Source: Deltaproteobacteria bacterium (GTDB lineage: Bacteria > Desulfobacterota > Syntrophia > Syntrophales > Smithellaceae). From it: DNA of 64,000 nt. Below the pieces are notes generated by a model that saw nothing but the letters and a program-made list of their open reading frames with translations, ran no database searches and was not told the origin of the DNA. The translations under genes and the position numbers were made by a program. This document shows, one piece after another, positions 1-64,000 of this stretch. The first letter of the stretch is position 1. Every line of letters begins with the position of its first letter. The stretch is taken from NCBI GenBank assembly GCA_026388535.1, contig JAPLJP010000026.1:1391-65390 (forward strand), read 5' to 3'.

Positions 1-327
1 ATTATGGGCGAGGCCCCTTACAGCGATCAGGGCGAAGAATCTTCAACGCCTGTCATTCTGGAGAGCTCCAAGGCACTCGTGGATCATATTGTCTTTCTGG
101 GCAAGAAAGGTCTGGCCGTTCAGCGCTACAAAGGCCTGGGTGAAATGAACCCCGAACAACTGTGGGACACCACGATGAATCCGGAAAAACGCACACTGCT
201 GCAGGTCACTGTCGAAGACGCGGTGCTGGCTGATGAAATATTTACAACACTCATGGGTGATCAGGTCGAACCGCGGCGTGATTTTATATATCAAAATGCC
301 CTGTATGTTTCCAATTTGGACATTTAG
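1..327 (+). CDS. gyrB: DNA gyrase subunit B, C-terminal part (truncated by window edge)
   Basis: [21 protein letters not shown]...[13 protein letters not shown] GyrB C-terminal motif; directly upstream of gyrA. Confidence 0.97.
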
Positions 328-399
328 AAAATACTTTTAGATTAATGATTTTGCCGGCTGAAAATCAGTCAGCTTTATATTGAGAGAGGATGAAACAAA

Positions 400-2895
400 A
401 TGGAACGTGATATCCACCACAAGCAAACACTGGTGAATATAGAAGATGAAATGAAAAAATCCTACATGGATTACGCCATGAGCGTCATCATCGGCCGGGC
501 TATTCCCGATGTGCGTGATGGCCTCAAGCCGGTGCACCGCCGGATTTTATATGCCATGTATGAAATGGGCAACCGCTATAACAAACCCTACAAAAAATCC
601 GCCCGTATCGTCGGCGAGATCATGGGTAAATATCATCCGCACGGCGACGCGGCCATTTATGACACCATGGTGCGTATGGCACAGGAATTTTCTCTGCGCT
701 ACATGCTGGTGGACGGACAGGGCAACTTCGGTTCGATTGACGGCGATCCGCCCGCGGCCATGCGTTATACGGAAAGCCGTTTGGCGCGCATTTCCGATGA
801 AGTGCTGGCCGATCTGGAAAAAGAAACCGTTGATTATGTGCCCAACTATGACGAATCACTCACGGAGCCGTCGCTGCTGGCAACACGCATTCCTCTTTTG
901 CTGCTCAATGGAACATCCGGCATCGCTGTCGGTATGGCGACCAATATTCCGCCCCATAACCTGAAGGAAATTATCAACGGCACCATCGCCTGCATTAAGA
1001 ATCCGGATATTACCATCGAACAACTGATGCGACATATTCCGGGTCCTGATTTTCCCACGGCCGGTTTCATCAATGGCCGGGAAGGAATTCTTTCCGCTTA
1101 TAAAACGGGACGAGGCATCATCCGTATCCGAGCGAGGGCGCTGATTGAAAAGAACTCCCGCAACGATAAAGAAACCATTGTCGTCACAGAACTGCCTTAT
1201 CAGGTCAACAAGGCTATGCTGATCGAAAAAATAGCCGAACTGGTGCGCGATAAAAAGATAACCGGCATTTCCGATTTGCGTGACGAATCCGACCGGGACG
1301 GCATCCGTGTGGTAATTGAACTCAAACGGGATGAAAATTCGGCCATCATCCTCAACCAGCTCTATAAATTCACGCAAATGGAAGTCTCCCTGGGCGTCAT
1401 CATGCTGGCGATCTCCGAAAACAAGCCGCAGGTTTTCAACCTCAAAGAAGTGCTCGAAAAATTCATCAGCTTCCGTCGTGATGTTGTCATTCGCCGTACA
1501 AAATTTGATCTGGCGCGCGCCCAGGAACGAGCGCATATTTTAGAAGGCTACATTATCGCTTTAAACAATATCGACGCAATTATTAAAGTCATTAAAGCGT
1601 CGAAGACGCCCGCGGAGGCGGCGGTGCAGTTATGCGCTAAATTCAGTTTATCGGAAATCCAGGCCAAAGCGATTCTGGAGATGAGACTCCAGCGCCTGAC
1701 CGGTCTGGAAAGAGCGAAGATCGACGAAGAATACGCCGAAGTAACCAAACTTATCAAACATCTTCAGGCAATTTTGGATGATCCGCAGAAGGTTCTGCAG
1801 GTTATCATGGATGAACTAAATGAAATCAAGGAACGTTACGGCGATGAACGCCGCACGGAAATTGTCGCCAGCTCCGAAGATATCAATATTGAAGACATGA
1901 TCGTGGAAGAAGATGTGGTCGTGACGATATCCCATACCGGCTATATCAAGCGCAACGCGGTCAGCCTTTACAAGAGCCAGCACCGCGGCGGGCGCGGCAA
2001 GATGGGCATGGGCACGAAGGAAGAAGACTTTGTGGAAAAAATCTTTATTGCCTCCACGCATCATTACCTGCTGGTCTTCACCAGCGCGGGGAAAGTGCAT
2101 TGGTTAAAGGTTTATCAAATACCGCAAGCCGGACGCGCGGCCAAAGGCAAGGCCATGATCAATCTGGTTAATCTGGCGCCGGGTGAAAGTGTCCGGGCGA
2201 CATTACCGGTCAAGGAATTTGTTGAAGATAAATTTATTGTGATGGTAACGAAAAAAGGAATCATCAAAAAAACGGAACTGGCTGCTTACGCCAATCCGCG
2301 TTCCGGAGGCATCATCGCTATTTCTATTGATGAAGGCGATGAACTGGTGGATGTACAGTTGACTATGGGCAATCAGGATATCTTCATAGCATCAAGGTTG
2401 GGCATGGCCATTCGTTTTAAGGAAGATGATGTGCGGGATATGGGCCGAACCGCGCGCGGCGTGCGCGGCATTAATCTGGACGAAGGAGATGATGTTATCG
2501 GTATGGATATTCCCGCCCAGAACACTTTCATGCTTACGGTTTCCGAAAATGGCTTCGGCAAGTGCACGCCGATTGACGAATACCGTGTACAAACCCGCGG
2601 TGGCAAAGGAACAATCAATCTCAAAACGGTGGACAAGGTCGGTAATGTTTCCGGCGTTCTACAGGTTATCGGTGAAGATAACGTCATGTTGATCAGCAAT
2701 GCCGGCAAAGTAATACGTCTGAAGGTACAGGAAATACCGGTCAATCATCGCGTCACGCAGGGCGTGAAGCTGATTGAACTGGATCCCGAAGAAAAACTCG
2801 TCGGTGTAGCACGAACTACTTCTGAGACAGAAAGCAGCGGAAACGGCGATGACGACGCTGATGGAACTGCCGAAGACAACGGCGTTGAAGAATAG
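400..2895 (+). CDS. gyrA: DNA gyrase subunit A
   Basis: [21 protein letters not shown] catalytic Tyr, GyrA-box QHRGGRG, beta-pinwheel repeats, acidic tail. Confidence 0.99.
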
Positions 2896-3175
2896 TAGTG
2901 AGCCAAGCTAAGAGCGAACGTAGTGACGCTCGAAGCGTAAGGCGAACTATCCCCGAAGCGCAGCGAATGGGGATCGGAGCCAAGTTAATAATGAGACCCA
3001 AGCTTCAGAAACAAAGTGTACTGAAGCTTGCTGGACGAATTATACCAGGCACGAAGTGCCGTGGTAAATAGAAGTCTTAATAAATAAGTTTTTATAAAAG
3101 AATAATCATGGAACACAAGCTTCATCATCGTAAGAGTTGAAGCTTGTGCATTGCGTTATTTCGCAAAGTGGAAAA
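2896..3175 (+). repeat. Three tandem copies of dispersed double-hairpin element (family H): 2896-2973, 2989-3066, degenerate 3106-3175
   Basis: TAATGAGACC-CAAGCTTCAG-AAACAAAGTGTA-CTGAAGCTTG-CTGGACGAATTA-TACC..GGTA; homologous to copies at 4400, 9961, 13628, 29012, 46031. Confidence 0.8.
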
Positions 3176-3317
3176 TCAAAACCCGTGGTATAAACCGATT
3201 CATAAAAACAATTTTGGCTGTAATATAATCTAAATCAATTTCATTATGATCGGTCCGATGTTAACCAAAAAAAATATATAGAAAACCGATTAGTAATGCA
3301 AAATCTAGGAGGCTCAT

Positions 3318-3929
3318 ATGGTTCTTAATTGGTGGCATTCCCCGGAAATAATAAGCAAATTACAAATAATTATAGCTGTCCTGATTATATGCCTTACTGG
3401 TTTTGGATTATTACTCAAAGTGCAGGGAGATCGCCTCAAAAAACAAATAGAAAAAGAAAAAACTACTGAATTACAAAATGAATTAACAATGACGAAGAAT
3501 AAACTGAACAACTCTGACCAAACAATTAAACAACTAACCATAGTGACAGAGCAGGCGAAAGGGCAAATAAATAATCTGGCGGATGATTCAATAAAGGCAC
3601 ACAAAACAATAGAAGCTTTAAATATTAAAGCAAAAAAAGCGGAGAGAGGTATCTCCTCAACATATGATTTCCAAGGGATTAAACGTGATATTTCACCAGG
3701 TGTCATTAAGGCAAACATGGGAGAAGAAACAGAGGTATTTAAGAAATTGGTCAACTTAGAAAAAGAGAAAAAATATCCCGATTTGGCATCTCTCTGTAAA
3801 TCACAAATAGTTAAAACTCCCGACTGGCTCACACCATATTTATTTCTTGGTGTGGCCCAAGCCAATATGGGCCTCAAGACAGAGGCTCTTTCAAATTTTG
3901 AACATGTTATTAAAAATGCTCCTGGAGCC
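3318..3929 (+). CDS. AT-rich protein (N-terminal TM helix, coiled coil, TPR-like end); no stop codon of its own, reads in frame into archease
   Basis: AGGAGG RBS at ~3307; hydrophobic IIIAVLIICLTGFGLLL; TPR-like PYLFLGVAQANMGLKTEALSNFEHVIK; ORF continues to 4352. Confidence 0.65.
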
Positions 3930-4352
3930 ATGTCCAACTACAAATTCTTTGATCATACGGCAGATATCGGTGTTGAAGTGACGGGCCGGACCAGAAGAGA
4001 GCTTTTTGTGACCGCTGCCGGGGCTTTGTTTGATGTAATGATTGAGAGCAAAACCGGTGAGGCTTCGGAAAAACAGCATAAAACAATAACGATTGAAGGC
4101 GCGGACGCTGCCGACTTGCTGATTAATTTTTTACGGGAGCTTCTTTATCTGTTCAATGGCGAAAAGTTTATAATAGTTCGGTGCGAAATGATTAAGTTCA
4201 CCAATAAAGAATTGCAGGCACGGTTGACAGGAGAATCGTTTAACAACAAAAAACATTTGATTAAAACCGAGATCAAGGCGGTAACCTATTCCGGCGCACA
4301 GGTTGAGAAACTTGAAGATCACTGGACAGCAAGGGTGATCTTCGACGTTTGA
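3930..4352 (+). CDS. Archease (RtcB activator)
   Basis: MSNYKFFDHTADIG N-terminal motif, EIKAVTY and C-terminal VIFDV; own GGAG RBS at 3924; upstream of rtcB. Confidence 0.93.
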   Translation: MSNYKFFDHTADIGVEVTGRTRRELFVTAAGALFDVMIESKTGEASEKQHKTITIEGADAADLLINFLRELLYLFNGEKFIIVRCEMIKFTNKELQARLTGESFNNKKHLIKTEIKAVTYSGAQVEKLEDHWTARVIFDV

Positions 4353-4361
4353 AAAGTATAA

Positions 4362-4585
4362 AAGTCCCCCTTTTTTAAAGGGGGAGTAAGGGGGATTTAA
4401 ATGACACTTGCTGAAATCGCGCAGAGCGAAGATTGAAGCATCAGTGGAGGTATCCCACGGCGCTTTGCGCCTGGGATAGTTCGTCCAACAAATTTTAGCG
4501 CGTTATACTTCTAAAATTTGGGACTCACTAAATCTCCCCTAGCCCCTCTTTACCCTAAAGGGCACACGTAAAAAAGAGGGGGAAA
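4362..4585. repeat. Nested repeat cluster: outer inverted CCCCCTTT..AAAGGGGG-type pair enclosing an inverted doublet of family H (4400-4530), plus TACCCTAAAGGGCAC insert at 4551
   Basis: GTCCCCCTTTTTTAAAGGGGGAGTAAGGGGGATTT ... AATCTCCCCTAGCCCCTCTT[insert]AAAGAGGGGG; the inner copies share the hairpin TCCCACGGCGCTTTGCGCCTGGGA. Confidence 0.7.
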
Positions 4586-4700
4586 ACTCATTTGAAACAG
4601 AGGTGCTTTAAATCATTTATATATTAACCGAATTTTATCCACCTCCGTCACTGCGTGACACCTCCGCCAGCGGAGGACATTAACTTGAAGAGAATGCATC

Positions 4701-6143
4701 ATGTCTGGAATTGTTTTAGAAAAGTTAGATGATAACCGCTGGCTGCTTCCTCAAACAGGCGGCATGCGCGTGCCGGGGATTATCTACGCCAATGAAAAAA
4801 TCTATCAGCTCTTACGTGGCGACGAAAGCGCGAAGCAGGTGGCCAATGTAGCGCATTTGCCCGGTATTGTAAATTACTCGCTGGCCATGCCGGATGTCCA
4901 CTGGGGGTATGGCTTTCCCATCGGCGGTGTGGCGGCCTTTGATCTGGACGGCGGCATTATTTCGCCGGGCGGCGTCGGTTACGATATCAACTGCGGCTGC
5001 CGTCTGATGACAACGAATTTAACTCTGGATGATATTAAGGCAAGACTCAGCGATTTAACCACGGCCTTGTATCAGCATATCCCTTCCGGCGTCGGCTCGA
5101 CCGGTTCGGTAAAATTATCGGGGAAGGATCAGAAGAAGGTGCTCGAAGATGGCGCGGCCTGGGCGGTCAAGGCGGGTTTCGGTTTACAGGAGGATCTGGA
5201 AACAACGGAAGACGGCGGCGCCATTAAAGGGGCCGATCCGGAGCAGGTATCGGCACGCGCGCTGGAGCGCGGCAAACAGCAGTTGGGCACGCTTGGGTCC
5301 GGCAATCATTTTCTGGAAATTGAGGTTGTTCAGGAAATCTTCGATGAAGAAGCGGCCCAGGCCTTTGGTTTGCGCAAAGGGCAGATTGCCGTCATGATTC
5401 ATACCGGTTCGCGCGGCCTGGGTTATCAGATTTGTGATGATTATCTGGCGTTGATGGTCAAGCACGCTCGCGACACAGGCATAGAGCTTCCGGACAGACA
5501 ACTGGCCTGCGCCTATTTGGAGTCGGGACGGGGGAAAAATTATCTGGCGGCCATGGCTTGCGGCGCCAATTACGCCTGGGCCAACCGGCAAATTCTGATG
5601 CATCGCACACGGGAAATATTTGAAAAAACTCTGCGCATGTCGCCGCGTGAAGTGAATATGCGGCTTGTTTATGACGTCTGCCATAACATTGCCAAGATAG
5701 AAGAATTTAGCATCGGCGGAATTATGAAGAAACTTTGCGTTCACCGCAAAGGCGCGACACGCGCTTTTCCCGCCGGACATGAAGCGGTTCCCGCGCGCTA
5801 CAAAAGTGTCGGCCAGCCGGTGCTCATTCCCGGCGATATGGGCAGCGGCTCGTATGTGCTGGTTGGTCAGGAAAAGGCGATGTCGGAAACTTTCGGCAGC
5901 GCCTGTCACGGAGCGGGCAGGGTGATGAGCCGGACGCAGGCAATCAAATCCAGCCGTGGGCGTTCCATCAGCCGCGAACTGGCCGAGCAGGGTGTTTTGG
6001 TGATGGCCGGATCCAAAGGCACGCTCAGCGAAGAAATGCCCGAAGCTTATAAAAATGTGCAGGACGTTGTGCAAGTGATGCACGATTCAGGAATTGCCAG
6101 AAAAGTGGCGAAATTGAAATCCATTTCTTGTATAAAGGGTTAA
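4701..6143 (+). CDS. rtcB: RtcB 3'-phosphate/5'-OH RNA ligase
   Basis: MPDVHWGYGFPIGGV, GYDINCG, GSGNHF, HNIA, HRKGAT, HGAGR motifs. Confidence 0.97.
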   Translation: MSGIVLEKLDDNRWLLPQTGGMRVPGIIYANEKIYQLLRGDESAKQVANVAHLPGIVNYSLAMPDVHWGYGFPIGGVAAFDLDGGIISPGGVGYDINCGCRLMTTNLTLDDIKARLSDLTTALYQHIPSGVGSTGSVKLSGKDQKKVLEDGAAWAVKAGFGLQEDLETTEDGGAIKGADPEQVSARALERGKQQLGTLGSGNHFLEIEVVQEIFDEEAAQAFGLRKGQIAVMIHTGSRGLGYQICDDYLALMVKHARDTGIELPDRQLACAYLESGRGKNYLAAMACGANYAWANRQILMHRTREIFEKTLRMSPREVNMRLVYDVCHNIAKIEEFSIGGIMKKLCVHRKGATRAFPAGHEAVPARYKSVGQPVLIPGDMGSGSYVLVGQEKAMSETFGSACHGAGRVMSRTQAIKSSRGRSISRELAEQGVLVMAGSKGTLSEEMPEAYKNVQDVVQVMHDSGIARKVAKLKSISCIKG

Positions 6144-6214
6144 TGGTGGAACCGCTTCGCTTGTTCCACAAACTGACGCCTCATGTGTTGAGAGCTGGCA
6201 CGAAAATGAAGATT

Positions 6215-6326
6215 TTCCCGCCCCTGGTGGGCGGGAATTAAAGGGCGGGGGATTTTATTAAAAGGGTTTCACCCTCCTTTTAATTTCCTCTACCCTAAAG
6301 GGCACCATGGCCGTCGAGGGAGGAAA
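6215..6326. repeat. REP-like inverted pair containing a 20-bp TACCCTAAAGGGCACCATGG insert (6291-6310)
   Basis: TTCCCGCCC-CTGGT-GGGCGGGAA hairpin; second arm CACCCTCC..TTCCTC[insert]CCGTCGAGGGAGGAA. Confidence 0.6.
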
Positions 6327-6412
6327 GATAAGAAATTGAGCATAGGACTGTTTAGTGGAAAAAATGGTGAAGCTGGTGTAAGAGGAGTTGAAAATATTTC
6401 CGGGAGAACAAA

Positions 6413-6733
6413 ATGACCGAAATCATTTTTGATAAAAATGAAGATTGGGAAAACAGAATCCTGTGCAGTGATGAATCATGTATTGGAACTATCGGTCCTG
6501 ATGGTAAATGCAGGGAATGCGGAAAACCTCACGAAGGTGAACTCCCCTCGGAACAAGGCGCAAGAATTGGTCAAGCTGTGACGACAGAAGAGCACAAATC
6601 AGTTTCTTCAACAAATTTGGATTGTGGCGACGATTGGGATAAAAGAGTTTTATGTAGTGATGAATCCTGTATCGGCACCATCGGTTCCAGCGGCCGCTGT
6701 CGTGAATGCGGCAAACCCTCTATTAACAAATAA
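6413..6733 (+). CDS. Small protein with two near-identical Cys4 (probable Zn-binding) repeats
   Basis: WENRILCSDESCIGTIGPDGKCRECGKP and WDKRVLCSDESCIGTIGSSGRCRECGKP; GGGAG RBS. Confidence 0.8.
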   Translation: MTEIIFDKNEDWENRILCSDESCIGTIGPDGKCRECGKPHEGELPSEQGARIGQAVTTEEHKSVSSTNLDCGDDWDKRVLCSDESCIGTIGSSGRCRECGKPSINK

Positions 6734-6908
6734 ACACTTCATTAGGTACCTTGCCTCAATAAGTCGTCCGTTCTCAACTAAACCGCCTGGTAAACTCACT
6801 ATTTAAACTATTTTAGTTTATCAACAGTTATTATCCATGCTGTAATCATATAAGTAGTTGAATGTCTGAATATATATTAAAAACAAAAGTAAAAATATTT
6901 TAAAAATG

Positions 6909-6951
6909 TTGACAGGTTATATAATATTTAATATTTACCAGCGGGTAAATA
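6909..6951 (+). promoter_or_regulatory. Sigma70-type promoter with overlapping 8-4-8 palindromic operator upstream of the HMG-CoA reductase gene
   Basis: TTGACA at 6909; TATTTACC-AGCG-GGTAAATA at 6932-6951 over the -10 region. Confidence 0.55.
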
Positions 6952-7037
6952 ATTTTTAGATATATAAAGTTTGGGGAAGTTGAGCGAGATATACCGGCAA
7001 TTCAATAATTCTATAAGAATAGCAAAGGGGTTTTTAT

Positions 7038-8222
7038 ATGGATGAGAAAATACCGCGGTCGAGTGAAAACGACTATTCAACAGACATAACTAAGGCACGT
7101 CAGAAATTTATTGAATCAAAAACAGGTGTGAATCTAAAGCACGTTAAAAAATACTCATTTGATCCCGGAATTCTTCCCGGCAACATCGAGCATTTCACTG
7201 GTGTGGCGCAGGTGCCTATCGGGATTGCGGGACCAGTGCTTGTCAACGGCGAGCATGCCAACGGCGATTTTTATGTTCCCCTCGCGACTACGGAGGGCAC
7301 GCTGGTGGCAAGCTATAACAGGGGCATGAAAATAACCAGGATGAGCGGCGGAATCGACGTAACGATATCGGACGACGCGATGCAGAGAGCCCCTGTTTTT
7401 ATTTTCAAGAATGCCCGTGAAGCGCGGGACTTCGGGCTCTGGCTGGACAAAAGTTTCCTCGAAATAAAGGCGCAGGCCGAAACAACCACCAGTATCGGCA
7501 AACTAGTGATCATCGAACGCTATCACGCGGGAAGGTATATGTATCTGCGGTTCGATTACACCACCGGCGATGCGGCCGGGCAGAACATGACCGGCAAGGC
7601 GACATTCATGGCGTGCGAGTGGATTCGGTCGCACTATGAACCGGCGAAAGTGTACATCCTCGATTCGAATTTCGCGACCGATAAAAAGGCCTCAATGATA
7701 AACACCCTGAAAACGCGCGGGAAACGGGTCACCGCCGAGGTGACCATACCTGAGGCGATAGTGCGGAGCGAGATGAACAGCTCTCCGTTCAAGCTCGAAT
7801 ACGGTCTGAAAGTTTCGATGATCGGCAGTTATATGTCGGGGGCAATGAACAACGGACTCCATTCAGCGAACGCGCTGGCGGCGCTCTTTATAGCCACCGG
7901 CCAGGACGCGGCAAACGTCGCGGAATCGCATACCGCGGTGGTGAACGCGGAACGGACAAGGGAGGGAGACTTCTATTATTCCATCACTATCCCATCGCTT
8001 ATAGTCGCCACATACGGGGGCGGCACTGGCCTCGCCACACAGCGGGAATGCCTTGAGATACTTGGGTGCTTCGGGGTGGGAAAGGTGATGAAATTCGCCG
8101 AAATAGCCGCAGCGACGGCACTTGCAGGGGAGATATCCCTCATGAGCGCTATTAATATAGACAAGCTGTCCCGCGCCATAGATTGGGTATCGAGCCACGA
8201 TAAAATGGGACGTAACCGTTAA
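7038..8222 (+). CDS. Class I-type HMG-CoA reductase family protein
   Basis: PLATTEGTLVAS, TGDAAGQNM, NFATDKK, ATYGGGT, C-terminal catalytic His (SSHDKMGR). Confidence 0.9.
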   Translation: MDEKIPRSSENDYSTDITKARQKFIESKTGVNLKHVKKYSFDPGILPGNIEHFTGVAQVPIGIAGPVLVNGEHANGDFYVPLATTEGTLVASYNRGMKITRMSGGIDVTISDDAMQRAPVFIFKNAREARDFGLWLDKSFLEIKAQAETTTSIGKLVIIERYHAGRYMYLRFDYTTGDAAGQNMTGKATFMACEWIRSHYEPAKVYILDSNFATDKKASMINTLKTRGKRVTAEVTIPEAIVRSEMNSSPFKLEYGLKVSMIGSYMSGAMNNGLHSANALAALFIATGQDAANVAESHTAVVNAERTREGDFYYSITIPSLIVATYGGGTGLATQRECLEILGCFGVGKVMKFAEIAAATALAGEISLMSAINIDKLSRAIDWVSSHDKMGRNR

Positions 8223-8343
8223 AGATACTATTTTTTAATAGTCAATAGTCACCTTAACGTTTTCCTCTTTCAAAGCTAATTGATCCGGTGGCGGGAGAAA
8301 ATCTTTTACGATTTTTAATTTTCCCATTTGTTCGTCCGTAAAT

Positions 8344-8961
8344 TCAGCGCACGCCAATTCGTTGAAGATATTTATTGTGCAATTTAGTAAGCAGTATGAG
8401 GGCGACAATCGAACCTATCAGACACCAGAACATATCGGTTTGCGTATCCCAGATGTAACCCTGTGTTCCGAGAAAAGCTTCCGTATCGGCTGGATTGGAA
8501 AGGGATGCCATCCATTCAATGATTTCATACAATGCGGAAAAAGCCAGAGGCACACAGATGGAAACAAAGCCAAGCATTTTACCTCGCTTAAGCGGAGATG
8601 TGCGCGCTATAATTTCACGGGTATATATAGCCGGACCGAAGCCCTGCATGAAATGCCCGATCTTGTCATAATTATTGCGGGTCCATCCGAACCAGTCTTC
8701 CATCCAGAATCCCAGTGGTACTTTGGCGTAAGAATAATGACCACCAAACATCAAAATTACGGCGTGGATGGCGATCAGAGTATAGGTTAAATTGGTCAGC
8801 GGGAATCTTTTATATGTAAGCAGTATGATCGGCAAGGCGATCATGAAAGGAGCTGTTTCCAAAACCCATGTCAGGCGGGTATCATGCGGCCCGATTCCGG
8901 ACCACGCCCAGAAGAGAAGGACGATTGCTAATAATATGATGTGATAGTTTTTAGATGACAT
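8344..8961 (-). CDS. DUF2238/YjdF-like inner membrane protein
   Basis: GGHYSYAKVPLG, RNNYDKIGHF, FLGTQGYIWDTQTDM; multiple TM segments. Confidence 0.85.
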   Translation of the reverse strand: MSSKNYHIILLAIVLLFWAWSGIGPHDTRLTWVLETAPFMIALPIILLTYKRFPLTNLTYTLIAIHAVILMFGGHYSYAKVPLGFWMEDWFGWTRNNYDKIGHFMQGFGPAIYTREIIARTSPLKRGKMLGFVSICVPLAFSALYEIIEWMASLSNPADTEAFLGTQGYIWDTQTDMFWCLIGSIVALILLTKLHNKYLQRIGVR

Positions 8962-9022
8962 ATTCTATTTGTTGTCCGAACCATCAGTTGGATGAAAAGA
9001 AATGCCGATTTATTATGATTGT

Positions 9023-9060
9023 GTTCCTAATTGAGGATATTAATATCCTCAATTAGGAAC
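9023..9060. repeat. Perfect 38-bp palindrome with no spacer
   Basis: GTTCCTAATTGAGGATATT|AATATCCTCAATTAGGAAC. Confidence 0.95.
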
Positions 9061-9074
9061 TTGTTAATATAGGC

Positions 9075-9923
9075 TTATTGAACTTTTAATCCAATTCTAT
9101 CCCAACGCACTACTTGCTTTTCCTTGTACCACGACCAGTAAATAAATTTTACAGTACCTTGTATTTTTGTTTTTTCTACAGGACCAAAAAACCGGCTGTC
9201 AAGGCTTTCATCTCTGTTATCACCCAATACAAAATAAAAGTCTGCCGGTATTACTATAGGTCCAAAGTTGTCCCGCGGTTGTTGACTTGCCGGATATATA
9301 ACTGCGTCATGATAAGTAACATAGCTCTCTTTCACGGGATTGCCATTAATAATAAGTTGTTTGTTTCTAATTTCTACAGTTTCACCCCCAATTGCTACAA
9401 CTCGTTTTACTAAATCTTTAGATGGATTATTAAAGTATTTAAAAACTATCACATCATTTTTTTGAGGATTTTTGGCTGACTGGGTTCGATCAACAAGGAT
9501 ATGATCACCTTTAAGTATTGTCGGCTCCATTGTCGTAGAAGGAATTTTATAGGCTTTAATAATATTGAATTTAACAACTGTTGATACGGTAAAGCTTAAA
9601 ATTGCAACCAGCGTAGCAATTCCAATATAGAAGATTGTTTTATTATATTTTTTTAAATGGTATTCGACACTAAATTTTTTTGCAGTTTTTACAGCATCAA
9701 TAAAAACATAGATATAAAATGCCATACATATGATCACATATGCAACAAGAAAAAACTTAATATAGTTGCTGTAAAGACATATGATTTTTGCTGGAATAAT
9801 AAAAAAAGGGAGTGCATAAATCAAAAAAGCTTTTTTAAGTTCACCGTTGTAAACTTGCCCAAGTCCTGGTTGAATTAGACTTAATAATCCCGCAGCCCAT
9901 ACGTCTCTTGGTTTATTTTCCAT
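9075..9923 (-). CDS. lepB: Signal peptidase I paralog with extra N-terminal TM region, AT-rich
   Basis: IPSTTMEPT (catalytic Ser), LVKRVV (Lys), GDNRDESLDSRFFG. Confidence 0.88.
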   Translation of the reverse strand: MENKPRDVWAAGLLSLIQPGLGQVYNGELKKAFLIYALPFFIIPAKIICLYSNYIKFFLVAYVIICMAFYIYVFIDAVKTAKKFSVEYHLKKYNKTIFYIGIATLVAILSFTVSTVVKFNIIKAYKIPSTTMEPTILKGDHILVDRTQSAKNPQKNDVIVFKYFNNPSKDLVKRVVAIGGETVEIRNKQLIINGNPVKESYVTYHDAVIYPASQQPRDNFGPIVIPADFYFVLGDNRDESLDSRFFGPVEKTKIQGTVKFIYWSWYKEKQVVRWDRIGLKVQ

Positions 9924-9960
9924 AAAGTTTTTTATTTAATATTCTTCGGTATCATTACTC

Positions 9961-10071
9961 CTCATTCGCTTCGGGGATAATTCCAGTTGCGCTTCGAACT
10001 TCGTTTCACTCAGGGGATAGTTCAACCATCAAGTTTCAGTGCGCTACGCTTCTGAAACTTGGGTTTCACTA
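9961..10071 (-). repeat. Family H element (one full copy plus partial), overlapping the stop codon of the ACT gene
   Basis: Minus strand TAGTGAAACC-CAAGTTTCAG-AAGCGTAGCGCA-CTGAAACTTG-ATGGTTGAACTA-TCCC. Confidence 0.8.
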
Positions 10072-10500
10072 AAATTCGTACAGCTTTTCACCTGGTATAA
10101 CTGTAAACTTATGCTTCAGCAAAATGTCGATGGCCTTTTCTGGATTGTCGAAGCGGAAGATGATGACGGCGTTCTGGCCGCTTTTCTCCACAAAGGCGTA
10201 AAGGTATTCCACGTTAATGCCTTCTTTGGAAACAACTTCCATGATGCTATGCAAGCCGCCCGGTTTGTCGGGAACTTCCACGGCGACAACAGGGGTTTTG
10301 CTGACTTGAAAACCGCTATCTTTAAGAACTTTATTGGCCTTCTCCACATCATTGACAATCAAACGCAGAATGCCGAAATCAACTGTTTCCGCCAGCGACA
10401 GAGTTCGAATATTAATGTTGGCATCTCTAAGCACGCGCGTTGCATGCTCCAGCGAGCCGGGTTTGTTTTCCAGAAAAACAGATATTTGTTCTACTTTCAT
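10069..10500 (-). CDS. Tandem ACT-domain protein (PaaK-associated)
   Basis: [28 protein letters not shown]; follows paaK-like gene. Confidence 0.9.
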
Positions 10501-10517
10501 CGTAACCCCCTTATGGA

Positions 10518-11816
10518 TTAGTAGCGGCGCTTATCAATAACTTTCGCCCCTGTTTTTTGCAGAGTATTGGGCTGGACGAGCTTTACGCGCGCGGCAATAC
10601 CCAGATAATCCTTCATGTCCTTGACAATTCTTTTTTCAATTTTCTGCAGTTCTTTCACGCCGCCGGAATCGCTGCATATCTTATCGCTGACTTCCACCTG
10701 CAAGTCGAGAGAATCCAGCGCTCCCACTTTATCAATAATGATTTGATAATTGGGCTGTAATCCTTCAATATCCACTAAAATAGCTTCGATTTGTGAAGGG
10801 AAAATATTGATGCCGCGGATAATCAGCATGTCGTCGCTTCGTTTCAAGACTCTTTCCATTTTGACATGACTGCGGCCGCAGCGGCACGGCTCTGTTATCA
10901 GGCGCGATATATCGCCGGAACGGTAACGGATGAGAGGACCCGCTTCTTTAGTCAGAGTCGTGAAAACCAGTTCGCCTTCGGAACCTTCCGGCAGTACTTC
11001 GCCGGTTTGGGGGTTGATTGTTTCGACAATAAAATGGTCTTCAAAAATATGCATTCCATTACGGCCTTCCAGGCATTCCATCGCCATGCCCGGGCCGATA
11101 ACTTCCGATAGTCCAAAGAGATCCAGCGCGGTTATTCCGAAAGCCTTTTCAATTTCATCACGCGTCGACTTGTTCCATGGCTCCGCTCCGAAAATGCCCA
11201 CGCGCAGTTTAAGCGATTTCATGTCCACGCCAAGAGCCTTACCTTCTTCGGCCAGATGCAGTGCGTAGGAAGGTGTACAGCAGATAACAGTCGGCCCGAA
11301 ATCCTGCAGAATCATGATTTGCCTTTTGGCGTTTCCTCCGGACATGGGGATAACACTCGCGCCTATTTTTTCCGCGCCGTAATGCAACCCAAGCCCGCCG
11401 GTGAACAAACCATAACCGAAGGCGTTATGAATAATATCATTTTTTGTTATACCCGCGGCGACAAGACAGCGCGCGATGAGATCAGACCATGTTTCGATAT
11501 CGCGTTTGGTGTAACCGAAAACAGCCGACCGGCCGCTGGTGCCGGAAGAAGCATGCAGCCGAACGACACTGCTCATAGGCACGGAAAATAAACCGAAGGG
11601 GTAATTATCCCGTAAATCTTTTCTGGTAATGAAGGGAAGCTTTTTCATGTCGGCAATGGATTTTATATCGTCGGGTTTGACTTTAGCGGCGTCAAAAGAT
11701 TTTTTATAAAATCCCACCGTATGATAAACCCGTTCCAGAACCTGTTGCAGTCGTTTGACTTGCAAGGATTTTATGACTTCACGGGGCATGGTTTCAAATT
11801 CTTCGTTGTAGATCAT
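10518..11816 (-). CDS. paaK: Phenylacetate-CoA ligase family protein (some motifs degenerate)
   Basis: [51 protein letters not shown]. Confidence 0.85.
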
Positions 11817-11910
11817 GGTGGTGCCTCCCTTATATAATGGATACTAAACAGGAAAAGAGTCTAACAAAACTTTATGCCTCTGGCAAGAAGCTTTCTATAA
11901 AAAGAAGACC

Positions 11911-12450
11911 TTATGCGGTCTTTTGCTGTAAATAACTTTCGGCAAGGAGAATCCCTAAAACGGTTTTAGCGTCAATTATCTCGCCGTTTTTTATTAAATC
12001 TCTCGCATGAGAAAAACTGGCGGGCATTATTTCAATGAATTCATCTTCGTCGGGCGTAAGCGGCGCGCTAAAAAGATCCCGGGCAAGAAAAAAATACATA
12101 TATTCATTGCAGTATCCCGGAAGTAAGTAGCCTTCGAAAAGTTTAACAAGAATTTTTGCTCTAAAACCGGTTTCTTCGGCCAGTTCCCGCTGCGCGCAGA
12201 CATCTGGGGATTCCTCTAAATTATCCAGCGAGCCGGCCGGAATTTCCAAAATATGTTTTTTAACAGCGATGCGGTATTGTTTGATGAGAATTAGTTCGTT
12301 TTTATCGTTGATGGCGACAATGGCGACGGTGTGGTTGTGTTTTATCCAGCTTTGCCTGGTTGTCTTGCCGTTGGGCAGATCAACTTCTTCTTCCCAAACA
12401 TCGAAAATTTTACATTGGTACGCTAAAGATGGGTTGTTTTTTTTCATCAA
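11911..12450 (-). CDS. NUDIX hydrolase (ADP-ribose pyrophosphatase-like)
   Basis: Nudix box GSLDNLEESPDVCAQRELAEETG; EIIDAKT. Confidence 0.9.
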   Translation of the reverse strand: MMKKNNPSLAYQCKIFDVWEEEVDLPNGKTTRQSWIKHNHTVAIVAINDKNELILIKQYRIAVKKHILEIPAGSLDNLEESPDVCAQRELAEETGFRAKILVKLFEGYLLPGYCNEYMYFFLARDLFSAPLTPDEDEFIEIMPASFSHARDLIKNGEIIDAKTVLGILLAESYLQQKTA

Positions 12451-12463
12451 CGCGTCGCTTAAT

Positions 12464-13027
12464 TCAGTTTGTCTTGATTATGGATAACAAATGTCTTTCG
12501 ATTTCTTCTTTCGGCAGAGCTCCAGTCAACTTCTGCACCATCTTGCCTTCCTTAAAGAAAAGCATGGTTGGAATACTGCGAATTCCATATTGCGAAGCGG
12601 TAAGCGGATTTTCATCAACATTAAGCTTGACGACCTTGACTCCATTGGCATAATCGGAGGCCAACTCGTCAATTATGGGTGATAATGTCCTGCAGGGACC
12701 GCACCAGGGTGCCCAGCAATCAACCAAAACGGATGTTTCAGAACTCAGCACTTCGCGGGCGAATGTATTATCTGTTACCTCGAACGCCATGATTTTTTGT
12801 TGAGGAATTATCAAGGGTTCGTGACATTTGCCGCATAAAGGTTTTTGGTTTAAACGATCTTCAGACAGTCTGTTTTTCGTGCCGCATTTCAGACAAGGAA
12901 TAATTAATTCATCCAGCGAAGCGCCGCACTTGCCGCAGATAGACCTGCCCTGTAATTTTTGTTTTGGTATTCTATTTTTTGTGCCGCAATTGAGACAGCG
13001 GATAATCACGTTTTCAGACATATTCAT
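12464..13027 (-). CDS. trxC: Thioredoxin TrxC-like with duplicated N-terminal Zn finger
   Basis: Two CxxC-GTKNR..CGKC units followed by WAPWCGPC thioredoxin domain. Confidence 0.85.
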   Translation of the reverse strand: MNMSENVIIRCLNCGTKNRIPKQKLQGRSICGKCGASLDELIIPCLKCGTKNRLSEDRLNQKPLCGKCHEPLIIPQQKIMAFEVTDNTFAREVLSSETSVLVDCWAPWCGPCRTLSPIIDELASDYANGVKVVKLNVDENPLTASQYGIRSIPTMLFFKEGKMVQKLTGALPKEEIERHLLSIIKTN

Positions 13028-13071
13028 TAACCTTTGTTATTATTATCTCTTTTTTGCCGGAAAAAGGCAAA

Positions 13072-13554
13072 TCATATAGCAACGCTCACTAAAACCGGTT
13101 TAAGTATCCGAACAAGTTCAGCGGAAGGCATCCGCGCCAGTAAACCACGACTGCCCGCGTTGATAAAAATTTCCGGCAAATCGGCCACGGTATTTTCCAT
13201 GTAAACAGGCATTGTTTTTCTTGTGCCGAAAGGCGACGTGCCGCCGACTTTATAGCCTGTATGTTTTTCCGCGATTGCCGGGTTGCAAGGTGAAATCGAC
13301 TTTACGCCGATAGCTCGGGCAAGTGATTTTGTGGAAACCTCCTTATCACCGTGCATTAAAATAATCAGCGGTTTGCCTGTTTCGTCCTCCATTGCCAGCG
13401 TTTTAATAACGCGATGTTCTTCAACCCCCAGTTTTTTTGCCGATACTTTCGTGCCGCCCCTTTCCTCGTATTGGTAAGTATGCAGAGTAAAATCAGCTTT
13501 TTGCGCCTTCAGAGCTAAAATAGCTGGTGTTGTCGGAATTTTTTCTTTTGTCAT
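13072..13554 (-). CDS. ybaK: Cys-tRNA(Pro) deacylase YbaK
   Basis: TPAI, VIKTL, TGYKVGGTSPFG, INAGSRG. Confidence 0.9.
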   Translation of the reverse strand: MTKEKIPTTPAILALKAQKADFTLHTYQYEERGGTKVSAKKLGVEEHRVIKTLAMEDETGKPLIILMHGDKEVSTKSLARAIGVKSISPCNPAIAEKHTGYKVGGTSPFGTRKTMPVYMENTVADLPEIFINAGSRGLLARMPSAELVRILKPVLVSVAI

Positions 13555-13627
13555 CAGGGATTATAATAACAATTAAAACTAAAAAAGCAATATACGCCGG
13601 GTTAAATCACTGGTCTCATTAATAGAG

Positions 13628-13820
13628 CCCCACTTAGCTTCGCACTAGGGACAATTCAACTTACAGACATTACTGCGCTCAGCTTGTAATATCTGAGTTT
13701 CATTGATTCCACTAATGCTTTCTATAGTCAGCGAGCCTCAAATCCCGCGTCGCTTCGCTTCTGGGATAATTCAACTTACATATTTCAGTGCACTCCGTTT
13801 CTGAAATATGCGTTTCATTA
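13628..13820 (-). repeat. Two family H copies (13628-13704, 13742-13820) plus a partial end at 13611-13621
   Basis: Minus strand TAATGAAACG-CATATTTCAG-AAACGGAGTGCA-CTGAAATATG-TAAGTTGAATTA-TCCC and CAGATATTAC-AAGCTGAGCGCA-GTAATGTCTG. Confidence 0.8.
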
Positions 13821-13898
13821 TTTTTTGATTCATTCTCTTGATTTTACTTTTATTTTAAGTTATCTGTGCAAAACGTATTTTTGACGGGGAGAATTTAA

Positions 13899-15050
13899 TT
13901 GCAAATCAATCCTTACCCGAAACATAAACTTATACGCGATTCCGTGCGGCATTTTGCAGAAACGGAACTTTCGCCTATTGCCGCCGAAATAGACCGCAGT
14001 GCGACTTTTCCTGTGGAAGTTATCGGGAAAATGAAGGCGCTTAATTATTTCGGCCTTCAGGTGCCCAAGGAATTTGGCGGCGCGGCAATAGATTCTATCA
14101 GCGCCGCCATAGTTGTAGAAGAAATATCCCGCGTTTGCGCCGCGATAGGTTTGTGTATCACGGTGCATAACGGAGTTGCTGTTTATCCGTTTCTCCAGTT
14201 TGCCACTCCGGCGCAGAAAAAACATTATCTGCCTAAATTAGCCAGCGGTGAATTTATCGGCGCTTTCAGCCTGACTGAGGCCAATGCCGGTTCCGATTCG
14301 GGAAGCGTGGAGACAACAGCGATAAAAAAAAATCAGGAATACATATTAAACGGAACGAAAATATTTGTCACCAACGGCGGGGTTTGTGATTTGGCCTTGA
14401 TTTTCGCTTTGACCGGTTTTGATCCGGCGCGCCCGCAGAGCAGCGTTTTTATTGTCGAAAGTAATTATGCCGGATTTTTGCGAGGGGAGTTGGAAGATCT
14501 TTGCGGAATGAGAGCCAATCCCGTTTCTTCACTATTTTTAGAAGATTGCTGCGTACCGGAAAAAAATCTGCTGGGGAAAATCGGCGAAGGAATGAAAATA
14601 GGGTTGGCCACGCTGGATAACGGCCGGATCGGCATTGCCGCGCAAGCTCTGGGTATTGCCCAGGGAGCATTGGAAGCGGCGATTAAATACGCCAAGGAAA
14701 GACAGCAGTTTAAGAAACCCATTGCATCTTTGCAGACAATCCAGAATTACATAGCCGATATGGCCACCGAAATTAAAGCGGCGCGCTTGCTTTTGTACCA
14801 TGCCTGTTCCCTGAAAGATGAAGGAGTGTCCTTTGGCTGTGAGGCAGCGATGGCCAAACTTTACTGCAGTCAGATTGCGTCCAAGACAACATCACTGGCC
14901 GTACAGATTCATGGCGGTTATGGATACAGCAAGGAATACGATGTGGAAAGATATTTCCGCGATGCCAAGGTTACAGAAATTTATGAAGGCACCAGCGAAA
15001 TTCAGCGCATGGTTATCGCTCGCGCGGTGTTGTCTCAATTAACTTTTTAG
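13899..15050 (+). CDS. Acyl-CoA dehydrogenase (butyryl-CoA dehydrogenase-like)
   Basis: FSLTEANAGSD, GTKIFVTNG, QIHGGYGY, IYEGTSEIQR; TTG start with GGAG RBS. Confidence 0.93.
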   Translation: MQINPYPKHKLIRDSVRHFAETELSPIAAEIDRSATFPVEVIGKMKALNYFGLQVPKEFGGAAIDSISAAIVVEEISRVCAAIGLCITVHNGVAVYPFLQFATPAQKKHYLPKLASGEFIGAFSLTEANAGSDSGSVETTAIKKNQEYILNGTKIFVTNGGVCDLALIFALTGFDPARPQSSVFIVESNYAGFLRGELEDLCGMRANPVSSLFLEDCCVPEKNLLGKIGEGMKIGLATLDNGRIGIAAQALGIAQGALEAAIKYAKERQQFKKPIASLQTIQNYIADMATEIKAARLLLYHACSLKDEGVSFGCEAAMAKLYCSQIASKTTSLAVQIHGGYGYSKEYDVERYFRDAKVTEIYEGTSEIQRMVIARAVLSQLTF

Positions 15051-15056
15051 AAAATT

Positions 15057-15893
15057 ATGTTGAATCTCGTAGTTTGTTTAAAACAAGTTCCCATGGTGAC
15101 GGAACTTCCATGGGATGAGAAAACAGGAACGCTCAGGCGCGATCTCGCCGCCGGGATGATGAATCCGGCCTGCAAGCACGCTCTGGAAGCCGCCCTGCAA
15201 ATCAAGGAAAAATTTTCGGCGAAAATCACGGCCATAACAATGGGCCCGCCCGCCTCCGAGGAAGTACTGCGCGAAGCCCTGGCTCTTGGCGCCGATGAAG
15301 TAATTCTTATTTGCGATAGGCTTCTGGCCGGGTCGGATACCTACGCCACCTCTTTGGTTTTAACAGCGGCGATAAAACAGAAATGTCCAAAATTTGATCT
15401 TATCCTTTGCGGTGCCTATACAGCGGACAGCGAAACCGCGCAGGTCGGACCGCAATTAGCAGAAGAAATGGATTTACCCGCGGCGGCTTATATTGAAAAA
15501 CTGGAAATTACCGGACGGACGTTGCGCGTTCGCCGCCTTGTCGATAATTTCCGCGAAACACTGGAAATGGAATTTCCGGCGTTGGTGACTGTTTCCATGG
15601 AAAATTACAAACCCCGCTACACCGGGCTTGCGGGTTTGGAAAAAGCGTTTGACGGAAATGAAGTTATTGTTCTAGATGCCGCCGCTCTCGGTCTCAAGAC
15701 TTCATCCATTGCCAATAAAGGTTCGCGCACCAAAGTGCGCAAGGTTTTTTTGAGAAAAGCGCAAAAAGAAAACGTGCTCCTGCAGGGAACGGCTTCTGCT
15801 GTGGTTACTGAACTTCTCGACCGGTATCAAAGAAAAATCGGTGCGGCGATAGGCAAATCTATTGAGGGAACAAAGCTCGATGACGAAAAGTAG
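15057..15893 (+). CDS. etfB: Electron transfer flavoprotein beta subunit
   Basis: VVCLKQVP, TMGPP, GSDTYATS, DSETAQVGP. Confidence 0.92.
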   Translation: MLNLVVCLKQVPMVTELPWDEKTGTLRRDLAAGMMNPACKHALEAALQIKEKFSAKITAITMGPPASEEVLREALALGADEVILICDRLLAGSDTYATSLVLTAAIKQKCPKFDLILCGAYTADSETAQVGPQLAEEMDLPAAAYIEKLEITGRTLRVRRLVDNFRETLEMEFPALVTVSMENYKPRYTGLAGLEKAFDGNEVIVLDAAALGLKTSSIANKGSRTKVRKVFLRKAQKENVLLQGTASAVVTELLDRYQRKIGAAIGKSIEGTKLDDEK

Positions 15894-16884
15894 AAAAAAA
15901 AGCATCTGGGTATTCGGCGATTACCGCAATTATTATCAAAACCGTGTAACCCTGCAGTTGATTTCCAAAGCGATGGATCTCGCGAAAACAATCAGGGCTG
16001 AAGTTTGCGCGTTGATTTTCGGCCACGAGATTGACGAATGGATTATGGAATACACGGCTCACGGAGCGGATAGAATTCTGGCAATTGACGATCCCGCCTT
16101 AAAGAGCTACAGCACGGAAAAATATTTAGCAATCATAGAAGCTTTGGCCAACCAAAGAGATCCGGAAATTATACTGATAGGCGCGACCGATTTCGGTCGT
16201 GAATTCGCACCGCGGTTAGCCAAGCGTCTGAAAACTGGTTTATCCGCTGATTGCGTGGGACTCGATATTAGCCAGGACGGCTTATTACTGCAGATAGCTC
16301 CTTCGTTCGGCGGCAACATGCTGGCGGAAATTGTTACGGAACTCCATCGTCCCCAGATGGCGACAGTGCGTCCCGGAACATTTAAGGAAATACCGCATGA
16401 TTATCAAAGAAAGGCTTTGGTCGAACGCTTGCCGCTGATGAAGGGATTGCCCAAGCCCCGAGTTCGTCTTGTGGAGTATGAACGCTCTGTGGAAAAAGAA
16501 CATACAATTGAAAATGCGTCCGTTATCGTTTGCGGCGGCCGCGGTATGGGCAACAAGGAAAAATTCAAAAAACTGCAGGATCTGGCCAAACTTCTGGGGG
16601 GAGATGTCGGGGCCACCAGACCAGTGGTTTATGCAGGATGGGCTGACCATGGTGCGCTGGTGGGACAGGCGGGCAAACACATAAAACCGAAAATTCTTTT
16701 TTCTTTTGGGATAAGCGGCGCGATTCAGCATACGGCAGGATTGGGAGAAGCTAATTTTATTGTCGCGATTAATAAAAATCCGCAGGCGACGATGATGAAA
16801 ATGGCCGATGTCGCAGTTGTTGGCGACGCGAGCGACGTTCTCAATAATTTGATTAAAGAACTAAAAAAACGAATCAGAGAATAA
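15880..16884 (+). CDS. etfA: Electron transfer flavoprotein alpha subunit
   Basis: TGLSADC, RPQMATVRP, GGRGMG, GISGAIQH, AINKNP; start reassigned to ATG 15880. Confidence 0.92.
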   Translation: MTKSRKKSIWVFGDYRNYYQNRVTLQLISKAMDLAKTIRAEVCALIFGHEIDEWIMEYTAHGADRILAIDDPALKSYSTEKYLAIIEALANQRDPEIILIGATDFGREFAPRLAKRLKTGLSADCVGLDISQDGLLLQIAPSFGGNMLAEIVTELHRPQMATVRPGTFKEIPHDYQRKALVERLPLMKGLPKPRVRLVEYERSVEKEHTIENASVIVCGGRGMGNKEKFKKLQDLAKLLGGDVGATRPVVYAGWADHGALVGQAGKHIKPKILFSFGISGAIQHTAGLGEANFIVAINKNPQATMMKMADVAVVGDASDVLNNLIKELKKRIRE

Positions 16885-16905
16885 AATTTTATAGAGGAGG
16901 ATTTA

Positions 16906-18018
16906 ATGATTAAGTCAAGACTTTGCGATCTTACAGGGATTAAATATCCCATCATTCAGGCGGGAATGGGACCATTCAGCAATAACAACCTTGGCGTAGC
17001 CGCGGCCAATGCCGGTGTTTTAGGGTTGTTCTCCACAAGCGGACTCTGCAATAAGGATTTTCTGCCATTTGTCTACAATGATTGGATCAAGAGTGCCGAA
17101 GCCAATCCGGAAGATGACATTATAGTTGCGATGGAGAAAATGCTCAAACGAGCCTATCGCTTGACGAAAGATAAAAACGGTATATTCGGCATTAATGTAA
17201 TGGTGTCCGCGGAGTTGCTTTTGCAAGCACAGATCATTATCGATACGGCAATTCGGGTGCGAGCGGCAAATCCGGGCATGGAAAAACACTTCAAGGTTAT
17301 ATTCACTTCCGCGGGCGATCCGGTGCCCTTCCGCGAGAAGATCAAGGAAGCAGGTTTTACATGGATGCATGTAGTACCATCTGTTAAGGGCGCCCTGCGC
17401 TGTAAGAAAGCGGGTGTTGATGTGATAGTTGCTTCCGGTCACGAAGGTGGTTTTCATACATCATGGGAACCGGTTCACTCAATGATACTACTGCCAGCTG
17501 TTGTGGAAGCGGTTTCCGATGAAAAGACTCTGGTATGCGGAGCCGGCGGCTTCTGCGACGGTAAAACTCTGGCTGCGGCTCTGGTGATGGGCGCTGACGG
17601 CGTCCAGATGGGCACGCGTTTTCTGGCAACGCAGGAAAGTGATTTTCCCCAGATTTGGAGACAAGGTGTTGTTGATGCCGGGGACAGAGGCACGCTTGTT
17701 GCCCGCGGATTTGTGGGGCCGGCACGCTGGATTAAAAATCCTCGCAGTGAAGAGCACGCCAAAAACACACTGCAGAAATCGCCCGGATGTTATTTGGGGG
17801 TACCGGATGATATGATGTCGATTGATATGAATTTGATCATGTTTGAGCTTGAGTCTATGAAGGCAGCCTATGATGGTGACAAGGAGAAAGCTCTTCTGGC
17901 GGCCGGCGAAGCAGTACAGCGCATCAATGACATGCCCAAAGTCAATGATTTGGTTCAGACAATGATGAAGGAGACGGAAGATATACTTAAAGGCGTGCAG
18001 ACCAAGATGCTCGGGTAG
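16906..18018 (+). CDS. Nitronate monooxygenase/FabK-like FMN-dependent enoyl reductase
   Basis: YPIIQAGMG, SGHEGGFH, GAGGFCDG, GADGVQMGTRF. Confidence 0.85.
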   Translation: MIKSRLCDLTGIKYPIIQAGMGPFSNNNLGVAAANAGVLGLFSTSGLCNKDFLPFVYNDWIKSAEANPEDDIIVAMEKMLKRAYRLTKDKNGIFGINVMVSAELLLQAQIIIDTAIRVRAANPGMEKHFKVIFTSAGDPVPFREKIKEAGFTWMHVVPSVKGALRCKKAGVDVIVASGHEGGFHTSWEPVHSMILLPAVVEAVSDEKTLVCGAGGFCDGKTLAAALVMGADGVQMGTRFLATQESDFPQIWRQGVVDAGDRGTLVARGFVGPARWIKNPRSEEHAKNTLQKSPGCYLGVPDDMMSIDMNLIMFELESMKAAYDGDKEKALLAAGEAVQRINDMPKVNDLVQTMMKETEDILKGVQTKMLG

Positions 18019-18099
18019 GGAGCCGTTGACCGGAAGCGCATTCCCGCAAGGGAAGCGCAATAAAATAATGGTAATATTCCTTACCGGTAAAAACCGAAG

Positions 18100-18242
18100 G
18101 ATTTTACAAAACGCTCATACCCTAAAGGGCACCATGGTCTGCGGCGTTGCGCGTCGCCTTTCGTCATTGCGACGTATGCACAAAATACGTCTCATTCCTC
18201 ATGGCTCGCGCGCCTTGCATCTACGCATTTTTGAACAGCTCC
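18100..18242. mobile_element. MITE-like element (family M), with 20-bp TACCCTAAAGGGCACCATGG insert at 18118-18137
   Basis: Similar to 62320-62436 (CAAAACG..TGCG..TCGT..TGCG.CGTA..TA.G.CTCA..GCCTTGC.TCT..GC.TTTT). Confidence 0.6.
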
Positions 18243-18274
18243 TAAACAGCTGAGACTTTTAAAAGAAATAATAG

Positions 18275-18303
18275 AAAAGCCGGAGATCAACACCGGCTTT
18301 TTT
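18275..18303 (+). terminator. Rho-independent terminator (possibly bidirectional)
   Basis: AAAAGCCGG-loop-CCGGCTTTTTT between convergent genes. Confidence 0.7.
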
Positions 18304-18348
18304 ATTTTCTTCCGCATTGGAGATTGAATTGAGTCGTAATTCTCAAAT

Positions 18349-18440
18349 GTCATTGCGAGTTCACGACAGTGAACGTGGCAATCTAAATATATTCTGATGC
18401 TGATGAGATTGCTTTGGTCGTTAATCTCCCTCGCAAAGAC
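18349..18440. repeat. REP-like palindromic element GTCATTGCGAG...CTCGCAAAGAC
   Basis: Inverted termini and internal GCAATC / GATTGC pair; a loosely similar element lies near 63736-63815. Confidence 0.6.
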
Positions 18441-18476
18441 ATTATTATACAGTCTCGTTTCCATTGGTTGATATTT

Positions 18477-19496
18477 TCATCCTGAATTTTTCTGCAGTGG
18501 CTTCGGGATTTCGGATTCACAGGGAACGCCTGTGGCGCAAAGGCCGCATCCATAGATAAAGATATGATAATTTTTATTGCAGTACATTAGAGATTTGGCC
18601 ACCCTTTGATAGCAAGTTTCCTTGTTGTGGGCCTTTTCTGCGGTTATGGCATTCGCCGGGCAGCGCTTCGCGCATTGCAGGCACTGTTTTCCCTGATACT
18701 GCAGACAGTAAGCATGAATGTCATCCGGCCGTTTTCGGTTGGGTGCAAGTTTCAAATTAACGACAAAGCTTCCCGTCCTGTGAGCGCACCCTTTTTCCGT
18801 AATAAAGAAGTCATGCATTCCGAAGGTGCCAAGCCCGGCCGCATAAGCCATATGTCGATGAGACCAGGGAGAAGCCCAGCCCACTTGAGGATAGCGTTTT
18901 TTATTAAACATGGGAGTAACGTCCGGCGATATGGCTAAAACGCCTCGTCCCATTAGAGATGTTACAATTTCACGCACAAACGTCTGGCTGAATATTTCTC
19001 CCAAAAGGCGTGTCTGCGCCCATCTTTCCGAAGGCCACTCTTTAATGGCTGCATTATCATCCTTTGTAATCCTTGATATCGGCATGATGTAAGATACAAC
19101 GCTCAAATCTTGTGCTTTGGGAGCGGGAACACCATTATTCTCGGCCTGCCAGCGCATAATTTCTTTCGGAGTGAAGTGATGCGGTCCGATAATACTTTTG
19201 TATTGTTGAAGAATCGGATCGTCACCCCGGACAAATCCGATCAGCGGCTCATCGAATATTTTCTCTCCGGCAAAAGGGTACTCCATGGTATTTGCCGGAT
19301 GAGTGGCTATCTTTTCTTTGATGGTATTAATAAACCAATCTTCATTCAGAACAGGATCATCATGCGATCTTATATAGTTGGCATTTAATTTGGGTTGCTT
19401 CTGATAGCCCCAGCCACGCATTTCACCGATTGCATTCTTTATCCCACGAATATCGGTGAGAAATGAATATTTTCGATAGCCGTCTTTTTTCTTCAT
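18477..19496 (-). CDS. Epoxyqueuosine reductase/reductive dehalogenase-like Fe-S (probably cobalamin) protein
   Basis: SPWSHRHMAYAAGLGTFG, CLQCAKRCP, GCGLCATGVPC; start 19496 overlaps the MFS stop (TAATG). Confidence 0.75.
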   Translation of the reverse strand: MKKKDGYRKYSFLTDIRGIKNAIGEMRGWGYQKQPKLNANYIRSHDDPVLNEDWFINTIKEKIATHPANTMEYPFAGEKIFDEPLIGFVRGDDPILQQYKSIIGPHHFTPKEIMRWQAENNGVPAPKAQDLSVVSYIMPISRITKDDNAAIKEWPSERWAQTRLLGEIFSQTFVREIVTSLMGRGVLAISPDVTPMFNKKRYPQVGWASPWSHRHMAYAAGLGTFGMHDFFITEKGCAHRTGSFVVNLKLAPNRKRPDDIHAYCLQYQGKQCLQCAKRCPANAITAEKAHNKETCYQRVAKSLMYCNKNYHIFIYGCGLCATGVPCESEIPKPLQKNSG

Positions 19497-20872
19497 TAAT
19501 GTACCTTTCCCCGCGCCAGCGACGCGAAAATCCCTCCGCAGCAAATAACACTCAGAATGGCAAAAATAATTCTGGTGCTTTGTAAAAGGAGGGGATTGTT
19601 GGCTTCCGAAATCGGATGGCTTCCTAAAATAAGGGCAAAAACCAACATAGTGATGCCCATACTGAACATTTGTCCCAAAAGCCTCATTGTAGCTAAAGTC
19701 GCGGAAGCGACACCGTAAAATTTATTTTCCACCGCACTCATCGTGGCGTTAACATTGGGTGAAGAAAAAAGTGCAAAACCGACGCCGAGTATAATAAGGC
19801 AAAGCAATACGTAATTGATACTTGTATCATTATAGAGAAACATTAACAGGACAAGGCCGATTACATTCAGAGCCATGCCGATTGAGGCGATAATCTGCGG
19901 TTCAAAATGGTCGGAAAGTCTTCCGGCAAATGGTGAAAATAACGCCTGTATCGCAGGTGCGGCAACAAGAATTAATCCGGTTTGATAAGGCGTCAGCATT
20001 TTAATGTGCTGTAAATAAAGACTGAGTAAAAAGGTAACTACAAATGTGGCGCAATAATTAATCAGAGCCGCTAAATTAGAAAAAGCAAAAACCTTGTTAT
20101 TCAGAAACAAGCGTATGTCCAATAAAGGAAATGGATGTTTTAATTGCTGAAAAATAAAGAAAATCAGGCAAAGAACCCCCAGAACGATTAGAAGTCCCGC
20201 GTTCCATGTGGGTAGGAGGGAAAATCCATACATAATGGCAAAAAGAGCAAACGCATAAAGCAAAGAGCCGAAAATATCGAAACCTTCATCTTTGTTTTCC
20301 GGCCATTCTTCTTCAACCATACTCGTAGTAATGAAAATAATAGTTGCGCCCAGAAAAACCGTAAAAAGAAAAATGTATCTCCATCCTAAATACTGCGTGA
20401 GCAATCCGCCGATAAAAGGACCAATGGTTAAACCGACATACACGGCGGTTATATTGATTCCTAAAAATTTACCACGCTCAGCGGGAGGATAAGCCGAAAT
20501 CAACATCGCCGTGCCGGTGCTGAAAATCATTGCTCCGCCAATTCCCTGTATGGCGCGAGCAGCAATTAAGAAAGATTGTGTTGGAGACAATATGCAAAAC
20601 GAAGAAGCCACGGTAAAAATTGAGGCACCATAGAGAAAAACTATTCTGCGGCCGTAGATATCGGCCAGCCTTCCTAAAGGGATGAGGGTTATAGCGGCAG
20701 CCAAAATAAAGGAGGAAGCCACCCAACTCAGAGACAAAGCGTTCATGGATAATTCTTTGGCTATCGCGGGCAAGGCGACGTTGACGGCGGAACCCATAAA
20801 CGGCGTTAGAAAAGAGCTTAGGGTTGTTACAAGAAGAATAGATAATTGTTTTTTGCTGTGAGATGTCTTCAT
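19496..20872 (-). CDS. MFS transporter (DHA2/14-TM drug-efflux type)
   Basis: GRLADIYGRR motif A, ARAIQGIGGA, GPFIGG; many TM helices. Confidence 0.9.
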   Translation of the reverse strand: MKTSHSKKQLSILLVTTLSSFLTPFMGSAVNVALPAIAKELSMNALSLSWVASSFILAAAITLIPLGRLADIYGRRIVFLYGASIFTVASSFCILSPTQSFLIAARAIQGIGGAMIFSTGTAMLISAYPPAERGKFLGINITAVYVGLTIGPFIGGLLTQYLGWRYIFLFTVFLGATIIFITTSMVEEEWPENKDEGFDIFGSLLYAFALFAIMYGFSLLPTWNAGLLIVLGVLCLIFFIFQQLKHPFPLLDIRLFLNNKVFAFSNLAALINYCATFVVTFLLSLYLQHIKMLTPYQTGLILVAAPAIQALFSPFAGRLSDHFEPQIIASIGMALNVIGLVLLMFLYNDTSINYVLLCLIILGVGFALFSSPNVNATMSAVENKFYGVASATLATMRLLGQMFSMGITMLVFALILGSHPISEANNPLLLQSTRIIFAILSVICCGGIFASLARGKVH

Positions 20873-20902
20873 TTAGTAATTGTTATTAGCGCAAAGGGAT
20901 CA

Positions 20903-22375
20903 TCATTTACGGGAGAAATTATTTTTATAAAGTTCAGCAAAACCGTCCTTGCCGCAGGCCATCATTAGGGTTAAAGGCATGACTTTTTTAGCCTGTTTAA
21001 GCAACTTTTGCGTCAAGTCGCGAATATCCCATTGGGCGTGCGCATCGGCGCGCAAACGCGCCAGATGGTATAATTCTCGAGCGTTGAATTTCATCAAAAC
21101 CCGTTTGCGGTGCGCGTTGGCCAGAACGTATGGAGCAGCCAGGGGCGCTTTTTTCCTGATTTGCTCATAAGCGTTTTGCGTATTACGCATAACTTCCATA
21201 AAATTCTTCTGCTGACCGATGGCTTTAATGGATGGGGGCACTGTCACGCCCAATCGCGGATTATAATCCTGCGCGATAATTGTGGACATACGGTGTCTCT
21301 TTAACTGAGCGAAGCAACTGGAGCTCAATACAAGCTCAAATTGCAGATCAACATTTTCCAATTCCCTCAGCACTGCATCATGCGCCTGCAAATTTACAAA
21401 AGCCGTTTTGAACAGGACCATTTTATCTTTCGTAGTCATACTGTTTGCCTGGCTTAAGCATTGAGAATAACTTAAATCAGACGAAGAAAACAACAGTGCG
21501 GCGGCTACTTTGGTATCGGCGGCAGGAGAAACAAAAACCAATTGAACGGCAGGCAATTTTTTAGAACCATCTGTCTCAGAAGGATATTTTTGCAGGAAAG
21601 CGGACGCCTCGCAGCGCAAATATTGTCTGGTAAATTTGTCATAATCGGTGGCCTGGGTATAACGGATAAGAGAAGGCGCGATGGCTTTTGTCGCCGCGTA
21701 TAGTTTTTCACTGTATTCCTGTGCTTCAGCTAAAGGATGGGAGGCCAGCCGCCTAAGCATTAGCTCCAGGTTGCGGGCGTTAACGGTCATGCCTAGTTGT
21801 GTTTGGGTTGCCATTGATATTACATAACGGGCGTCTTCCTTAGCCCAGCCTTCCAGAAGCGATTTGTTTGCAGGGTCTTTCGCCAGAATTTTATTTTCAG
21901 CAAAAACGTACGGCCTTAATTTCTCGTAGAGCGCGTGATAATATTCGTTTTGCGTCTTGACGGCGGAGGTGAACACATCAGGCAGATTGGCCTCTTTGAT
22001 CTCTTCCGGAATGACAAAATCTTTATTAAAAAGAACATAGCGTTGTGATTTTTCAGTGAATGAACACAAGCGGAACTTTTCAATTTCTTCGACTAGCAGG
22101 CGGGATACGCCGATAACGTCAATATTGAATACGGCATGTTCGGCAACGGAGCTGTGCCCCATTTCAAAGACGATGTTGCGGTTGGAAAGGCGTGCCTTGT
22201 CCACCTCCTCGCGGGATATTTCGCGTAATTCATTTACTTGCTTCGGGCTGCGGCTGATACGTGCGTAGGCGGCCGAGATTGTTTCGGGCGTTAAATCTTG
22301 TTGCAGCCCGCTTTTATCTTTAAGCTCGCGAATGAGGTCGTAATCCAAATTGTAACCGGCAAGAAGAATTTTCAT
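20903..22375 (-). CDS. thyX: FAD-dependent thymidylate synthase, tandem two-domain form
   Basis: GHSSVAEH, SFTEKSQRY, KEDARY, NARNL in N-half; KRHRMST, NARELYH, HAQWDIR in C-half. Confidence 0.88.
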   Translation of the reverse strand: MKILLAGYNLDYDLIRELKDKSGLQQDLTPETISAAYARISRSPKQVNELREISREEVDKARLSNRNIVFEMGHSSVAEHAVFNIDVIGVSRLLVEEIEKFRLCSFTEKSQRYVLFNKDFVIPEEIKEANLPDVFTSAVKTQNEYYHALYEKLRPYVFAENKILAKDPANKSLLEGWAKEDARYVISMATQTQLGMTVNARNLELMLRRLASHPLAEAQEYSEKLYAATKAIAPSLIRYTQATDYDKFTRQYLRCEASAFLQKYPSETDGSKKLPAVQLVFVSPAADTKVAAALLFSSSDLSYSQCLSQANSMTTKDKMVLFKTAFVNLQAHDAVLRELENVDLQFELVLSSSCFAQLKRHRMSTIIAQDYNPRLGVTVPPSIKAIGQQKNFMEVMRNTQNAYEQIRKKAPLAAPYVLANAHRKRVLMKFNARELYHLARLRADAHAQWDIRDLTQKLLKQAKKVMPLTLMMACGKDGFAELYKNNFSRK

Positions 22376-22395
22376 AGTGTCTTATTGAGGTTGTT

Positions 22396-23244
22396 TTAAA
22401 GGCTTACCAATTCAACACGGCCCAGTGTGCGTCCCAGGAAGCGTTCGCCGATTGTTTGAAAGCGATAGGGTAAATCGCTTACATAAAAAGTATAATCCGG
22501 CGGCAAGTTGTTTTGATTGCCCATGTTTTGTTTATCAATTAAATTGGCGGCGATATCAGCCATTGCTTCCGCTGAATCAATAAGATTTACTTCTGTCCCC
22601 AGAATATCCTGCAGTAATGGTTTTAAAAGTGGATAATGGGTACAGCCTAAAACCAGCGTGTCAACTTGTTCGGCAATAACCGGTTTTAAATATTCCTGAG
22701 CGATTAGCCTTGTTGCTGGATGATCAAACCATCCTTCTTCCACCAGAGGTACGAAAAGGGGGCAGGCCTGAGAAAAAACCTTTGCTTCTTTATCCAAAAG
22801 GTGGATAGCACGGGCGTAAGCGTTGCTGTTGATGGTTGCTGGAGTGCCGATTACTCCGATTGATTTGTTACGGGTGCTTTGTATGGCCATGCGGGCGCTG
22901 GCGTCAATAACTTCCAGCACAGGTACAGGGTCAACAAAAATTTTTCGAGGAGAGACTGCCACCGGCACATTTGCGAAATCAACTATTGTTTGATGGGCGA
23001 CCGCCGCCATAGTGTTGCAGGCAACAATTAAAAGCTTTACGTCTTTCTTAATAAGAAATTCAGTAATTTGCGCCGCGTAGCGATTGATGGTTTCCACCGA
23101 TTTAATACCGTAAGGCACACGAGCGGTATCCCCGAAATAAATGATGTTTTCAAAAGGTAGACGTTCCATCAGGGAACGGACGACCGTCAGGCCGCCAATA
23201 CCGGAATCAAACACGCCTATGGCACGATTTGTTTTTGAATTCAC
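22396..23244 (-). CDS. murI: Glutamate racemase
   Basis: FDSGIGGLTV, DTARVPYG, ACNT, LGCTHYP. Confidence 0.95.
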   Translation of the reverse strand: MNSKTNRAIGVFDSGIGGLTVVRSLMERLPFENIIYFGDTARVPYGIKSVETINRYAAQITEFLIKKDVKLLIVACNTMAAVAHQTIVDFANVPVAVSPRKIFVDPVPVLEVIDASARMAIQSTRNKSIGVIGTPATINSNAYARAIHLLDKEAKVFSQACPLFVPLVEEGWFDHPATRLIAQEYLKPVIAEQVDTLVLGCTHYPLLKPLLQDILGTEVNLIDSAEAMADIAANLIDKQNMGNQNNLPPDYTFYVSDLPYRFQTIGERFLGRTLGRVELVSL

Positions 23245-23549
23245 GAGTTATATTCTTCTTCAAATTAAAAATGTCTATTTATACAAGGTTACTACCGGAA
23301 AAATGTTTATCATAACTAATTAGAATATAGCAAGATTTCTTGTAAATATTTTTATAACAACGAGGGAAATGCACCAAGATAATGCAATTTTACTTGGAAG
23401 ATGCCGCCTGTTCGATGTCACTTCCCGGTAGGGTAAAAATTTATTTTTATAGAACGCTCTTTGAATGAATCAAACAAAGATTTTACCCTCACGCACCTGC
23501 TAAATTCTGCAATCATTATTTTTCAACAATCAAAGGCATACCCCTTTGC

Positions 23550-24080
23550 TCATATATTTGCCTTAAGGGAGTGCTTTTTGTGATGGTCTTTTTTGAGAAG
23601 CTTATTGGTAGGGTCGCCTTCAGCGATCATCTGCTTTAAAACCTGTTTTTCAGAAGGAGCAGGCAAATAGCCGTGCAGCGATGCCTCCAGAACCACAATG
23701 CCGTGTTGGTTTGTGTACACTGCCTTGGCAGTTGCTTTTTGTTTTTCATCGAGCTCGGTGATAGTGCATGTACAGGTGATAGTGTCGCCGAAATAAACCG
23801 GCTTTTTGAAGCGGAAACTCATGCCTGAGGCAAACCAGGCAATCTGGCCCCCGATCTCCGTGATCATGCCTGCAACCAGAAGACCGTGACAGATACGTGC
23901 GTTCAGGTTCTTTACTTGTGCAAAACGGTCATCATAGTGTACTGGATTATAGTCTTTGGTGATATTGCCGAGTACCATGGTGTCCTGCTCAGTAAAAGTG
24001 CGCGTAGTCGTGAGCACATCACCCCTTTCGAGTCCTTTGGTTGCCTTTTTTCTCAATTCTGACACAATCGCCTCAATCAC
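23550..24080 (-). CDS. MaoC/PhaJ-like (R)-enoyl-CoA hydratase
   Basis: DYNPVHYD, ICHGLL, FKKPVYFGDTIT. Confidence 0.85.
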   Translation of the reverse strand: MIEAIVSELRKKATKGLERGDVLTTTRTFTEQDTMVLGNITKDYNPVHYDDRFAQVKNLNARICHGLLVAGMITEIGGQIAWFASGMSFRFKKPVYFGDTITCTCTITELDEKQKATAKAVYTNQHGIVVLEASLHGYLPAPSEKQVLKQMIAEGDPTNKLLKKDHHKKHSLKANI

Positions 24081-24115
24081 ATATGATTCTGACCTGTCGC
24101 GAATAAAACGGGATA

Positions 24116-24178
24116 TAATACCACGCAGCTTGCTGCGAAATGTTTCCCAGGCTTGCTTTGGGGTTTATACCCGTGATT
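24116..24178 (-). repeat. Dispersed palindromic element family P
   Basis: Reverse complement of AATCACGGGTATAAACCCCAAAGCAAG..GGAAAC..CGCAGCAAGCTGCG..GTATTA; other copies at 28773, 29165, 45964. Confidence 0.8.
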
Positions 24179-24223
24179 GCCGCATATTAATAATCTATAT
24201 GTGAGTTCATGAATCCCTTATAT

Positions 24224-25036
24224 TTACAGATATATTTTGTTTTTTTGTCCTTTCATGCTCTCCCCGGTAATTTTTTCCATTTCTGCCCTGAACGACCAGC
24301 TATTAGAAATATAATCTATCTTCAAAACATTTTCAGGACAATTAGCTACACAGTCTAAACAGGCGATACATTTTTCTCTGTCTACTTCACCGGATTCAGC
24401 ATTCATCGCTCCAGAGGGACATGATTCCTCGCAAACTAAACACATGCCGCAGCTTTCTCCACCTCTGGTCGGGAGTTGTGTGAGCATGTTAAATCCGCTT
24501 GATTCCATAGAATCAAGCTGTTCTTCAGTATAATTGGTCTTTGCCAAGATGGTGTTGTCCTCACCGATAAATCGCTTGTATGTTATCTGGGCATATTCTG
24601 TCGCCACTTTAAAATCTGATTCATCAGGTCGACCTTCCATCGCCTTCCAGCCGCCAAGGTTGAAGGTATGAAACCCCAAGAACTCCGAGGAAGAAACAAC
24701 GATAAAGTTTTGATTTTCTAATAGCTGTTTTGTGGAATAATGAGTTGGGTGAACGGCAAATCCACCATATGTGAAAAAGGTTGAACATTTTTTACCTTGG
24801 CCATTCAGAGTTCTTATCCATTCCCTCACTGCTCTTGGGGCTCGCCAGGAATTAATAGGTGTACCAAACACTACCGCGTGATAAGGCTTTAAATCAAAGA
24901 TCCTTTGTCTATCTGCAAAGGAGGTAATATCAGACATGGTGACTTGACATCCAGTCTTTGTGAATGCATCTCCAATTACCTTTGCGATTTTTTTGGTGAT
25001 TCCTGTGGAAGAAAAATACAATATAAGCAACTTCAT
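24224..25036 (-). CDS. Flavodoxin-4Fe-4S ferredoxin fusion (EFR1-like)
   Basis: YFSSTGITKKIA flavodoxin start; CGMCLVCEESCP and CIACLDCVANCP. Confidence 0.85.
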   Translation of the reverse strand: MKLLILYFSSTGITKKIAKVIGDAFTKTGCQVTMSDITSFADRQRIFDLKPYHAVVFGTPINSWRAPRAVREWIRTLNGQGKKCSTFFTYGGFAVHPTHYSTKQLLENQNFIVVSSSEFLGFHTFNLGGWKAMEGRPDESDFKVATEYAQITYKRFIGEDNTILAKTNYTEEQLDSMESSGFNMLTQLPTRGGESCGMCLVCEESCPSGAMNAESGEVDREKCIACLDCVANCPENVLKIDYISNSWSFRAEMEKITGESMKGQKNKIYL

Positions 25037-25132
25037 GGAATTAAATTACCAATCTCTCAATGTTTTGATACTTATGTTCATCCTTTGTCACATAAAAATT
25101 AGTATAGGAGCTTCGTTTTTTTCGACTTGTGA

Positions 25133-26413
25133 TTACACCTTAAAGTTGGTTAAGCCGTTAAAATCTAAAGTAGCGAAGTAATCTTTCACTGTTTCGGCGC
25201 GGCGGATTTGCACGACTTCGCCATTTTCTCTTAACAGCAGTTCCGCCGAGCGAAGCTTGCCGTTATAATTGAAACCCATAGCGAAGCCATGAGCGCCGGC
25301 ATCGTGGATTACAATGATATCGCCTTGGTCGAGTTTTGGCAGTTTGCGGTCAATGGCGAATTTGTCGTTGTTTTCGCAAAGTGAGCCGGTTACATCATAA
25401 ACAAAATTATGAGGTTTATTTTCCTTGCCCATAACCGTGATGTGATGATACGCGCCGTAAAGAGCGGGACGCATCAGGTTGGCCATGCAAGAATCCAGGC
25501 CGGCAAATTTTTTATAAGTGTCTTTAATATGCAGGACTCGGGAAACCAGATAACCGTATGGACCGGTGATATAGCGGCCGCATTCCGTAAAAAGTTTAAT
25601 GGGGGCAAGGCCGTTAGCGACAATTATTTGTTCATATTTTTTCCTGATGCCGCCGCTCATTGTTTTTAAGTCTATTCGTTTTTCTTCCGGCCGGTAAGGA
25701 ATACCCACACCGCCGCCGATATTGACAAATTCAAATTTGATTTTCAGCTTTTGTGAAATTTCCGCTATAAGTTTAAACAGTATTTCAGCCGTTTCTTCAA
25801 AATAATGGGCATCGAGTTCATTGGAAGCAACCATGGTATGAATGCCGAATCGTTTGACACCTTTTTCTTTACAAATTTTATAACCTTCAAAAAGCTGTTC
25901 CCTAGTGAAGCCGTATTTCGCCTCCTCGGGATGGCCGATAATAAAATTCCCTTTTTTCAAATGGCCGGGATTGTAGCGGAAACAAATCAGAGAAGGTAAT
26001 CCGGCGTATTTTTCGAGATAGGCAATATGGCTGATATCATCCAGATTGATAATAGCTTTTAATTTCTTTGCCAGCAGAAAGTCTTCCACGGGCGTGTCAT
26101 TGGAAGAAAACATGATTTCTTTGCCGGTGATTCCCGTTTTTTGCGCCATGATAAGTTCCGCCAGTGAACTGCAATCAGAGCCGAAGCCTTCCTTATGCAG
26201 TATTTTCATCAAGTAGGGATTAGGCGCGGCTTTGACTGCGAAAAATTCTTTAAATCCCTCATTCCAGTTAAAAGCGTTCTTAAAGGCGCGCGCGTTTTCC
26301 CGCATGGCTTTTTCGTGGTAAAGATGAAAAGGCGTCGGATATTTTTTTATGATTTTTTCAATTTGATTTTTTGTAAAAGGCAATGGTTTTTCCGGCATAA
26401 AGCTCTCCTGCAT
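25133..26413 (-). CDS. lysA: Diaminopimelate decarboxylase
   Basis: FFAVKA (PLP Lys), EAKYG, NIGGG, ECGR, RPALYG, GSLCENND, GAHGFAMGFNYN. Confidence 0.92.
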   Translation of the reverse strand: MQESFMPEKPLPFTKNQIEKIIKKYPTPFHLYHEKAMRENARAFKNAFNWNEGFKEFFAVKAAPNPYLMKILHKEGFGSDCSSLAELIMAQKTGITGKEIMFSSNDTPVEDFLLAKKLKAIINLDDISHIAYLEKYAGLPSLICFRYNPGHLKKGNFIIGHPEEAKYGFTREQLFEGYKICKEKGVKRFGIHTMVASNELDAHYFEETAEILFKLIAEISQKLKIKFEFVNIGGGVGIPYRPEEKRIDLKTMSGGIRKKYEQIIVANGLAPIKLFTECGRYITGPYGYLVSRVLHIKDTYKKFAGLDSCMANLMRPALYGAYHHITVMGKENKPHNFVYDVTGSLCENNDKFAIDRKLPKLDQGDIIVIHDAGAHGFAMGFNYNGKLRSAELLLRENGEVVQIRRAETVKDYFATLDFNGLTNFKV

Positions 26414-26540
26414 GAGACTATTTCATCGCACATAAAATATCGTGCTTAGATTGTATGGCTTGATAGATGAATTTACGGTAAAAAATAAAAATTATCAATA
26501 TTATTTTCTGCTAGGAGAGCTGGTAGGTGAATACAGAAGA

Positions 26541-27542
26541 TTAAAAGAAATATTGTTTTAAAGAAAGATAAGTGATTGCGGAGATAATGGCGGAAATGGG
26601 AATGGTTAAAATCCATGCCCAGATAATGTTTCCGGCAACACCCCAGCGCACGGCGGAAAGTCTTTTGGTGGCGCCGACACCGACGATAGCGCCGGTTATT
26701 GTGTGGGTCGTGCTTACGGGTATTCCAAAAACGGATGCGCCAATAATGGCACAAGCGGCCCCGGCTTCGGCGCTAAAGCCGCCAATTGGACGCAGCTTCG
26801 TAATTTTAGTGCCCATAGTTTTAACGATGCGCCATCCGCCGAACATTGTTCCCAAGGCGATGGTAGTGTAGCACATGATAATAATCCAATAGGGAATGTT
26901 GAAGTTGGAATTAATCAATCCCTTGCTGTAAAGGACTATCGCGATTATTCCGATTGTTTTCTGCGCGTCATTCATACCGTGGCCTAGTGAATAGATCGCC
27001 GAAGAAATAAACTGTAATTTTCGATAAAGTTTATCGGAACGGGCCATGTTGGAATTGCGGTTTAGATTCATGGAGAGTACCATAAAAAAAAATCCTAAAA
27101 ACATACCTATGGCCGGTGAAAGAACAATGAAGGCTGTAGTCTTTATTATACCTGACCAAACAAGCGTGCTGGTGCCCGCTTTGGCAATACCGGCTCCGAT
27201 AAGACCGCCAATTAAGGCATGAGAAGAACTGCTGGGAAGTCCGTAATACCACGTTGTAATATTCCAGATGATGGCGCCGCTGAGGGCGGAAAGAATGACT
27301 AAATTATCAACAATATTAAGATGGATAATGCCCCTGCCGATAGTATGAGCGACCTGTGTTCCAATAAAAAATGCTGCTAAAAAGTTAAAAAAAGCCGCCC
27401 AGACCACCGCTTGTTTTGGGGAAAGAACTCTTGTGGAAACAATAGTGGAAATAGAATTAGAAGAATCGTGAAAGCCATTCAGGAAATCAAAAACAAGCGC
27501 GACGAGAACAAGAAATATGACAAAAGCCATTGAATCAAGCAT
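26541..27542 (-). CDS. pit: PiT-family inorganic phosphate transporter
   Basis: NGFHDSSNSI, PSSSSHALIG, HGMNDAQK, PVSTTH. Confidence 0.92.
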   Translation of the reverse strand: MLDSMAFVIFLVLVALVFDFLNGFHDSSNSISTIVSTRVLSPKQAVVWAAFFNFLAAFFIGTQVAHTIGRGIIHLNIVDNLVILSALSGAIIWNITTWYYGLPSSSSHALIGGLIGAGIAKAGTSTLVWSGIIKTTAFIVLSPAIGMFLGFFFMVLSMNLNRNSNMARSDKLYRKLQFISSAIYSLGHGMNDAQKTIGIIAIVLYSKGLINSNFNIPYWIIIMCYTTIALGTMFGGWRIVKTMGTKITKLRPIGGFSAEAGAACAIIGASVFGIPVSTTHTITGAIVGVGATKRLSAVRWGVAGNIIWAWILTIPISAIISAITYLSLKQYFF

Positions 27543-28155
27543 GTTTCAGGACAATCCCTTCCACGATGTTGGATACATCTTCACAAACGTCAATTGCTTC
27601 TTCAAGGAGTTGAAAAATATCTTTCCATTTCACAAGCTCAATGGCGTCTTTTTCGTTTTCGAAAAGATCGGCCATGATAGTTCTTAGAACAATATCACCG
27701 GCATTTTCCAGCGTGTTGATTTCCACGCATCCGGCGAGAATCATTTCGGAGTTTTTCATGTTGCGCATTGCCTGAACAATGCTTTTTACTTTCTTTATAG
27801 AATCGTTAAGTATTTGAGCCTGTTTTATTATTTCATCAGATGTTTTTTTGACTTTATAAAGATGAATACGGACAGCAGTTGCTTCAATGACATCCATGAT
27901 GCTGTCCATTTTGTTAACAAGCGCGTAGATATCTTCACGATCTATCGGCGTAAGGAAAGTCTTATGCATTTTTTCATATGTTTTATGGGTAATACCATCC
28001 GCTTCGTGTTCAATTTCTTTGAGCTTGGCAACCCTCACATCGGAATAATCACGAGTTTGTGCCATTTCCAGAAAAAGATTACCGCCCTCTTCAATTTTGT
28101 CAGCAAGCTCTTCAAAAAGTTCAAAAAAATTTTCTGTTTTAGGAAAAAGGCGCAT
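27535..28155 (-). CDS. DUF47/PhoU-like Pit accessory protein
   Basis: EHEAD, FLTPIDREDI, ENAGD, DVCEDV; overlaps pit start. Confidence 0.9.
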   Translation of the reverse strand: MRLFPKTENFFELFEELADKIEEGGNLFLEMAQTRDYSDVRVAKLKEIEHEADGITHKTYEKMHKTFLTPIDREDIYALVNKMDSIMDVIEATAVRIHLYKVKKTSDEIIKQAQILNDSIKKVKSIVQAMRNMKNSEMILAGCVEINTLENAGDIVLRTIMADLFENEKDAIELVKWKDIFQLLEEAIDVCEDVSNIVEGIVLKHA

Positions 28156-28281
28156 GAAAAATACCTCCCTTTATTTTTCCCAGGGGTTTATAAATTCAGG
28201 CAGTCCTCTAGCGAATTTTGAGAAAAAATGCAAGCTGTTTTAAAGCATGATATTTCCGCTTTGAGGATTTACTGTGTGTTA

Positions 28282-28764
28282 TTAAAGGGTTTTAGCGTAA
28301 ATAATTTTACCATCGCCTTCGTGATAAAAATTCTTTAAAAAGGCTTCCTTTTGATAGCCGCAGCTTTCATAAAAACCATGGGTTGGTTGATATTGGTGCC
28401 GGGAAGATGTTTCGACGTATACCTGCCTGCCGCCGCTGGAGCGAATGATCTTTTCTGTTTCGGCCATAAGTAGTTTTCCCAGACCTTTGCTGCGCATTTC
28501 TTTTAATACGGCTATCCAGTAGATGTCATAGCTGGAGTGAGTTGCGGGAATGAGACCATAGCAAGTGTATCCGACAACACGTTTGTTGTCTTCGGCAAAT
28601 ACAAACTGGTAAGAGCAGTCATGGGGCTGTGTCAGCTTTTCTTCCGCTAGCTCCAGAGCGATTTCTATTTCCTCGGCGGAGAAAAAGCCGCTGGATTTTA
28701 CAATATCGGCAATGGCTCCGATATCTGAATGCTGTATATGCTGACGATAGATAAAATCATTCAT
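28282..28764 (-). CDS. GNAT acetyltransferase (last gene of the kamA/ATP-grasp operon)
   Basis: GYTCYG, YDIYWIAV, RSKGLGK acetyl-CoA motif, ETSS..FYESCGY; the extension to 28860 is translated repeat sequence. Confidence 0.88.
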   Translation of the reverse strand: MNDFIYRQHIQHSDIGAIADIVKSSGFFSAEEIEIALELAEEKLTQPHDCSYQFVFAEDNKRVVGYTCYGLIPATHSSYDIYWIAVLKEMRSKGLGKLLMAETEKIIRSSGGRQVYVETSSRHQYQPTHGFYESCGYQKEAFLKNFYHEGDGKIIYAKTL

Positions 28765-28772
28765 AAAATAAT

Positions 28773-29224
28773 AACCACGGGTATGAACCCCAAAGCAAGT
28801 TTTGGAAACGTTTCGCTGCAAGCTGCTGGGTATTATACCCTCCGCTTTGCGGGATATCACGTCGAGCTTCAGTCGCTGAATAATATCACAAACAGCAAAG
28901 GTTTGCTGTTAAAGTTTTTCAGGTGGCCGTACCAGGCGAAAGTCATAAACAGGTTGGAAAAGAAAAGGAATACAATGGTTCTTAACACAGAATTTAAATC
29001 TCCTTCAAAATTAATGAGACCCAAGCTTCAGAAACGGAGTGTACAACCTGAAGGTCATCTACGACTGAAGTTTGCAGGTCGAATTAATGAAACTCAAATA
29101 TTACAAACGCAGTGCAGTAATATTTGTAAGTTGAATTATCCCTGTGTGCAAAGCACATAGGGATATCCCGCATAGCGGAGGGTATCATAACCAAAAGCTT
29201 GCTTTGGGATTCATCCCCGTGATT
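28773..29224. mobile_element. Composite ~450-bp insert: inverted family P copies enclosing a truncated gene and two tandem family H copies (29012-29164)
   Basis: P (+) 28773-28855 and P (-) 29165-29224, both ending in ACCCTCCGCT(T/A)TGCGGGAT; H copies begin TAATGA at 29012 and 29085. Confidence 0.7.
28869..28988 (-). pseudogene. 5' fragment (39 codons) of a DMT/DUF486-family membrane protein
   Basis: GAAGGAG RBS, GTG start, SNLFMTFAWYGHLK..PLLFVILFS then stop; too short for the ORF track. Confidence 0.8.
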
Positions 29225-30203
29225 TCAGCGCGTTATCGATTATCAAACCAATAGCATCGTGATATTTTATTTTTGCCTGCTCGAGCGCGGCGGCAAAACC
29301 GGCGTCAGGCGATAAACATGGATTGGAATTGATTTCCAGCACCCAAGGCTTGCCGTTATTGTCAACGCGAAAATCGACGCGCGCGTACCCGCGTAAAGAA
29401 AAAAGATTCCAGCAACGCAAGGCAATTTCGCGCAAAGATGTTATTAAACCAGTATCGTTTTTCTGAAAATTAAATTTTCGTATCGTATTATTATATTCAA
29501 AAGAATCAGCAACCCATTTGGCTCTGTAGTCAACGATTTTAAGTTTGTCCGGGGCGTAATCCTGAAATAACATTTCCGCTATAGGCAAGACTTTAACACC
29601 GGCTTTGCCCGATATGAGGGCTACGTTGAATTCACGGCCGTCAATATAGGCTTCGGCGTAACATGAGCCGCCAAGTTTTTCTTTACGGCGGCTTATTTCT
29701 TTTAAGATTTTTGCTTTACTTGTATAGCTGATAAGCGAGTCTTCATCGAGGCCGATAGAAGCGTGTTCCCAGGAAGACTTGATTAAATATGTTTTGGCAT
29801 TATCTTTTTGGGAACCGAAACCATCATGTTCTATCCAGTCCGGAGTGGAAACACAGGCATCGCGCATGATTTTCTTGGACAGAGGTTTGTTCGATGTTTG
29901 AAACACAGCTTGCGTGTCGCATCCGGTGTAAGAAAGTCGCAGGCTATCGAGAAGGGCTGGAGCAAAATAAATCAAACTGCCCTTAGAGGCCAGAGTTTCC
30001 ACAATATTGAAAACGGCCTGCGGTTTTAATGATTTCAGCTTTATTATGGTCTGATTTAAATCAAGTTCAAAAGGCAACAATATAGGTTTGTAATCCAGTA
30101 TGCGCAAAGCCCGGGCGATTGCTTCGGCTTGCTGGAGACAATCAAGTTCATCCTCTGCGGCGTCGGGCGAAATATCACTGTGTAATATCACTATTTTTTT
30201 CAT
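29211..30203 (-). CDS. D-Ala-D-Ala ligase-like ATP-grasp enzyme 2
   Basis: VFNIVE, YTG, IKSSWEHASIG, YIDGREFNV, YARVDFR, LEINSNP. Confidence 0.88.
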   Translation of the reverse strand: MKKIVILHSDISPDAAEDELDCLQQAEAIARALRILDYKPILLPFELDLNQTIIKLKSLKPQAVFNIVETLASKGSLIYFAPALLDSLRLSYTGCDTQAVFQTSNKPLSKKIMRDACVSTPDWIEHDGFGSQKDNAKTYLIKSSWEHASIGLDEDSLISYTSKAKILKEISRRKEKLGGSCYAEAYIDGREFNVALISGKAGVKVLPIAEMLFQDYAPDKLKIVDYRAKWVADSFEYNNTIRKFNFQKNDTGLITSLREIALRCWNLFSLRGYARVDFRVDNNGKPWVLEINSNPCLSPDAGFAAALEQAKIKYHDAIGLIIDNALKSRG

Positions 30204-30233
30204 GAAGAATATTTCACCGGCCTTTATAGATGA

Positions 30234-31256
30234 TTATTTCCTCGCGCGTTTTAAAGCTGATTTAATAATGGCACTGATTAATTTGTGATAGCTCATTCCT
30301 ATTTTAGAGCACAAAATGGGTAAATCCGAACGAATGGGATTCAGTCCGGCAAGCGAATTGACTTCCATGAAATGGGGAACACCATGAACATTAGAGCGCA
30401 AATCAATACGGCCGGCGTCTTTTAAATCCAATCCGCGCCAGGCCATAAGTGAAATTTCCATGGCTTTTTGGGCTTCATCATCGTTGACCAGTGTATACTC
30501 AACCAGCTTATCATAGTGTTCTTTGTTTTCGTATGAGTAAGCGTTCTTTTCCGCGTCCGGTTTGAGAATTACCTCCAGTGCTCCCAGGGCGCGGGCATCC
30601 TTCCCTGTTCCTAAAATGCCCACGGTAAATTCGCGGCCGGGAAGATATGTTTCGATAAGTACAGGCTGTTGGAAAGTTTTTAAAAGATTTTTGCAGACCT
30701 TTTGCAAATTTCTACGATTGGTTATTTTTGACAATGCCGTTATGCCCTTGCCTGTTCCTTCCGCCACAGGTTTGGCAAAAAGCGGAAAGGGAAGATTAAC
30801 TTTGTCAATATCTTTTGCGTTGTTAACTACTGCAAAATCGGGAGTGGGTATTCCCAAATCGCGGAGAATTTGCTTTGTAATGCCCTTATGGAGAGAAACG
30901 GCGTGGCCTAGGGGATCGGAAAAAGTATAGGGAATGTTATATGCTTCCAGAAGGGCGGGAACCTGCGCTTCGCGGCCGAAACCATACATGCCTTCAGCAA
31001 TGTTAAAAACGAGATCCCATCGGTTTCCTTCCACAAGCCGGCGGGTCAAAGCTTTTATATTGCCGATTCGATCAGCCCCAAAGCCGTTGTCTAAAATTAC
31101 CTTTTCAATCGCTTCGATTGTATCGGGAAGATCGAATTCCGCGGTTTCTTCGAGACCATAACCTTCTTTTAGATAATCATCGCGTAGATCATAGGTGAGA
31201 CCGATTTTGAGTTTCTTGCTGACGCGACTCACGGTTAAATTATCTACCCCCTGCAA
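30234..31256 (-). CDS. D-Ala-D-Ala ligase-like ATP-grasp enzyme 1 (start uncertain)
   Basis: GLTYDLR, VFNIAEG, REAQVPALLE, KPVAEGTGKG, GREFTV, GRIDLR, EVNSLAGL. Confidence 0.88.
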   Translation of the reverse strand: MQGVDNLTVSRVSKKLKIGLTYDLRDDYLKEGYGLEETAEFDLPDTIEAIEKVILDNGFGADRIGNIKALTRRLVEGNRWDLVFNIAEGMYGFGREAQVPALLEAYNIPYTFSDPLGHAVSLHKGITKQILRDLGIPTPDFAVVNNAKDIDKVNLPFPLFAKPVAEGTGKGITALSKITNRRNLQKVCKNLLKTFQQPVLIETYLPGREFTVGILGTGKDARALGALEVILKPDAEKNAYSYENKEHYDKLVEYTLVNDDEAQKAMEISLMAWRGLDLKDAGRIDLRSNVHGVPHFMEVNSLAGLNPIRSDLPILCSKIGMSYHKLISAIIKSALKRARK

Positions 31257-31271
31257 TAAGATTCTGCCGAT

Positions 31272-32579
31272 TTAATGTATATCTTTCGACTTTGCGTGAT
31301 TGTCGGGGTAGCGGAAAGTATTGCCTTCGTAATTACGCAGCAGCAAAGCGCCGTTTTCCCATCCGATGGCGTATTCGGGAAGCAAAGGAATTTTACCGCC
31401 GCCGCCGGGCGCGTCAACAACATAAGTAGGCACAGCGTAACCGGTGGTGTGTCCGCGCATGCCTTGAATAATTTCAATGCCCTTGCTTATCGGTGTCCGG
31501 AAATGAGAAGAACCCGGAATGGGATCGCATTGATACAGATAATAGGGACGGACTCTGATTTGTAGTTGGCCATGCACCAATCTTGTCATGGTGGCAACGT
31601 CATCATTAATATCAGCAAGCAGGACGGTTTGGCTTCCCAACGGAATGCCGGCATCGGCCAGACGAATGCAGGCAGCGCTCATTTCCGGAGTCAGTTCTCT
31701 CGGATGGGTTATATGAATGCTCATCCATAAGGGATGATATTTTTTCAGCATGGTGGTAAGGGCCGGGGTTATTCTCTGAGGCAAAACAACGGGCACCTTT
31801 GTTCCGATGCGGATAAGTTCAATATGAGGAATCTTGTGCAGGCGCGTTAAAAGCCATTCTAACTTTTCATCGGATAGGGTTAGGGGATCGCCGCCGGAAA
31901 GCAACACGTCCCGGATATTTTTATTGCCGGCAATATATTGAATAGCCTTTTCCCATTTTTCGAGACTTATCAAGTGATGCTTGCTCCGTTCAATAATACG
32001 GGAACGGGTGCAGTAACGGCAATAAGTGGAGCAGCTGTCGGTTACCAGAAACAGAACGCGGTCAGGGTAGCGATGAATAATACCCGGCACAGGAGAATCC
32101 ACATCCTCGCAGAGTGGATCTTCTTCTTCTCCTTCGGTATGCAGGCATTCATCGACCACGGGAACAACGCAGCGGCGCAAGGGATCTGAAGGATCATCAG
32201 GATAGAGCAGACTGGCGTAATAAGGTGTAATGGAAACAGGCAATGCTCCGGAATGATGCATCATGGCTTGACGTTCATTGTCTGAAAGATTAAGTATTTG
32301 AGACAAGGTGTCAACATCCCTGATGGCGTTACGCAGTTGCCAGTGCCAGTCAAACCATTCCAGGCGGGTAATTTCGGGATAATTTTGTGTTCGGAAGATA
32401 CGGGAGCGGGCTGAATCTTTAAAAGGAAATAAAACTCTATCTGACTTTTGTTTAATCGGGTACTGGGAATGCTCTGCTTTGAATAACAAAAAGTCACTTA
32501 CATTATTTTCAACATTAACAAGACCGGTCAATGGACCAGGAGGTTCCTCCTCCTCTTTAAACAGGGTCTCGCTTTCCAT
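31272..32579 (-). CDS. kamA: KamA-family radical SAM/PLP aminomutase (lysine 2,3-aminomutase type)
   Basis: HRYPDRVL, CSTYCRYCTR, SGGDPL, YLYQCD, VVDAPGGGGK (PLP Lys). Confidence 0.9.
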   Translation of the reverse strand: MESETLFKEEEEPPGPLTGLVNVENNVSDFLLFKAEHSQYPIKQKSDRVLFPFKDSARSRIFRTQNYPEITRLEWFDWHWQLRNAIRDVDTLSQILNLSDNERQAMMHHSGALPVSITPYYASLLYPDDPSDPLRRCVVPVVDECLHTEGEEEDPLCEDVDSPVPGIIHRYPDRVLFLVTDSCSTYCRYCTRSRIIERSKHHLISLEKWEKAIQYIAGNKNIRDVLLSGGDPLTLSDEKLEWLLTRLHKIPHIELIRIGTKVPVVLPQRITPALTTMLKKYHPLWMSIHITHPRELTPEMSAACIRLADAGIPLGSQTVLLADINDDVATMTRLVHGQLQIRVRPYYLYQCDPIPGSSHFRTPISKGIEIIQGMRGHTTGYAVPTYVVDAPGGGGKIPLLPEYAIGWENGALLLRNYEGNTFRYPDNHAKSKDIH

Positions 32580-32653
32580 TTTGTTCCTCCTTTTGAAGGT
32601 TTCCCTCCCGTAAAAATAAATCTGTAATGAAAAATAAAAACTCTTGATTAAGG

Positions 32654-32681
32654 AATGTACTCATACAGAAATATTTGTCAA
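32654..32681 (-). promoter_or_regulatory. Putative sigma70 promoter of the kamA operon
   Basis: Minus strand TTGACA-16 nt-TACATT. Confidence 0.45.
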
Positions 32682-33125
32682 CACTTTTTTGCATTTTTGT
32701 CATAAAAAAATAAAAATAATTTTTGAAGGCGTTTTCCTTGAAAAAAATATTTCTGATTCCCCGGTGATATTTTTGCCGGCTTAATGGTTAAGTTCTATTA
32801 TTTATCGGGCAAAATATAAAATCATCAATGTTGCGCTAACACCCGTGGAGTCTATGTCAGAACAAGATGGAAGAGGCTGTCGGAGGAATAGGAACGTTCC
32901 AAGGGAAACGCGAATTCTTTTGAAAAAATGAATGGGGAGGTCTGGTTATGACCAGTTATGTTCATCTGTAGCTCATCGGGCGGGCGGAGCATGTTTAGTT
33001 AAAGATCGGGGGAAGTTTGTCGAACGGAAAAAAGAAATAGGCAAAAAGAATGTTTTTTAGTAAAACGAAAACGTTCCTTCAAAAGATAAATAAAAATGTT
33101 TCCAATGTGAACGCGGAGATCATCA

Positions 33126-33899
33126 ATGCCCGAATTGCCTGAAGTAGAAACTCTCAGCTGTCAACTGCAAGAAAAGATTTGCGGCAGGAAGATATTGGCT
33201 ACTGAGGTTTACGACAGTAAACTGGCCGATATTAAAAATCTTAAAGGAAGAATAATCACGGCGGTTGAACGCAAGGGAAAAACGATAGCCATTCTGCTCG
33301 ATGACGGGAATTTCGTGTTAATACATCTGCGCATGACGGGAAGACTTTTTTGGCAGGAGGATTCAACAAGGCCGAAACATAGCCGCTGGAGAATAACTTT
33401 TGTCGGTGGCAATGTCTTTCTTATCGATCCACGCCGTTTTGCCACAATCAAGATAATTAAGAAAGTTGAAAGCCAGCCCTCCAAAGATATTTTTAAGGAA
33501 TTTGATCTCAAAGATTTCATAAAAAATCATGGAAGCCGCAGAGCAAAAGTTAAATCGCTGATTATGGATCAAAGAGCCGTGGCGGGAATAGGCAACATTT
33601 ATGCGAGTGAGATTTTACACAGGGCCGGTATTCATCCCGAACGAATAGCGGCAACTCTGACGAAAGATGACTGGAAAAAAATATTCCATCAGGCCAAAGC
33701 CGTATTAAAAACAGCGATTAGAAAAAGAGGCACTTCAATTTCCGATTGGCGCGATTTGTATGGTCGCAAAGGCGAAAACCAACACGAGTTGAAAGCTTAT
33801 GGACAGGTAGGAAAACGCTGTTCAATTTGCGGTGGCACAATTTGCCGGATAAAACAAGGTGGACGCGGCACTTTTTATTGTCCCAGTTGTCAAAAGTAG
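33126..33899 (+). CDS. mutM: Formamidopyrimidine-DNA glycosylase
   Basis: MPELPEVET, HLRMTG, DPRRF, GIGNIYASE, C-terminal Zn finger CSIC..CPSCQ. Confidence 0.95.
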   Translation: MPELPEVETLSCQLQEKICGRKILATEVYDSKLADIKNLKGRIITAVERKGKTIAILLDDGNFVLIHLRMTGRLFWQEDSTRPKHSRWRITFVGGNVFLIDPRRFATIKIIKKVESQPSKDIFKEFDLKDFIKNHGSRRAKVKSLIMDQRAVAGIGNIYASEILHRAGIHPERIAATLTKDDWKKIFHQAKAVLKTAIRKRGTSISDWRDLYGRKGENQHELKAYGQVGKRCSICGGTICRIKQGGRGTFYCPSCQK

Positions 33900-33922
33900 C
33901 GCATACGATAAAAAATGAACAT

Positions 33923-34429
33923 TTAAAAATTATTTATTGGCTTATAAGCTTCAATGATCAATTGACGTATTTTGCTTTTCGGAGGCACATCGCCAACAGA
34001 GACAACCTTATTATTTATTACCAGAGCGGGAGATCCTAAAAGTTTGTAGCGCGCTATTTCCTTAACATCGGTAATGTGTCTAAGGCTGGCGGCAATTTTC
34101 ATTTCGGATAATAAATCGCGCACATCATTTTCCAACTGACCACAACGCGCGCAGCCCATACCCACAACTTCGATATTAAGTCCGCGGACAGTTTCTTCGG
34201 CGACAAGTATTCCTTCTGCTATCTTGAATTCTCTTAAAAGCGCGTTCCCATAAGAGTCAAGCGCGGAAGGCGGCACGTAATTATTAATAGAAATGTCTTT
34301 GAGCAGACTATTTTTGATTTCTTCATCACTATTGGCCTGCAAGCTTATTTTTTTTATAGCATCGTCTAACCCGACGATACCAACCAGGCGGCCATTAATC
34401 ATAATTTGTTTTATTTTATCTTCAGCCAT
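33923..34429 (-). CDS. Small thioredoxin-like (redox-active disulfide protein 2) domain protein with N-terminal extension
   Basis: VGMGCARC, GSPALVIN..VSVGDVP. Confidence 0.8.
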   Translation of the reverse strand: MAEDKIKQIMINGRLVGIVGLDDAIKKISLQANSDEEIKNSLLKDISINNYVPPSALDSYGNALLREFKIAEGILVAEETVRGLNIEVVGMGCARCGQLENDVRDLLSEMKIAASLRHITDVKEIARYKLLGSPALVINNKVVSVGDVPPKSKIRQLIIEAYKPINNF

Positions 34430-34550
34430 ATATTTTTTTGTAAATTTATTAGTGTGTGACGATTTCGTCAAGTAAGAAATTTGATTTTATACAAATTTTG
34501 TATTTGGATATTAAAATTAAGCACTTAGTATTATTTGTTTTCTGATTTTT

Positions 34551-34602
34551 TAAAACAATGTTTCATTTATTGCTTGACATTTGAAACAATGTTTCATATT
34601 TG
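34551..34602 (+). promoter_or_regulatory. tetR promoter with two 15-bp operators flanking the -35 box
   Basis: TAAAACAATGTTTCA (34551), TTGACA (34574), TGAAACAATGTTTCA (34582). Confidence 0.8.
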
Positions 34603-34611
34603 TAAGCAAAT

Positions 34612-35226
34612 GTGAAGATAGAAGGTATTATGATAACAGAAAAACCAGTAATCCCTGAAAAAATAAAAGAACGTCTGTATCCTGTAGTGTTGCGACAGTT
34701 TTCCATGAAAGATTTCCACGCTGCCAATATACGTGATATATCAAAAGAAAGTGGAATCAGCACAGGAACAATCTACAAATATTTTTCATCAAAGGAAGAT
34801 CTTCTTTTTTCAATCATTGACGAACAATTGCGCGACCTGGCATCATTGCTGAGGATGCATCTTGCGGGAACCGAGGATATACGCGAGATGTTCAGAAAGT
34901 TGTTCTGGGTCACGATGAATTTCTTCGATAACAATCCCGATCTTGCGATTACGGTTTTTATAACGGTTCCACTTAAAAGTTTTATGGCGAACAAATCTTA
35001 TAAAAGAAAAACTGAAATAGATATATTAAACGGTATAATCGAAAAGGCAAAAAAAAGAGGCGCGGTTATTTCAGATATTGAAAGCCATTATTGTGCCGAT
35101 CTTTATATAATGACAACTCACAGGCATATACAAAATTGGTATGTCCATGGAATGAAATGGAAACTTGCCGACACGATAAATAATTTTTTCGATTTTTTCT
35201 GGAAAGTTGTCGCGCCTCTAGCGTAA
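34612..35226 (+). CDS. TetR/AcrR-family regulator (start 34612 or 34630)
   Basis: HTH NIRDISKESGISTGTIYKYFSSKEDL. Confidence 0.92.
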   Translation: MKIEGIMITEKPVIPEKIKERLYPVVLRQFSMKDFHAANIRDISKESGISTGTIYKYFSSKEDLLFSIIDEQLRDLASLLRMHLAGTEDIREMFRKLFWVTMNFFDNNPDLAITVFITVPLKSFMANKSYKRKTEIDILNGIIEKAKKRGAVISDIESHYCADLYIMTTHRHIQNWYVHGMKWKLADTINNFFDFFWKVVAPLA

Positions 35227-35409
35227 AGGAATCACTATAATATTTTTATTTGGTAAACCGGAAAAATTTAAAGATACAAGAGGTATAAGGGCACCGTAAG
35301 TATTAATAATGAATTAAGTAGAACATCAGCGTATTGCTATCTAAGTGATTGATATAATACGTATAATATTTAGTTCATAAATATTATAAAATTGGAGTTG
35401 TATTAAAGA

Positions 35410-37593
35410 ATGGAAATGGAAAAAATAGATATTATTGAAAAAGCAAAGTCTCAAAAGCGAACGGCATTAACAGAGGCTGAAGCAAAGGAAGTATTAAAAA
35501 AATATGGCATTCCGGTAGTAGAAGAAAAAGCCGTTAAAACTATAGAAGAAGCGGAAATGGCAGCGGAAAAAATCAGTTATCCTGTAGTTTTAAAAGGATT
35601 GGGTTCTCGTCTTACACATAAAACAGAAAAAGGTTTGGTTAAGCTGAATTTAAAAAATAAGGAAGATGTTCGCTCTGCGGCGCTATATATAAAGGAAGCA
35701 GCCGGAAGTGACTTAGAAGGTTTTTTAATTCAGCCGATGCTGGAAGGCAAGAGAGAGTTTGTTGCCGGTCTTTTCCATGACGAACAATTTGGCGCCACAG
35801 TAATGTTTGGCTTAGGTGGAATTTTTACAGAAGCAATCGGAGATGTTGTTTTCCGCCTGGCTCCCCTTGATGATAACGAAGCAGGAAAAATGATTGACGA
35901 GTTGCATGCACAGAAATTACTGGGTGCGTTTCGCGGAGAAAATGCCCCGGACAAAAGCGCTCTGATTAAAACGCTTGTCGGTTTATCCCGGATTGGCATG
36001 GAAATACCGGACATAAAAGAAATAGATATTAATCCTTTACTGGTTACGGCGGAAGGCAAGGTTACGGCTGTTGACGCTCTCGTTGTTTTGGGGAAAGCAA
36101 TAGATCAAAGAATAACCCCTTTGCCGGTGAAGCCCAAAGATATTGAAAAAATATTTTATCCGAAATCAATTGCTTTTGTTGGCGCTTCTGCAAATCTTAG
36201 CAAATGGGGACATTTGGTATACACTAATGTTGTTGCCGGGCAATACCAGGGGAAATTTTATTTAGTAAATGCCAAAGGTGAAGAAATTGCCGGTAATACT
36301 GTTTATAAATCCGTTACAGAAATTCCTGGTCCGGTTGATCTCGCTGTTATTACAGTCCCCGCAGATAAGGTTTTGTCTCTAATACCTGAGATGAAGAAAA
36401 AGGCGATAAAAAGTGTATTACTTATATCGTCCGGTTTTAGTGAAACCGGCGCGGAAGGCAGGGTATTGGAAAATGAACTGGTAGAAAAAGCTCGAGAAGC
36501 AGGAATTTTAATTCTTGGCCCCAATACAATGGGAATATGCAATCCCCACATATCTCTTTATTGCATGGGAACGCATGTGAGACCAAAAGCGGGAAGCACA
36601 GTTTTGGTTACTCAATCAGGAAATTTGGGAACGCAATTATTGGCTTTTGCCGAAAAAGAAGGCATTGGCATCCGCGCGTTTGGCGGTTCAGGCAATGAAG
36701 CAATGATAACAATTGAAGACGCTTTGGAAGGATTTGAAGTTGATGAGCTGACTAAAACAGTTGTTTTGTACATAGAAAGTATTAAAAACGGCCGAAGATT
36801 TTTTGAAGCGGCAAAACGTGTTGGCAGAAAAAAACCGATTATCGCCTTAAAAGGCGGGCGCACAGAGGCCGGCGCCCATGCGGCGGCCAGCCATACGGGC
36901 GCGATGGCTTCTGATATAAAAGTTTTTAAAGCAGCATGCCGGCAAGCAGGGATCATACAAGTAGAACACCCCATGGACTTGCTGGATCTTTCTGCGGCAT
37001 TTTCCTCGTTACCGTTGCCCCGAGGGAAAAAGGTTGGCGTTTTGACTTTAGGTGGAGGCTGGGGTGTTGTTGCCTCAGATTTATGCGTGGAAAATGGCTT
37101 GGAGATACCAAAATTATCAGAGGATGTAATTTCTCACATTAATAAATTGCTGCCGCCGTTTTGGAGCCACGCTAACCCGATAGATGTAGTCGGGGACATG
37201 AATACAGAGACATATATGACAATTCTCGAAAAACTTCTTCAATGGTCTGAATGTGATGCCATAATCCACATGGGTATTATCGGAAGAATAATGATAATAA
37301 AAGCGACGCTGGAATCGACTATTGCTTTAGATAAGAAATATGATCGTAAATTTTTAGAAAAATCTTTGCGTTATCTGGAAGATTTTGAACAAAAGTCTAT
37401 AGAGCGAACGGTAAAATTAATGGAAAAATATGATAAACCAATAATAGGGGTTTATTTGCTCAATGATGATAAATCACGAACAATAACTGATGTCGAAGAC
37501 TGCAAATATAAAGGAGTAAACTTTATTACTCCAGAGAGGGCCGTTAAGGCATTAGCTAGAATGTATCAATATGCAGAATGGCTGAAGGGATAG
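35410..37593 (+). CDS. ADP-forming acetate/acyl-CoA ligase, fused with the ATP-grasp domain first
   Basis: HKTEKG, MFGLGG, DINPL; GPNTMG, QSGNLG, ASHTG phospho-His, NPIDV. Confidence 0.9.
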   Translation: MEMEKIDIIEKAKSQKRTALTEAEAKEVLKKYGIPVVEEKAVKTIEEAEMAAEKISYPVVLKGLGSRLTHKTEKGLVKLNLKNKEDVRSAALYIKEAAGSDLEGFLIQPMLEGKREFVAGLFHDEQFGATVMFGLGGIFTEAIGDVVFRLAPLDDNEAGKMIDELHAQKLLGAFRGENAPDKSALIKTLVGLSRIGMEIPDIKEIDINPLLVTAEGKVTAVDALVVLGKAIDQRITPLPVKPKDIEKIFYPKSIAFVGASANLSKWGHLVYTNVVAGQYQGKFYLVNAKGEEIAGNTVYKSVTEIPGPVDLAVITVPADKVLSLIPEMKKKAIKSVLLISSGFSETGAEGRVLENELVEKAREAGILILGPNTMGICNPHISLYCMGTHVRPKAGSTVLVTQSGNLGTQLLAFAEKEGIGIRAFGGSGNEAMITIEDALEGFEVDELTKTVVLYIESIKNGRRFFEAAKRVGRKKPIIALKGGRTEAGAHAAASHTGAMASDIKVFKAACRQAGIIQVEHPMDLLDLSAAFSSLPLPRGKKVGVLTLGGGWGVVASDLCVENGLEIPKLSEDVISHINKLLPPFWSHANPIDVVGDMNTETYMTILEKLLQWSECDAIIHMGIIGRIMIIKATLESTIALDKKYDRKFLEKSLRYLEDFEQKSIERTVKLMEKYDKPIIGVYLLNDDKSRTITDVEDCKYKGVNFITPERAVKALARMYQYAEWLKG

Positions 37594-37609
37594 TGTTTCA
37601 CGTGAAACA
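37594..37609. other. parS centromere-like site
   Basis: Perfect consensus TGTTTCACGTGAAACA. Confidence 0.9.
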
Positions 37610-37873
37610 TTTTTATTCATTCCGTGTCGGGGTGAGCGATAAAACTAAAATCTCCGGAGTTACTCACTTCGTCAATTTATCGTTGCGGATAGATACCTAC
37701 AGTATCTTCTAAGCAATCGATACCCCACATTTTGTGGCCAAAGTTTCTTTGACATATAAAATCTAAATTCTTATGGATCAACTATGAATAAGCAATGTTT
37801 TATCAAATATCAAAAAAATGTTGGTTGAAGCAGGATCCGGTCTTTTTGATCTTATAATAAAAGGAGGTTTTTT

Positions 37874-38725
37874 ATGGCACTTAATGAAAAGGTAATTGGA
37901 AAGAAGTACTCAGTCCCACCTGTAGAAATATCAGCTCATGAAAGCATTTATTATGCTTTGGCCTACGGCGATGATAATGACGCCTATTTCGACAACCGGC
38001 GAGAGGGCGGCATCATTGCCCCTCCCATGTATGCCGTGAAATATGCGTCGGGTCCGGTAGTAGAAATCATTATGGACCAGGAAGTGGGCCTTAATTTCAT
38101 GATGGTGGTGCACTATTCTCAAGAATTTGAGTGGCTGAAACCCGTCAAGCCCAATGACAGTATCAAAACCGAAGGCGTAATCAAAAAGATCGAGATCAAG
38201 GAAAAGGGCAGCATTTTGGGTTGGGAGACGATAAGCACCAACCAAAATGGTGAAATAGTGCTCAAGGCCAATTGGGAATTCTTCGACCGGAGTGCCGGTT
38301 CAGGAATACCTGAAGAGAAAAAAGAGGAAGAAGCGCAGGTACACGATATATTGTGGACTCAGGCCGTGAAGGTCAAAAATGGACAAACTTTCATCTACGC
38401 GGAGCCATCGGGAGACTACAACCCCATCCATGCGGACGATGCTTTTGCCAAGCAGGTCGGTCTTCCCGGCATCATACTTCAGGGACTTTGCACCATGGCC
38501 TTTGCCCATAAGGCTGTGACGGACAATCTTACCGGTCCGTATAGAAATCCACTGCTGGTGAAGAAGCTGAAAGTCCGTTTCGCCCGCCCGTTACTGCCTG
38601 GCCAGACCATCACCTACCAGGCCTACAAGATCGGTACGGAAGCGGGAGGAACAAAGTACGGCATTATTGCCAGAAATGACGAAGGGAAAGACGTACTTCG
38701 AGATTGTTGGTGTATCATCGGATAA
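37874..38725 (+). CDS. Double hot-dog MaoC/(R)-hydratase (MFE-2 hydratase-2-like)
   Basis: SGDYNPIHAD, ILQGLCT, VRFARP; N-terminal second hot-dog domain. Confidence 0.85.
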   Translation: MALNEKVIGKKYSVPPVEISAHESIYYALAYGDDNDAYFDNRREGGIIAPPMYAVKYASGPVVEIIMDQEVGLNFMMVVHYSQEFEWLKPVKPNDSIKTEGVIKKIEIKEKGSILGWETISTNQNGEIVLKANWEFFDRSAGSGIPEEKKEEEAQVHDILWTQAVKVKNGQTFIYAEPSGDYNPIHADDAFAKQVGLPGIILQGLCTMAFAHKAVTDNLTGPYRNPLLVKKLKVRFARPLLPGQTITYQAYKIGTEAGGTKYGIIARNDEGKDVLRDCWCIIG

Positions 38726-38829
38726 TTCCCGATTTCAAAGCGAAAATGATATCGAGTGTACAACAAGGCCAACAAAGATAGCGCTTTGATTCGGAATTGG
38801 AATAAAATTAAATTTTCTAGGAGGATAAT

Positions 38830-39738
38830 ATGTCAGAAATAAGATTTGATGGAAGAGTAGCAATCGTGACCGGAGCGGGAGCGGGTTTGGGTCGTTCCTA
38901 TGCGTTAGATTTTGCCAAAAGAGGCGCCAAGGTAGTCGTCAACGATCTAGGAGGGGCCCGCGACGGTTCCGGAGCCAGCCATAGTGCGGCCGATGTGGTT
39001 GTCAATGAGATCAAGGCGCTGGGCGGCCAAGCCGTTGCCAACTATGATTCCGTGGCAACAGTCGCCGGTGGAGAGAACATCGTCAAGACCGCCGTTGACG
39101 CTTTTGGCAAGGTTGATATATTGATAAACAATGCCGGAATTCTCCGCGATAAAAGTTTTGCTAAGATGACGGAAGATGAGTGGGACCTGCTAATCAGCGT
39201 TCATCTCCGTGGTGCCTACTGCGTGACTAAACCGGCTTTCAACGTGATGCGCGATAATCAATATGGTCGTATCGTCTGCACCACTTCCGGTGCTGGCCTT
39301 TATGGCAATTTCGGCCAGGCCAATTACAGTTCCGCCAAGATGGGGCTGGTTGGACTCATGAACGTCCTGAACATCGAAGGCGCCAAATACAACATCAAGA
39401 CGAATACCATCGCCCCGGTTGCCGCCTCCCGATTGACCGAGGACGTTCTACCGCCTGACCTGTTTAATAAATTGAAACCGGATTATATAATGCCCATAGT
39501 CCTTTTCCTCGCTTCCGAGGCCAATCAAGATTCCGGCATGATCTTCAACTGCGGGGCCGGCTGGTACAGTCGTACGGCTATTGTTTGTGCCAAAGGCGTT
39601 ACCATCGGCGATGGCAAACGGCCGATAAAACCGGAAGAGATCCAGGATAACTGGAGTGTAATCAAGGGGCTGGACGAGGCGAAACCGCTGGGCAGCGTAG
39701 CCGAATCTTTCGAATATATGATGCCGCTTCTCAAATAA
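38830..39738 (+). CDS. SDR, (R)-3-hydroxyacyl-CoA dehydrogenase-like (MFE-2 dehydrogenase type)
   Basis: TGAGAGLG, VVVNDLGG, NNAGILRD, GNFGQANYSSAK. Confidence 0.9.
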   Translation: MSEIRFDGRVAIVTGAGAGLGRSYALDFAKRGAKVVVNDLGGARDGSGASHSAADVVVNEIKALGGQAVANYDSVATVAGGENIVKTAVDAFGKVDILINNAGILRDKSFAKMTEDEWDLLISVHLRGAYCVTKPAFNVMRDNQYGRIVCTTSGAGLYGNFGQANYSSAKMGLVGLMNVLNIEGAKYNIKTNTIAPVAASRLTEDVLPPDLFNKLKPDYIMPIVLFLASEANQDSGMIFNCGAGWYSRTAIVCAKGVTIGDGKRPIKPEEIQDNWSVIKGLDEAKPLGSVAESFEYMMPLLK

Positions 39739-40166
39739 GAAAATCTTTTTGGGGGGGGGGATTTGTAATCTCTCCCCAGGGATGTTTGACGGTATCATAA
39801 AAAACACTTGTTGTGTTATATCGGATGTAGTTAGAAACATTGAAATAATTAAAGATTTTTCGTCAATCTGTTCTTCAAATGGGTATAAATATGGGTAAAG
39901 TGTTGCTGAAAATGAGATAAAGATGCTAAATACTTAATATGTTTGACAGTTTATTCGTCAGGCTAAAAAATAAAATTAAAGTTGTTTCACTACTGTTCCA
40001 ACGTTTTAGATAGATGATGATGTGAAGTAGAGAAAACAATGAGAATAAGCAATGAAAAGTTATATACCTATTTGAAATATCTTTCTTCAGGATGCCATAG
40101 TCTCGCATTAAATTACGAGGATAGATGCAACCGCAACTAAAAAAACTAAAAAAATGGAGGGAAAAA

Positions 40167-41348
40167 ATGAGAAGAGTTAATGTTATTGGTGTTGGTATGA
40201 CAAAATTTACGTCACCCAAGGCTTTGCGTCCATACACGGAAATGGGTAAAGAAGCCCTTGCTGACGCTTTTAAAGATGCAGGTATCGAATATAAAGAAAT
40301 CGAGCAAGCCTATTGCGGTTGGGTGTATGCCGACAGCTGTGCTGGCCAGAAGGTGCTCTATGATATGGGCATGACAGGTATTCCCATTTTCAACGTTAAC
40401 AATAACTGCTCTACCGGATCGAACGCTCTCTTTTTGGCGCGCCAAGCAGTCGGCAGTGGTTTAGTTGAATGCGCCTTAGCGCTCGGTTTCGAGCAGATGA
40501 AGCCGGGGGCACTGGGTATTGTCTTTGATGATCGCCCCATCCCCATGCAAACGTTTTTCGAAAAGACCTTTGAAGTTGTCCCGCCGACACCCGGCGCGGC
40601 TCCGGCGGCCATGCTATTTGGCGGGGCCGGTTTTGAGCATCAAAAGAAATATGGTACCAAGAATGAGACTTTCGCGAAGATTGCCGTCAAGGCGCGCAAA
40701 CATGCCGAGCACAATGAGCGGGCCATCTTCAGGAACCTCGTAACGGTGGAGGAAGTGTTGGCTTCGCCGCCGCAGGCCCCACCCCTGACGCGGCTGCAAT
40801 GTTGCCCACCGACCTGCGGCGCGGCTGCAGCAATTGTTTGTTCTGATAAATTTGCCAAGAAACACAAGATCAGCAAACCGATCTATATCGCGGCGCAATC
40901 CATGATCACGGATTTTGCCGGATCTTTTGAAAACCGAAGCTGCATGAGCATTTGCGGCTATGACATGACGGCCGCCGCGGCCAAGGCCGTATACAATGAG
41001 GCAGGCATCGGACCGGAAGATGTAAATGTGGTCGAGCTGCATGACTGCTTCACCGCTAATGAACTCATCACTTATGAGGGGCTGGGCCTGACCCCGGAAG
41101 GTACCGCAGAAAAATTCATAGAAGACGGTGACAACACTTACGGCGGTAAATATGTGACCAATCCTTCTGGTGGCTTGTTGTCTAAGGGACATCCGCTTGG
41201 CGCTACTGGCCTTGCCCAGTGCTCCGAACTTGTTTGGCAGCTTCGCGGTCAGGCAGGTGTTCGCCAAGTGGAAGGCGCCAAGATCGGTCTCCAGCACAAT
41301 ATCGGCCTTGGCGGAGCCTGTGTAGTAACCATGTACCGCAAGGATTGA
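40167..41348 (+). CDS. SCP-x/lipid-transfer-protein-type thiolase
   Basis: NNNCSTGS, ELHDCF, SKGHPLGATG, QHNIGLGG; GGAGG RBS supports ATG 40167. Confidence 0.9.
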   Translation: MRRVNVIGVGMTKFTSPKALRPYTEMGKEALADAFKDAGIEYKEIEQAYCGWVYADSCAGQKVLYDMGMTGIPIFNVNNNCSTGSNALFLARQAVGSGLVECALALGFEQMKPGALGIVFDDRPIPMQTFFEKTFEVVPPTPGAAPAAMLFGGAGFEHQKKYGTKNETFAKIAVKARKHAEHNERAIFRNLVTVEEVLASPPQAPPLTRLQCCPPTCGAAAAIVCSDKFAKKHKISKPIYIAAQSMITDFAGSFENRSCMSICGYDMTAAAAKAVYNEAGIGPEDVNVVELHDCFTANELITYEGLGLTPEGTAEKFIEDGDNTYGGKYVTNPSGGLLSKGHPLGATGLAQCSELVWQLRGQAGVRQVEGAKIGLQHNIGLGGACVVTMYRKD

Positions 41349-41637
41349 GTAGTAAACTGATTGCTTAAAGAAAGCGGGGGCATAATACCTGTTCTCAAAT
41401 TAGAGGAATATAAATTTTATTTTTTCATAAGATATTTCTTCAGTATAATTGAACTTGGTATCGTTTCCGCAACAACATCCGCAACGCTGACCAGGATGTA
41501 CTGTAAGGCTTTGTGTTGGTATGCGCTTTTATCACTATCAAGACGCTAGGCATCTTGCGCTTGAGCTTATGGCATTGATTGGGCGATAGGTGTAGACTGG
41601 TTCAGCCTGTTACATTTAAAAAAGGGGGGATAAATAA

Positions 41638-42876
41638 ATGTTTCAGCTCAATGAACAACAACAAATGATCCAGGATATGTTTCGCGACTATATGGCCAAA
41701 GAGATTCAACCCAAGGTGGAAGCCATGGAGGACGGCACGATTTCCAGTCTCGAACTCTCCCGTAAACTTTACTCGGTAATCGGAGCGGCCGAGATGATCA
41801 GACCGTCTCTGGAAAAGCTGGCCAAAAAGCGCGAAGCGAATCCGGAAGAACGCATAGAGATGGCCAATGTCGTGTCTGACAGTGCCGGTGCCATGGGCGG
41901 TGATCCCATGATCATGATGATCTTGTTGAAGGAAATAAGCCGGGTGAGCCCCGGCATGGCCATGAGTTTCGGGGTCAGCGTGGGGCTGGCCGGTATGGCA
42001 GTTCTCTCCAAAGGGACCGTCCGTCAGATCCGAGAATATGCCATACCATTAATGACCTTCGAGAAGATCGGTTCGTGGTGCCTGACCGAACCAGGTGCCG
42101 GCTCGGATGCCTTTGGCAGCATGAAGACCAAGGCGATACCAGACGGCAAAGGCGGCTATATCATCAACGGCACCAAAACATTCATCACTAATGCCCCCGA
42201 GGCTGATCTCTTCATCGTGTATGCCAAGCTAGATACGGGGCAACCTCCAGAGGAACGGCCGGTGCATGCCTTTATCCTCGAAAGGGGGATGCCGGGACTT
42301 ACCACGGGTAAACCGTTCCATAAATTGGGCATGCGTGATTCACCTACGTCCGAGGTTTTTATGGATACCGTACGGCTCGAGAAGAAGCACCTTATCGGGG
42401 AAAACGAACAAAAGACCGGCGGAAGGACATCTACCAAGGATAGCCTCGGCAACGAAAGATCGGGTGTACCGCCAATATGCTTAGGAATAATCGAACGCTG
42501 TTATGAGGAAAGTATCAAATATGCCAAAGAGCGCGTTCAATTCGGCCGGCCAATCGGTGAATTTCAAGCAGTACAATTGAAGATTGCCCATATGTATATG
42601 CTGTATAAAAATGTTGAGAATATCGTCTTCAGAACCGCCTGGATGCAGGCCAACGGCATTCGTGATGCCAGTTTCATCAACGCCAGTAAAGCGTATGCCA
42701 GTACCAGCGCTGTCGAAGTAACCAATATTGCTCTTCAAATTTATGGAGGTTATGGGTATATGCAAGAATATCCGATTGAAAAATTATATCGTGATGCTAA
42801 GTTGATGGAATTAGGAGCAGGGACAACTGATATTAACCTATTAACCAGCGCCCGGATTGAATTGGATTTATTTTAA
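41638..42876 (+). CDS. Acyl-CoA dehydrogenase
   Basis: WCLTEPGAGSD, GTKTFITN, QIYGGYGY. Confidence 0.9.
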   Translation: MFQLNEQQQMIQDMFRDYMAKEIQPKVEAMEDGTISSLELSRKLYSVIGAAEMIRPSLEKLAKKREANPEERIEMANVVSDSAGAMGGDPMIMMILLKEISRVSPGMAMSFGVSVGLAGMAVLSKGTVRQIREYAIPLMTFEKIGSWCLTEPGAGSDAFGSMKTKAIPDGKGGYIINGTKTFITNAPEADLFIVYAKLDTGQPPEERPVHAFILERGMPGLTTGKPFHKLGMRDSPTSEVFMDTVRLEKKHLIGENEQKTGGRTSTKDSLGNERSGVPPICLGIIERCYEESIKYAKERVQFGRPIGEFQAVQLKIAHMYMLYKNVENIVFRTAWMQANGIRDASFINASKAYASTSAVEVTNIALQIYGGYGYMQEYPIEKLYRDAKLMELGAGTTDINLLTSARIELDLF

Positions 42877-43120
42877 GGCATACAGAAGAAACGAAAACAA
42901 TGGACTTGAAAGCTGATACATCTATTGTTGGTCAGTGTGGCTTGAAAAATAATTCCGATCATCCGACAAACCTGCAAAGACAGAAGGGTATGGCAAAACC
43001 ATGAATAGCAAAGATTGAAGATTAAGCTGATTGCTTCAGTAACGTCGGGGTCATGATACCTGTTCACAAATTAGCGGGAGTTAAAGAATGTTATGATTAA
43101 ATAAGCAGGGAGGCAACTTC

Positions 43121-44116
43121 ATGAAAAAGGTATTGGTCACGGGAGCCGGTGGCTTCATAGGGTCGCACGTTGTTGAGGAGTTATTAAAGGAAAACATCGA
43201 GGTCAGAGCTCTTATCAGACCGGGTGAATCCCTGACCAATCTGAAAGGGATGGATATTGAAAAGGTCGAAGGCGATGTCCTTGATAGCGGCGCCGTCTTA
43301 AAAGCCATGGCTGGCGTCGATACCGTCTTTCACTTGGCGGCCATCTTTTCCATCTGGATGAAAGACTGGAGCAGGATTTACGAAGTCAACATGCAGGGTA
43401 CACAGAATGTGCTCTGGGCGGCAATGAAATCTAACATTGCCAGAGTCGTCTATACAAGCTCCATAGCCTCCATCGGCATCGCCCCGGGAAAGCAGCTAAG
43501 CGATGAAAAAACGCCTTTCAACCAGTATACCTTGGGAAACCACTACGTCTTGACAAAATACCTCTCTCAGCAGATCGCTCGCGGCTTTGCCACAAACGGT
43601 CTTGATTTGATTATCGTCAATCCCTGCTTTCCCTTCGGGACCAACGACACCGTCCCTACGCCCACGGGGCAGCTCATTGTCGATGTATTGAAGAGCAAAA
43701 ACATGTTTGCTTTTCCCGGCGGCATCAATATCGTGGACGTGAGGGATGTTGCTCGGGGCCATGTTCTGGCCGCCAAGAAGGGCAGAACCGGCGAACTCTA
43801 CATCCTCGGTAACAAGAATGTTACCATGAAGGAATTCATGCAACTGGTCTATCAGGCGGCCGGTTTTACGGTAAGGCCAATCTTCACTTTCCCGGTGCCT
43901 ATGCTGAAAATCGCCGCTTACGTTTTTAAATATTGGGCCGATAACATCGGTCACAAGACACCACTCACCACACCTCCTGAAGTGAGTTACGCCTCCCAGT
44001 ACTTGTTCTTCGATAACTCAAAAACGAAAAATGAACTGGGGCTGACATTCACTCCCATCGAGGAATCGCTACGGGATTCCGTACGCTGGTTCCGCGAAAA
44101 CCGCTATGCTCCATAG
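43121..44116 (+). CDS. Extended SDR (dihydroflavonol reductase/3-beta-HSD/HpnA-like)
   Basis: TGAGGFIG, FHLAA, YTSS, YVLTK, VDVRDVARGH. Confidence 0.85.
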   Translation: MKKVLVTGAGGFIGSHVVEELLKENIEVRALIRPGESLTNLKGMDIEKVEGDVLDSGAVLKAMAGVDTVFHLAAIFSIWMKDWSRIYEVNMQGTQNVLWAAMKSNIARVVYTSSIASIGIAPGKQLSDEKTPFNQYTLGNHYVLTKYLSQQIARGFATNGLDLIIVNPCFPFGTNDTVPTPTGQLIVDVLKSKNMFAFPGGINIVDVRDVARGHVLAAKKGRTGELYILGNKNVTMKEFMQLVYQAAGFTVRPIFTFPVPMLKIAAYVFKYWADNIGHKTPLTTPPEVSYASQYLFFDNSKTKNELGLTFTPIEESLRDSVRWFRENRYAP

Positions 44117-44185
44117 ATAGAAGTAAAAACAGAAAAACCATCGGCAGAAGTAGTTTAGCGACGTTTGATCAAAAAGGGAGGGCCT

Positions 44186-45925
44186 ATGTCAAGAAAGTGT
44201 TTCAGTCTGGTGCTGGCCGATATGGCCAAGTATAATCCAAGAGGAAAGGCAATCATTTACGGCGAGAAAAAAGTTACCTGGAAGGAGTTGAACAACCGGG
44301 TCAACCGCTTTGCCAACGCTTTGAAGTCCTTGGGCATAAAAAAAGGCGATCATGCCATCATTCTTTTTCACGACTGCCCCGAATTCATCGAGGCCAACTA
44401 CGCCCTGCAGAAGATCGGCGCTGTGCCCATCCCCATGAACTTTCGTTTTGTCGCCCGGGAGATTGAATACCAGACCGATCAATCCGATTCGGTGGCCTTC
44501 ATCTGCGAAGACATCTTTATGGAACAGATACAAAAGGCACTGCCCAACTGCAAAAAACTCCAGACGGTGATCTGCGTGAGAAGGGGTATGGCGCCCCTAC
44601 CGGCGGGGATGCTGAACTACGAAGATCTCATGGATAAACATCAGCCTACGGAGCCGCCGCCGGTCACCACGGAGGAAGACATCTGTACTATCTCTTATAC
44701 GGGCGGAACCACGGGAATGCCCAAAGGAGTAGTTTTGACCTACAGAAATTTCTGGAATCTGGCCGGATCCATGTTCGGAGATCTGCTGGGCCGCGTGGCT
44801 GGCGATCCCAAGGCAAACTTCGGCCGGATCATCGGCACGCTGATGCCCATCCCGGGTATGGAAAAGACAATCAATACACTGATCGCCCCTAAAGGCGTCC
44901 GGCCTTTTCTGGCCCGGTCGATTCCCCGCCTCCTCCCCAAAACCTTTGGCACCCCCATGGGGCCTCTGCTCAACCGATTCACGGGTGGATTTTCCATGTT
45001 TCTCAACATGCCCCTTTTTCACATGGCCAATTACCAGGTTTTGATTATTGGCCCCATATCAGGGCTGTCGCGGTTCATCTTGCGACCCGGCATCAGCTTC
45101 GACCCAAAGGAGGCCATGGAGATCATCGCCAAGGAAAGACCCATACTGGTTATGTTCGTCCCCACCCAGTGGAAGAAGGTTCTGGACTACCCCGACCTGC
45201 AAAAGTTCAACAGAAAGTCTGTGCTAGTGGCCATGACCGGTTCGGGCGTCAATCCCGCCCAGCAGAAGAAGAGGATTCTCAAAGAATTTCCCAACGCCCT
45301 GGTGGCTGACGTCTTCGGTCAGACGGAGATGACTCCCGACACGAGCATCCGCTTGGATGCTTCCGAAGAAAGCCTAAAGGATCGCTGTGTGGGAAAACCC
45401 CTGGCCGGCGTCGAAATCAGAATCGTTGATGAAAGGGGGAAAGATGCCGCACCCGGAGAAGCGGGTGAGATCCTTTACCGTAGCGGCACCATCATGAAGG
45501 AGTACTATGGCGACCGGGAAAAGACTGCGGAAGTGATCAAGGACGGCTGGTTCCATTCCGGCGATCTGGGTTATCTGGACAAGGACGGGGAGATTATTGT
45601 CGTAGACCGGATGAAGGAGACGATTTCCACGGGTGGTGAGAAGGTCTATCCCCATGAGGTGGAGGAGATTCTGGAGTCCCACACCAAGGTGGAACACGCC
45701 TGCGTGATCGGCGTTCCCGACGAGACATGGGGAAGTACCGTTCGGGCAATCATAGTTCCTTATGAAGGAGAACAGTTAACACAAGAGGAGATCATTGATT
45801 GGTGCCGTGACAAGATGACCGGCTTCAAGAGGCCCAAGTCCGTGATCATCGTCGATGCCCTGCCCTTAAGCCCTGTGGGAAAGGTGATGCGGGCCCAGGT
45901 GAAAGAGAAGTACGGCCGTCCTTGA
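44186..45925 (+). CDS. Acyl-CoA synthetase (ANL superfamily) with internal amphipathic insertion
   Basis: YTGGTTGMPKG, FGQTE, FHSGDLG, GGEKVYP, VGKV; GGAGG RBS supports ATG 44186. Confidence 0.88.
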   Translation: MSRKCFSLVLADMAKYNPRGKAIIYGEKKVTWKELNNRVNRFANALKSLGIKKGDHAIILFHDCPEFIEANYALQKIGAVPIPMNFRFVAREIEYQTDQSDSVAFICEDIFMEQIQKALPNCKKLQTVICVRRGMAPLPAGMLNYEDLMDKHQPTEPPPVTTEEDICTISYTGGTTGMPKGVVLTYRNFWNLAGSMFGDLLGRVAGDPKANFGRIIGTLMPIPGMEKTINTLIAPKGVRPFLARSIPRLLPKTFGTPMGPLLNRFTGGFSMFLNMPLFHMANYQVLIIGPISGLSRFILRPGISFDPKEAMEIIAKERPILVMFVPTQWKKVLDYPDLQKFNRKSVLVAMTGSGVNPAQQKKRILKEFPNALVADVFGQTEMTPDTSIRLDASEESLKDRCVGKPLAGVEIRIVDERGKDAAPGEAGEILYRSGTIMKEYYGDREKTAEVIKDGWFHSGDLGYLDKDGEIIVVDRMKETISTGGEKVYPHEVEEILESHTKVEHACVIGVPDETWGSTVRAIIVPYEGEQLTQEEIIDWCRDKMTGFKRPKSVIIVDALPLSPVGKVMRAQVKEKYGRP

Positions 45926-45963
45926 AATAGATAAAGACGAATGATGAAAATTGCATTTGCAGT

Positions 45964-46101
45964 AATCACGGGTATAAACCCCAACGCAAGCTTTGGAAAC
46001 AAAGTCGAAAGCTCGCTGCGGGGTATTACACCCTCCGCTTTGCGGGATTGTTCGACTTACAAATTTCAATTCACTTCGTTTTTGAAATTTGAGTCTCACA
46101 A
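45964..46101. repeat. Family P copy (45964-46028) joined to a minus-strand family H copy (46031-46101)
   Basis: AATCACGGGTATAAACCCC...GGGTATTA-CACCCTCCGCTTTGCGGGAT-TGTTCGACTTACAAATTTCAA..TTGAAATTTGAGTCTCACAA. Confidence 0.8.
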
Positions 46102-46125
46102 TAAACAATAAAAGGGGAAACACAA

Positions 46126-47976
46126 ATGGCAGACAAGAACAAAAGTTTTGTAAATCTGATGAAGGCCCTTCCCAAGCTTGCCATCATGGAACAGACTCGG
46201 GGGCTTTTGAGAAGCATTGTCACCCAATGGGGGACGAAAAATGCGCTGCGGATCGTATCACGCACCATCAAGAGGATGGGGATGGCGGCGGCCCTGAAAG
46301 GGTTACTCAACTTCCGTCTGGAGAAATTCATGCCCAACCTTTTGATCTCCCAGTGGGATGTCTTGGGAGATCGGGAGGCAATCATCGCGGGAGACAAGAG
46401 AATCACCTTCCGGCATTTTAAGGACAGGGTCTTTCGGCTGGCCAACGGCCTCCAGGGGCTGGGTTTGAAACCGAAAGATAAGTTCGCCGAACTTCTCCAC
46501 AACGGCAGCGAATTTTTCGAGGCTTTCTTCGCCGGTTCGTTCATCGGCTGTCCCATGCCCTTCTTGAACTGGCACATGCACGGAAACGAACTGGCGGAGG
46601 CGATCAATAGGGGCGCCCCTAAACTTCTCATCTTCGACGAGGAATTTACTGATGAAATCCTCGCCATTAAAGACAAGCTCACTACCATCCGCCATTTTGT
46701 CGTTGTTGGTAGCAAGGCGCCAGAGGGTATGATCCGCTATGAGGATCTGATCGCTCGCTCGCTCAACCACGAACCGGATATCCATTTCATCATAGCGCTA
46801 AATCCTTATACCGGCGGGACTACGGGCACGCCCAAGAATGTCAACTTCTTCGACTCCATCGGCTATGCTTTTAGCGAACTGTCGGAGGCGCCCCAGGTTT
46901 CTCTTGGTGAGTATCTACGCTACATGGTCCTTCAGTTCAGTTTCCTATACTGGTATGGCGGCACCACGATCAAGGACCCTATCAGCCAAAACATGCGTTG
47001 CCTGCTGCCTGGTCCCCTCTACCATGCGGGAACCATTTCCGGTTGGGCGCCTTTCCTTCTTTTGGGTGGAACGGCTATCCCAGTCAGGGGTTTCGATCCG
47101 GAGGAATTTTTACAGATCATAGAGAAAGAGCGAGTCAACTGGGTATTTGTTGTACCCACCATGCTCCAACGTATTCTCGATCTGCCCCCCGAAGTGAGGA
47201 AGAAATACAATCTCGGTTCCATGCACTCGCTGATCTGCGCGGCAGCTCCGGCCACTCCCGAGTTGAAACAGGCGATCAACAAGTACTTCCGCGAACAGGG
47301 TTGCAAGAAAAACATCTTCATGGAATTCTACGGTTCGTCGGAGACGGCCGTGACCTCGGTGCTCCTGCCGGGGGACTACGAGGGAAATCCACAGCGCTAT
47401 GCCAGCGTCGGCAAGATCAGGTGCGCGGAAACGAAGGTTTTTGACAAGGAAAGTTTCCGTTGGTGCGCTCCCGGCGCCGAGGGGAGCATCATGACGCGAA
47501 GCCTCACGACAATCAGCCTCAAGTATGCCGGTTCACCGGAAAAATTGGACTCCACCTTCGAAAACATAGAGGGGCGAAAATGGTTCGACGACGGGCTTCA
47601 GGGCTACATGGACAAGGATGGATTTTTATACCTGACCGGACGTCTCAAGGAAATGATCATCACCAGTGGTGTCAACATTTTCCCCTTGGAGATCGAATCC
47701 ACCATTATTCGGCATCCCAAGGTGTTGGATGTGGGGGTCGTCCGCTATCCGGACAAGGAACTGGGTGAAGTCCCGGCCGCCGTGATCCAATTAAGAGCGG
47801 GGGAGGAATCCACACCCGAAGAGATCTGCAGCTTCTGCCGGAAAGAGGGCCTTATGGGGATGAAGATTCCCAGGGTGGTGGAATTCGTAAAAGAGCTTCC
47901 CCGGCACATCGACGGGAAACTAATAAAAAGAGAGTTGGAGGACAAATACTGGAAGGGCATAGAAAAGAGAGGATAA
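46126..47976 (+). CDS. Divergent acyl-CoA synthetase-like ANL protein
   Basis: YTGGTTGTPK, FYGSSE, GRLKEMIITSGVNIFP, DGKL; GD motif altered to DDGLQG. Confidence 0.85.
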   Translation: MADKNKSFVNLMKALPKLAIMEQTRGLLRSIVTQWGTKNALRIVSRTIKRMGMAAALKGLLNFRLEKFMPNLLISQWDVLGDREAIIAGDKRITFRHFKDRVFRLANGLQGLGLKPKDKFAELLHNGSEFFEAFFAGSFIGCPMPFLNWHMHGNELAEAINRGAPKLLIFDEEFTDEILAIKDKLTTIRHFVVVGSKAPEGMIRYEDLIARSLNHEPDIHFIIALNPYTGGTTGTPKNVNFFDSIGYAFSELSEAPQVSLGEYLRYMVLQFSFLYWYGGTTIKDPISQNMRCLLPGPLYHAGTISGWAPFLLLGGTAIPVRGFDPEEFLQIIEKERVNWVFVVPTMLQRILDLPPEVRKKYNLGSMHSLICAAAPATPELKQAINKYFREQGCKKNIFMEFYGSSETAVTSVLLPGDYEGNPQRYASVGKIRCAETKVFDKESFRWCAPGAEGSIMTRSLTTISLKYAGSPEKLDSTFENIEGRKWFDDGLQGYMDKDGFLYLTGRLKEMIITSGVNIFPLEIESTIIRHPKVLDVGVVRYPDKELGEVPAAVIQLRAGEESTPEEICSFCRKEGLMGMKIPRVVEFVKELPRHIDGKLIKRELEDKYWKGIEKRG

Positions 47977-47988
47977 GGAGGTTAGAGC

Positions 47989-48789
47989 ATGATGGAGTTC
48001 AAGACGATAACCTTTAAAGAAGTAGAACCAGGCATTGGATTGATTAGTTTTAACCGACCCGCGCAACTAAACGCCATTAACGTGGCAATGCTGGCGGAGT
48101 TCGCGGAGCTCTTTGACTATCTTGCCCAAAACGATGCTGTAAGGGTTGTCATCATCACCGGGGAAGGACGGGGATTCTGCGCCGGGGCCGATCTAAGCGA
48201 TGCGATCAATTTCAAAGACACGGAGGCATTCTCCGGTCCGGAAGCGTTTCTCCGCATGGCCCAGGAACGATACTCAGCCATGATCCTCGGCCTGAGAAAG
48301 ATTCCTCAGCCCATCATCTCCGCCGTAAACGGACCTGCGGCGGGCGGTGGCTTTGCTGTCGCCCTGGCCTCGGATCTGCGCCTGGCTTCCCCTGAAGCCT
48401 ACTTCGTGGCCTCCTTCATAAATATCGGCCTCTCAGGCGGAGAACTGGGTTGTTCCTATTTTCTTCCCCGCCTGGTGGGCCTTTCCCATGCCGCCGATAT
48501 CCTCTACACTGGCCGCAAGGTTAAAGCGAACGAAGCGGAAAGGATCGGCCTGGTCAGCCGAGTGGTGCCCAGAGAAGAGCTTATGGAAACCGCCCTCTCC
48601 TATGCGCACATCATGCTGGGGAAAAGTGCCGGAGGTCTCCGACTGACCAAGCGAATCCTGGATCAGAATATCGATGCTCCCTCGCTGGAGGCGGCCGTCA
48701 ACCTGGAGAACAGAAACCAATCGATCATGGTTTTCTCCGGTGAATTCTTCAAACTCATCGAACCGTTTTTTAAAGGCGGTAAAAGGTAA
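47989..48789 (+). CDS. Enoyl-CoA hydratase/isomerase (crotonase)
   Basis: NRPAQLNA, FCAGADL, AVNGPAAGGG, AERIGLV. Confidence 0.9.
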   Translation: MMEFKTITFKEVEPGIGLISFNRPAQLNAINVAMLAEFAELFDYLAQNDAVRVVIITGEGRGFCAGADLSDAINFKDTEAFSGPEAFLRMAQERYSAMILGLRKIPQPIISAVNGPAAGGGFAVALASDLRLASPEAYFVASFINIGLSGGELGCSYFLPRLVGLSHAADILYTGRKVKANEAERIGLVSRVVPREELMETALSYAHIMLGKSAGGLRLTKRILDQNIDAPSLEAAVNLENRNQSIMVFSGEFFKLIEPFFKGGKR

Positions 48790-48913
48790 ACTTTAAAAGT
48801 TCTTTAGCGGAAAAAAAGTTAATGACAAAATCTCTCCCACCCTTTAATATCAATTTTCAACGGATTGGAGGCAGGAGGGATTTTTTAGATGAGGCAGGAG
48901 AAAGAGTGCACCC

Positions 48914-49552
48914 ATGAATAAGCAGCGGCGCCTGGGGTTAATATCGGACAGCCACGGAAACTTCCCAGCTACCGAAGAAGCAATAAATATCCTTGTCGAC
49001 CAAGGTTGTGAGCAGGTGATCCATCTTGGCGATTTCTGTGACACCAATCGCCGCGACCGCATGGAAGATATTTTCCGGCTCTTTCAGGAACGGAGAGTTA
49101 TTGCTGTCAAGGGGAACAACGACTACTTGATTGAGCTGGCTCTGTCCAACTGTGCCGCCGAGGAATATTCCGACCAAAGGTGGATGTATGAATTTCTAAA
49201 AGAGATTCCCATGAAGGTGATTATGGATAATATTTGCTTTGCCCATTCCTTTCCCTTCGACTACCTGCGAGCCTTTTACGAACCCATAGATGTAGGCTCC
49301 ACGGAACGGGCGTCTCTTCTCTTTGGGCAGATGCCCTATTGGATCCTATTCTGCGGCCATTCCCATACACCGGTATATTTTCAATTGAGCTATCCGGACA
49401 GTGTTCTTCGCAAGGTGGCACCACAGGGGAATAAACTTTTATTGGAACCTACCAGTCGTTATATATTCGTAGTTGGTTCCGCCGATGAAGGCGAGTGCGC
49501 TGTCTTCGATGCGGAAGCATCGACATACGAGCGGATTAATATCCGCTCATGA
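48914..49552 (+). CDS. Calcineurin-like metallophosphoesterase
   Basis: SDSHGN, HLGD, KGNND, GHSH. Confidence 0.85.
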   Translation: MNKQRRLGLISDSHGNFPATEEAINILVDQGCEQVIHLGDFCDTNRRDRMEDIFRLFQERRVIAVKGNNDYLIELALSNCAAEEYSDQRWMYEFLKEIPMKVIMDNICFAHSFPFDYLRAFYEPIDVGSTERASLLFGQMPYWILFCGHSHTPVYFQLSYPDSVLRKVAPQGNKLLLEPTSRYIFVVGSADEGECAVFDAEASTYERINIRS

Positions 49553-49560
49553 GTTTATGT

Positions 49561-49586
49561 AAGGGGGAATACATGGTATCCCCCTT
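49561..49586. terminator. Bidirectional terminator-like hairpin
   Basis: AAGGGGGA..TCCCCCTT between convergent genes. Confidence 0.6.
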
Positions 49587-49598
49587 TGCAAGTTCAAG

Positions 49599-51221
49599 TT
49601 ACAGCGATTTCAACTGACTATCTGCATAGAGCTTACGAAGCTCGCGTTTGTTGAATTTGCCCACGCTGGTCTTGGGTATCTCTTTTAAGAAGATGATCTC
49701 GTCGGGTATCCAAAAGGCGGCCTTGACCTTGTCCTTGAGAAAGTCCTTAATCTCATCAGCGGACACGCTCTGTCCCGGTGTTACAACGACACAGGCCAAA
49801 GGTCTTTCCTGCCATTTGGGGTGCGGTACGCCGATAATGGCGGCCTCAATCACCTTGGGGTGTGCCATGATCAAGTTTTCCATGTCCACCGAGGATATCC
49901 ATTCGCCCGCGCTCTTTACCAGGTCCTTTTTCCGGTCCACAAGCCTTACATAACCCTCTTCGTCAATAGTGCCAATGTCGCCGGTGTGGTACCATCCATC
50001 GATGAATGTTTCTTTGGAACGCTCCGGGTCCTTGTAGTACTCGTTGGCGATCCAGGGACCCCTCAGGCAGACCTCGCCCCACTCTTTGCCGTCCATTTTC
50101 ACCTCGGCTCCGGAATCACCCACGATCTTCATCTCCAGCCCCAAGGCGATAATACCGATGCTCGTCTTGACGTCATAGAGCTTCTCTGCCGGCCAATCAG
50201 CCATGTAGCTCTTGGGAATTGCCGCGGTCGCGAGCGGTGTGGTTTCGGTGGAGCCGTAAGCCTGTTTAATGGGGAAGTTGTACTTCTCGTTGAGATCGAT
50301 CATGAGCTGCCTCGGGATTGCTGCGCCGCCGCTTGCTATGGTCTTCAATGACGAGAAGTCATGCCATCCGCCTTTCTCAAGGTAGTCATACAGGAGCATC
50401 CAAATAGTGGGAACCCCTGCGGTGAAGGTAACTTTTTCCCCCGCAATGGTGTGGCAGAGCTTATCCATATTGATTACTTCGCGGCCGGGAAGCACCTGCT
50501 TACAGCCGGCCCCCACAGCGGCGAAAGGTCCGCACCATGCATTAGCATGGAACATAGGCACGATATGCAGGATGCAGTCCGCCTCGCTGGCGCCGAAGGT
50601 AACGGCCACAGCATAGGTGTGGAGCATGATGGCCCGGTGGGAATACACAACCCCTTTGGGGTCGCCGGTGGTGGCCGAGGTATAGCAGATCATGGCCGGG
50701 TCCCACTCAGAGAGATCTTCAGGGAAATCATACTTCTCCGGGAACTGGGCGATGAGCTCATCGTACATGATAAGGTTCTTTATGCCCGATTCCGGCTTCT
50801 TTCCTGTGTGCGACAACACCACGATGTGCTTGACGGTCTTGAGCTGGTCTTTTATCATCTCCACGAACATAAGCAGGTCCTCATCCACGAAGATGACCTG
50901 GTCTTCGGCATGATTGATGATGTAGACGAGATGATTCATGGGCAGTCTGAAGTTAACCGTGTGAAGAATCGCCCCGGAGCACGGAACTCCGAAGTAGAGT
51001 TCCAGGTGCCGGTGGTCGTTGAGTGCAATGCTCGCCACCCTGTCGCCGCGCTTGATACCTAAAGATTTTAGCGCATGAGCGAGCTGGCATACCCTCTTGT
51101 AGTAGTCCGCATAGGTATATCGGTGGACACTTTCGGGAAACACTGAGACGATTTCTTTTTTGGGGAAATATTTTGCAGACCTCAACAGAAACGTTTTCAG
51201 AAGCAGGGGAAAATCCATCAT
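49599..51221 (-). CDS. Medium/long-chain fatty-acid-CoA ligase (AlkK-like)
   Basis: YTSATTGDPKG, PMFHANAW, YHTGD, KSAGEWISS, TSVGK. Confidence 0.9.
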   Translation of the reverse strand: MMDFPLLLKTFLLRSAKYFPKKEIVSVFPESVHRYTYADYYKRVCQLAHALKSLGIKRGDRVASIALNDHRHLELYFGVPCSGAILHTVNFRLPMNHLVYIINHAEDQVIFVDEDLLMFVEMIKDQLKTVKHIVVLSHTGKKPESGIKNLIMYDELIAQFPEKYDFPEDLSEWDPAMICYTSATTGDPKGVVYSHRAIMLHTYAVAVTFGASEADCILHIVPMFHANAWCGPFAAVGAGCKQVLPGREVINMDKLCHTIAGEKVTFTAGVPTIWMLLYDYLEKGGWHDFSSLKTIASGGAAIPRQLMIDLNEKYNFPIKQAYGSTETTPLATAAIPKSYMADWPAEKLYDVKTSIGIIALGLEMKIVGDSGAEVKMDGKEWGEVCLRGPWIANEYYKDPERSKETFIDGWYHTGDIGTIDEEGYVRLVDRKKDLVKSAGEWISSVDMENLIMAHPKVIEAAIIGVPHPKWQERPLACVVVTPGQSVSADEIKDFLKDKVKAAFWIPDEIIFLKEIPKTSVGKFNKRELRKLYADSQLKSL

Positions 51222-51381
51222 GGTGAAGACCTCCTTATGGTATTATTGTATTACACATGTTAACACATGTATTAGCACTACCGGAAAATCAAGAGTTTTT
51301 TATTCGTACATTTTCTCGCCGTCTGCATTAGCGTTTACGGCATCGGTCTACACGTTGCGCACATCCTCCTTCGAAAGTTTT

Positions 51382-51419
51382 TATCAGGGAGAGTGGAACT
51401 GTTTCCCCTCTCCCTGATA
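51382..51419 (-). terminator. Terminator hairpin after acyl-CoA dehydrogenase
   Basis: TATCAGGGAGAG..CTCTCCCTGATA. Confidence 0.6.
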
Positions 51420-51423
51420 TTTC

Positions 51424-53286
51424 TTAAGCAAAACTCTCCGTAGCGATTTCAATCACGGAAAGATCTTCGCTCTTAATGGCCTTCGCGGCGGCATCAACCT
51501 CCGGCAGAATGTTCTTAATGAAGAACCGTGCCCCGGAGACCTTACCGGCATAGAAAGCGGCATCATGATTATTATTGATGAATTCTTTCCAGACAACTGC
51601 ATCCGAAGGTGCCACACCATTATTTTTGCTCAGGACATTCAGCTTATTTCCGGCGATACCGGCCTGCCAGAGAAGCAGCCAACCGGAAATGACCTTTCCC
51701 ATCATCATCATAAAGGGATAGGCGTGACTCACCGGTACCATGAACTTGCCCTCCCGTGCACAGTTGGAAAAGAACAGTCCCATTTCCGCCAGCGTGTTAA
51801 TTGCTCCCTGGACGTCGGCGGCCAACCCCGTCAACTCCGGCTGTTCCTTATATTTGGCTACTGTGGCGTTCATCTCTCCCAAAAGGCTCATGAAGTTGGC
51901 GCCTTTCTTCATCCCCAGTTTGCGTCCTATCAGATCCAGAGCCTGAACGCCGTTGGCGCCCTCATAGAGGGAGGCGATCTTTACGTCGCGCATGAACTGC
52001 TCTACGGGATAGTCGGCACAGTAACCGTAACCGCCGTAGACCTGGATGGCCAGCTCAGTAACTTTAAAGCCAACATCGGAACAGTATGCCTTAATGATCG
52101 GGGTGAGGACCTCAATCAGGCCGTGCCATTTCTCTTTTTCGGCATTATCATCCATAGTCATTTCCTTATCGAGAGCAAAAGCAGCAAAGTAAATCAGCGC
52201 CCGCATCCCTTCCACATTTGATTTCATCCATAAAAGCATGCGTCTGACATCGGGATGTTCGATTATGGCGACTTTGGGAGCGGCGTCATTACCGAAATCG
52301 GTAATGGCCGGACACTGGATGCGTTCCTTGGCGTACTGGAGAGCATGAAGATAGGCGATTGAACCACTGCCCACTCCTTGGAGGCCGGTGCCGATTCGGG
52401 CCTCGTTCATCATCTGGAACATAACCTTGATGCCTTTTCGCTCTTCCCCAAGAAGCTCCCCGTAACACTGGCCGTTATCACCGAAGTTGATGGTGCCGGT
52501 AGGACTCCCATGGAAACCCATCTTTTCTTCGATCTTGGCTATTTCGTAGTCGTTTCGTCTGCCCAGAGAGCCGTCGTTGTTCACGATGTATTTGGGGACG
52601 ATGAAGATGGAAATGCCCCTGGTGCCGGCGGGATCACCCTCGATTCGGGCAAGAACGGGATGGATAATATTTTCGGTGAGGTCCTGATCCAAACCGGTGA
52701 TGAAAGATTTGGTTCCTTGGATCAGAAAGGTGCCGTCGGGCTGACGAATCGCCTTGGTGCTGAGGTTGCCGACGTCGGTCCCGGCGTTTGGTTCGGTAAG
52801 ACACATGGTTCCGCCCCACTCTCCGGAGATCATCTTCGGCAAGTATTTTTTCTTCTGATCCTCCGATCCATAGATCTCGACGAGGTGCGATGCACCCTCG
52901 GCCAGGAAAGGTAAGACCATAAAGCTAAGGTTGTGAATGAACCACTCCTTGGCGGCTACAGTTATGCAATAAGGAAGTCCCTGACCGCCGATTTCCGGGG
53001 ATTTGCCCATGGTGTTCCAGCCGCCTTCGCTGTAAAGTTTGTACAGCCGGTGAAATGCTTTTGGAACACTGATCTTCCCGTTCTTCAACTTGCACCCTTC
53101 ACGGTCCGAATCCACCAGGGTGGGGAATATCTCTTCCACGGCAAACTTTTGCGCCTCCGTCAGAATCATGTCAAACATGTCTGGAGAGAAGTCCGTGTAG
53201 GGAGACTTCTCGCAAAGCTTATCCGCCTCCAGCATTTCATAGAGCACAAATTTCTGGTCTCGTTCGTCTACAATCAAATTCGCCAT
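51424..53286 (-). CDS. Long-form acyl-CoA dehydrogenase (FadE5/DmdC-like)
   Basis: GTMCLTEPNAG, IEEKMG.HGS, MFQMMNEAR, HPDVRRML, YEGANGVQALDL. Confidence 0.9.
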   Translation of the reverse strand: MANLIVDERDQKFVLYEMLEADKLCEKSPYTDFSPDMFDMILTEAQKFAVEEIFPTLVDSDREGCKLKNGKISVPKAFHRLYKLYSEGGWNTMGKSPEIGGQGLPYCITVAAKEWFIHNLSFMVLPFLAEGASHLVEIYGSEDQKKKYLPKMISGEWGGTMCLTEPNAGTDVGNLSTKAIRQPDGTFLIQGTKSFITGLDQDLTENIIHPVLARIEGDPAGTRGISIFIVPKYIVNNDGSLGRRNDYEIAKIEEKMGFHGSPTGTINFGDNGQCYGELLGEERKGIKVMFQMMNEARIGTGLQGVGSGSIAYLHALQYAKERIQCPAITDFGNDAAPKVAIIEHPDVRRMLLWMKSNVEGMRALIYFAAFALDKEMTMDDNAEKEKWHGLIEVLTPIIKAYCSDVGFKVTELAIQVYGGYGYCADYPVEQFMRDVKIASLYEGANGVQALDLIGRKLGMKKGANFMSLLGEMNATVAKYKEQPELTGLAADVQGAINTLAEMGLFFSNCAREGKFMVPVSHAYPFMMMMGKVISGWLLLWQAGIAGNKLNVLSKNNGVAPSDAVVWKEFINNNHDAAFYAGKVSGARFFIKNILPEVDAAAKAIKSEDLSVIEIATESFA

Positions 53287-53370
53287 ATCATTTCTCCTTT
53301 AATATAATTAAGTCAGTTTTTGACGCATTCATTTTTTGTCACCGCGGCGTACTTCTCCGGGTGGATTCAG

Positions 53371-53396
53371 GCGAAGGCAGATATATCTGCCTTCGC
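53371..53396. repeat. Perfect 26-bp palindrome within the operon
   Basis: GCGAAGGCAGATA|TATCTGCCTTCGC. Confidence 0.85.
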
Positions 53397-53451
53397 TCTG
53401 CGCAATGGTTAGTCTAAGGTGTGGTCGTGGTACCCTTACGATGAAAATAAC

Positions 53452-53913
53452 TTATTTAGAAGGAAGAGCGGCAATGAAGCTGCCGGTCAGTTTGACGCCT
53501 CCCAGGCCATCGGCGGCCTGAATGTCGCACTGTATGCGGTTTTCCGCATCTTCCACGAATTTTTTCACTACCTTACCGGTGATGGTAATTGTAGCACGGG
53601 CTTTCGTATTTTCGAAATCTGTCAGATCTGCCGGTTCTGTCATTCCGGAGAAGCGAACCTTGAAATTTTTTAAGCACTTGTTATCGATCCATTCCGTAAT
53701 GGCATTGCTTGTTATCCCCATGATCAACATTCCGTGGGCAATAACCCGCTGCATGCCGAACATGGCTACAAAGGTCTCGTCGTGATGCAGGGGATTGAAG
53801 TCTCCGGAGGCACCAGCATAACGGACCAAGTGAGTTCTTGTAATGGGAGCCGATGTGAAGGCGGGCATCGTATCTCCGATATTTATATCCTCGAAGTAGA
53901 TTTTTTTAGCCAT
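53452..53913 (-). CDS. MaoC-like hydratase (HadB-like subunit)
   Basis: YAGASGDFNPLHHD, IAHGML. Confidence 0.88.
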   Translation of the reverse strand: MAKKIYFEDINIGDTMPAFTSAPITRTHLVRYAGASGDFNPLHHDETFVAMFGMQRVIAHGMLIMGITSNAITEWIDNKCLKNFKVRFSGMTEPADLTDFENTKARATITITGKVVKKFVEDAENRIQCDIQAADGLGGVKLTGSFIAALPSK

Positions 53914-53924
53914 AGCGTTCTCCT

Positions 53925-54398
53925 TTATCTTTCTACCAGGGTAGAGCGGGTTTTGATAACGAGCTCTCCGTGTTGATTGCGGATTTCTGTTTCAATGACG
54001 GTGAAATCCATGAATTTACCTGGTTTGTCTTTTTTTTCTTTTTCGTACATCTCGACTACTTTAGATTTTCCTGTCATGATGTCGCCGGGATGGATTGCGC
54101 CCAGGTAATTGTATTCCTCTTCGCCGTGAAGGAGCCTAATCAGGTCGATGCCCAGAGCCTGAATGAGTGGCAAAAGTCCTCCGGCTGCCCAGAGGGGGAA
54201 ACTGGTTTGAAAGGTGGGTGGTGCGATGATGTCCTTGTAGTCAGCTTTTTTCGCTGCTTCCCGGTCTACATAGAGAGGATTTATCTGATCCTTACCTTCT
54301 TTCTGAGAGATGGCCATAGCAAACTCGGCTATCTTTCCCTTTTCCACTTCAAAGGTGTATGAGGGGAACTCCATCCCTACTTTTGATTTATCTGCCAT
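53925..54398 (-). CDS. MaoC N-terminal-type hot-dog partner (HadA-like)
   Basis: EKGKIAEFA, APPTF, LHGEEEY. Confidence 0.85.
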   Translation of the reverse strand: MADKSKVGMEFPSYTFEVEKGKIAEFAMAISQKEGKDQINPLYVDREAAKKADYKDIIAPPTFQTSFPLWAAGGLLPLIQALGIDLIRLLHGEEEYNYLGAIHPGDIMTGKSKVVEMYEKEKKDKPGKFMDFTVIETEIRNQHGELVIKTRSTLVER

Positions 54399-54454
54399 TT
54401 TGCCCTCCTTTTCTTAATATAATGAAAAACTTTAATTATGGATTTATTTAAAAA

Positions 54455-55636
54455 TCAATTTAGAATCCCCTCTTTCTCGTAGTCCCTGATCTGTTCTTCC
54501 GTATAACCGATTTCCAGAAGAACTTCCCGGGAGTGAGTGCCGGCGGGACAGCCCATAAAGCGATATTCCAGTTTTGTGGCGGAAAACTTGATAGGGTTCG
54601 CAATCTGTTTCAATTTTTCTCCCGAGGGGAGGGAGAACTCCACAACCATTTCCCGCGCCAAAGTATTTTCATCAGCGATCGCTTCCGCAAGAGAAAGTAC
54701 TGGTTCCACACAGGCGTCCACCTGCGAAAAAATTTCCGTCCACTGATCCCTTGTTTTTTGCAGGAATATTTCGCGGATCTCTTTTTTTACTTTTTCAAGA
54801 TCAGGCGTGATGATACCGTAGGGAAGCAAATCCTCTCGGCCTATAACGCGGCAAAAGGCGGCGAAGAACTGTGCTTCCAGGCCGCCGAAGCTTATGTATC
54901 GCCCGTCTTTTGTTTCATAGAAATCATAGAGTGAACCGCCGTTTAAAAACTCCTGTTCCCTTTGTGGTTCTGCTGCTCCGGCCAGATAGGTCGCGGCCGT
55001 CATGGCGTTGAAAGCCATAACGCCGTCGGTCATGGAGATATCAATATGCTGTCCCTTCCCCGTATCCTTACGGTGGATTACCGCCGCCAGTATACCGATA
55101 ACGGAGTTGTTGGAGCCGGAGGCCACATCGGCAATTTGCATACCCGTAAGAGAAGGTCCTTTATCTTTTGTTCCGGAGTAGTCCATGAGTCCGGAACGGG
55201 CCAAATAGTTAATGTCATGACCTGCCTTGCTTTTAAGTGGTCCCGTCTGTCCGTAACCAGTGAGAGAACAGTAGATCAGGGAAGGGTTCACAGACTTCAG
55301 ATCTTCATAACCTAAACCCAGCTTGGCCATGACGCCGGGACGGAATTGCTCGATAACGATGTCGTATTTCTTTATAAGTCTGTGGACTATCTCAACAGCA
55401 CTTGTCATCTTGAGGTTGAGGTTCAGGCAGCGTTTTCCCCTCCCCAGGTAGGCAAGGTTGCAGGATAAATCGCTACAGGGGAGGAAGGGCGGCAAGAAGG
55501 AAGCCATGTCGGGGTAAGAGCCGGAAAGTATACGAAGCACCTCGGCACCCATATCGGCCAGCATCATTGTTGCGTAAGGTCCGGGCAGGAGTGTTGTAAA
55601 ATCCAGTATTTTTAAACCGTTCAGAGGTCCGGGCAT
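54455..55636 (-). CDS. CaiB/BaiF family III CoA-transferase / alpha-methylacyl-CoA racemase-like
   Basis: LLPGPYAT..LADMGAEV, FRPGVM, GYGQTGP, AGHDINY. Confidence 0.88.
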   Translation of the reverse strand: MPGPLNGLKILDFTTLLPGPYATMMLADMGAEVLRILSGSYPDMASFLPPFLPCSDLSCNLAYLGRGKRCLNLNLKMTSAVEIVHRLIKKYDIVIEQFRPGVMAKLGLGYEDLKSVNPSLIYCSLTGYGQTGPLKSKAGHDINYLARSGLMDYSGTKDKGPSLTGMQIADVASGSNNSVIGILAAVIHRKDTGKGQHIDISMTDGVMAFNAMTAATYLAGAAEPQREQEFLNGGSLYDFYETKDGRYISFGGLEAQFFAAFCRVIGREDLLPYGIITPDLEKVKKEIREIFLQKTRDQWTEIFSQVDACVEPVLSLAEAIADENTLAREMVVEFSLPSGEKLKQIANPIKFSATKLEYRFMGCPAGTHSREVLLEIGYTEEQIRDYEKEGILN

Positions 55637-55648
55637 CGATAGCCTCCT

Positions 55649-56791
55649 TTATAGACCCATGAAACGGGCAGCAATCATCTTCATGATTTCATTAGTTCCG
55701 GCGAAGATCCTGGTGACCCGGATGTCTCGCCAGGCGCGGGATATGGGATATTCATCGCAGTAACCATAACCGCCATAGAGTTGGAGGCAGCGGTCGGCGA
55801 CTTTGAAGGCCATATCTGTCGTCCAGTACTTGGCCATGGAGACTTCCACGACCACGTTTTTACCTTCGACATGATCCATAATGAGCTTGTCCAGGAAGGT
55901 CCGTCCCAGCTTTGCCTCGGTTGACATCTCAACGAGCTCGAACTGGGTGTGCTGGAATTTGGAAATAGGTTTCCCGAATGCCGTTCTCTCTTTGCAATAC
56001 TGGATCGTCATTGCCACCATCATCTCCGCCGCCGCCACGGCACCGATAGCGCAAATGAGTCTTTCCTGCTGAAGTTTCTCCATAAGTTTCAGGAATCCTG
56101 TTCCCTTTTGCCCCATCCTGTTTTCCTTGGGAATACGGCAGTCGGTAAAGTACATTTCCGCCGTGTCCTGGCTGTGCCATCCGATTTTTTTTATCTGCTT
56201 ACCTTTCTCGAAACCGGGAGTTTTGGCATCGACTAGAAAAAGATCGACAGCGGCGTGTGGATTGGTTTCGGAAGGATCTTTAGCAGCTACAACGACGAGG
56301 TCACAGTTGATACCGTTGCTGATAAATGTCTTCTGCCCATTTAATATTATATGATCGCCATCTTCAACGGCGGTGGTCTTCATGGAGGCTAAGTCGCTTC
56401 CCGCGTTGGGTTCCGTCATGGCCACGGCGGTGATGATGTCGCCGGAGATGCAGCCGGGAAGATATTTATGTTTATGTTCTTCGGAAGCGAAAGCGGTGAT
56501 ATAGGGGACAACAATGTCGCTGTGCAGGCCGGCCGTCAGACCGGAGAAACCACTTTTCGTTGTCTCTTCAGTAACGATGACGGAATAGAGGAAATCGGCT
56601 CCCAGCCCGCCGTACTCTTCCGGTACGCTCGTACAAAGAAAACCCTGCTCGCCCATCTTCTTCCAGATGCTTCTGGGAACAATGCCCGCCTCCTCCCACT
56701 CCTCAATGTGGGGTACGACTTCCTTGTCAAGGAACTTCCTTAAAGAATCTCTGAATATCTTGTGCTCTTCCGAATAGTTGATAATCTCCAT
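55649..56791 (-). CDS. Acyl-CoA dehydrogenase (long-chain type)
   Basis: AMTEPNAGSDL, GQKTFISNG, QDTAE, RIFAGTNEIM. Confidence 0.92.
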   Translation of the reverse strand: MEIINYSEEHKIFRDSLRKFLDKEVVPHIEEWEEAGIVPRSIWKKMGEQGFLCTSVPEEYGGLGADFLYSVIVTEETTKSGFSGLTAGLHSDIVVPYITAFASEEHKHKYLPGCISGDIITAVAMTEPNAGSDLASMKTTAVEDGDHIILNGQKTFISNGINCDLVVVAAKDPSETNPHAAVDLFLVDAKTPGFEKGKQIKKIGWHSQDTAEMYFTDCRIPKENRMGQKGTGFLKLMEKLQQERLICAIGAVAAAEMMVAMTIQYCKERTAFGKPISKFQHTQFELVEMSTEAKLGRTFLDKLIMDHVEGKNVVVEVSMAKYWTTDMAFKVADRCLQLYGGYGYCDEYPISRAWRDIRVTRIFAGTNEIMKMIAARFMGL

Positions 56792-56833
56792 TTCCTGTTT
56801 CTCCTTTTTTAAAAGTATATTCGTTTCATTCCC

Positions 56834-56946
56834 AGAGACGCGATTACTTTCCAGAAAAAATCAAAAAATTGTTAATCGTGTCGGCAAGTTTCCTTTGATG
56901 AAAAATATTTATAGATTGTTCCGGTGCTGATTCAACTTTCTTTTTG
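56834..56946 (-). pseudogene. Internally deleted relic of the tetR gene at 34612
   Basis: Minus strand matches tetR ~34743-34797 (GAAAGT.GAATCAGCAC.GGAACAATCTA.AAATATTTTTCATCAAAGGA) joined to ~35159-35219 (GGAAACTTGCCGACACGAT..TTCTGGAAAGT). Confidence 0.85.
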
Positions 56947-56950
56947 TTGC

Positions 56951-57012
56951 GCTTACAAATAAAATATGAAACATTGTTTTAAATGTCAAGACAAAAATGA
57001 AACATTGTTTCA
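56951..57012 (-). promoter_or_regulatory. Second copy of the promoter/double-operator module
   Basis: TGAAACATTGTTTTA (56967), TGTCAA (56984), TGAAACATTGTTTCA (56998); reverse complement closely matches 34551-34607. Confidence 0.85.
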
Positions 57013-57035
57013 ATAAAATTCAAGTATACGGAATA

Positions 57036-57246
57036 AAAGGTTTTTAACGCTCTCGAATGACTTGCAAACATGTGAACATACCGAACAGGGATGGTATTAC
57101 AGCTACTACAGCAACATGTCGTGGGGGGTAAAAGGAAAGCAACGATACTGCTGTTTCCTTGAATCCTTGAGTCAAAGGGGGTGGTGAAGACCTTCGAGAA
57201 AAATTGGGCTAGGCTTATTCAGAAAATATACGAGATCGATCCTTAT
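57036..57246 (+). mobile_element. Degenerate IS91-family (rolling-circle) transposase relic, C-terminal part
   Basis: Frame-broken translation KVFNALE*LANM..IPNR..YYSYYSN..KNWARLIQKIYEIDP resembles the IS91/ISCR-type C-terminus as I recall it. Confidence 0.7.
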
Positions 57247-57354
57247 TTGTTTAATTATCAGAAATATTTATAACTCAATATATCCAATACTACAAATTAT
57301 TTCGATGGCTGTTTTTCAGAATAATTTTTCTATGATTATGACCAACATGGCAAG

Positions 57355-57398
57355 AAAATACAAAAGGCAGGCTTTGAATGGCCTGCCTTTTGTATTTT
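57355..57398 (-). terminator. Rho-independent terminator of the degP-like gene
   Basis: AAAATACAAAAGGCAGGC-loop-GCCTGCCTTTTGTATTTT. Confidence 0.8.
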
Positions 57399-57416
57399 AA
57401 GAAATTGATAGTCTGT

Positions 57417-58883
57417 TTATTCTATATGCAATCCCACAAAGAAATTAGAACTGCCGCGTTTAACTAAAAGAATAACGCTTTTCTTATCGGCAGCTTTTTT
57501 CATTTCCGCGGTATATTGCTTCATGGATGTAACCTTTACTTTGTTTACTTGAACAATTATATCCTGCTGTTGAATGCCGACATCATCCGCCGGACTGCCC
57601 TCTTCTACGTCAGTAACTATTACGCCGGCATCATGGGAGATTCCCAACTGTTGAGCCATTTCTTTAGTTACTTCCTGAATAGTAATGCCGAAATATCCAT
57701 TTGATTTCTTTGTTAGCGCTATTTCGGGCTTATCTTTACGCTCCGCGACCAAGACTTGAAAGGATATTTCCTTACCGTCGCGCAATGCTTTTATTATCGC
57801 CTTTTCACCAACATGCAAAGAAGCGGTTGTAATAAGCAAATCATGAGTGTCTTTAATAGGCTTTCCGTTAATTTCAGTAATTATATCCCCCACTTTAATT
57901 CCAGCCTTATCTGCTGGATCATTTTTAACAACATCGGAGACTAAAACGCCGTTCTTGTTGTTATGATTCAGATTTTTTGCTATATCATCCGTAATATTCT
58001 GGATGGAAATACCCAGCCATCCCCGGGTTACTTTGCCTTTGCTTTTCAGGTCAGCCAAAATACTTTTTGCCATGTTCATCGGTATGGCAAAACCTATGCC
58101 CTGTCCCTGGGCGACTATTGCCGTATTAATGCCGATAACTTTTCCTGCCATGTTGAACAATGGTCCTCCGCTGTTGCCCGGATTAATGGATGCGTCAGTC
58201 TGAATGAAATTATCGTAAGCGCCTGCCCCGATCACACGTCCCTTGGCGCTGACAATGCCGGCGGTAACTGTTTGTTCCAGGCCGAAAGGATTGCCAATCG
58301 CGATAACCCACTCGCCTACTCTTACTGTGTCGGAGTCGCCAATTTCCACTGTTGGCAAGCCATTGTCAGGCTTGATTTTTATTAAAGCGATATCGGTTTT
58401 GGCGTCGGTGCCTATGATTTTTGCCTCATATTCTTTGCCATCGGAGATTTTCACCAGAATTTTATCTGTATTTTCTACCACATGATTATTGGTGAATATA
58501 TATCCGTCATTGCTGATGATAAAACCTGAGCCGAGGCTTCTTTGCTTAAAATCACGCTGAGGAGTATCGCCGAAAAAACGGTTAAAGAAATCATCTCCGA
58601 AATAATCGTTAAAAGGTGATCGGCCAAAATGATTTCCCAGACTTTTCCCCTTAAATGTTTTTGTTGTGCTGATATTTACTACCGCAGGCTTAACTCGTTC
58701 AGCCAGATCGGAAAAAGAACCAGGAGTATTTCCTTCTGAAGAAATTGCTGATGCAGCCCGAATTTCCGGCGCTCCCGAAGAGATAAGAGAAGATCTTAAA
58801 ACTTCCACCAAAGAGACAATAAAAAAAGCAACCAAAAACGCCATTAAAAACATAAAAAATGTTTTACGATTTTTATTTTCCAT
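57417..58883 (-). CDS. degP: DegP/DegQ serine protease with two PDZ domains
   Basis: GSGFII..TNNHVV, DIALIK, INPGNSGGPL; N-terminal signal/TM. Confidence 0.93.
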   Translation of the reverse strand: MENKNRKTFFMFLMAFLVAFFIVSLVEVLRSSLISSGAPEIRAASAISSEGNTPGSFSDLAERVKPAVVNISTTKTFKGKSLGNHFGRSPFNDYFGDDFFNRFFGDTPQRDFKQRSLGSGFIISNDGYIFTNNHVVENTDKILVKISDGKEYEAKIIGTDAKTDIALIKIKPDNGLPTVEIGDSDTVRVGEWVIAIGNPFGLEQTVTAGIVSAKGRVIGAGAYDNFIQTDASINPGNSGGPLFNMAGKVIGINTAIVAQGQGIGFAIPMNMAKSILADLKSKGKVTRGWLGISIQNITDDIAKNLNHNNKNGVLVSDVVKNDPADKAGIKVGDIITEINGKPIKDTHDLLITTASLHVGEKAIIKALRDGKEISFQVLVAERKDKPEIALTKKSNGYFGITIQEVTKEMAQQLGISHDAGVIVTDVEEGSPADDVGIQQQDIIVQVNKVKVTSMKQYTAEMKKAADKKSVILLVKRGSSNFFVGLHIE

Positions 58884-59118
58884 TTTAATCTAATTAACCT
58901 CCGCTATATTGATAAAAGATTATGGCTTTTCGCCACATTATAAGACTGAATTGTTTAACGTTTTTTATGTACTATAATAATCAAATTATTTTTGTCAATA
59001 AAATATTGTTTAATTTAGGTAGCTTAAAGTATTACTAATCATGAATTAAGATTCTATATCTAAATTGCGAATTGAAATTTATGTTATTAATAAATAGCAG
59101 GACACGGGACAATAAAAA

Positions 59119-59910
59119 TTATAAGCTATTCTGAATTCCAAGTTTATAAATATCCGCTCGGCAGTATTCTTTAAAGCCCGCCCGTATGTAAACCTTCGCC
59201 CCCAATGGCGTTGCCTGCAGAATTACATCTTTAAACCCAACGTCTTTCGCGGCTTGCATCGCGGCTTGCGTGATCATGAGGCCGAATCCTTTATTTCTGT
59301 ATGCGGGGAGAGTAGATACATAGTATATTCCCGCTGAATTGTTATGCGTGAAAAGTAGCGAGGTGGCTACCGGTTTTCCCTTAAAATAGGCGAGAAAAAG
59401 CTTTTGTGGTGATTGTGCGCCAAGATCAAATAAAGAAACAAAAGCGCCATACTGTTCTCGGGCACGCGGGGGCATTTCAAAACCATGAAAAGAAATATCT
59501 CCCCAGACAAGCAAATCGTTTTTATTTTTAACTGGAGAGATTGTTATATTGTCAGGAAGTTGCCCCTCTGATTCCGAATCGTTTAAATCCGCGGCCATAC
59601 AAGGCACTTTTTCAATCAAACGCAATCCAGCGTCTTGTAACTGGCCCCTGGTTTCAGGTGATTGTCCTCAGGGATATATCCACCACCAGAAACGCAGATT
59701 TATTTTTTGGTAAATTTCAATTATGTCCGCGATGGCCTTGGCGTTATCATTATTTAAAGGTTTTTCATTCCATGCCCAGTTGATATCGGAAATAGATATG
59801 CCGGTGTTCATTGCCCAAATTGATTCGATATTACTAATAGAGGAATTTAAGCTTCCCCAGTATCGGCTAACGGCAAAAAAATTATCTTCAATATGTTTGA
59901 TTAAATTCAT
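59119..59910 (-). pseudogene. GNAT-family acetyltransferase interrupted by one in-frame TGA at 59668-59670 (nonsense allele or recoding)
   Basis: WWWIYP*GQSPETRGQLQDAGLRLIEKVPCM is continuous in one frame; C-half has STLPAYRNKGFG, LQAT, GFKE. Confidence 0.7.
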
Positions 59911-60585
59911 TTAAGCAATGCGGGATTGTCTTGTCCAGCTTGAACTTTTCCAAAGCGGGTCGATATAATCGTGACTATCCGCTGCAGGATTCAAACCGCA
60001 CTTTAGCGCGAAGTGACGATGTAAGGCAAGGCATCCAGTTAATTCGGGATGAAATACGGTTACCAAAATATTTTCGCTTTCCGCCGCCGCTATATAATCG
60101 TCAATTTTTAAAAGGACATTAATTTCTTTGCCCACAGAAATAATTTTGGGTGCGCGAATAAAAGTCAGAGGTATTGGTTTAGCGGAGATAGCGGGAATCA
60201 GAGCTTCACTGACAAAACTATCGAGCTGACTGCCGAAGCCGTTACGTTCGATTACAATATCTATCAAATTCAGGCAGGAACTTTCGCCGACAACTTCCCT
60301 TGCCAGTAAAATTGCTCCCGCGCAAGTGCCCCAAATTTTCATGCCCCGGCGATGAGCCTGAAGCAGGACTTCCTTGATTTCAAAAATATTAAGCAGTCTG
60401 AAAAGGCAGGAACTTTCACCACCGGGAATTATTAAGCCGGCCAGATCGGCGAAATCAGAGGGCTGTTTTACTTTTTTATAAGCGACGCCCAGTCTTTCCA
60501 GATGTTCCAGATGCTCGTGCACTCCGCCTTGCAGATCCAGAACGCCGATTACAGACGGCTTGTTACTCACTAAATGCAGAGTCAT
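59911..60585 (-). CDS. pdxT: PLP synthase glutaminase subunit
   Basis: GVLDLQG, IPGGESS, GTCAG, RNGFGSQ, FHPEL; true start 60585. Confidence 0.93.
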   Translation of the reverse strand: MTLHLVSNKPSVIGVLDLQGGVHEHLEHLERLGVAYKKVKQPSDFADLAGLIIPGGESSCLFRLLNIFEIKEVLLQAHRRGMKIWGTCAGAILLAREVVGESSCLNLIDIVIERNGFGSQLDSFVSEALIPAISAKPIPLTFIRAPKIISVGKEINVLLKIDDYIAAAESENILVTVFHPELTGCLALHRHFALKCGLNPAADSHDYIDPLWKSSSWTRQSRIA

Positions 60586-60590
60586 AAAAA

Positions 60591-61472
60591 TTACCAGCCC
60601 CGTCCGGCCAAAATCTGTTCGGGTGGAATTTGCGAAATTTCCAGACCGGGCATTGCTTCCCCTATGCCTATTGAAGCTTCCAGTACCTTTTTCGGATCGT
60701 TGAAATAAGCTGTTGCTTTGACGATGGCCCTTGCGCGCAGAGCCGGATCGGCTGATTTGAAAATGCCGGAGCCGACAAAAACTCCGTCGCATCCTAACTG
60801 CATCATCAGCGCCGCATCCGCTGGTGTGGCAATACCGCCCGCTGCGAAATTAACCACCGGCAGACGTCCTAATTCCTTTACCTTTAAGGCCAGTTCATAG
60901 GGAAGGCCGTTTGTTTTGGCAAATCCGGTTACTTCCTCCACCGGCATTTGCGCCAGTTGGCGGATTTCACGGTTCATTGTTCTCATGTGGCGGACAGCTT
61001 CGACAACATTCCCCGTTCCCGCTTCACCTTTAGTGCGGATCATAGCCGCGCCTTCGGCAATCCGGCGCAGAGCCTCGCCAAGATTTCGCGCGCCGCAGAC
61101 AAAAGGAATCGAAAATTTTGTCTTATCAATATGGCATTCTTCATCAGCCGGAGTCAAAACTTCGCTTTCATCTATATAATCAATACGTAAAGCTTCCAGA
61201 ATTTGCGCTTCCACAAAATGACCGATACGAGCTTTGGCCATCACCGGAATTTTTACGGATTTTTTGATTGCGGCAATCATCGAAGGGTCGGACATTCTGG
61301 CCACGCCGCCATCTTTGCGGATATCGGCGGGTACGCGCTCTAAAGCCATAACAGCTACGGCCCCCGCTTCTTCCGCGATTTTTGCCTGTTCAACATTGGT
61401 TACATCCATAATGACGCCGCCTTTGAGCATTTGCGCCAGCTGGACATTCAGTTCATATCTTTTTGCATCCAC
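60591..61472 (-). CDS. pdxS: PLP synthase lyase subunit
   Basis: [42 protein letters not shown]. Confidence 0.97.
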
Positions 61473-61539
61473 TTTAATTTGCCTCCTGACTTAATTCACT
61501 TATTATAATACTTCACAAGATTATTGCCTAGTGAATAAA

Positions 61540-62319
61540 TTACCAGAGCATCCTTGTTTTTATTTTTTGTTCATACAGATATTTCTTAATTTCTTCAATA
61601 GTATAGGTACGGTAATGCACCATCGAAGCGATTAATGCCGCGTCGGCATTGCCTTTTGTCAATACTTCCGCCAGATGTTCAGGTTTTCCCGCGCCTCCGG
61701 ACGCAATCACCGGAATACGCACATTTTCGGAAATCATTGCTGTTAAATTCAATTCATAGCCGTTTTGTGTACCGTCAGCATCAATGGAATTCAAGCAAAT
61801 TTCACCGGCGCCCAAGTTCTCCGCTTCCTTTGCCCACCACAAAGCGTCAATGCCGGTAAATTTTCTGCCGCCGTGAATTACCATTTCGTAGCCCGAAGGA
61901 ATCGTGCCGGATACTTCTACTTTTTTTACATCCATGCCCAGCACAACACACTGAATGCCGAAAGCTTTCGCTCCTTGTGTGATGATTTTAGGTTCATCCA
62001 CCGCGGCGGAATTAACGCTGACTTTTTCCGCTCCGGCTAAGATAACGCGGCGCATATCTTCCAGATTGCGGATGCCGCCGCCTACGGAAAACGGGATAAA
62101 AATCGTCTCGGCCACGCGCCGCACCACATCAATCATAATGTCGCGCTTGTCGGACGATGCCGTTATATCGTAAAAAACAATTTCATCCGCGCCCTGTTCA
62201 TAATATTCCCGCGCGGCTTCCACCGGATCGCCGATATCCACATTGCCTTTGAATTTGATGCCCTTGGTTAGCTTACCGTCGCGCACGTCCAGGCAGGGAA
62301 TAATTCGTTTACTAAGCAT
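61540..62319 (-). CDS. hisF: Imidazole glycerol phosphate synthase cyclase subunit
   Basis: [36 protein letters not shown]; start 62319. Confidence 0.96.
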
Positions 62320-62436
62320 GACGGCCTCGCAAAACGTCCATATGCTGTGTTGCGCTGCGTCCCTCGTTTTTGCGGCGTACACCAAAGTATGCCTCACGCC
62401 TCGTGCCTTGCCTCTGGCGCTTTTTGCAAGGTCGTC
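62320..62436. mobile_element. MITE-like element (family M) between hisH and hisF
   Basis: Imperfect terminal inverted repeats GACGGCCTCGCAAAA / TTTTGCAAGGTCGTC; homologous to 18100-18242. Confidence 0.65.
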
Positions 62437-62468
62437 CGTAATTACACTTACTTTGATTTTTCATAACT

Positions 62469-63101
62469 TCACTGAGCATTGCCCCTCCAAGCGCAGAAAT
62501 TCCTCAAAATCTGTAAGCCGGGACGCCCGCTTTTTTCCGGGTGAAACTGCATGGCCACAAGATTTTCTTTGGCCAGAACCGAACAGAAATCCATGCCGTA
62601 ATCGGTTATACCTAAAACTGCTGACTCATCAGAAGGCGCCGGATAATAGGAATGCACAAAATAAAATTCGGCATCCGGCGAAACATCCTGAAAGACCGGA
62701 TGAACGCGGCGGAATTTGACGCTGTTCCAACCCATGTGCGGAATCTTTAACGCCTGTCCACCGGAAGTTAATTTATCGGGAAAACGTTTTGTTGAACCAG
62801 CGACAAGGCCGATGCAATTAGTTTCGTTCTCTTCGGAATAATCTAAAATGATTTGCGTGCCCAGACAAATACCCATTAACGGCTTGCCGGTGGCGATCCA
62901 GTTTTTCAGCCAGATATCTAGTTTTTTTTCACGCAGATAAGCCATTGCTTCGCCCGCCGCGCCGACGCCCGGAAAAATTACATGCGATGCCGTATCGAGC
63001 TTTTTGATATCATCAGTAACGACAAATTTCTGCCCGATGCTTTGCAGTGCCCGCGCCACGCTCGTTATGTTTCCAGCGTTATAGTTAATTATTGCTATCA
63101 T
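62469..63101 (-). CDS. hisH: Imidazole glycerol phosphate synthase glutaminase subunit
   Basis: FPGVGA, GICLGTQ, PHMGWN, YFVHSY, QFHPEKS. Confidence 0.96.
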   Translation of the reverse strand: MIAIINYNAGNITSVARALQSIGQKFVVTDDIKKLDTASHVIFPGVGAAGEAMAYLREKKLDIWLKNWIATGKPLMGICLGTQIILDYSEENETNCIGLVAGSTKRFPDKLTSGGQALKIPHMGWNSVKFRRVHPVFQDVSPDAEFYFVHSYYPAPSDESAVLGITDYGMDFCSVLAKENLVAMQFHPEKSGRPGLQILRNFCAWRGNAQ

Positions 63102-63108
63102 AAAATAT

Positions 63109-63681
63109 TTAGCCCGTTATTTTTTTAATTCCTAAACGACTACAGATGTTATCAACCTGTTGAACTTGATCGGGCGTAAAGAAAATGCCATATCGCATCA
63201 GATCGAATGTTTTGGGCCATGCGCCCTTATTATTAAAAAAGATAATTGATTTTCCTTCCGTCTGACCTGAAACATTTTCCGAAGAAGTATTACATTTATA
63301 TTCATCAATATCTTTCCAAAACTCAGCCAGTAAAGGATCCATAAAAATGCCCTTTTCCGTGATTATAAGAGTTTTGCCGCTGTTCTGGTTCATTTTATAT
63401 AATGTAAAAATGAAAGCTGCTAAAAAAAGCACAACCATTGAAACAAGCACAAGCTGTTGGTCTGGCGATTTTTCCTTTAATACATTTATTATATCTTTAT
63501 AAAAAACTAACGGAAGCAAAACAATCAAAATCAGAAAAACTTTCGCCAGGCTTCCCCCTCCCGCGTAACGGGAATTAATTCTCAGTAATTCCGATGATAA
63601 GCGGATTTCTTCGATCTTTAATTTATTCCCCTCTTTTCCCGCAAACATTCTGGCAAAAGACCTTTGCGCCTCACTTAGCAA
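63109..63681 (-). CDS. Hypothetical membrane protein with two TM segments, AT-rich; start uncertain
   Basis: Two hydrophobic stretches; stop 7 nt upstream of the hisH start. Confidence 0.55.
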   Translation of the reverse strand: MLSEAQRSFARMFAGKEGNKLKIEEIRLSSELLRINSRYAGGGSLAKVFLILIVLLPLVFYKDIINVLKEKSPDQQLVLVSMVVLFLAAFIFTLYKMNQNSGKTLIITEKGIFMDPLLAEFWKDIDEYKCNTSSENVSGQTEGKSIIFFNNKGAWPKTFDLMRYGIFFTPDQVQQVDNICSRLGIKKITG

Positions 63682-64000
63682 TTTTTATGCTCAATTTACA
63701 GCTAATTTTTATCTTTTATATATCAATATTATAAAAAAGTCCAAAACACCAAATTTGTCATGTCGAATCGCAAAAGGCGGAGAGACATCTTGTTTTTTCG
63801 GAAGGTCAACGGCAGGCAAGATCCCTTGCGACGGAATTAATTGTTATGTCCCCAGAATTACCTCTCCGAATTTCCTCTATGAGACTGCTGTTTCCTTATT
63901 TATCATTTTTTTTGTAACTCCGGGAACGTTTTCGCTTTAACCTATGACTTTTGAAAGTTGTTCCCCGCTTACAATTCTGCCTATCTCGTCCATGTCCCAT

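Follow-up and report, generated by a model that had tools for sequence, protein, structure and literature searches.

In REPIN systems, the rayt gene is described as flanked by two REPs of its own family in inverted orientation (PMC2817692). The hairpin repeats analysed here resemble REPs, BIMEs and REPINs in several respects: palindromic, extragenic units with compensated pairing number in the hundreds per genome, the units form mosaic clusters in both orientations, and inheritance looks vertical and lineage-restricted. The number of extragenic, compensated palindromes in mosaics exceeds the 100 by which REPINs are recognized. In contrast to those systems, the family has no flanked rayt gene, Y1 genes do not track the repeats, the GT(A/G)G head is missing, and the units are longer, multi-part hairpins with GNA tips; the mobile unit ends differently on its two sides, with (A/T)AT at each junction.

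IS200/IS605 elements, whose gene-less derivatives are called PATEs, resemble the family in lacking terminal inverted repeats, in carrying subterminal hairpins that differ between the two ends, in inserting at a short fixed sequence and in a logic that rests on single-stranded DNA structure. They differ in that the junction trinucleotide of our family appears duplicated (one TAT/TAT case), that its copies show no replication-strand bias, and that no TnpA/TnpB element with family ends was found; the ends of an IS200 in the relative G016 are unrelated. The IS200/IS605 model accounts poorly for the lack of strand bias and for a 3-nt (A/T)AT at each junction. Bacterial MITEs (Correia/NEMIS, RUP, ERIC) are defined by terminal inverted repeats matching a parent DDE insertion sequence. 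Like the family, they are small and high in copy number, insert at short AT-rich targets with a 2-3-bp duplication (apparent in the family), and may extend over the end of a gene and provide its stop codon, but the family has no detectable terminal inverted repeats.

Pneumococcal BOX elements, compared here by description, are similarly modular, variable in number and order of modules, strongly folded by prediction and without a known transposase; to our knowledge, GNA-tipped hairpins are not a building block of BOX modules. Integron attC sites, with R''/L''...L'/R' cores of the form RYYYAAC/GTTRRRY, likewise form imperfect hairpins that have extrahelical bases and are conserved more strongly in structure than in sequence, but the family lacks IntI, the R/L core motifs and cassette arrays. 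The GCGAAGC heptamer and GNA variants that tip H1 and H2 correspond to the d(GCGNAGC) mini-hairpins of the phage G4 origin and ssiA (PMC13037366), where the motif is a lone priming signal on single-stranded replicons, whereas here it tips hundreds of chromosomal repeats. The family combines features that known classes keep apart: REP-like compensated hairpins without a RAYT, IS200-like asymmetric ends alongside an apparently duplicated trinucleotide and an absence of strand bias, and DNA-specific GCGNAGC tips. It is probably a genus-wide, high-copy, non-autonomous mobile DNA of the REP/BIME/MITE kind, built of hairpin modules H1, H2 and X plus a nested 21-nt mini-insert.

Copies in the window and distribution in the genus

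The genome studied, Deltaproteobacteria bacterium GCA_026388535.1, is 2.86 Mb in length; the window, i.e., the whole stretch of DNA analysed, is 64,000 nt of contig JAPLJP010000026.1. The original prediction named approximately 12 copies of a dispersed double-hairpin family in this window. Nine were recovered by profile (2910-2974, 2988, 4452, 9998, 13629, 13742, 29010, 29084 and 46031), and three (3106, 4400 and 9961) were missed by both the nhmmer profile and the covariance model (CM). By eye, short sister variants (TAATGACAC.../TGAGTGAAAC...) are recognizable at 4400 and 9961, and the copy named at 3106 is a generic hairpin only. The CM recovers eight of the named copies and misses that at 29012, the loop of which carries a 21-nt insert. 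The head-to-tail overlap predicted at 29081 is present. A partner module, X, had been overlooked and is found at 24111-24178, 28773-28854, 29166-29224 and 45964-46047. The features of the window are as follows:

2892..2975, plus strand: divergent H1+H2 at the gyrA stop (TAG TAG TGA); CM R1 43.8 bits, E 5e-8; nhmmer 2910-2974, E 7e-5
2985..3068, plus strand: H1 and an H2-like hairpin (TACCAGGCAC GAA GTGCCGTGGTA); CM 92 bits; nhmmer E 1.8e-17
4400..4450, plus strand: short sister variant (TAAATGACAC...) with an H2 hairpin common to the next copy; by eye, missed by both models
4451..4534, minus strand: canonical H1+H2; CM 98 bits, the top match of the genome
9961..10020, minus strand: short H1 variant within the H2 region of the next copy, TCCCC on either side; by eye, missed by both models
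9992..10075, minus strand: H1, head TAG being the stop of ORF 10069-10500; CM 85.6 bits; ORF list
13626..13709, minus strand: H1+H2, first member of a tandem pair; CM 87.6 bits
13741..13824, minus strand: H1+H2, second member of the tandem pair; CM 91.8 bits
24111..24178, plus strand: solo X module (multi-hairpin partner, end ...CATACCCGTGATT); X profile E 1.6e-16; inverted repeat I1 with 28773-28840
28773..28854, minus strand: X module, left edge of a 428-nt repeat cluster; X profile E 1.8e-23
29010..29086, plus strand: H1 split at approximately 29044-29064 by the 21-nt mini-insert (ACCTGAAGGTCAT...); nhmmer E 1.5e-9; mini-insert regex match
29081..29165, plus strand: H1+H2 overlapping the preceding copy at GAATTAATGA; CM 92.8 bits
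29166..29224, plus strand: short-form X closing the cluster (...CATCCCCGTG / ATT); X profile E 3.5e-6; junction compared with G016 and G043
45967..46099, minus strand: complete composite unit, H1 at 46029-46105 and X at 45964-46047; 133-nt insertion missing from G043 and G016, AAT at both junctions

The variant at 4400..4450 resembles a 'TAATGACACTCGCTGA...' variant repeated elsewhere in the genome. In place of the tandem pair beginning at 13626, there is a single copy in the relative G016 and unrelated DNA in G043; the whole 428-nt cluster is replaced by 19 nt in G016, an empty site.

An nhmmer profile built from seven window copies gave 416 matches in the genome at E<=1. After one iteration there were 460 matches, 364 of them at E<=1e-3, as opposed to none in the reversed genome, which confirms that the predicted family and its architecture are real and well above chance. 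The family's CM matched 35 of the 36 genomes of the genus, none of 16 other genera of the order matched a single-copy DNA query, and a pattern scan placed the family mostly in Smithella/Smithellaceae MAGs. Rfam gave no match at the gathering score across the whole window, and none even at E<=1 for 2800-4700 and 28700-29300. Counting the H1 profile alone, hairpin repeats make up about 1% of the genome, and they mark most places where otherwise syntenic Smithella genomes differ; both facts make them relevant to the assembly, binning and comparison of genomes from this group of uncultured alkane- and fatty-acid-degrading syntrophs.

Structure of the H1 hairpin

The H1 core unit is a 54-nt hairpin with 4 bp, an invariant tandem G.A (253/260 and 251/260 copies), 4 bp, the predicted 2-nt bulge and 10 bp. 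It has a T(A/T)(A/G)TGAG head (consensus TTTAATGAGAC; variants TAGTGAG and TTGTGAG) and is tipped by a C-GNA-G mini-hairpin, often GCGAAGC. The expectation that arms change while pairing is kept is borne out: among 260 distinct copies, 87.4% of H1 pairs are Watson-Crick, compared to 64.6% in column shuffles (n=200; maximum 65.8%) and only 13–31% for slid partners, and 271 copies contain 104 distinct stem arms. In a 26-sequence cross-genome alignment, double changes occur at 24 of 29 pairs, only nine single-side changes are found in helices 1-2, and 0 of 500 shuffles equalled the observed pairing. With 311 of 364 copies intergenic, the modules are shown to be repeats of intergenic DNA in which compensatory changes maintain the pairing, and structure is conserved over sequence, as had been proposed.

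GNA accounts for 57% of H1 and 72% of H2 triloops, with the remainder mostly AAA or ATA, in agreement with the mini-loops originally described. The unusual stability then attributed to such loops is supported by a review (PMC13037366): of 64 triloops, GNA alone forms the mini-hairpin, its extraordinary stability in DNA is absent in RNA, and d(GCGAAGC) melts at 76.5°C compared to 39°C for r(GCGAAAGC). As DNA, the 13741..13824 copy folds at -12.3 kcal/mol (z -3.4) and the 45967..46099 unit at -30.2 kcal/mol (shuffles -14.0 ± 2.7).

Mobility and insertion sites

The 133-nt unit at 45967-46099 is precisely missing from two relatives, G043 and G016: in both, the BLAST alignments abut with a 3-nt overlap. 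By eye, 11 clear single-unit indels distinguish the studied genome from its nearest relative, nine filled in the former and two in G043; five further events were too diverged or complex to score. The predicted mobility is thus supported by 11 filled and empty sites, which show that H1 and X, when joined, form a discrete mobile unit some 80–170 nt long. Since private insertions exist in both genomes, the family has been active since these species split. In all 11 events, each junction carries (A/T)AT, of which the empty site holds a single copy; the two junction trinucleotides are identical in eight (seven AAT, one TAT) and one base apart in three. The TAT/TAT/TAT event, in which the internal AAT at the foot of H1 did not change along with the junctions, favours duplication, although a trinucleotide at both junctions would also be seen with a shared crossover core. 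The two ends of the mobile unit are different hairpin modules, and no terminal inverted repeats were detected in it (local score 18 compared to 13.4 ± 2.7 in shuffles, 45 of 500 of which scored as high or higher).

We propose that the element is recognized by its folded DNA shape rather than by sequence-matched ends, because the invariant tandem sheared G.A, the 2-nt bulge and the DNA-type C-GNA-G tips all lie on one strand. Transient single strands or extruded cruciforms would be the likeliest setting. A trans-acting enzyme encoded elsewhere would move the element and insert it at (A/T)AT, which would afterwards be present at both junctions; new copies would survive mainly between genes, and self-targeting of AAT/ATT-containing feet and loops may generate the arrays and nested mosaics. 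Two observations run counter to this scheme: a 3-nt duplication is seen more typically when double-stranded DNA transposes than with the known single-strand (HUH) elements, and by nearest-neighbour DNA energies both strands fold about equally well (z -5.9 and -5.6).

Alternatively, the family could be an ordinary MITE that moves as double-stranded DNA, derived by deletion from a DDE insertion sequence that makes a 3-bp target duplication at AAT and is itself unassembled or lies in another replicon. We consider this unlikely. The (A/T)AT pattern, including the TAT/TAT/TAT case, the small size and high copy number, and the preference for AT-rich intergenic targets all agree with it, and MAGs often lose or under-assemble IS elements. 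However, there are no terminal inverted repeats, the two ends are unlike hairpin modules, recognition of double-stranded DNA would not explain why intrastrand pairing is so strongly selected, nor the strand-specific G.A tandem and the GNA tips, and no parent with the family ends (CACGGGTATGAAC... and ...GGAGTTTCAC) was found among the IS elements inspected.

Candidate movers and genomic context

Three Y1 genes in the genome score above the PF01797 cut-off, and all three are presumably RAYT-like, as judged from their motifs. They raise the possibility that the hairpins are REPs, cleaved and copied as single-stranded DNA by a RAYT-like Y1 (HUH) transposase, and the family is indeed high-copy, extragenic, palindromic, compensated and mosaic-clustered like REPs and BIMEs, with loops that favour single-stranded DNA. 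This explanation is nevertheless improbable. None of the three genes is bracketed by H1/X: the C115 gene has no repeat within 3 kb, the C127 gene has repeats on one side only, and the C66 gene is framed by a 25-nt inverted pair of its own as well as by a different repeat roughly 130 nt long. In relatives, none of 10 homologous Y1 loci has H1 within 1.5 kb. Across 36 genomes, Y1 presence does not track repeat abundance, with PF01797 missing from five repeat-rich genomes (G017, G041, G024, G001 and G051) and present in seven repeat-poor ones (G007, G010, G021, G004, G023, G002 and G045). The family head is not GT(A/G)G, and no replication-strand bias was found (40 plus, 37 minus) in a single skew domain of one relative (G006:C7, 216 kb–2.0 Mb), where GC skew, sampled at 20 points only, is mostly negative. 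The HUH/Y1 partner put forward in the original prediction is therefore not supported.

Other candidates fared no better. TnpB (PF07282, 0 matches) and serine recombinase were not found in the studied genome, and G017, which is 98% complete in 10 contigs and has 105 model matches, has no PF01797 or PF01548 match. No H1 was found in L107-L110. Among 13 H1...X pairs 300–5000 nt apart there was no gene-carrying candidate: the ORFs are not obvious transposases, and we take the nine that were translated to be genes such as smpB and dapA. Genes for Y1/RAYT, IS110, TnpB, serine recombinase and integron integrase are missing, fail to flank the copies or are distributed independently of the repeats, and no mover was found. 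Finding no enzyme is weak evidence, because MAGs often lose IS elements. We also entertain, as an unlikely but not negligible reading, an undescribed class of structure-specified mobile DNA: its mover would belong to none of the known Y1/HUH, DDE, DEDD, serine-recombinase or integron-integrase sets, read a folded strand and join at an AT core, with tips and feet serving as landing pads for copies and for the nested 21-nt mini-element, so that self-nesting hairpin parasites would persist vertically through a genus of syntrophs. Should a mover come to light, it may represent a novel type of structure-reading recombinase; if none exists, the family is a good case for how such repeats persist.

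Selection of the hairpins as RNA, whether as a small RNA, an mRNA 3'-end stabilizer or attenuator, or a guide or scaffold RNA for a recombinase, is very unlikely. Covariation is extensive, many copies lie just 3' of genes (at the stop codon itself in 21 cases), and E. coli REPs stabilize upstream mRNA. However, orientation relative to co-directional neighbour genes is random (92 same, 84 opposite), copies are about as frequent between divergent genes (48) as between convergent ones (51), G-U intermediates are rare (G:T 203 and A:C 130 of 5200 cells), no T run follows the hairpins in the window copies inspected, Rfam has no match, and the dominant C-GNA-G triloops are weak in RNA (PMC13037366). 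These data support the predicted action of the family as DNA and not as RNA.

That the hairpins are integron-like attC sites, marking gene cassettes exchanged by a tyrosine recombinase on folded single strands, is close to refuted: the imperfect hairpin, 2-nt bulge and conserved structure and several gene-sized differences between the window and G016/G043 are in its favour, but no integron integrase was found (top TIGR02249 score 80 bits, cut-off 265), the core motifs are missing from the family consensus and from the copies inspected, which upholds the proposed distinction from attC, the neighbouring genes are syntenic core housekeeping genes such as gyrA, which leaves the proposed cassette sites unsupported, and the gene-sized indels inspected (16906-18018, 37874-38725, 41638-42876 and 47989-48789) are not bounded by family members.

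One strand of the element begins TAA/TAG-TGA, and under our preferred reading as a non-autonomous mobile DNA, insertion at the very end of a gene would restore the stop codon, which would explain copies that begin exactly at stops. Such copies, first seen in the window, are found genome-wide: 21 of 329 heads supply the TAA or TAG stop of an ORF of at least 166 aa, compared to approximately 0.85 expected by chance (arithmetic from the counts), and two more supply a TGA.

Structure and copy number of the hairpin family

The dispersed repeats are read as a non-autonomous mobile DNA family resembling REP, BIME and MITE elements, in which selection preserves structure. Their core hairpin unit, H1, has the consensus T(A/T)(A/G)T GA GAC(Y) - 10-nt arm - 12-nt loop - complementary arm - 2 unpaired nt - (R)GTC GA A(Y)TA on the TAATGAG strand, and is usually followed by a second hairpin, H2 (TCCC...GGGA). 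In the genome containing the window (G000; 2.86 Mb, 193 contigs), a profile built from seven window copies gave 416 matches at E<=1; after one iteration there were 460 matches, 364 of them at E<=1e-3, and none in the reversed genome. H1 matches alone cover 0.93% of the genome. Nine copies are detected in the window by the profile and eight by a covariance model. Most of the copies named in the original prediction share one unit on direct reading; those at 3106, 4400 and 9961 are missed by both methods. The repeats are not a cause of contig breaks: a copy lies at 15 of the 386 contig ends, compared with 4.4% of random windows.

The H1 structure was read from copies aligned by sequence alone.

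Elements of H1, numbered by the 81-column profile
Stem A: pairs 3-56 to 6-53
Tandem G7.A52/A8.G51: found in 253 and 251 of 260 distinct copies
Stem B: pairs 9-50 to 12-47
Bulge: 2 nt, 45-46
Stem C: pairs 13-44 to 22-35
Loop: two-pair mini-hairpin (25-31, 26-30) enclosing a triloop

Across the 20 H1 pairs, 87.4% of cells in the 260 distinct copies are Watson-Crick, versus 64.6% in column shuffles (maximum 65.8% among 200) and 13–31% with slid partners. Three pair types occur at many positions (e.g. pair 22-35: GC 90, AT 57, CG 38). The 5' arm takes 104 distinct forms in 271 copies, 178 of which keep at least 9 of the 10 stem C pairs, bearing out the prediction that arms vary while pairing is kept. 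A cross-genome alignment of 26 copies, which was fitted to the model and is therefore biased towards structure, has 90.6% pairing versus 72.5% shuffled (0/500 as high) and no more than 40.7% with slid partners; double changes are present at 24 of 29 pairs, and helices 1-2 have just 9 single-side changes. The mini-loops are also largely as foreseen: GNA accounts for 57% of the triloops in H1 and 72% of those in H2, with mostly AAA or ATA in the remainder, and 59 of 138 H2 copies are tipped by GCGAAGC. In a 2026 review (PMC13037366), d(GCGAAGC) is given a melting point of 76.5°C and r(GCGAAAGC) one of 39°C, with GNA alone forming the mini-hairpin among 64 GCNNNGC triloops.

We conclude that selection acts at the DNA level and mildly favours the TAATGAG strand. 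The G.A tandem and GNA tips are confined to one strand, and mismatches in 5200 pair cells include 203 G:T and 130 A:C. By nearest-neighbour DNA folding of a 139-nt unit, the two strands score alike (z -5.9 and -5.6). A crude map of longest ORFs (83% coding) places 311 of 364 copies between genes. Where the neighbouring genes are co-directional, H1 is oriented with them in 92 cases and against them in 84, while 51 copies lie between convergent and 48 between divergent genes. The Rfam control proposed originally returned no matches, either at gathering score or at E<=1.

Filled and empty sites

The unit at 45967-46099 (133 nt) consists of H1 joined to a multi-hairpin module, X. Comparison of filled and empty orthologous sites, suggested with the original prediction, shows that this unit is precisely absent from both the nearest relative, G043 (about 85-92% identical here), and another close relative, G016, where the flanking alignments abut with a 3-nt overlap. 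Module X has 103 copies in G000, 69 of them immediately preceded by H1. A survey of about 1.07 Mb of G043 against G000, read by eye with junctions at runs of N set aside, identified 11 clear single-unit H1+X indels, nine filled in G000 and two in G043; five further events were too diverged or compound and were left unscored.

Junctions of the 11 events on the CACGGG strand (three bases preceding the unit / its final three bases)
AAT/AAT: 7 events
TAT/TAT: 1 event; the empty site is likewise TAT
One base apart: 3 events (GAT/AAT twice, AAC/AAT once)

The junction trinucleotide is present once at the empty site, and could reflect either duplication of a 3-bp target or a core that both sites share in a site-specific exchange. 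Reading of the flanking ATT through base pairing to an AAT inside the unit, at the foot of H1, is not supported, as this internal AAT is unchanged in the sole variant-junction event (TAT/TAT). A local search for terminal inverted repeats in the unit scored 18, versus 13.4 +/- 2.7 for shuffled sequences (45 of 500 shuffles as high or higher). Entire clusters likewise vary from species to species. Where the window has a 428-nt cluster at 28775-29221, G016 has 19 nt and G043 a small gene; only a remnant of this gene is left in G000, between repeats.

Two copies were originally noted as starting exactly at stop codons. The H1 head supplies a TAA or TAG stop in 21 of 329 cases, ending ORFs of 166-620 aa, with about 0.85 coincidences expected by chance (from 2453 ORFs and 476,007 intergenic bases); two more heads supply TGA, and no other offset among the 329 heads supplies an ORF stop. 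The origin of such stops is illustrated by gyrA: in relatives it ends ...GAAGATTAA, and in the window its last codon is replaced, followed by the element's TAG TAG TGA. In the ORF after gyrA (3318-4352), an N-terminal stretch of ~200 aa is joined to a C-terminal, putatively archease-like part. The gene begins at the archease-like part (MPKYKFFEHTADIG...) in G016 and G043, and the window's extra DNA lies between two repeat clusters.

H1 copies abut, forming the head-to-tail arrays described previously (29010/29084), and nest, as with a short variant within H2 at 9961-10020; no single junction rule fitted the H1-to-H1 arrays. A 21-nt mini-element (...TAACCTAAAGGTCAC/TACCCTGAAGGGCAT...; window example at about 29044-29064) has 116 regex matches genome-wide in G000, and among 70 matches listed about two dozen are flanked by the two arms of an H1-type hairpin. 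The mini-element is often in short arrays, and occupies loops of H1 and H2 as well as those of unrelated hairpin repeats. Insertion thus seems to favour hairpin tips.

Distribution and candidate movers

Within the genus, a single-copy DNA query matched 20 of 24 genomes, and it matched none of 16 other genera in the order. The covariance model has matches in 35 of 36 genus genomes, with counts of 0-14 in ten genomes and at least about 126 in fifteen. Scanning 185,579 species genomes for an exact pattern gave at least 122 loci; most of those listed are in MAGs labelled Smithella, Smithellaceae, Syntrophaceae or delta proteobacterium, and a few are in MAGs with other labels. All seven matches in one of the latter (G052) are on a single contig, which suggests mis-binning. 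G053 (labelled Bacteroidales; locus L168) has 14 H1-like matches over 12 contigs, up to 75 bits, and G056 (labelled Omnitrophota; locus L148) has 10 weak ones over many contigs; these could reflect horizontal transfer, the presence of a related family, or chimerism of the bins. Literature searches on repeats of Smithella and Syntrophaceae found no paper on the H1 family.

Among known systems, IS200/IS605 derivatives fit the family in part only. A multi-copy IS200 in G016 was considered as a parent and rejected: its ends are unrelated, and one copy simply landed beside an H-type element. No H1 is near the IS200 loci of G006, G020, G009 and G002. The G016 element (L104-L106; 552-566 nt, at least nine copies) inserts after T runs, and seven of the copies listed have one in-frame TAG in tnpA.

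REP-RAYT systems are characterized (PMC2817692) by a flanked rayt gene, a GT(A/G)G head and co-occurrence, each of which the H1 family lacks. The original prediction suggested looking for a tyrosine recombinase, RAYT/TnpA (Y1) or other nuclease gene flanked by the same elements. None of the three Y1 transposase genes (PF01797) in G000 is so bracketed: the C115 gene has no family repeats within 3 kb, the C127 gene has them on one side alone, and the C66 gene (L014:1501-2202) is hugged by its own 25-nt inverted pair (TAGGG..CCCTA). In relatives, H1 is absent from the 1.5 kb around each of ten homologous Y1 loci. PF01797 is missing from the repeat-bearing G017, G041, G024, G001 and G051, and present in the repeat-poor G007, G010, G021, G004, G023, G002 and G045. 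A second repeat of ~130 nt (L014:1202-1326 and 2235-2361) flanks the C66 gene in direct orientation, and may be the REPIN-like partner of this RAYT-like gene. This repeat (GGGGCTGTTGAAAAACGC...GAACATTTTTGAACAGCCCC) is a long foldback, unrelated to the H1 family, with about 25 genome copies. Paralogous ~270-aa genes (start MKEKNGRSGNK; L001:2455-3261 and L002:2364-3185) adjoin two of the three Y1 genes; their products look like secreted or lipoproteins, and because the pairing recurs it may represent a conserved module.

DDE MITEs are expected to have inverted ends, which the H1+X unit lacks. IS110 is an unlikely mover, as the single G000 copy is unflanked by H or X and genus counts do not follow repeat abundance (15 in G049 with few repeats; 0 in G017 with many). 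The family was rightly distinguished from attC sites, having neither their core motifs nor IntI; the proposed reading as cassette sites is not supported, with no integron integrase above cut-off in G000. TnpB and serine recombinases are dismissed, with none of either in G000.

The 13 spaced H1...X pairs in G000 enclose no obvious transposase ORF that would indicate an autonomous element, and nine translated ORFs between such pairs presumably encode non-transposase proteins. The 93 H1 matches on a 2.09-Mb contig of G006 are split 50 plus to 43 minus, and 40 to 37 in the stretch from 216 kb to 2.0 Mb, for which the GC skew samples are mostly negative; thus, no replication-strand bias is seen on this contig (skew sampled 20 x 20 kb). 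Because MAGs lose repeated genes, failure to find a mover enzyme is weak evidence of absence, except in a few nearly closed genomes.

Other repeats in the window and relatives

A further repeat family (GGAGCC.CCTCCGGCAGGAGCCGGAGGCTCC...CCCGCG...; about 85-120 nt) also gives rise to indels, its presence differing between G000 and G043 at several sites.

Sites of the 85-120-nt repeat family
G000: C20:9489-9589, C169:8351-8460
G043: C21:15187-15274, C3:2865-2745, C70:7508-7615

Inverted duplicated stretches at 34546-34797 and 56855-57017 in the window, 22 kb apart (55-56 nt, 89-95% complementary), contain AAACAATGTTTCA palindromes upstream of apparent paralogous small regulator genes. At 41327-43085, a gene of ~410 aa is tandemly duplicated (41638-42876 beside 40125-41348 and 43121 onward), with one copy fewer in G016.

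Follow-up and report, generated by a model that had tools for sequence, protein, structure and literature searches.

In pyrrolysine biosynthesis, lysine is rearranged by the radical SAM enzyme PylB and then ligated to an amine by the Ddl-like ATP-grasp enzyme PylC. Carnosine synthase, also of the ATP-grasp type, forms a beta-aminoacyl dipeptide that an M20 carnosinase degrades. The NAGGN pathway, reportedly described by Sagot et al. in 2010, is said to use Ngg, a GNAT domain combined with an ATP-grasp dipeptide synthase, together with AsnO, its product being a dipeptide solute that is N-acetylated. In methanogens and green sulfur bacteria, a lysine 2,3-aminomutase (AblA) followed by a GNAT acetyltransferase (AblB) makes N-epsilon-acetyl-beta-lysine, which is presented as a salt-induced compatible solute in portions of two published reports (PMC3543383, PMC9337991).

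The window analysed here, a 64,000-nt stretch of DNA from a Smithella-like bacterium (JAPLJP010000026.1:1391-65390), contains four co-oriented open reading frames on the minus strand that encode an aminomutase (KamA), two ATP-grasp ligases (AG1 and AG2) and a GNAT acetyltransferase; their coordinates and domains agree with those given in a preliminary description of the locus. The four-gene set is conserved and uncharacterised, and no description of the cluster was found in the literature searched. The order of mutase and acetyltransferase recalls AblA/AblB, but two ATP-grasp ligases lie between them and the GNAT is always accompanied by AG2. The combination of a lysine-rearranging radical SAM enzyme with a Ddl-like ATP-grasp ligase is likewise shared with PylB/PylC; however, KamA is a PLP-dependent 2,3-aminomutase rather than PylB, PylD is absent, and no PylC chain was found among the PDB sequence matches (E up to 0.001) to the AG1 or AG2 family profile.

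The features of the locus are listed in Table 1. The intergenic gaps, in the order of transcription, are 15 or 39 nt (for an AG1 start at 31256 or 31232, respectively), 30 nt and 446 nt. The true AG1 start is likely the GTG at 31232, which gives 332 residues, because most database homologues begin there and residues 1–11 of the model are disordered. An AAGGAGG ribosome-binding site immediately precedes the KamA ATG. The sigma-70-like element further upstream is weak evidence for a promoter, as the consensus scan returned 20 sites with 17.2 expected, and a sequence scan of positions 32450–33200 found no GG-N10-GC sigma-54 element. The lysA gene, previously placed about 2 kb downstream on the same strand, lies at a measured distance of 1.9 kb and is the sole lysA-like gene detected in the genome. 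In the neighbourhood comparison, lysA was not present at distant loci and DUF47-Pit was found 3' of AG2 in one distant locus of the same order (L096); therefore, the linkage of DUF47-Pit-lysA to the cassette is weak.

Table 1. Features of the aminomutase–ligase–acetyltransferase locus and its downstream context, numbered from the first nucleotide of the window.
Feature	Position	Strand	Remarks
Sigma-70-like promoter candidate (TTGACA-16 nt-TACATT)	32654..32681	-	Upstream of KamA; consensus scan; weak evidence
KamA, lysine 2,3-aminomutase-type radical SAM/PLP enzyme, 435 aa	31272..32579	-	TIGR00238, 2A5H match
AG1, Ddl-fold ATP-grasp ligase	30234..31256	-	Pfam Dala_Dala_lig_C; predicted start GTG 31232
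AG2, second Ddl-fold ATP-grasp ligase, 330 aa	29211..30203	-	Pfam, AF2, Foldseek
Copies of genome-wide 80–95 nt repeat	29010..29173		Between AG2 and DMT_6 remnant
DMT_6/DUF486 small membrane-protein gene remnant	28869..28967	-	32 N-terminal codons, stop 28871–28869
Second repeat copy	28773..28855		Replaces remainder of DMT_6; own-genome DNA search
GNAT N-acetyltransferase, 160 aa	28282..28764	-	Pfam Acetyltransf_1; predicted last step
DUF47/PhoU-like	27535..28155	-	Downstream context, kept in Syntrophales-type relatives
Pit phosphate transporter	26541..27542	-	Downstream context, kept in Syntrophales-type relatives
lysA	25133..26413	-	Downstream context, kept in Syntrophales-type relatives

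KamA passes the cut-off of the KamA family model TIGR00238 (360.8 bits vs 199.2), and its best equivalog model is that of AblA, TIGR03820, where its 495.8 bits fall below the cut-off of 525.4. The protein aligns to the lysine 2,3-aminomutase of C. subterminale (PDB code 2A5H) with an E value of 1.7e-133. Counted along the printed alignment rows, CSTYCRYC falls on the cluster cysteines of 2A5H, and the YQCD, VVDAP and GGGGK motifs supply the equivalents of D293, D330 and K337. We take D293 and D330 to bind the epsilon-ammonium group, K337 to be the PLP lysine, CxxxCxxC to hold the cluster, and C268 with the C-terminal Cys375, Cys377 and Cys380 to form the Zn site of 2A5H. KamA has Asp at the position of C268 and lacks cysteine altogether in the 39-residue tail after GGGGK; the Zn site is therefore missing. 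Thus, the alignment upholds what had been read from the sequence alone, namely the retention of CxxxCxxC, the PLP lysine and both acidic residues and the loss of the C-terminal Zn-binding cluster. The Fe-S motif, the PLP lysine and the two lysine-specific aspartates are invariant in 59/59 cluster KamAs, and the tails of the 55 cluster KamAs with an exact GGGGK comprise 30–86 residues with 0–2 Cys. KamA is therefore predicted to produce beta-lysine. A second, EpmB-like KamA paralogue (43% identity) is encoded with efp and epmA on another contig, in line with the earlier statement that efp/epmA are absent nearby. Searches of the 96%-complete genome detected neither AblB nor BKACE/Kce.

Ddl is the nearest family of both ligases by sequence, and both are predicted to have its fold. 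AG1 matches Pfam Dala_Dala_lig_C with an E value of 9.7e-27 and AG2 with 8.7e-16, and the two are 25% identical to each other. The AF2 models (pLDDT 93.1 for AG1 and 94.5 for AG2) both have DdlB as their top Foldseek match, with TM scores of 0.77–0.83. In a survey of 29 AG1 and 19 AG2 sequences (MAFFT mapping, E. coli DdlB numbering), the equivalents of the ATP/Mg and transition-state residues K97, K144, E180, E187, K215, R255, D257, E270 and N272 show no or almost no variation, and both proteins are predicted to be catalytically intact ATP-grasp enzymes. They differ from Ddl in other respects. Their top scores against the NCBIfam Ddl models, 150.8 bits for AG1 and 96.9 bits for AG2, are below the cut-off of 243, whereas a true Ddl is encoded on another contig (348.7 bits vs a cut-off of 245.65). 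At S150, Y216, S281 and L282, which we take to be substrate-pocket residues of Ddl, AG1 carries T, E, S and D, and AG2 carries A/G, W, A/S and G. Across the AG1 family, Y216 is replaced by E in 22/29 and L282 by D in 29/29; in the AG2 family, Y216 is replaced by W in 19/19 and G276 by C in all 18 aligned sequences, one more being gapped. These pocket substitutions, which are specific to each family, were confirmed by HMMER pairwise alignments. In AG1, two positions of the Ddl second-substrate pocket carry acidic residues that are invariant in the family. The N-terminal domains could not be aligned reliably to Ddl by HMMER, which makes the MAFFT mapping of Ddl E15 unsafe; E40 and D42 are invariant in the AG1 family, and an acidic amine-binding residue may have been kept there. 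The nearest relatives of the ligases, in both structure and sequence, are Ddl and then the L-amino-acid ligase BL00235. AG2 also shows a weak TTL-family match across the conserved ATP-grasp motif.

The last intergenic gap, previously described as filled by a repeat insert, also contains a decayed fifth gene of the DMT_6/DUF486 family. The repeat has 54 DNA matches in its own genome, the query region included, and copies occupy query positions 250–413 of that search. The coding part of the remnant (28967–28872) matches positions 5–34 of the 104-position PF04342 profile (E 3.1e-10); the full-length domain is not present at the locus, and relatives have it in full (E 2.7e-44). DMT_6 is intact (101–109 aa) at the corresponding position in 18 related loci and decayed in four relatives, and the remnant is the sole DMT_6 match in the genome. 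With a 446-nt repeat-laden spacer after AG2, co-transcription of GNAT is not assured in the source genome; a promoter-like GTGATA-17 nt-TATAAT, a consensus match only, faces GNAT from within the second repeat copy. Although the long GNAT reading frame extends to 28860, the ATG at 28764 is where the alignment of orthologues and of PDB 2R7H begins, which gives the length of 160 residues. The protein scores 50.9 bits with Pfam Acetyltransf_1 (E 2.2e-13; gathering score 20.7) and is not AblB, as its 21.6 bits with TIGR03827 are far under the 205.1 cut-off. Its match to 2R7H has an E value of 3e-40 and about 48% identity, estimated by eye. That structural-genomics entry is titled 'putative D-alanine N-acetyltransferase of GNAT family', a name that is the depositor's guess, and a literature search found no functional study of it, the code occurring only in unrelated papers.

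Conservation was assessed over 134 non-redundant loci (50 close-kin and 84 distant), in which no pair of AG1 genes is ≥98.5% identical in DNA sequence. All four genes occur together in 39/39 assessable close-kin loci and in 45/73 assessable distant loci, and the set is thus kept together in unrelated lineages. The conserved gene order over these loci excludes a chance arrangement. AG1 is the most tightly linked partner of KamA. At distant loci KamA is directly upstream in 65/78, AG2 downstream in 67/81 and GNAT in 53/77; an adjacent KamA is missing in 13/78, and all five genomes tested for this have a KamA homologue elsewhere. According to submitters' labels, the loci come from about nine phyla (Desulfobacterota, Moduliflexus/Vecturithrix, Planctomycetota, Bacillota, Bacteroidota, Myxococcota, Ca. 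Cybelea, Fibrobacteres and WOR-3). According to their metagenome labels, as recorded, the runs and records that contain the stretch or its relatives come mostly from freshwater sediment, peat and digester sludge, which gives no pointer to salt stress. The gene content is nested: of 77 loci, AG2 and GNAT are both present in 53 and both absent from 13, AG2 occurs without GNAT in 11, and the converse is seen in none. AG2 and GNAT form one open reading frame in five loci, all in other genomes, which resembles the fused acetyltransferase and ATP-grasp domains of Ngg; in contrast to NAGGN synthesis, the cassette has no amidotransferase and its precursor would be a beta-amino acid produced by a mutase of the radical SAM type, and NCBIfam models of Ddl and RimI/GNAT type were the only ones that the fused AG2-GNAT matched. 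In one locus a deacetylase is fused to GNAT. Sigma-54 promoters and an activator are found at other loci.

The cassette may encode the ATP-driven synthesis, independent of the ribosome, of a di- or tripeptide that contains beta-lysine and is N-acetylated, a reading to which we give about an even chance. L-lysine would be converted to beta-lysine by KamA, as its residues suggest; AG1 would then form an acyl-phosphate and couple beta-lysine with a first partner, AG2 would attach a second partner, and GNAT would acetylate the leftover free amine, most plausibly a lysine-type epsilon-amine. Beta-lysine is assigned as the AG1 substrate on adjacency only. The nesting of AG1, then AG2, then GNAT, and the AG2-GNAT fusions, would fit an ordered route of di- or tripeptide formation followed by acetylation. 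The EF-P pathway has a KamA paralogue of its own, and neither AblB nor Kce was detected in the genome; this apparent lack of another partner for beta-lysine is counted in favour of the peptide route. In some lineages the product would be turned over by a histone-deacetylase-type amidohydrolase (Hist_deacetyl, within or beside the cluster in nine loci) and an M20 dipeptidase-like hydrolase (3' of the cluster in five loci). The latter resembles the carnosine synthase/carnosinase pair by analogy only, and M20 is missing at most loci and in the window. Lineage-specific DMT_6, MFS, MatE, ABC or permease transporters would move the product, and a sigma-54 activator would control the operon in many lineages. 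We infer every chemical step of this pathway, its partners, its acetylation site and its role. The beta-lysine peptide proposed in the preliminary description thus gains from the conservation, the KamA residues, the non-Ddl character of the ligases and the nesting, while its osmolyte, storage and signal variants are not told apart.

The same genes could instead make a small bioactive peptide for secretion, which might be a beta-lysine peptide of cationic character, a metallophore or a signal, with acetylation and deacetylation providing self-protection and activation; in streptothricin producers, the beta-lysine amine is acetylated. Efflux-type genes do adjoin the cluster (MatE and HlyD/ABC with MarR in Bacillota, MFS in three loci), DMT_6 is found in the 18 close relatives, an uncharacterised 500-aa permease occurs in two loci, and the deacetylase accompanies GNAT in nine. 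The MatE, HlyD/ABC and MFS transporters are no less compatible with secretion of the product than with its retention as a solute. However, the transporter types differ and are missing at most loci, and DMT_6 is evidently dispensable, given its decay in the source genome and four relatives. AG1 and KamA retain 55–68% identity across phyla; the cassette is single-copy and core-like, with AG1 in 88/401 sampled genomes of the phylum (22%), unlike typical secondary-metabolite clusters, and NRPS, PKS and tailoring enzymes are absent. We consider a secreted peptide unlikely. KamA and GNAT, with the M20 hydrolase of five loci, also recall the kamA-yodP-yodQ operon of Bacillus subtilis, for which lysine breakdown by way of acetyl-beta-lysine has been proposed, but two ATP-consuming ligases are anabolic, the neighbouring lysA of Syntrophales is biosynthetic, and aminotransferase, dehydrogenase, CoA-transferase and Kce are neither conserved in the cluster nor detected in the genome, so that lysine catabolism has hardly any probability left as an explanation.

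Two further explanations give the ligases a macromolecular target. The enterococcal ATP-grasp D-aspartate ligase acts on a peptidoglycan precursor, and Ddl is the closest family of AG1 and AG2; a precursor of the cell envelope, such as the stem or bridge of peptidoglycan, might receive a unit containing beta-lysine from the ligases. Alternatively, the ligases might act on a protein, with chemistry like that of RimK or of the LysX/LysW carrier system, an idea that the weak TTL-family match of AG2 would favour. Both bear on a small protein family without a Pfam domain of its own, whose gene separates KamA from the sigma-54 activator in 18/84 distant loci and which could itself be the target of a protein-modifying ligase. 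In four of these 18 loci (L125, L128, L138 and L141) the end of the protein comprises a membrane anchor and a tail resembling PG_binding_1, with Pfam support in L125 and L138 (E about 1e-15) and by sequence likeness only in L128 and L141. The family is missing at 66/84 distant and all 50 close-kin loci, and a single query found no match in the source genome. Signal peptides, read by eye from the sequences, indicate that several copies are not cytoplasmic substrates, and the nearest relatives of the ligases are small-molecule enzymes, which makes protein modification very unlikely. The 134 loci share no conserved wall gene, be it for a Mur ligase, a transpeptidase, a flippase or another function, the lineages that carry the cassette differ in envelope type, and the deacetylase, dipeptidase and transporter neighbours better match a soluble molecule; an envelope target is accordingly rated improbable. 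The cell-wall or protein modification that the preliminary description had offered as a second option thus retains weak support, from the two PG_binding_1 proteins and their two look-alikes.

For the N-acetylated beta-lysine peptide, the most likely role, by analogy, would be that of an intracellular protective or nitrogen-rich solute. The analogues are N-epsilon-acetyl-beta-lysine, NAGGN and carnosine. A bolder reading, which we hold possible but rather doubtful, is that the cassette makes a novel class of metabolites, N-acetylated beta-lysyl di- or tripeptides assembled by two Ddl-derived ligases, that act as a solute or a polyamine-like cation. Such a solute would be a major, sigma-54-controlled, protective or nitrogen-buffering one, and such a cation would have its charge set by GNAT together with the deacetylase; the cassette would be carried by anaerobes that, going by submitters' labels, belong to at least nine phylum-level groups. 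If this reading is true, enzymes of the Ddl type would have entered the peptide chemistry of beta-amino acids on two occasions, and a small molecule of wide occurrence would have been overlooked in Syntrophales, Desulfobacterales, Planctomycetota, Bacteroidota and others.

The four genes of the cluster, a lysine 2,3-aminomutase-type KamA, two ATP-grasp ligases resembling D-alanine–D-alanine ligase (Ddl; AG1 and AG2) and a GNAT acetyltransferase, were confirmed on one strand, as the preliminary description had placed them. The surrounding genome comprises 2.86 Mb in 193 contigs and is 96% complete; the closest public relatives of the window carry the submitter labels Smithella or Syntrophaceae. 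The true start of AG1 is probably a GTG within the longer frame, as predicted from the start of most database homologues at this position, an upstream AGGGGG and the disorder of residues 1–11 in the structural model. The long GNAT reading frame extends to 28860, into a repeat, but the ATG was taken as the start because the orthologues and PDB 2R7H, a solved orthologue of unknown function, align only from there. A consensus scan and reading of the sequence placed a candidate sigma-70-like promoter (TTGACA, 16 nt, TACATT) 5′ of KamA, together with a strong ribosome-binding site. No sigma-54 element was detected before KamA (32450–33200), and an Rfam scan of positions 26000–34000, riboswitches included, gave no match at E values up to 1. 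The same scan of 27 of the 30 distant loci from the search for relatives (L062, L074 and L077 omitted) returned only tRNAs at the gathering score. The cassette is flanked upstream by the divergently oriented fpg, and three genes follow it on the same strand: one DUF47/PhoU-like, one for a Pit phosphate transporter, and lysA. The lysA gene was dropped as a pathway member: the genome search found no other lysA-like gene, and linkage of lysA to the cassette is restricted to Syntrophales-type relatives. Just 3′ of lysA is an EFR1-family flavodoxin–ferredoxin fusion (88.9 bits, cut-off 75), which could supply radical SAM enzymes with electrons.

Positions of the cluster genes and associated features (window coordinates unless another locus is named)
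Feature	Position	Strand	Remark
KamA	32579–31272	minus	435 aa
AG1	31256–30234	minus	likely start GTG at 31232
AG2	30203–29211	minus	
GNAT	28764–28282	minus	start ATG 28764
Repeat copies, AG2–GNAT spacer	28773–28855; 29010–29173		
Repeat copies elsewhere	~24111–24178; 13637–13712; 13763–13823; 45963–46048		converted from contig coordinates
Stop of DMT_6 remnant	28871–28869		
EFR1-family fusion	24224–25036	minus	
Second KamA paralogue with efp and epmA-like gene	L002 (own-genome contig C48):433–2962		KamA paralogue 366 aa
Third Ddl-like ATP-grasp gene	L085 (own-genome contig C89):1468–2487	minus	339 aa
Weak GNAT-like N-terminus + Hist_deacetyl	L098:8082–10343; L119:4147–5901; L142:5258–6979		
Small protein upstream of KamA	L099:4289–4576; L107:9929–10267; L138:9430–10029		15 further loci
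KamA–AG1 pair with diadenylate cyclase	L101:8470–13001		
S58 peptidase gene	L081:4221–5567		
Cys-rich protein between KamA and AG1	L049:5453–6004; L052:4496–5017		173–183 aa

Conservation of the neighbourhood was assessed in 134 loci, 80 from a search for relatives plus 54 excised from genomes belonging to the same phylum; no two share 98.5% or more identity in AG1 DNA. Fifty are close kin (AG1 identity ≥66%) and 84 are more distant. All four genes occur together in 39 of 39 assessable close-kin loci and in 45 of 73 distant ones, in keeping with the operon originally proposed. Taken singly, and among assessable loci, KamA is directly upstream of AG1 in 44/44 close-kin and 65/78 distant loci, AG2 directly downstream in 48/48 and 67/81, and GNAT further downstream in 43/43 and 53/77. 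Seven distant loci contain only KamA and AG1, and eight have both with AG2 and lack GNAT; neither arrangement occurs among the close kin. KamA is not directly adjacent in 13 distant loci: it lies nearby in another arrangement in four, and a homologue (48–65% identity) was found elsewhere in all five genomes tested from the remainder. The gene content is nested, such that the 77 loci with enough downstream DNA have AG2 and GNAT (53), AG2 only (11) or neither (13), with no case of GNAT without AG2. Additionally, AG2 and GNAT form a single reading frame in five loci (L103, L126, L142, L143 and L146). Nesting and fusions together give a clear order for the predicted pathway steps. Sampling of the phylum (401 genomes, 254 genera) found AG1-family genes in 88 of the genomes and 60 of the genera; other submitter labels in the 80-locus set are Moduliflexus/Vecturithrix, Planctomycetota, Bacillota, Bacteroidota, Myxococcota, Ca. 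Cybelea, Fibrobacteres and WOR-3.

The 446-nt gap between AG2 and GNAT had been described as filled by a repeat insert. It does carry copies of an 80–95 nt repeat, often found as inverted pairs, which has 54 matches in the genome (the query region itself included), but it is not merely a repeat. Between the copies is an open stretch of 32 codons that reads as the N-terminus of a DMT_6/DUF486 protein (PF04342, E 3.1e-10) and runs to a stop codon; it is the sole DMT_6 match in the genome. An intact gene of this family (101–109 aa; E 2.7e-44 for L043) fills the same gap in 18 close-kin loci, and four others hold decayed copies (L013, L025, L032 and L044); the gap is cut by contig ends in two, and in the other close kin is shorter than 150 nt and lacks the gene. 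The stump, together with the intact genes at the same site in 18 relatives, identifies the remnant as a fifth cluster gene, encoding a small membrane protein, that was destroyed by repeat insertions. One repeat copy holds a promoter-like element (GTGATA, 17 nt, TATAAT) facing GNAT.

KamA aligns with Clostridium subterminale lysine 2,3-aminomutase (2A5H) over 363 residues (E 1.7e-133). The motifs cited in the preliminary description were matched by counting along this alignment: CSTYCRYC coincides with the Fe-S cysteines, and the YQCD aspartate, the VVDAP aspartate and the GGGGK lysine correspond to D293, D330 and K337, whose functions are known from the 2A5H literature. These residues are invariant in 59 cluster-linked KamAs of other genomes. 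The reported lack of the C-terminal zinc-binding cysteines was also borne out: position C268 is an aspartate and no cysteine occurs in the 39-residue tail, which means that the zinc site is gone. The tails of 55 cluster KamAs with an exact GGGGK are similarly short (30–86 residues, 0–2 cysteines). The protein scores above the cut-off of the KamA-family model (360.8, cut-off 199.2), just below that of the AblA equivalog of the N-epsilon-acetyl-beta-lysine pathway (495.8, cut-off 525.4), and lower still on the glutamate, arginine and EpmB models.

AG1 and AG2 are 25% identical. The nearest family of both is Ddl, with scores (150.8 and 96.9 bits) below the 243-bit cut-off; a genuine Ddl on another contig reaches 348.7 bits. 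AlphaFold predicted both folds with high confidence (pLDDT 93.1 and 94.5), and TM scores to Ddl structures are 0.77–0.83. In a family-profile search of solved structures, Ddl ranked first (E ~1e-35), followed by the L-amino-acid ligase BL00235 (E ~1e-10); cyanophycin and glutathione synthetases are far weaker relatives. The two families were aligned to E. coli DdlB with MAFFT and cross-checked with HMMER pairwise alignments. Both keep the equivalents of K97, K144, E180, E187, K215, R255, D257, E270 and N272. S150 is replaced by Thr, Y216 by Glu (22/29) and L282 by Asp (29/29) in AG1; the AG2 family has Ala or Gly at S150, Trp at Y216 (19/19), Cys at G276 (18/18 aligned) and Gly at L282. The N-terminal 70–80 residues, which include an invariant E40 and D42 in AG1, were not aligned to Ddl by HMMER, and the MAFFT placement of Ddl E15, H63 and E68 was discarded. 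AG1 and AG2 are predicted to be active ligases of new specificities, and the acidic residues in the second-substrate pocket of AG1 would suit a cationic substrate, e.g. beta-lysine. Relatives of AG1 in the ESM Atlas and in a search of 5.8 billion proteins are named only "D-alanine–D-alanine ligase family" or "hypothetical". A third Ddl-like ATP-grasp gene of this genome stands alone between large membrane-protein genes; its product is 28% identical to AG2 and scores 99.8 bits on the Ddl model.

In the proposed pathway, KamA would convert lysine to beta-lysine, AG1 would join beta-lysine to a first partner, AG2 would add a second, and GNAT would acetylate a remaining amine. Neighbours in other genomes bear on the fate of such a product. 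Nine distant loci encode a Hist_deacetyl protein of 570–700 aa, mostly in the interval from AG2 to GNAT. A weak GNAT-like N-terminus was seen in three of the five copies examined, and the L098 copy has the cluster GNAT fused at its C-terminus. The combination of an acetyltransferase and a deacetylase within one polypeptide is unusual. Five loci have an M20 protein 3′ of the cluster, for which the best NCBIfam models are PRK06446 ("hypothetical protein", 236.5 bits) and, second, "dipeptidase" (177.9 bits), both under their cut-offs. An MFS transporter is 3′ of the cluster in three loci, and MatE, HlyD/ABC, an amino-acid permease and a 500-aa permease of unknown type also occur. The transporters and hydrolases among these neighbours speak for a soluble small product that undergoes transport and turnover, a reading to which we give about an even chance. 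Histone-deacetylase-type hydrolases act on acetyl-lysine or acetyl-polyamine-like substrates; the recurrence of such an enzyme as the counterpart of GNAT favors acetylation at the epsilon-amine of the beta-lysine unit.

The same genes could instead make a secreted bioactive peptide, which we consider unlikely, or modify the envelope, which seems less probable again. Modification of a protein is more doubtful still, and lysine catabolism is the most improbable reading. Searches of the genome found neither Kce (BKACE) nor AblB; that for KamD (PF09043) was run without a positive control and carries no weight. On another contig, a second KamA paralogue (43% identical) immediately precedes efp and an epmA-like homologue of lysyl-tRNA synthetase, consistent with the earlier remark that efp and epmA are not near the cassette; this is an EF-P beta-lysylation set distinct from the cassette, so that EF-P modification has no need of the cassette KamA.

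Eighteen of the 84 distant loci have a sigma-54 activator at most 5 kb upstream, and a perfect TGGCAC-N5-TTGC[AT] precedes KamA in six of 67 loci, with a 10-of-11 match in seven more; about 0.05 perfect matches are expected by chance, assuming uniform base composition. Between activator and KamA, 18 loci encode a small protein that lacks a Pfam family of its own and has a conserved core, WD..GNV...DEEEY; its nearest Atlas lead is DUF5818 (score 0.88). Some copies have signal peptides, and in four the C-terminal part is a membrane anchor with a PG_binding_1-like tail, Pfam confirming this in two; a search with one query did not find the protein in the genome of the window. The fusions, deacetylase, M20 protein, MFS transporter and other transport neighbours, sigma-54 activator and promoter motif, and small protein are all absent from the window. 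In one genome (L101), genes for a CdaA-type diadenylate cyclase with fused YbbR and OmpA domains, CorA, PsiE and an AG2-like protein lie upstream of the KamA–AG1 pair; this arrangement, seen once, might connect the pair with c-di-AMP and osmotic signalling. In a WOR-3-labelled genome, again once, a gene for an S58 (DmpA/BapA-type) peptidase, a family that includes beta-aminopeptidases, abuts the KamA–AG1 pair. Two distant loci have a Cys-rich protein between KamA and AG1 with a weak CxxCxxCC match (PF03692, E 1e-3).

The cassette would operate in the manner of AblAB, the NAGGN Ngg enzyme, PylB/PylC and carnosine synthase/carnosinase. Its proteins score below the family cut-offs for AblA (by a narrow margin), AblB and Ddl. 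No description of a KamA, ATP-grasp and GNAT cluster was found in the literature searched; an earlier in silico prediction may exist. Passages of PMC3543383, PMC5585712, PMC9337991, PMC8836040 and PMC12316311 deal with AblAB, EF-P or unrelated genes, and the main text and five supplementary files of a sigma-54 regulome paper (PMC4641369) do not mention the cluster.

Beta-lysine has three established fates: it is fermented, acetylated to give an osmolyte, or attached to EF-P or antibiotics. The cassette would add a fourth, ligase-based route, present in about one fifth of the sampled Desulfobacterota and in several other phyla, and its clear step order makes the pathway directly testable with four proteins. 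The Ddl branch of ATP-grasp enzymes would gain two new substrate specificities, useful for enzymatic beta-peptide synthesis, and the route would indicate an unrecognised metabolite in the syntrophs, and in the other anaerobes, on which methanogenic sediments, peat and digesters depend.
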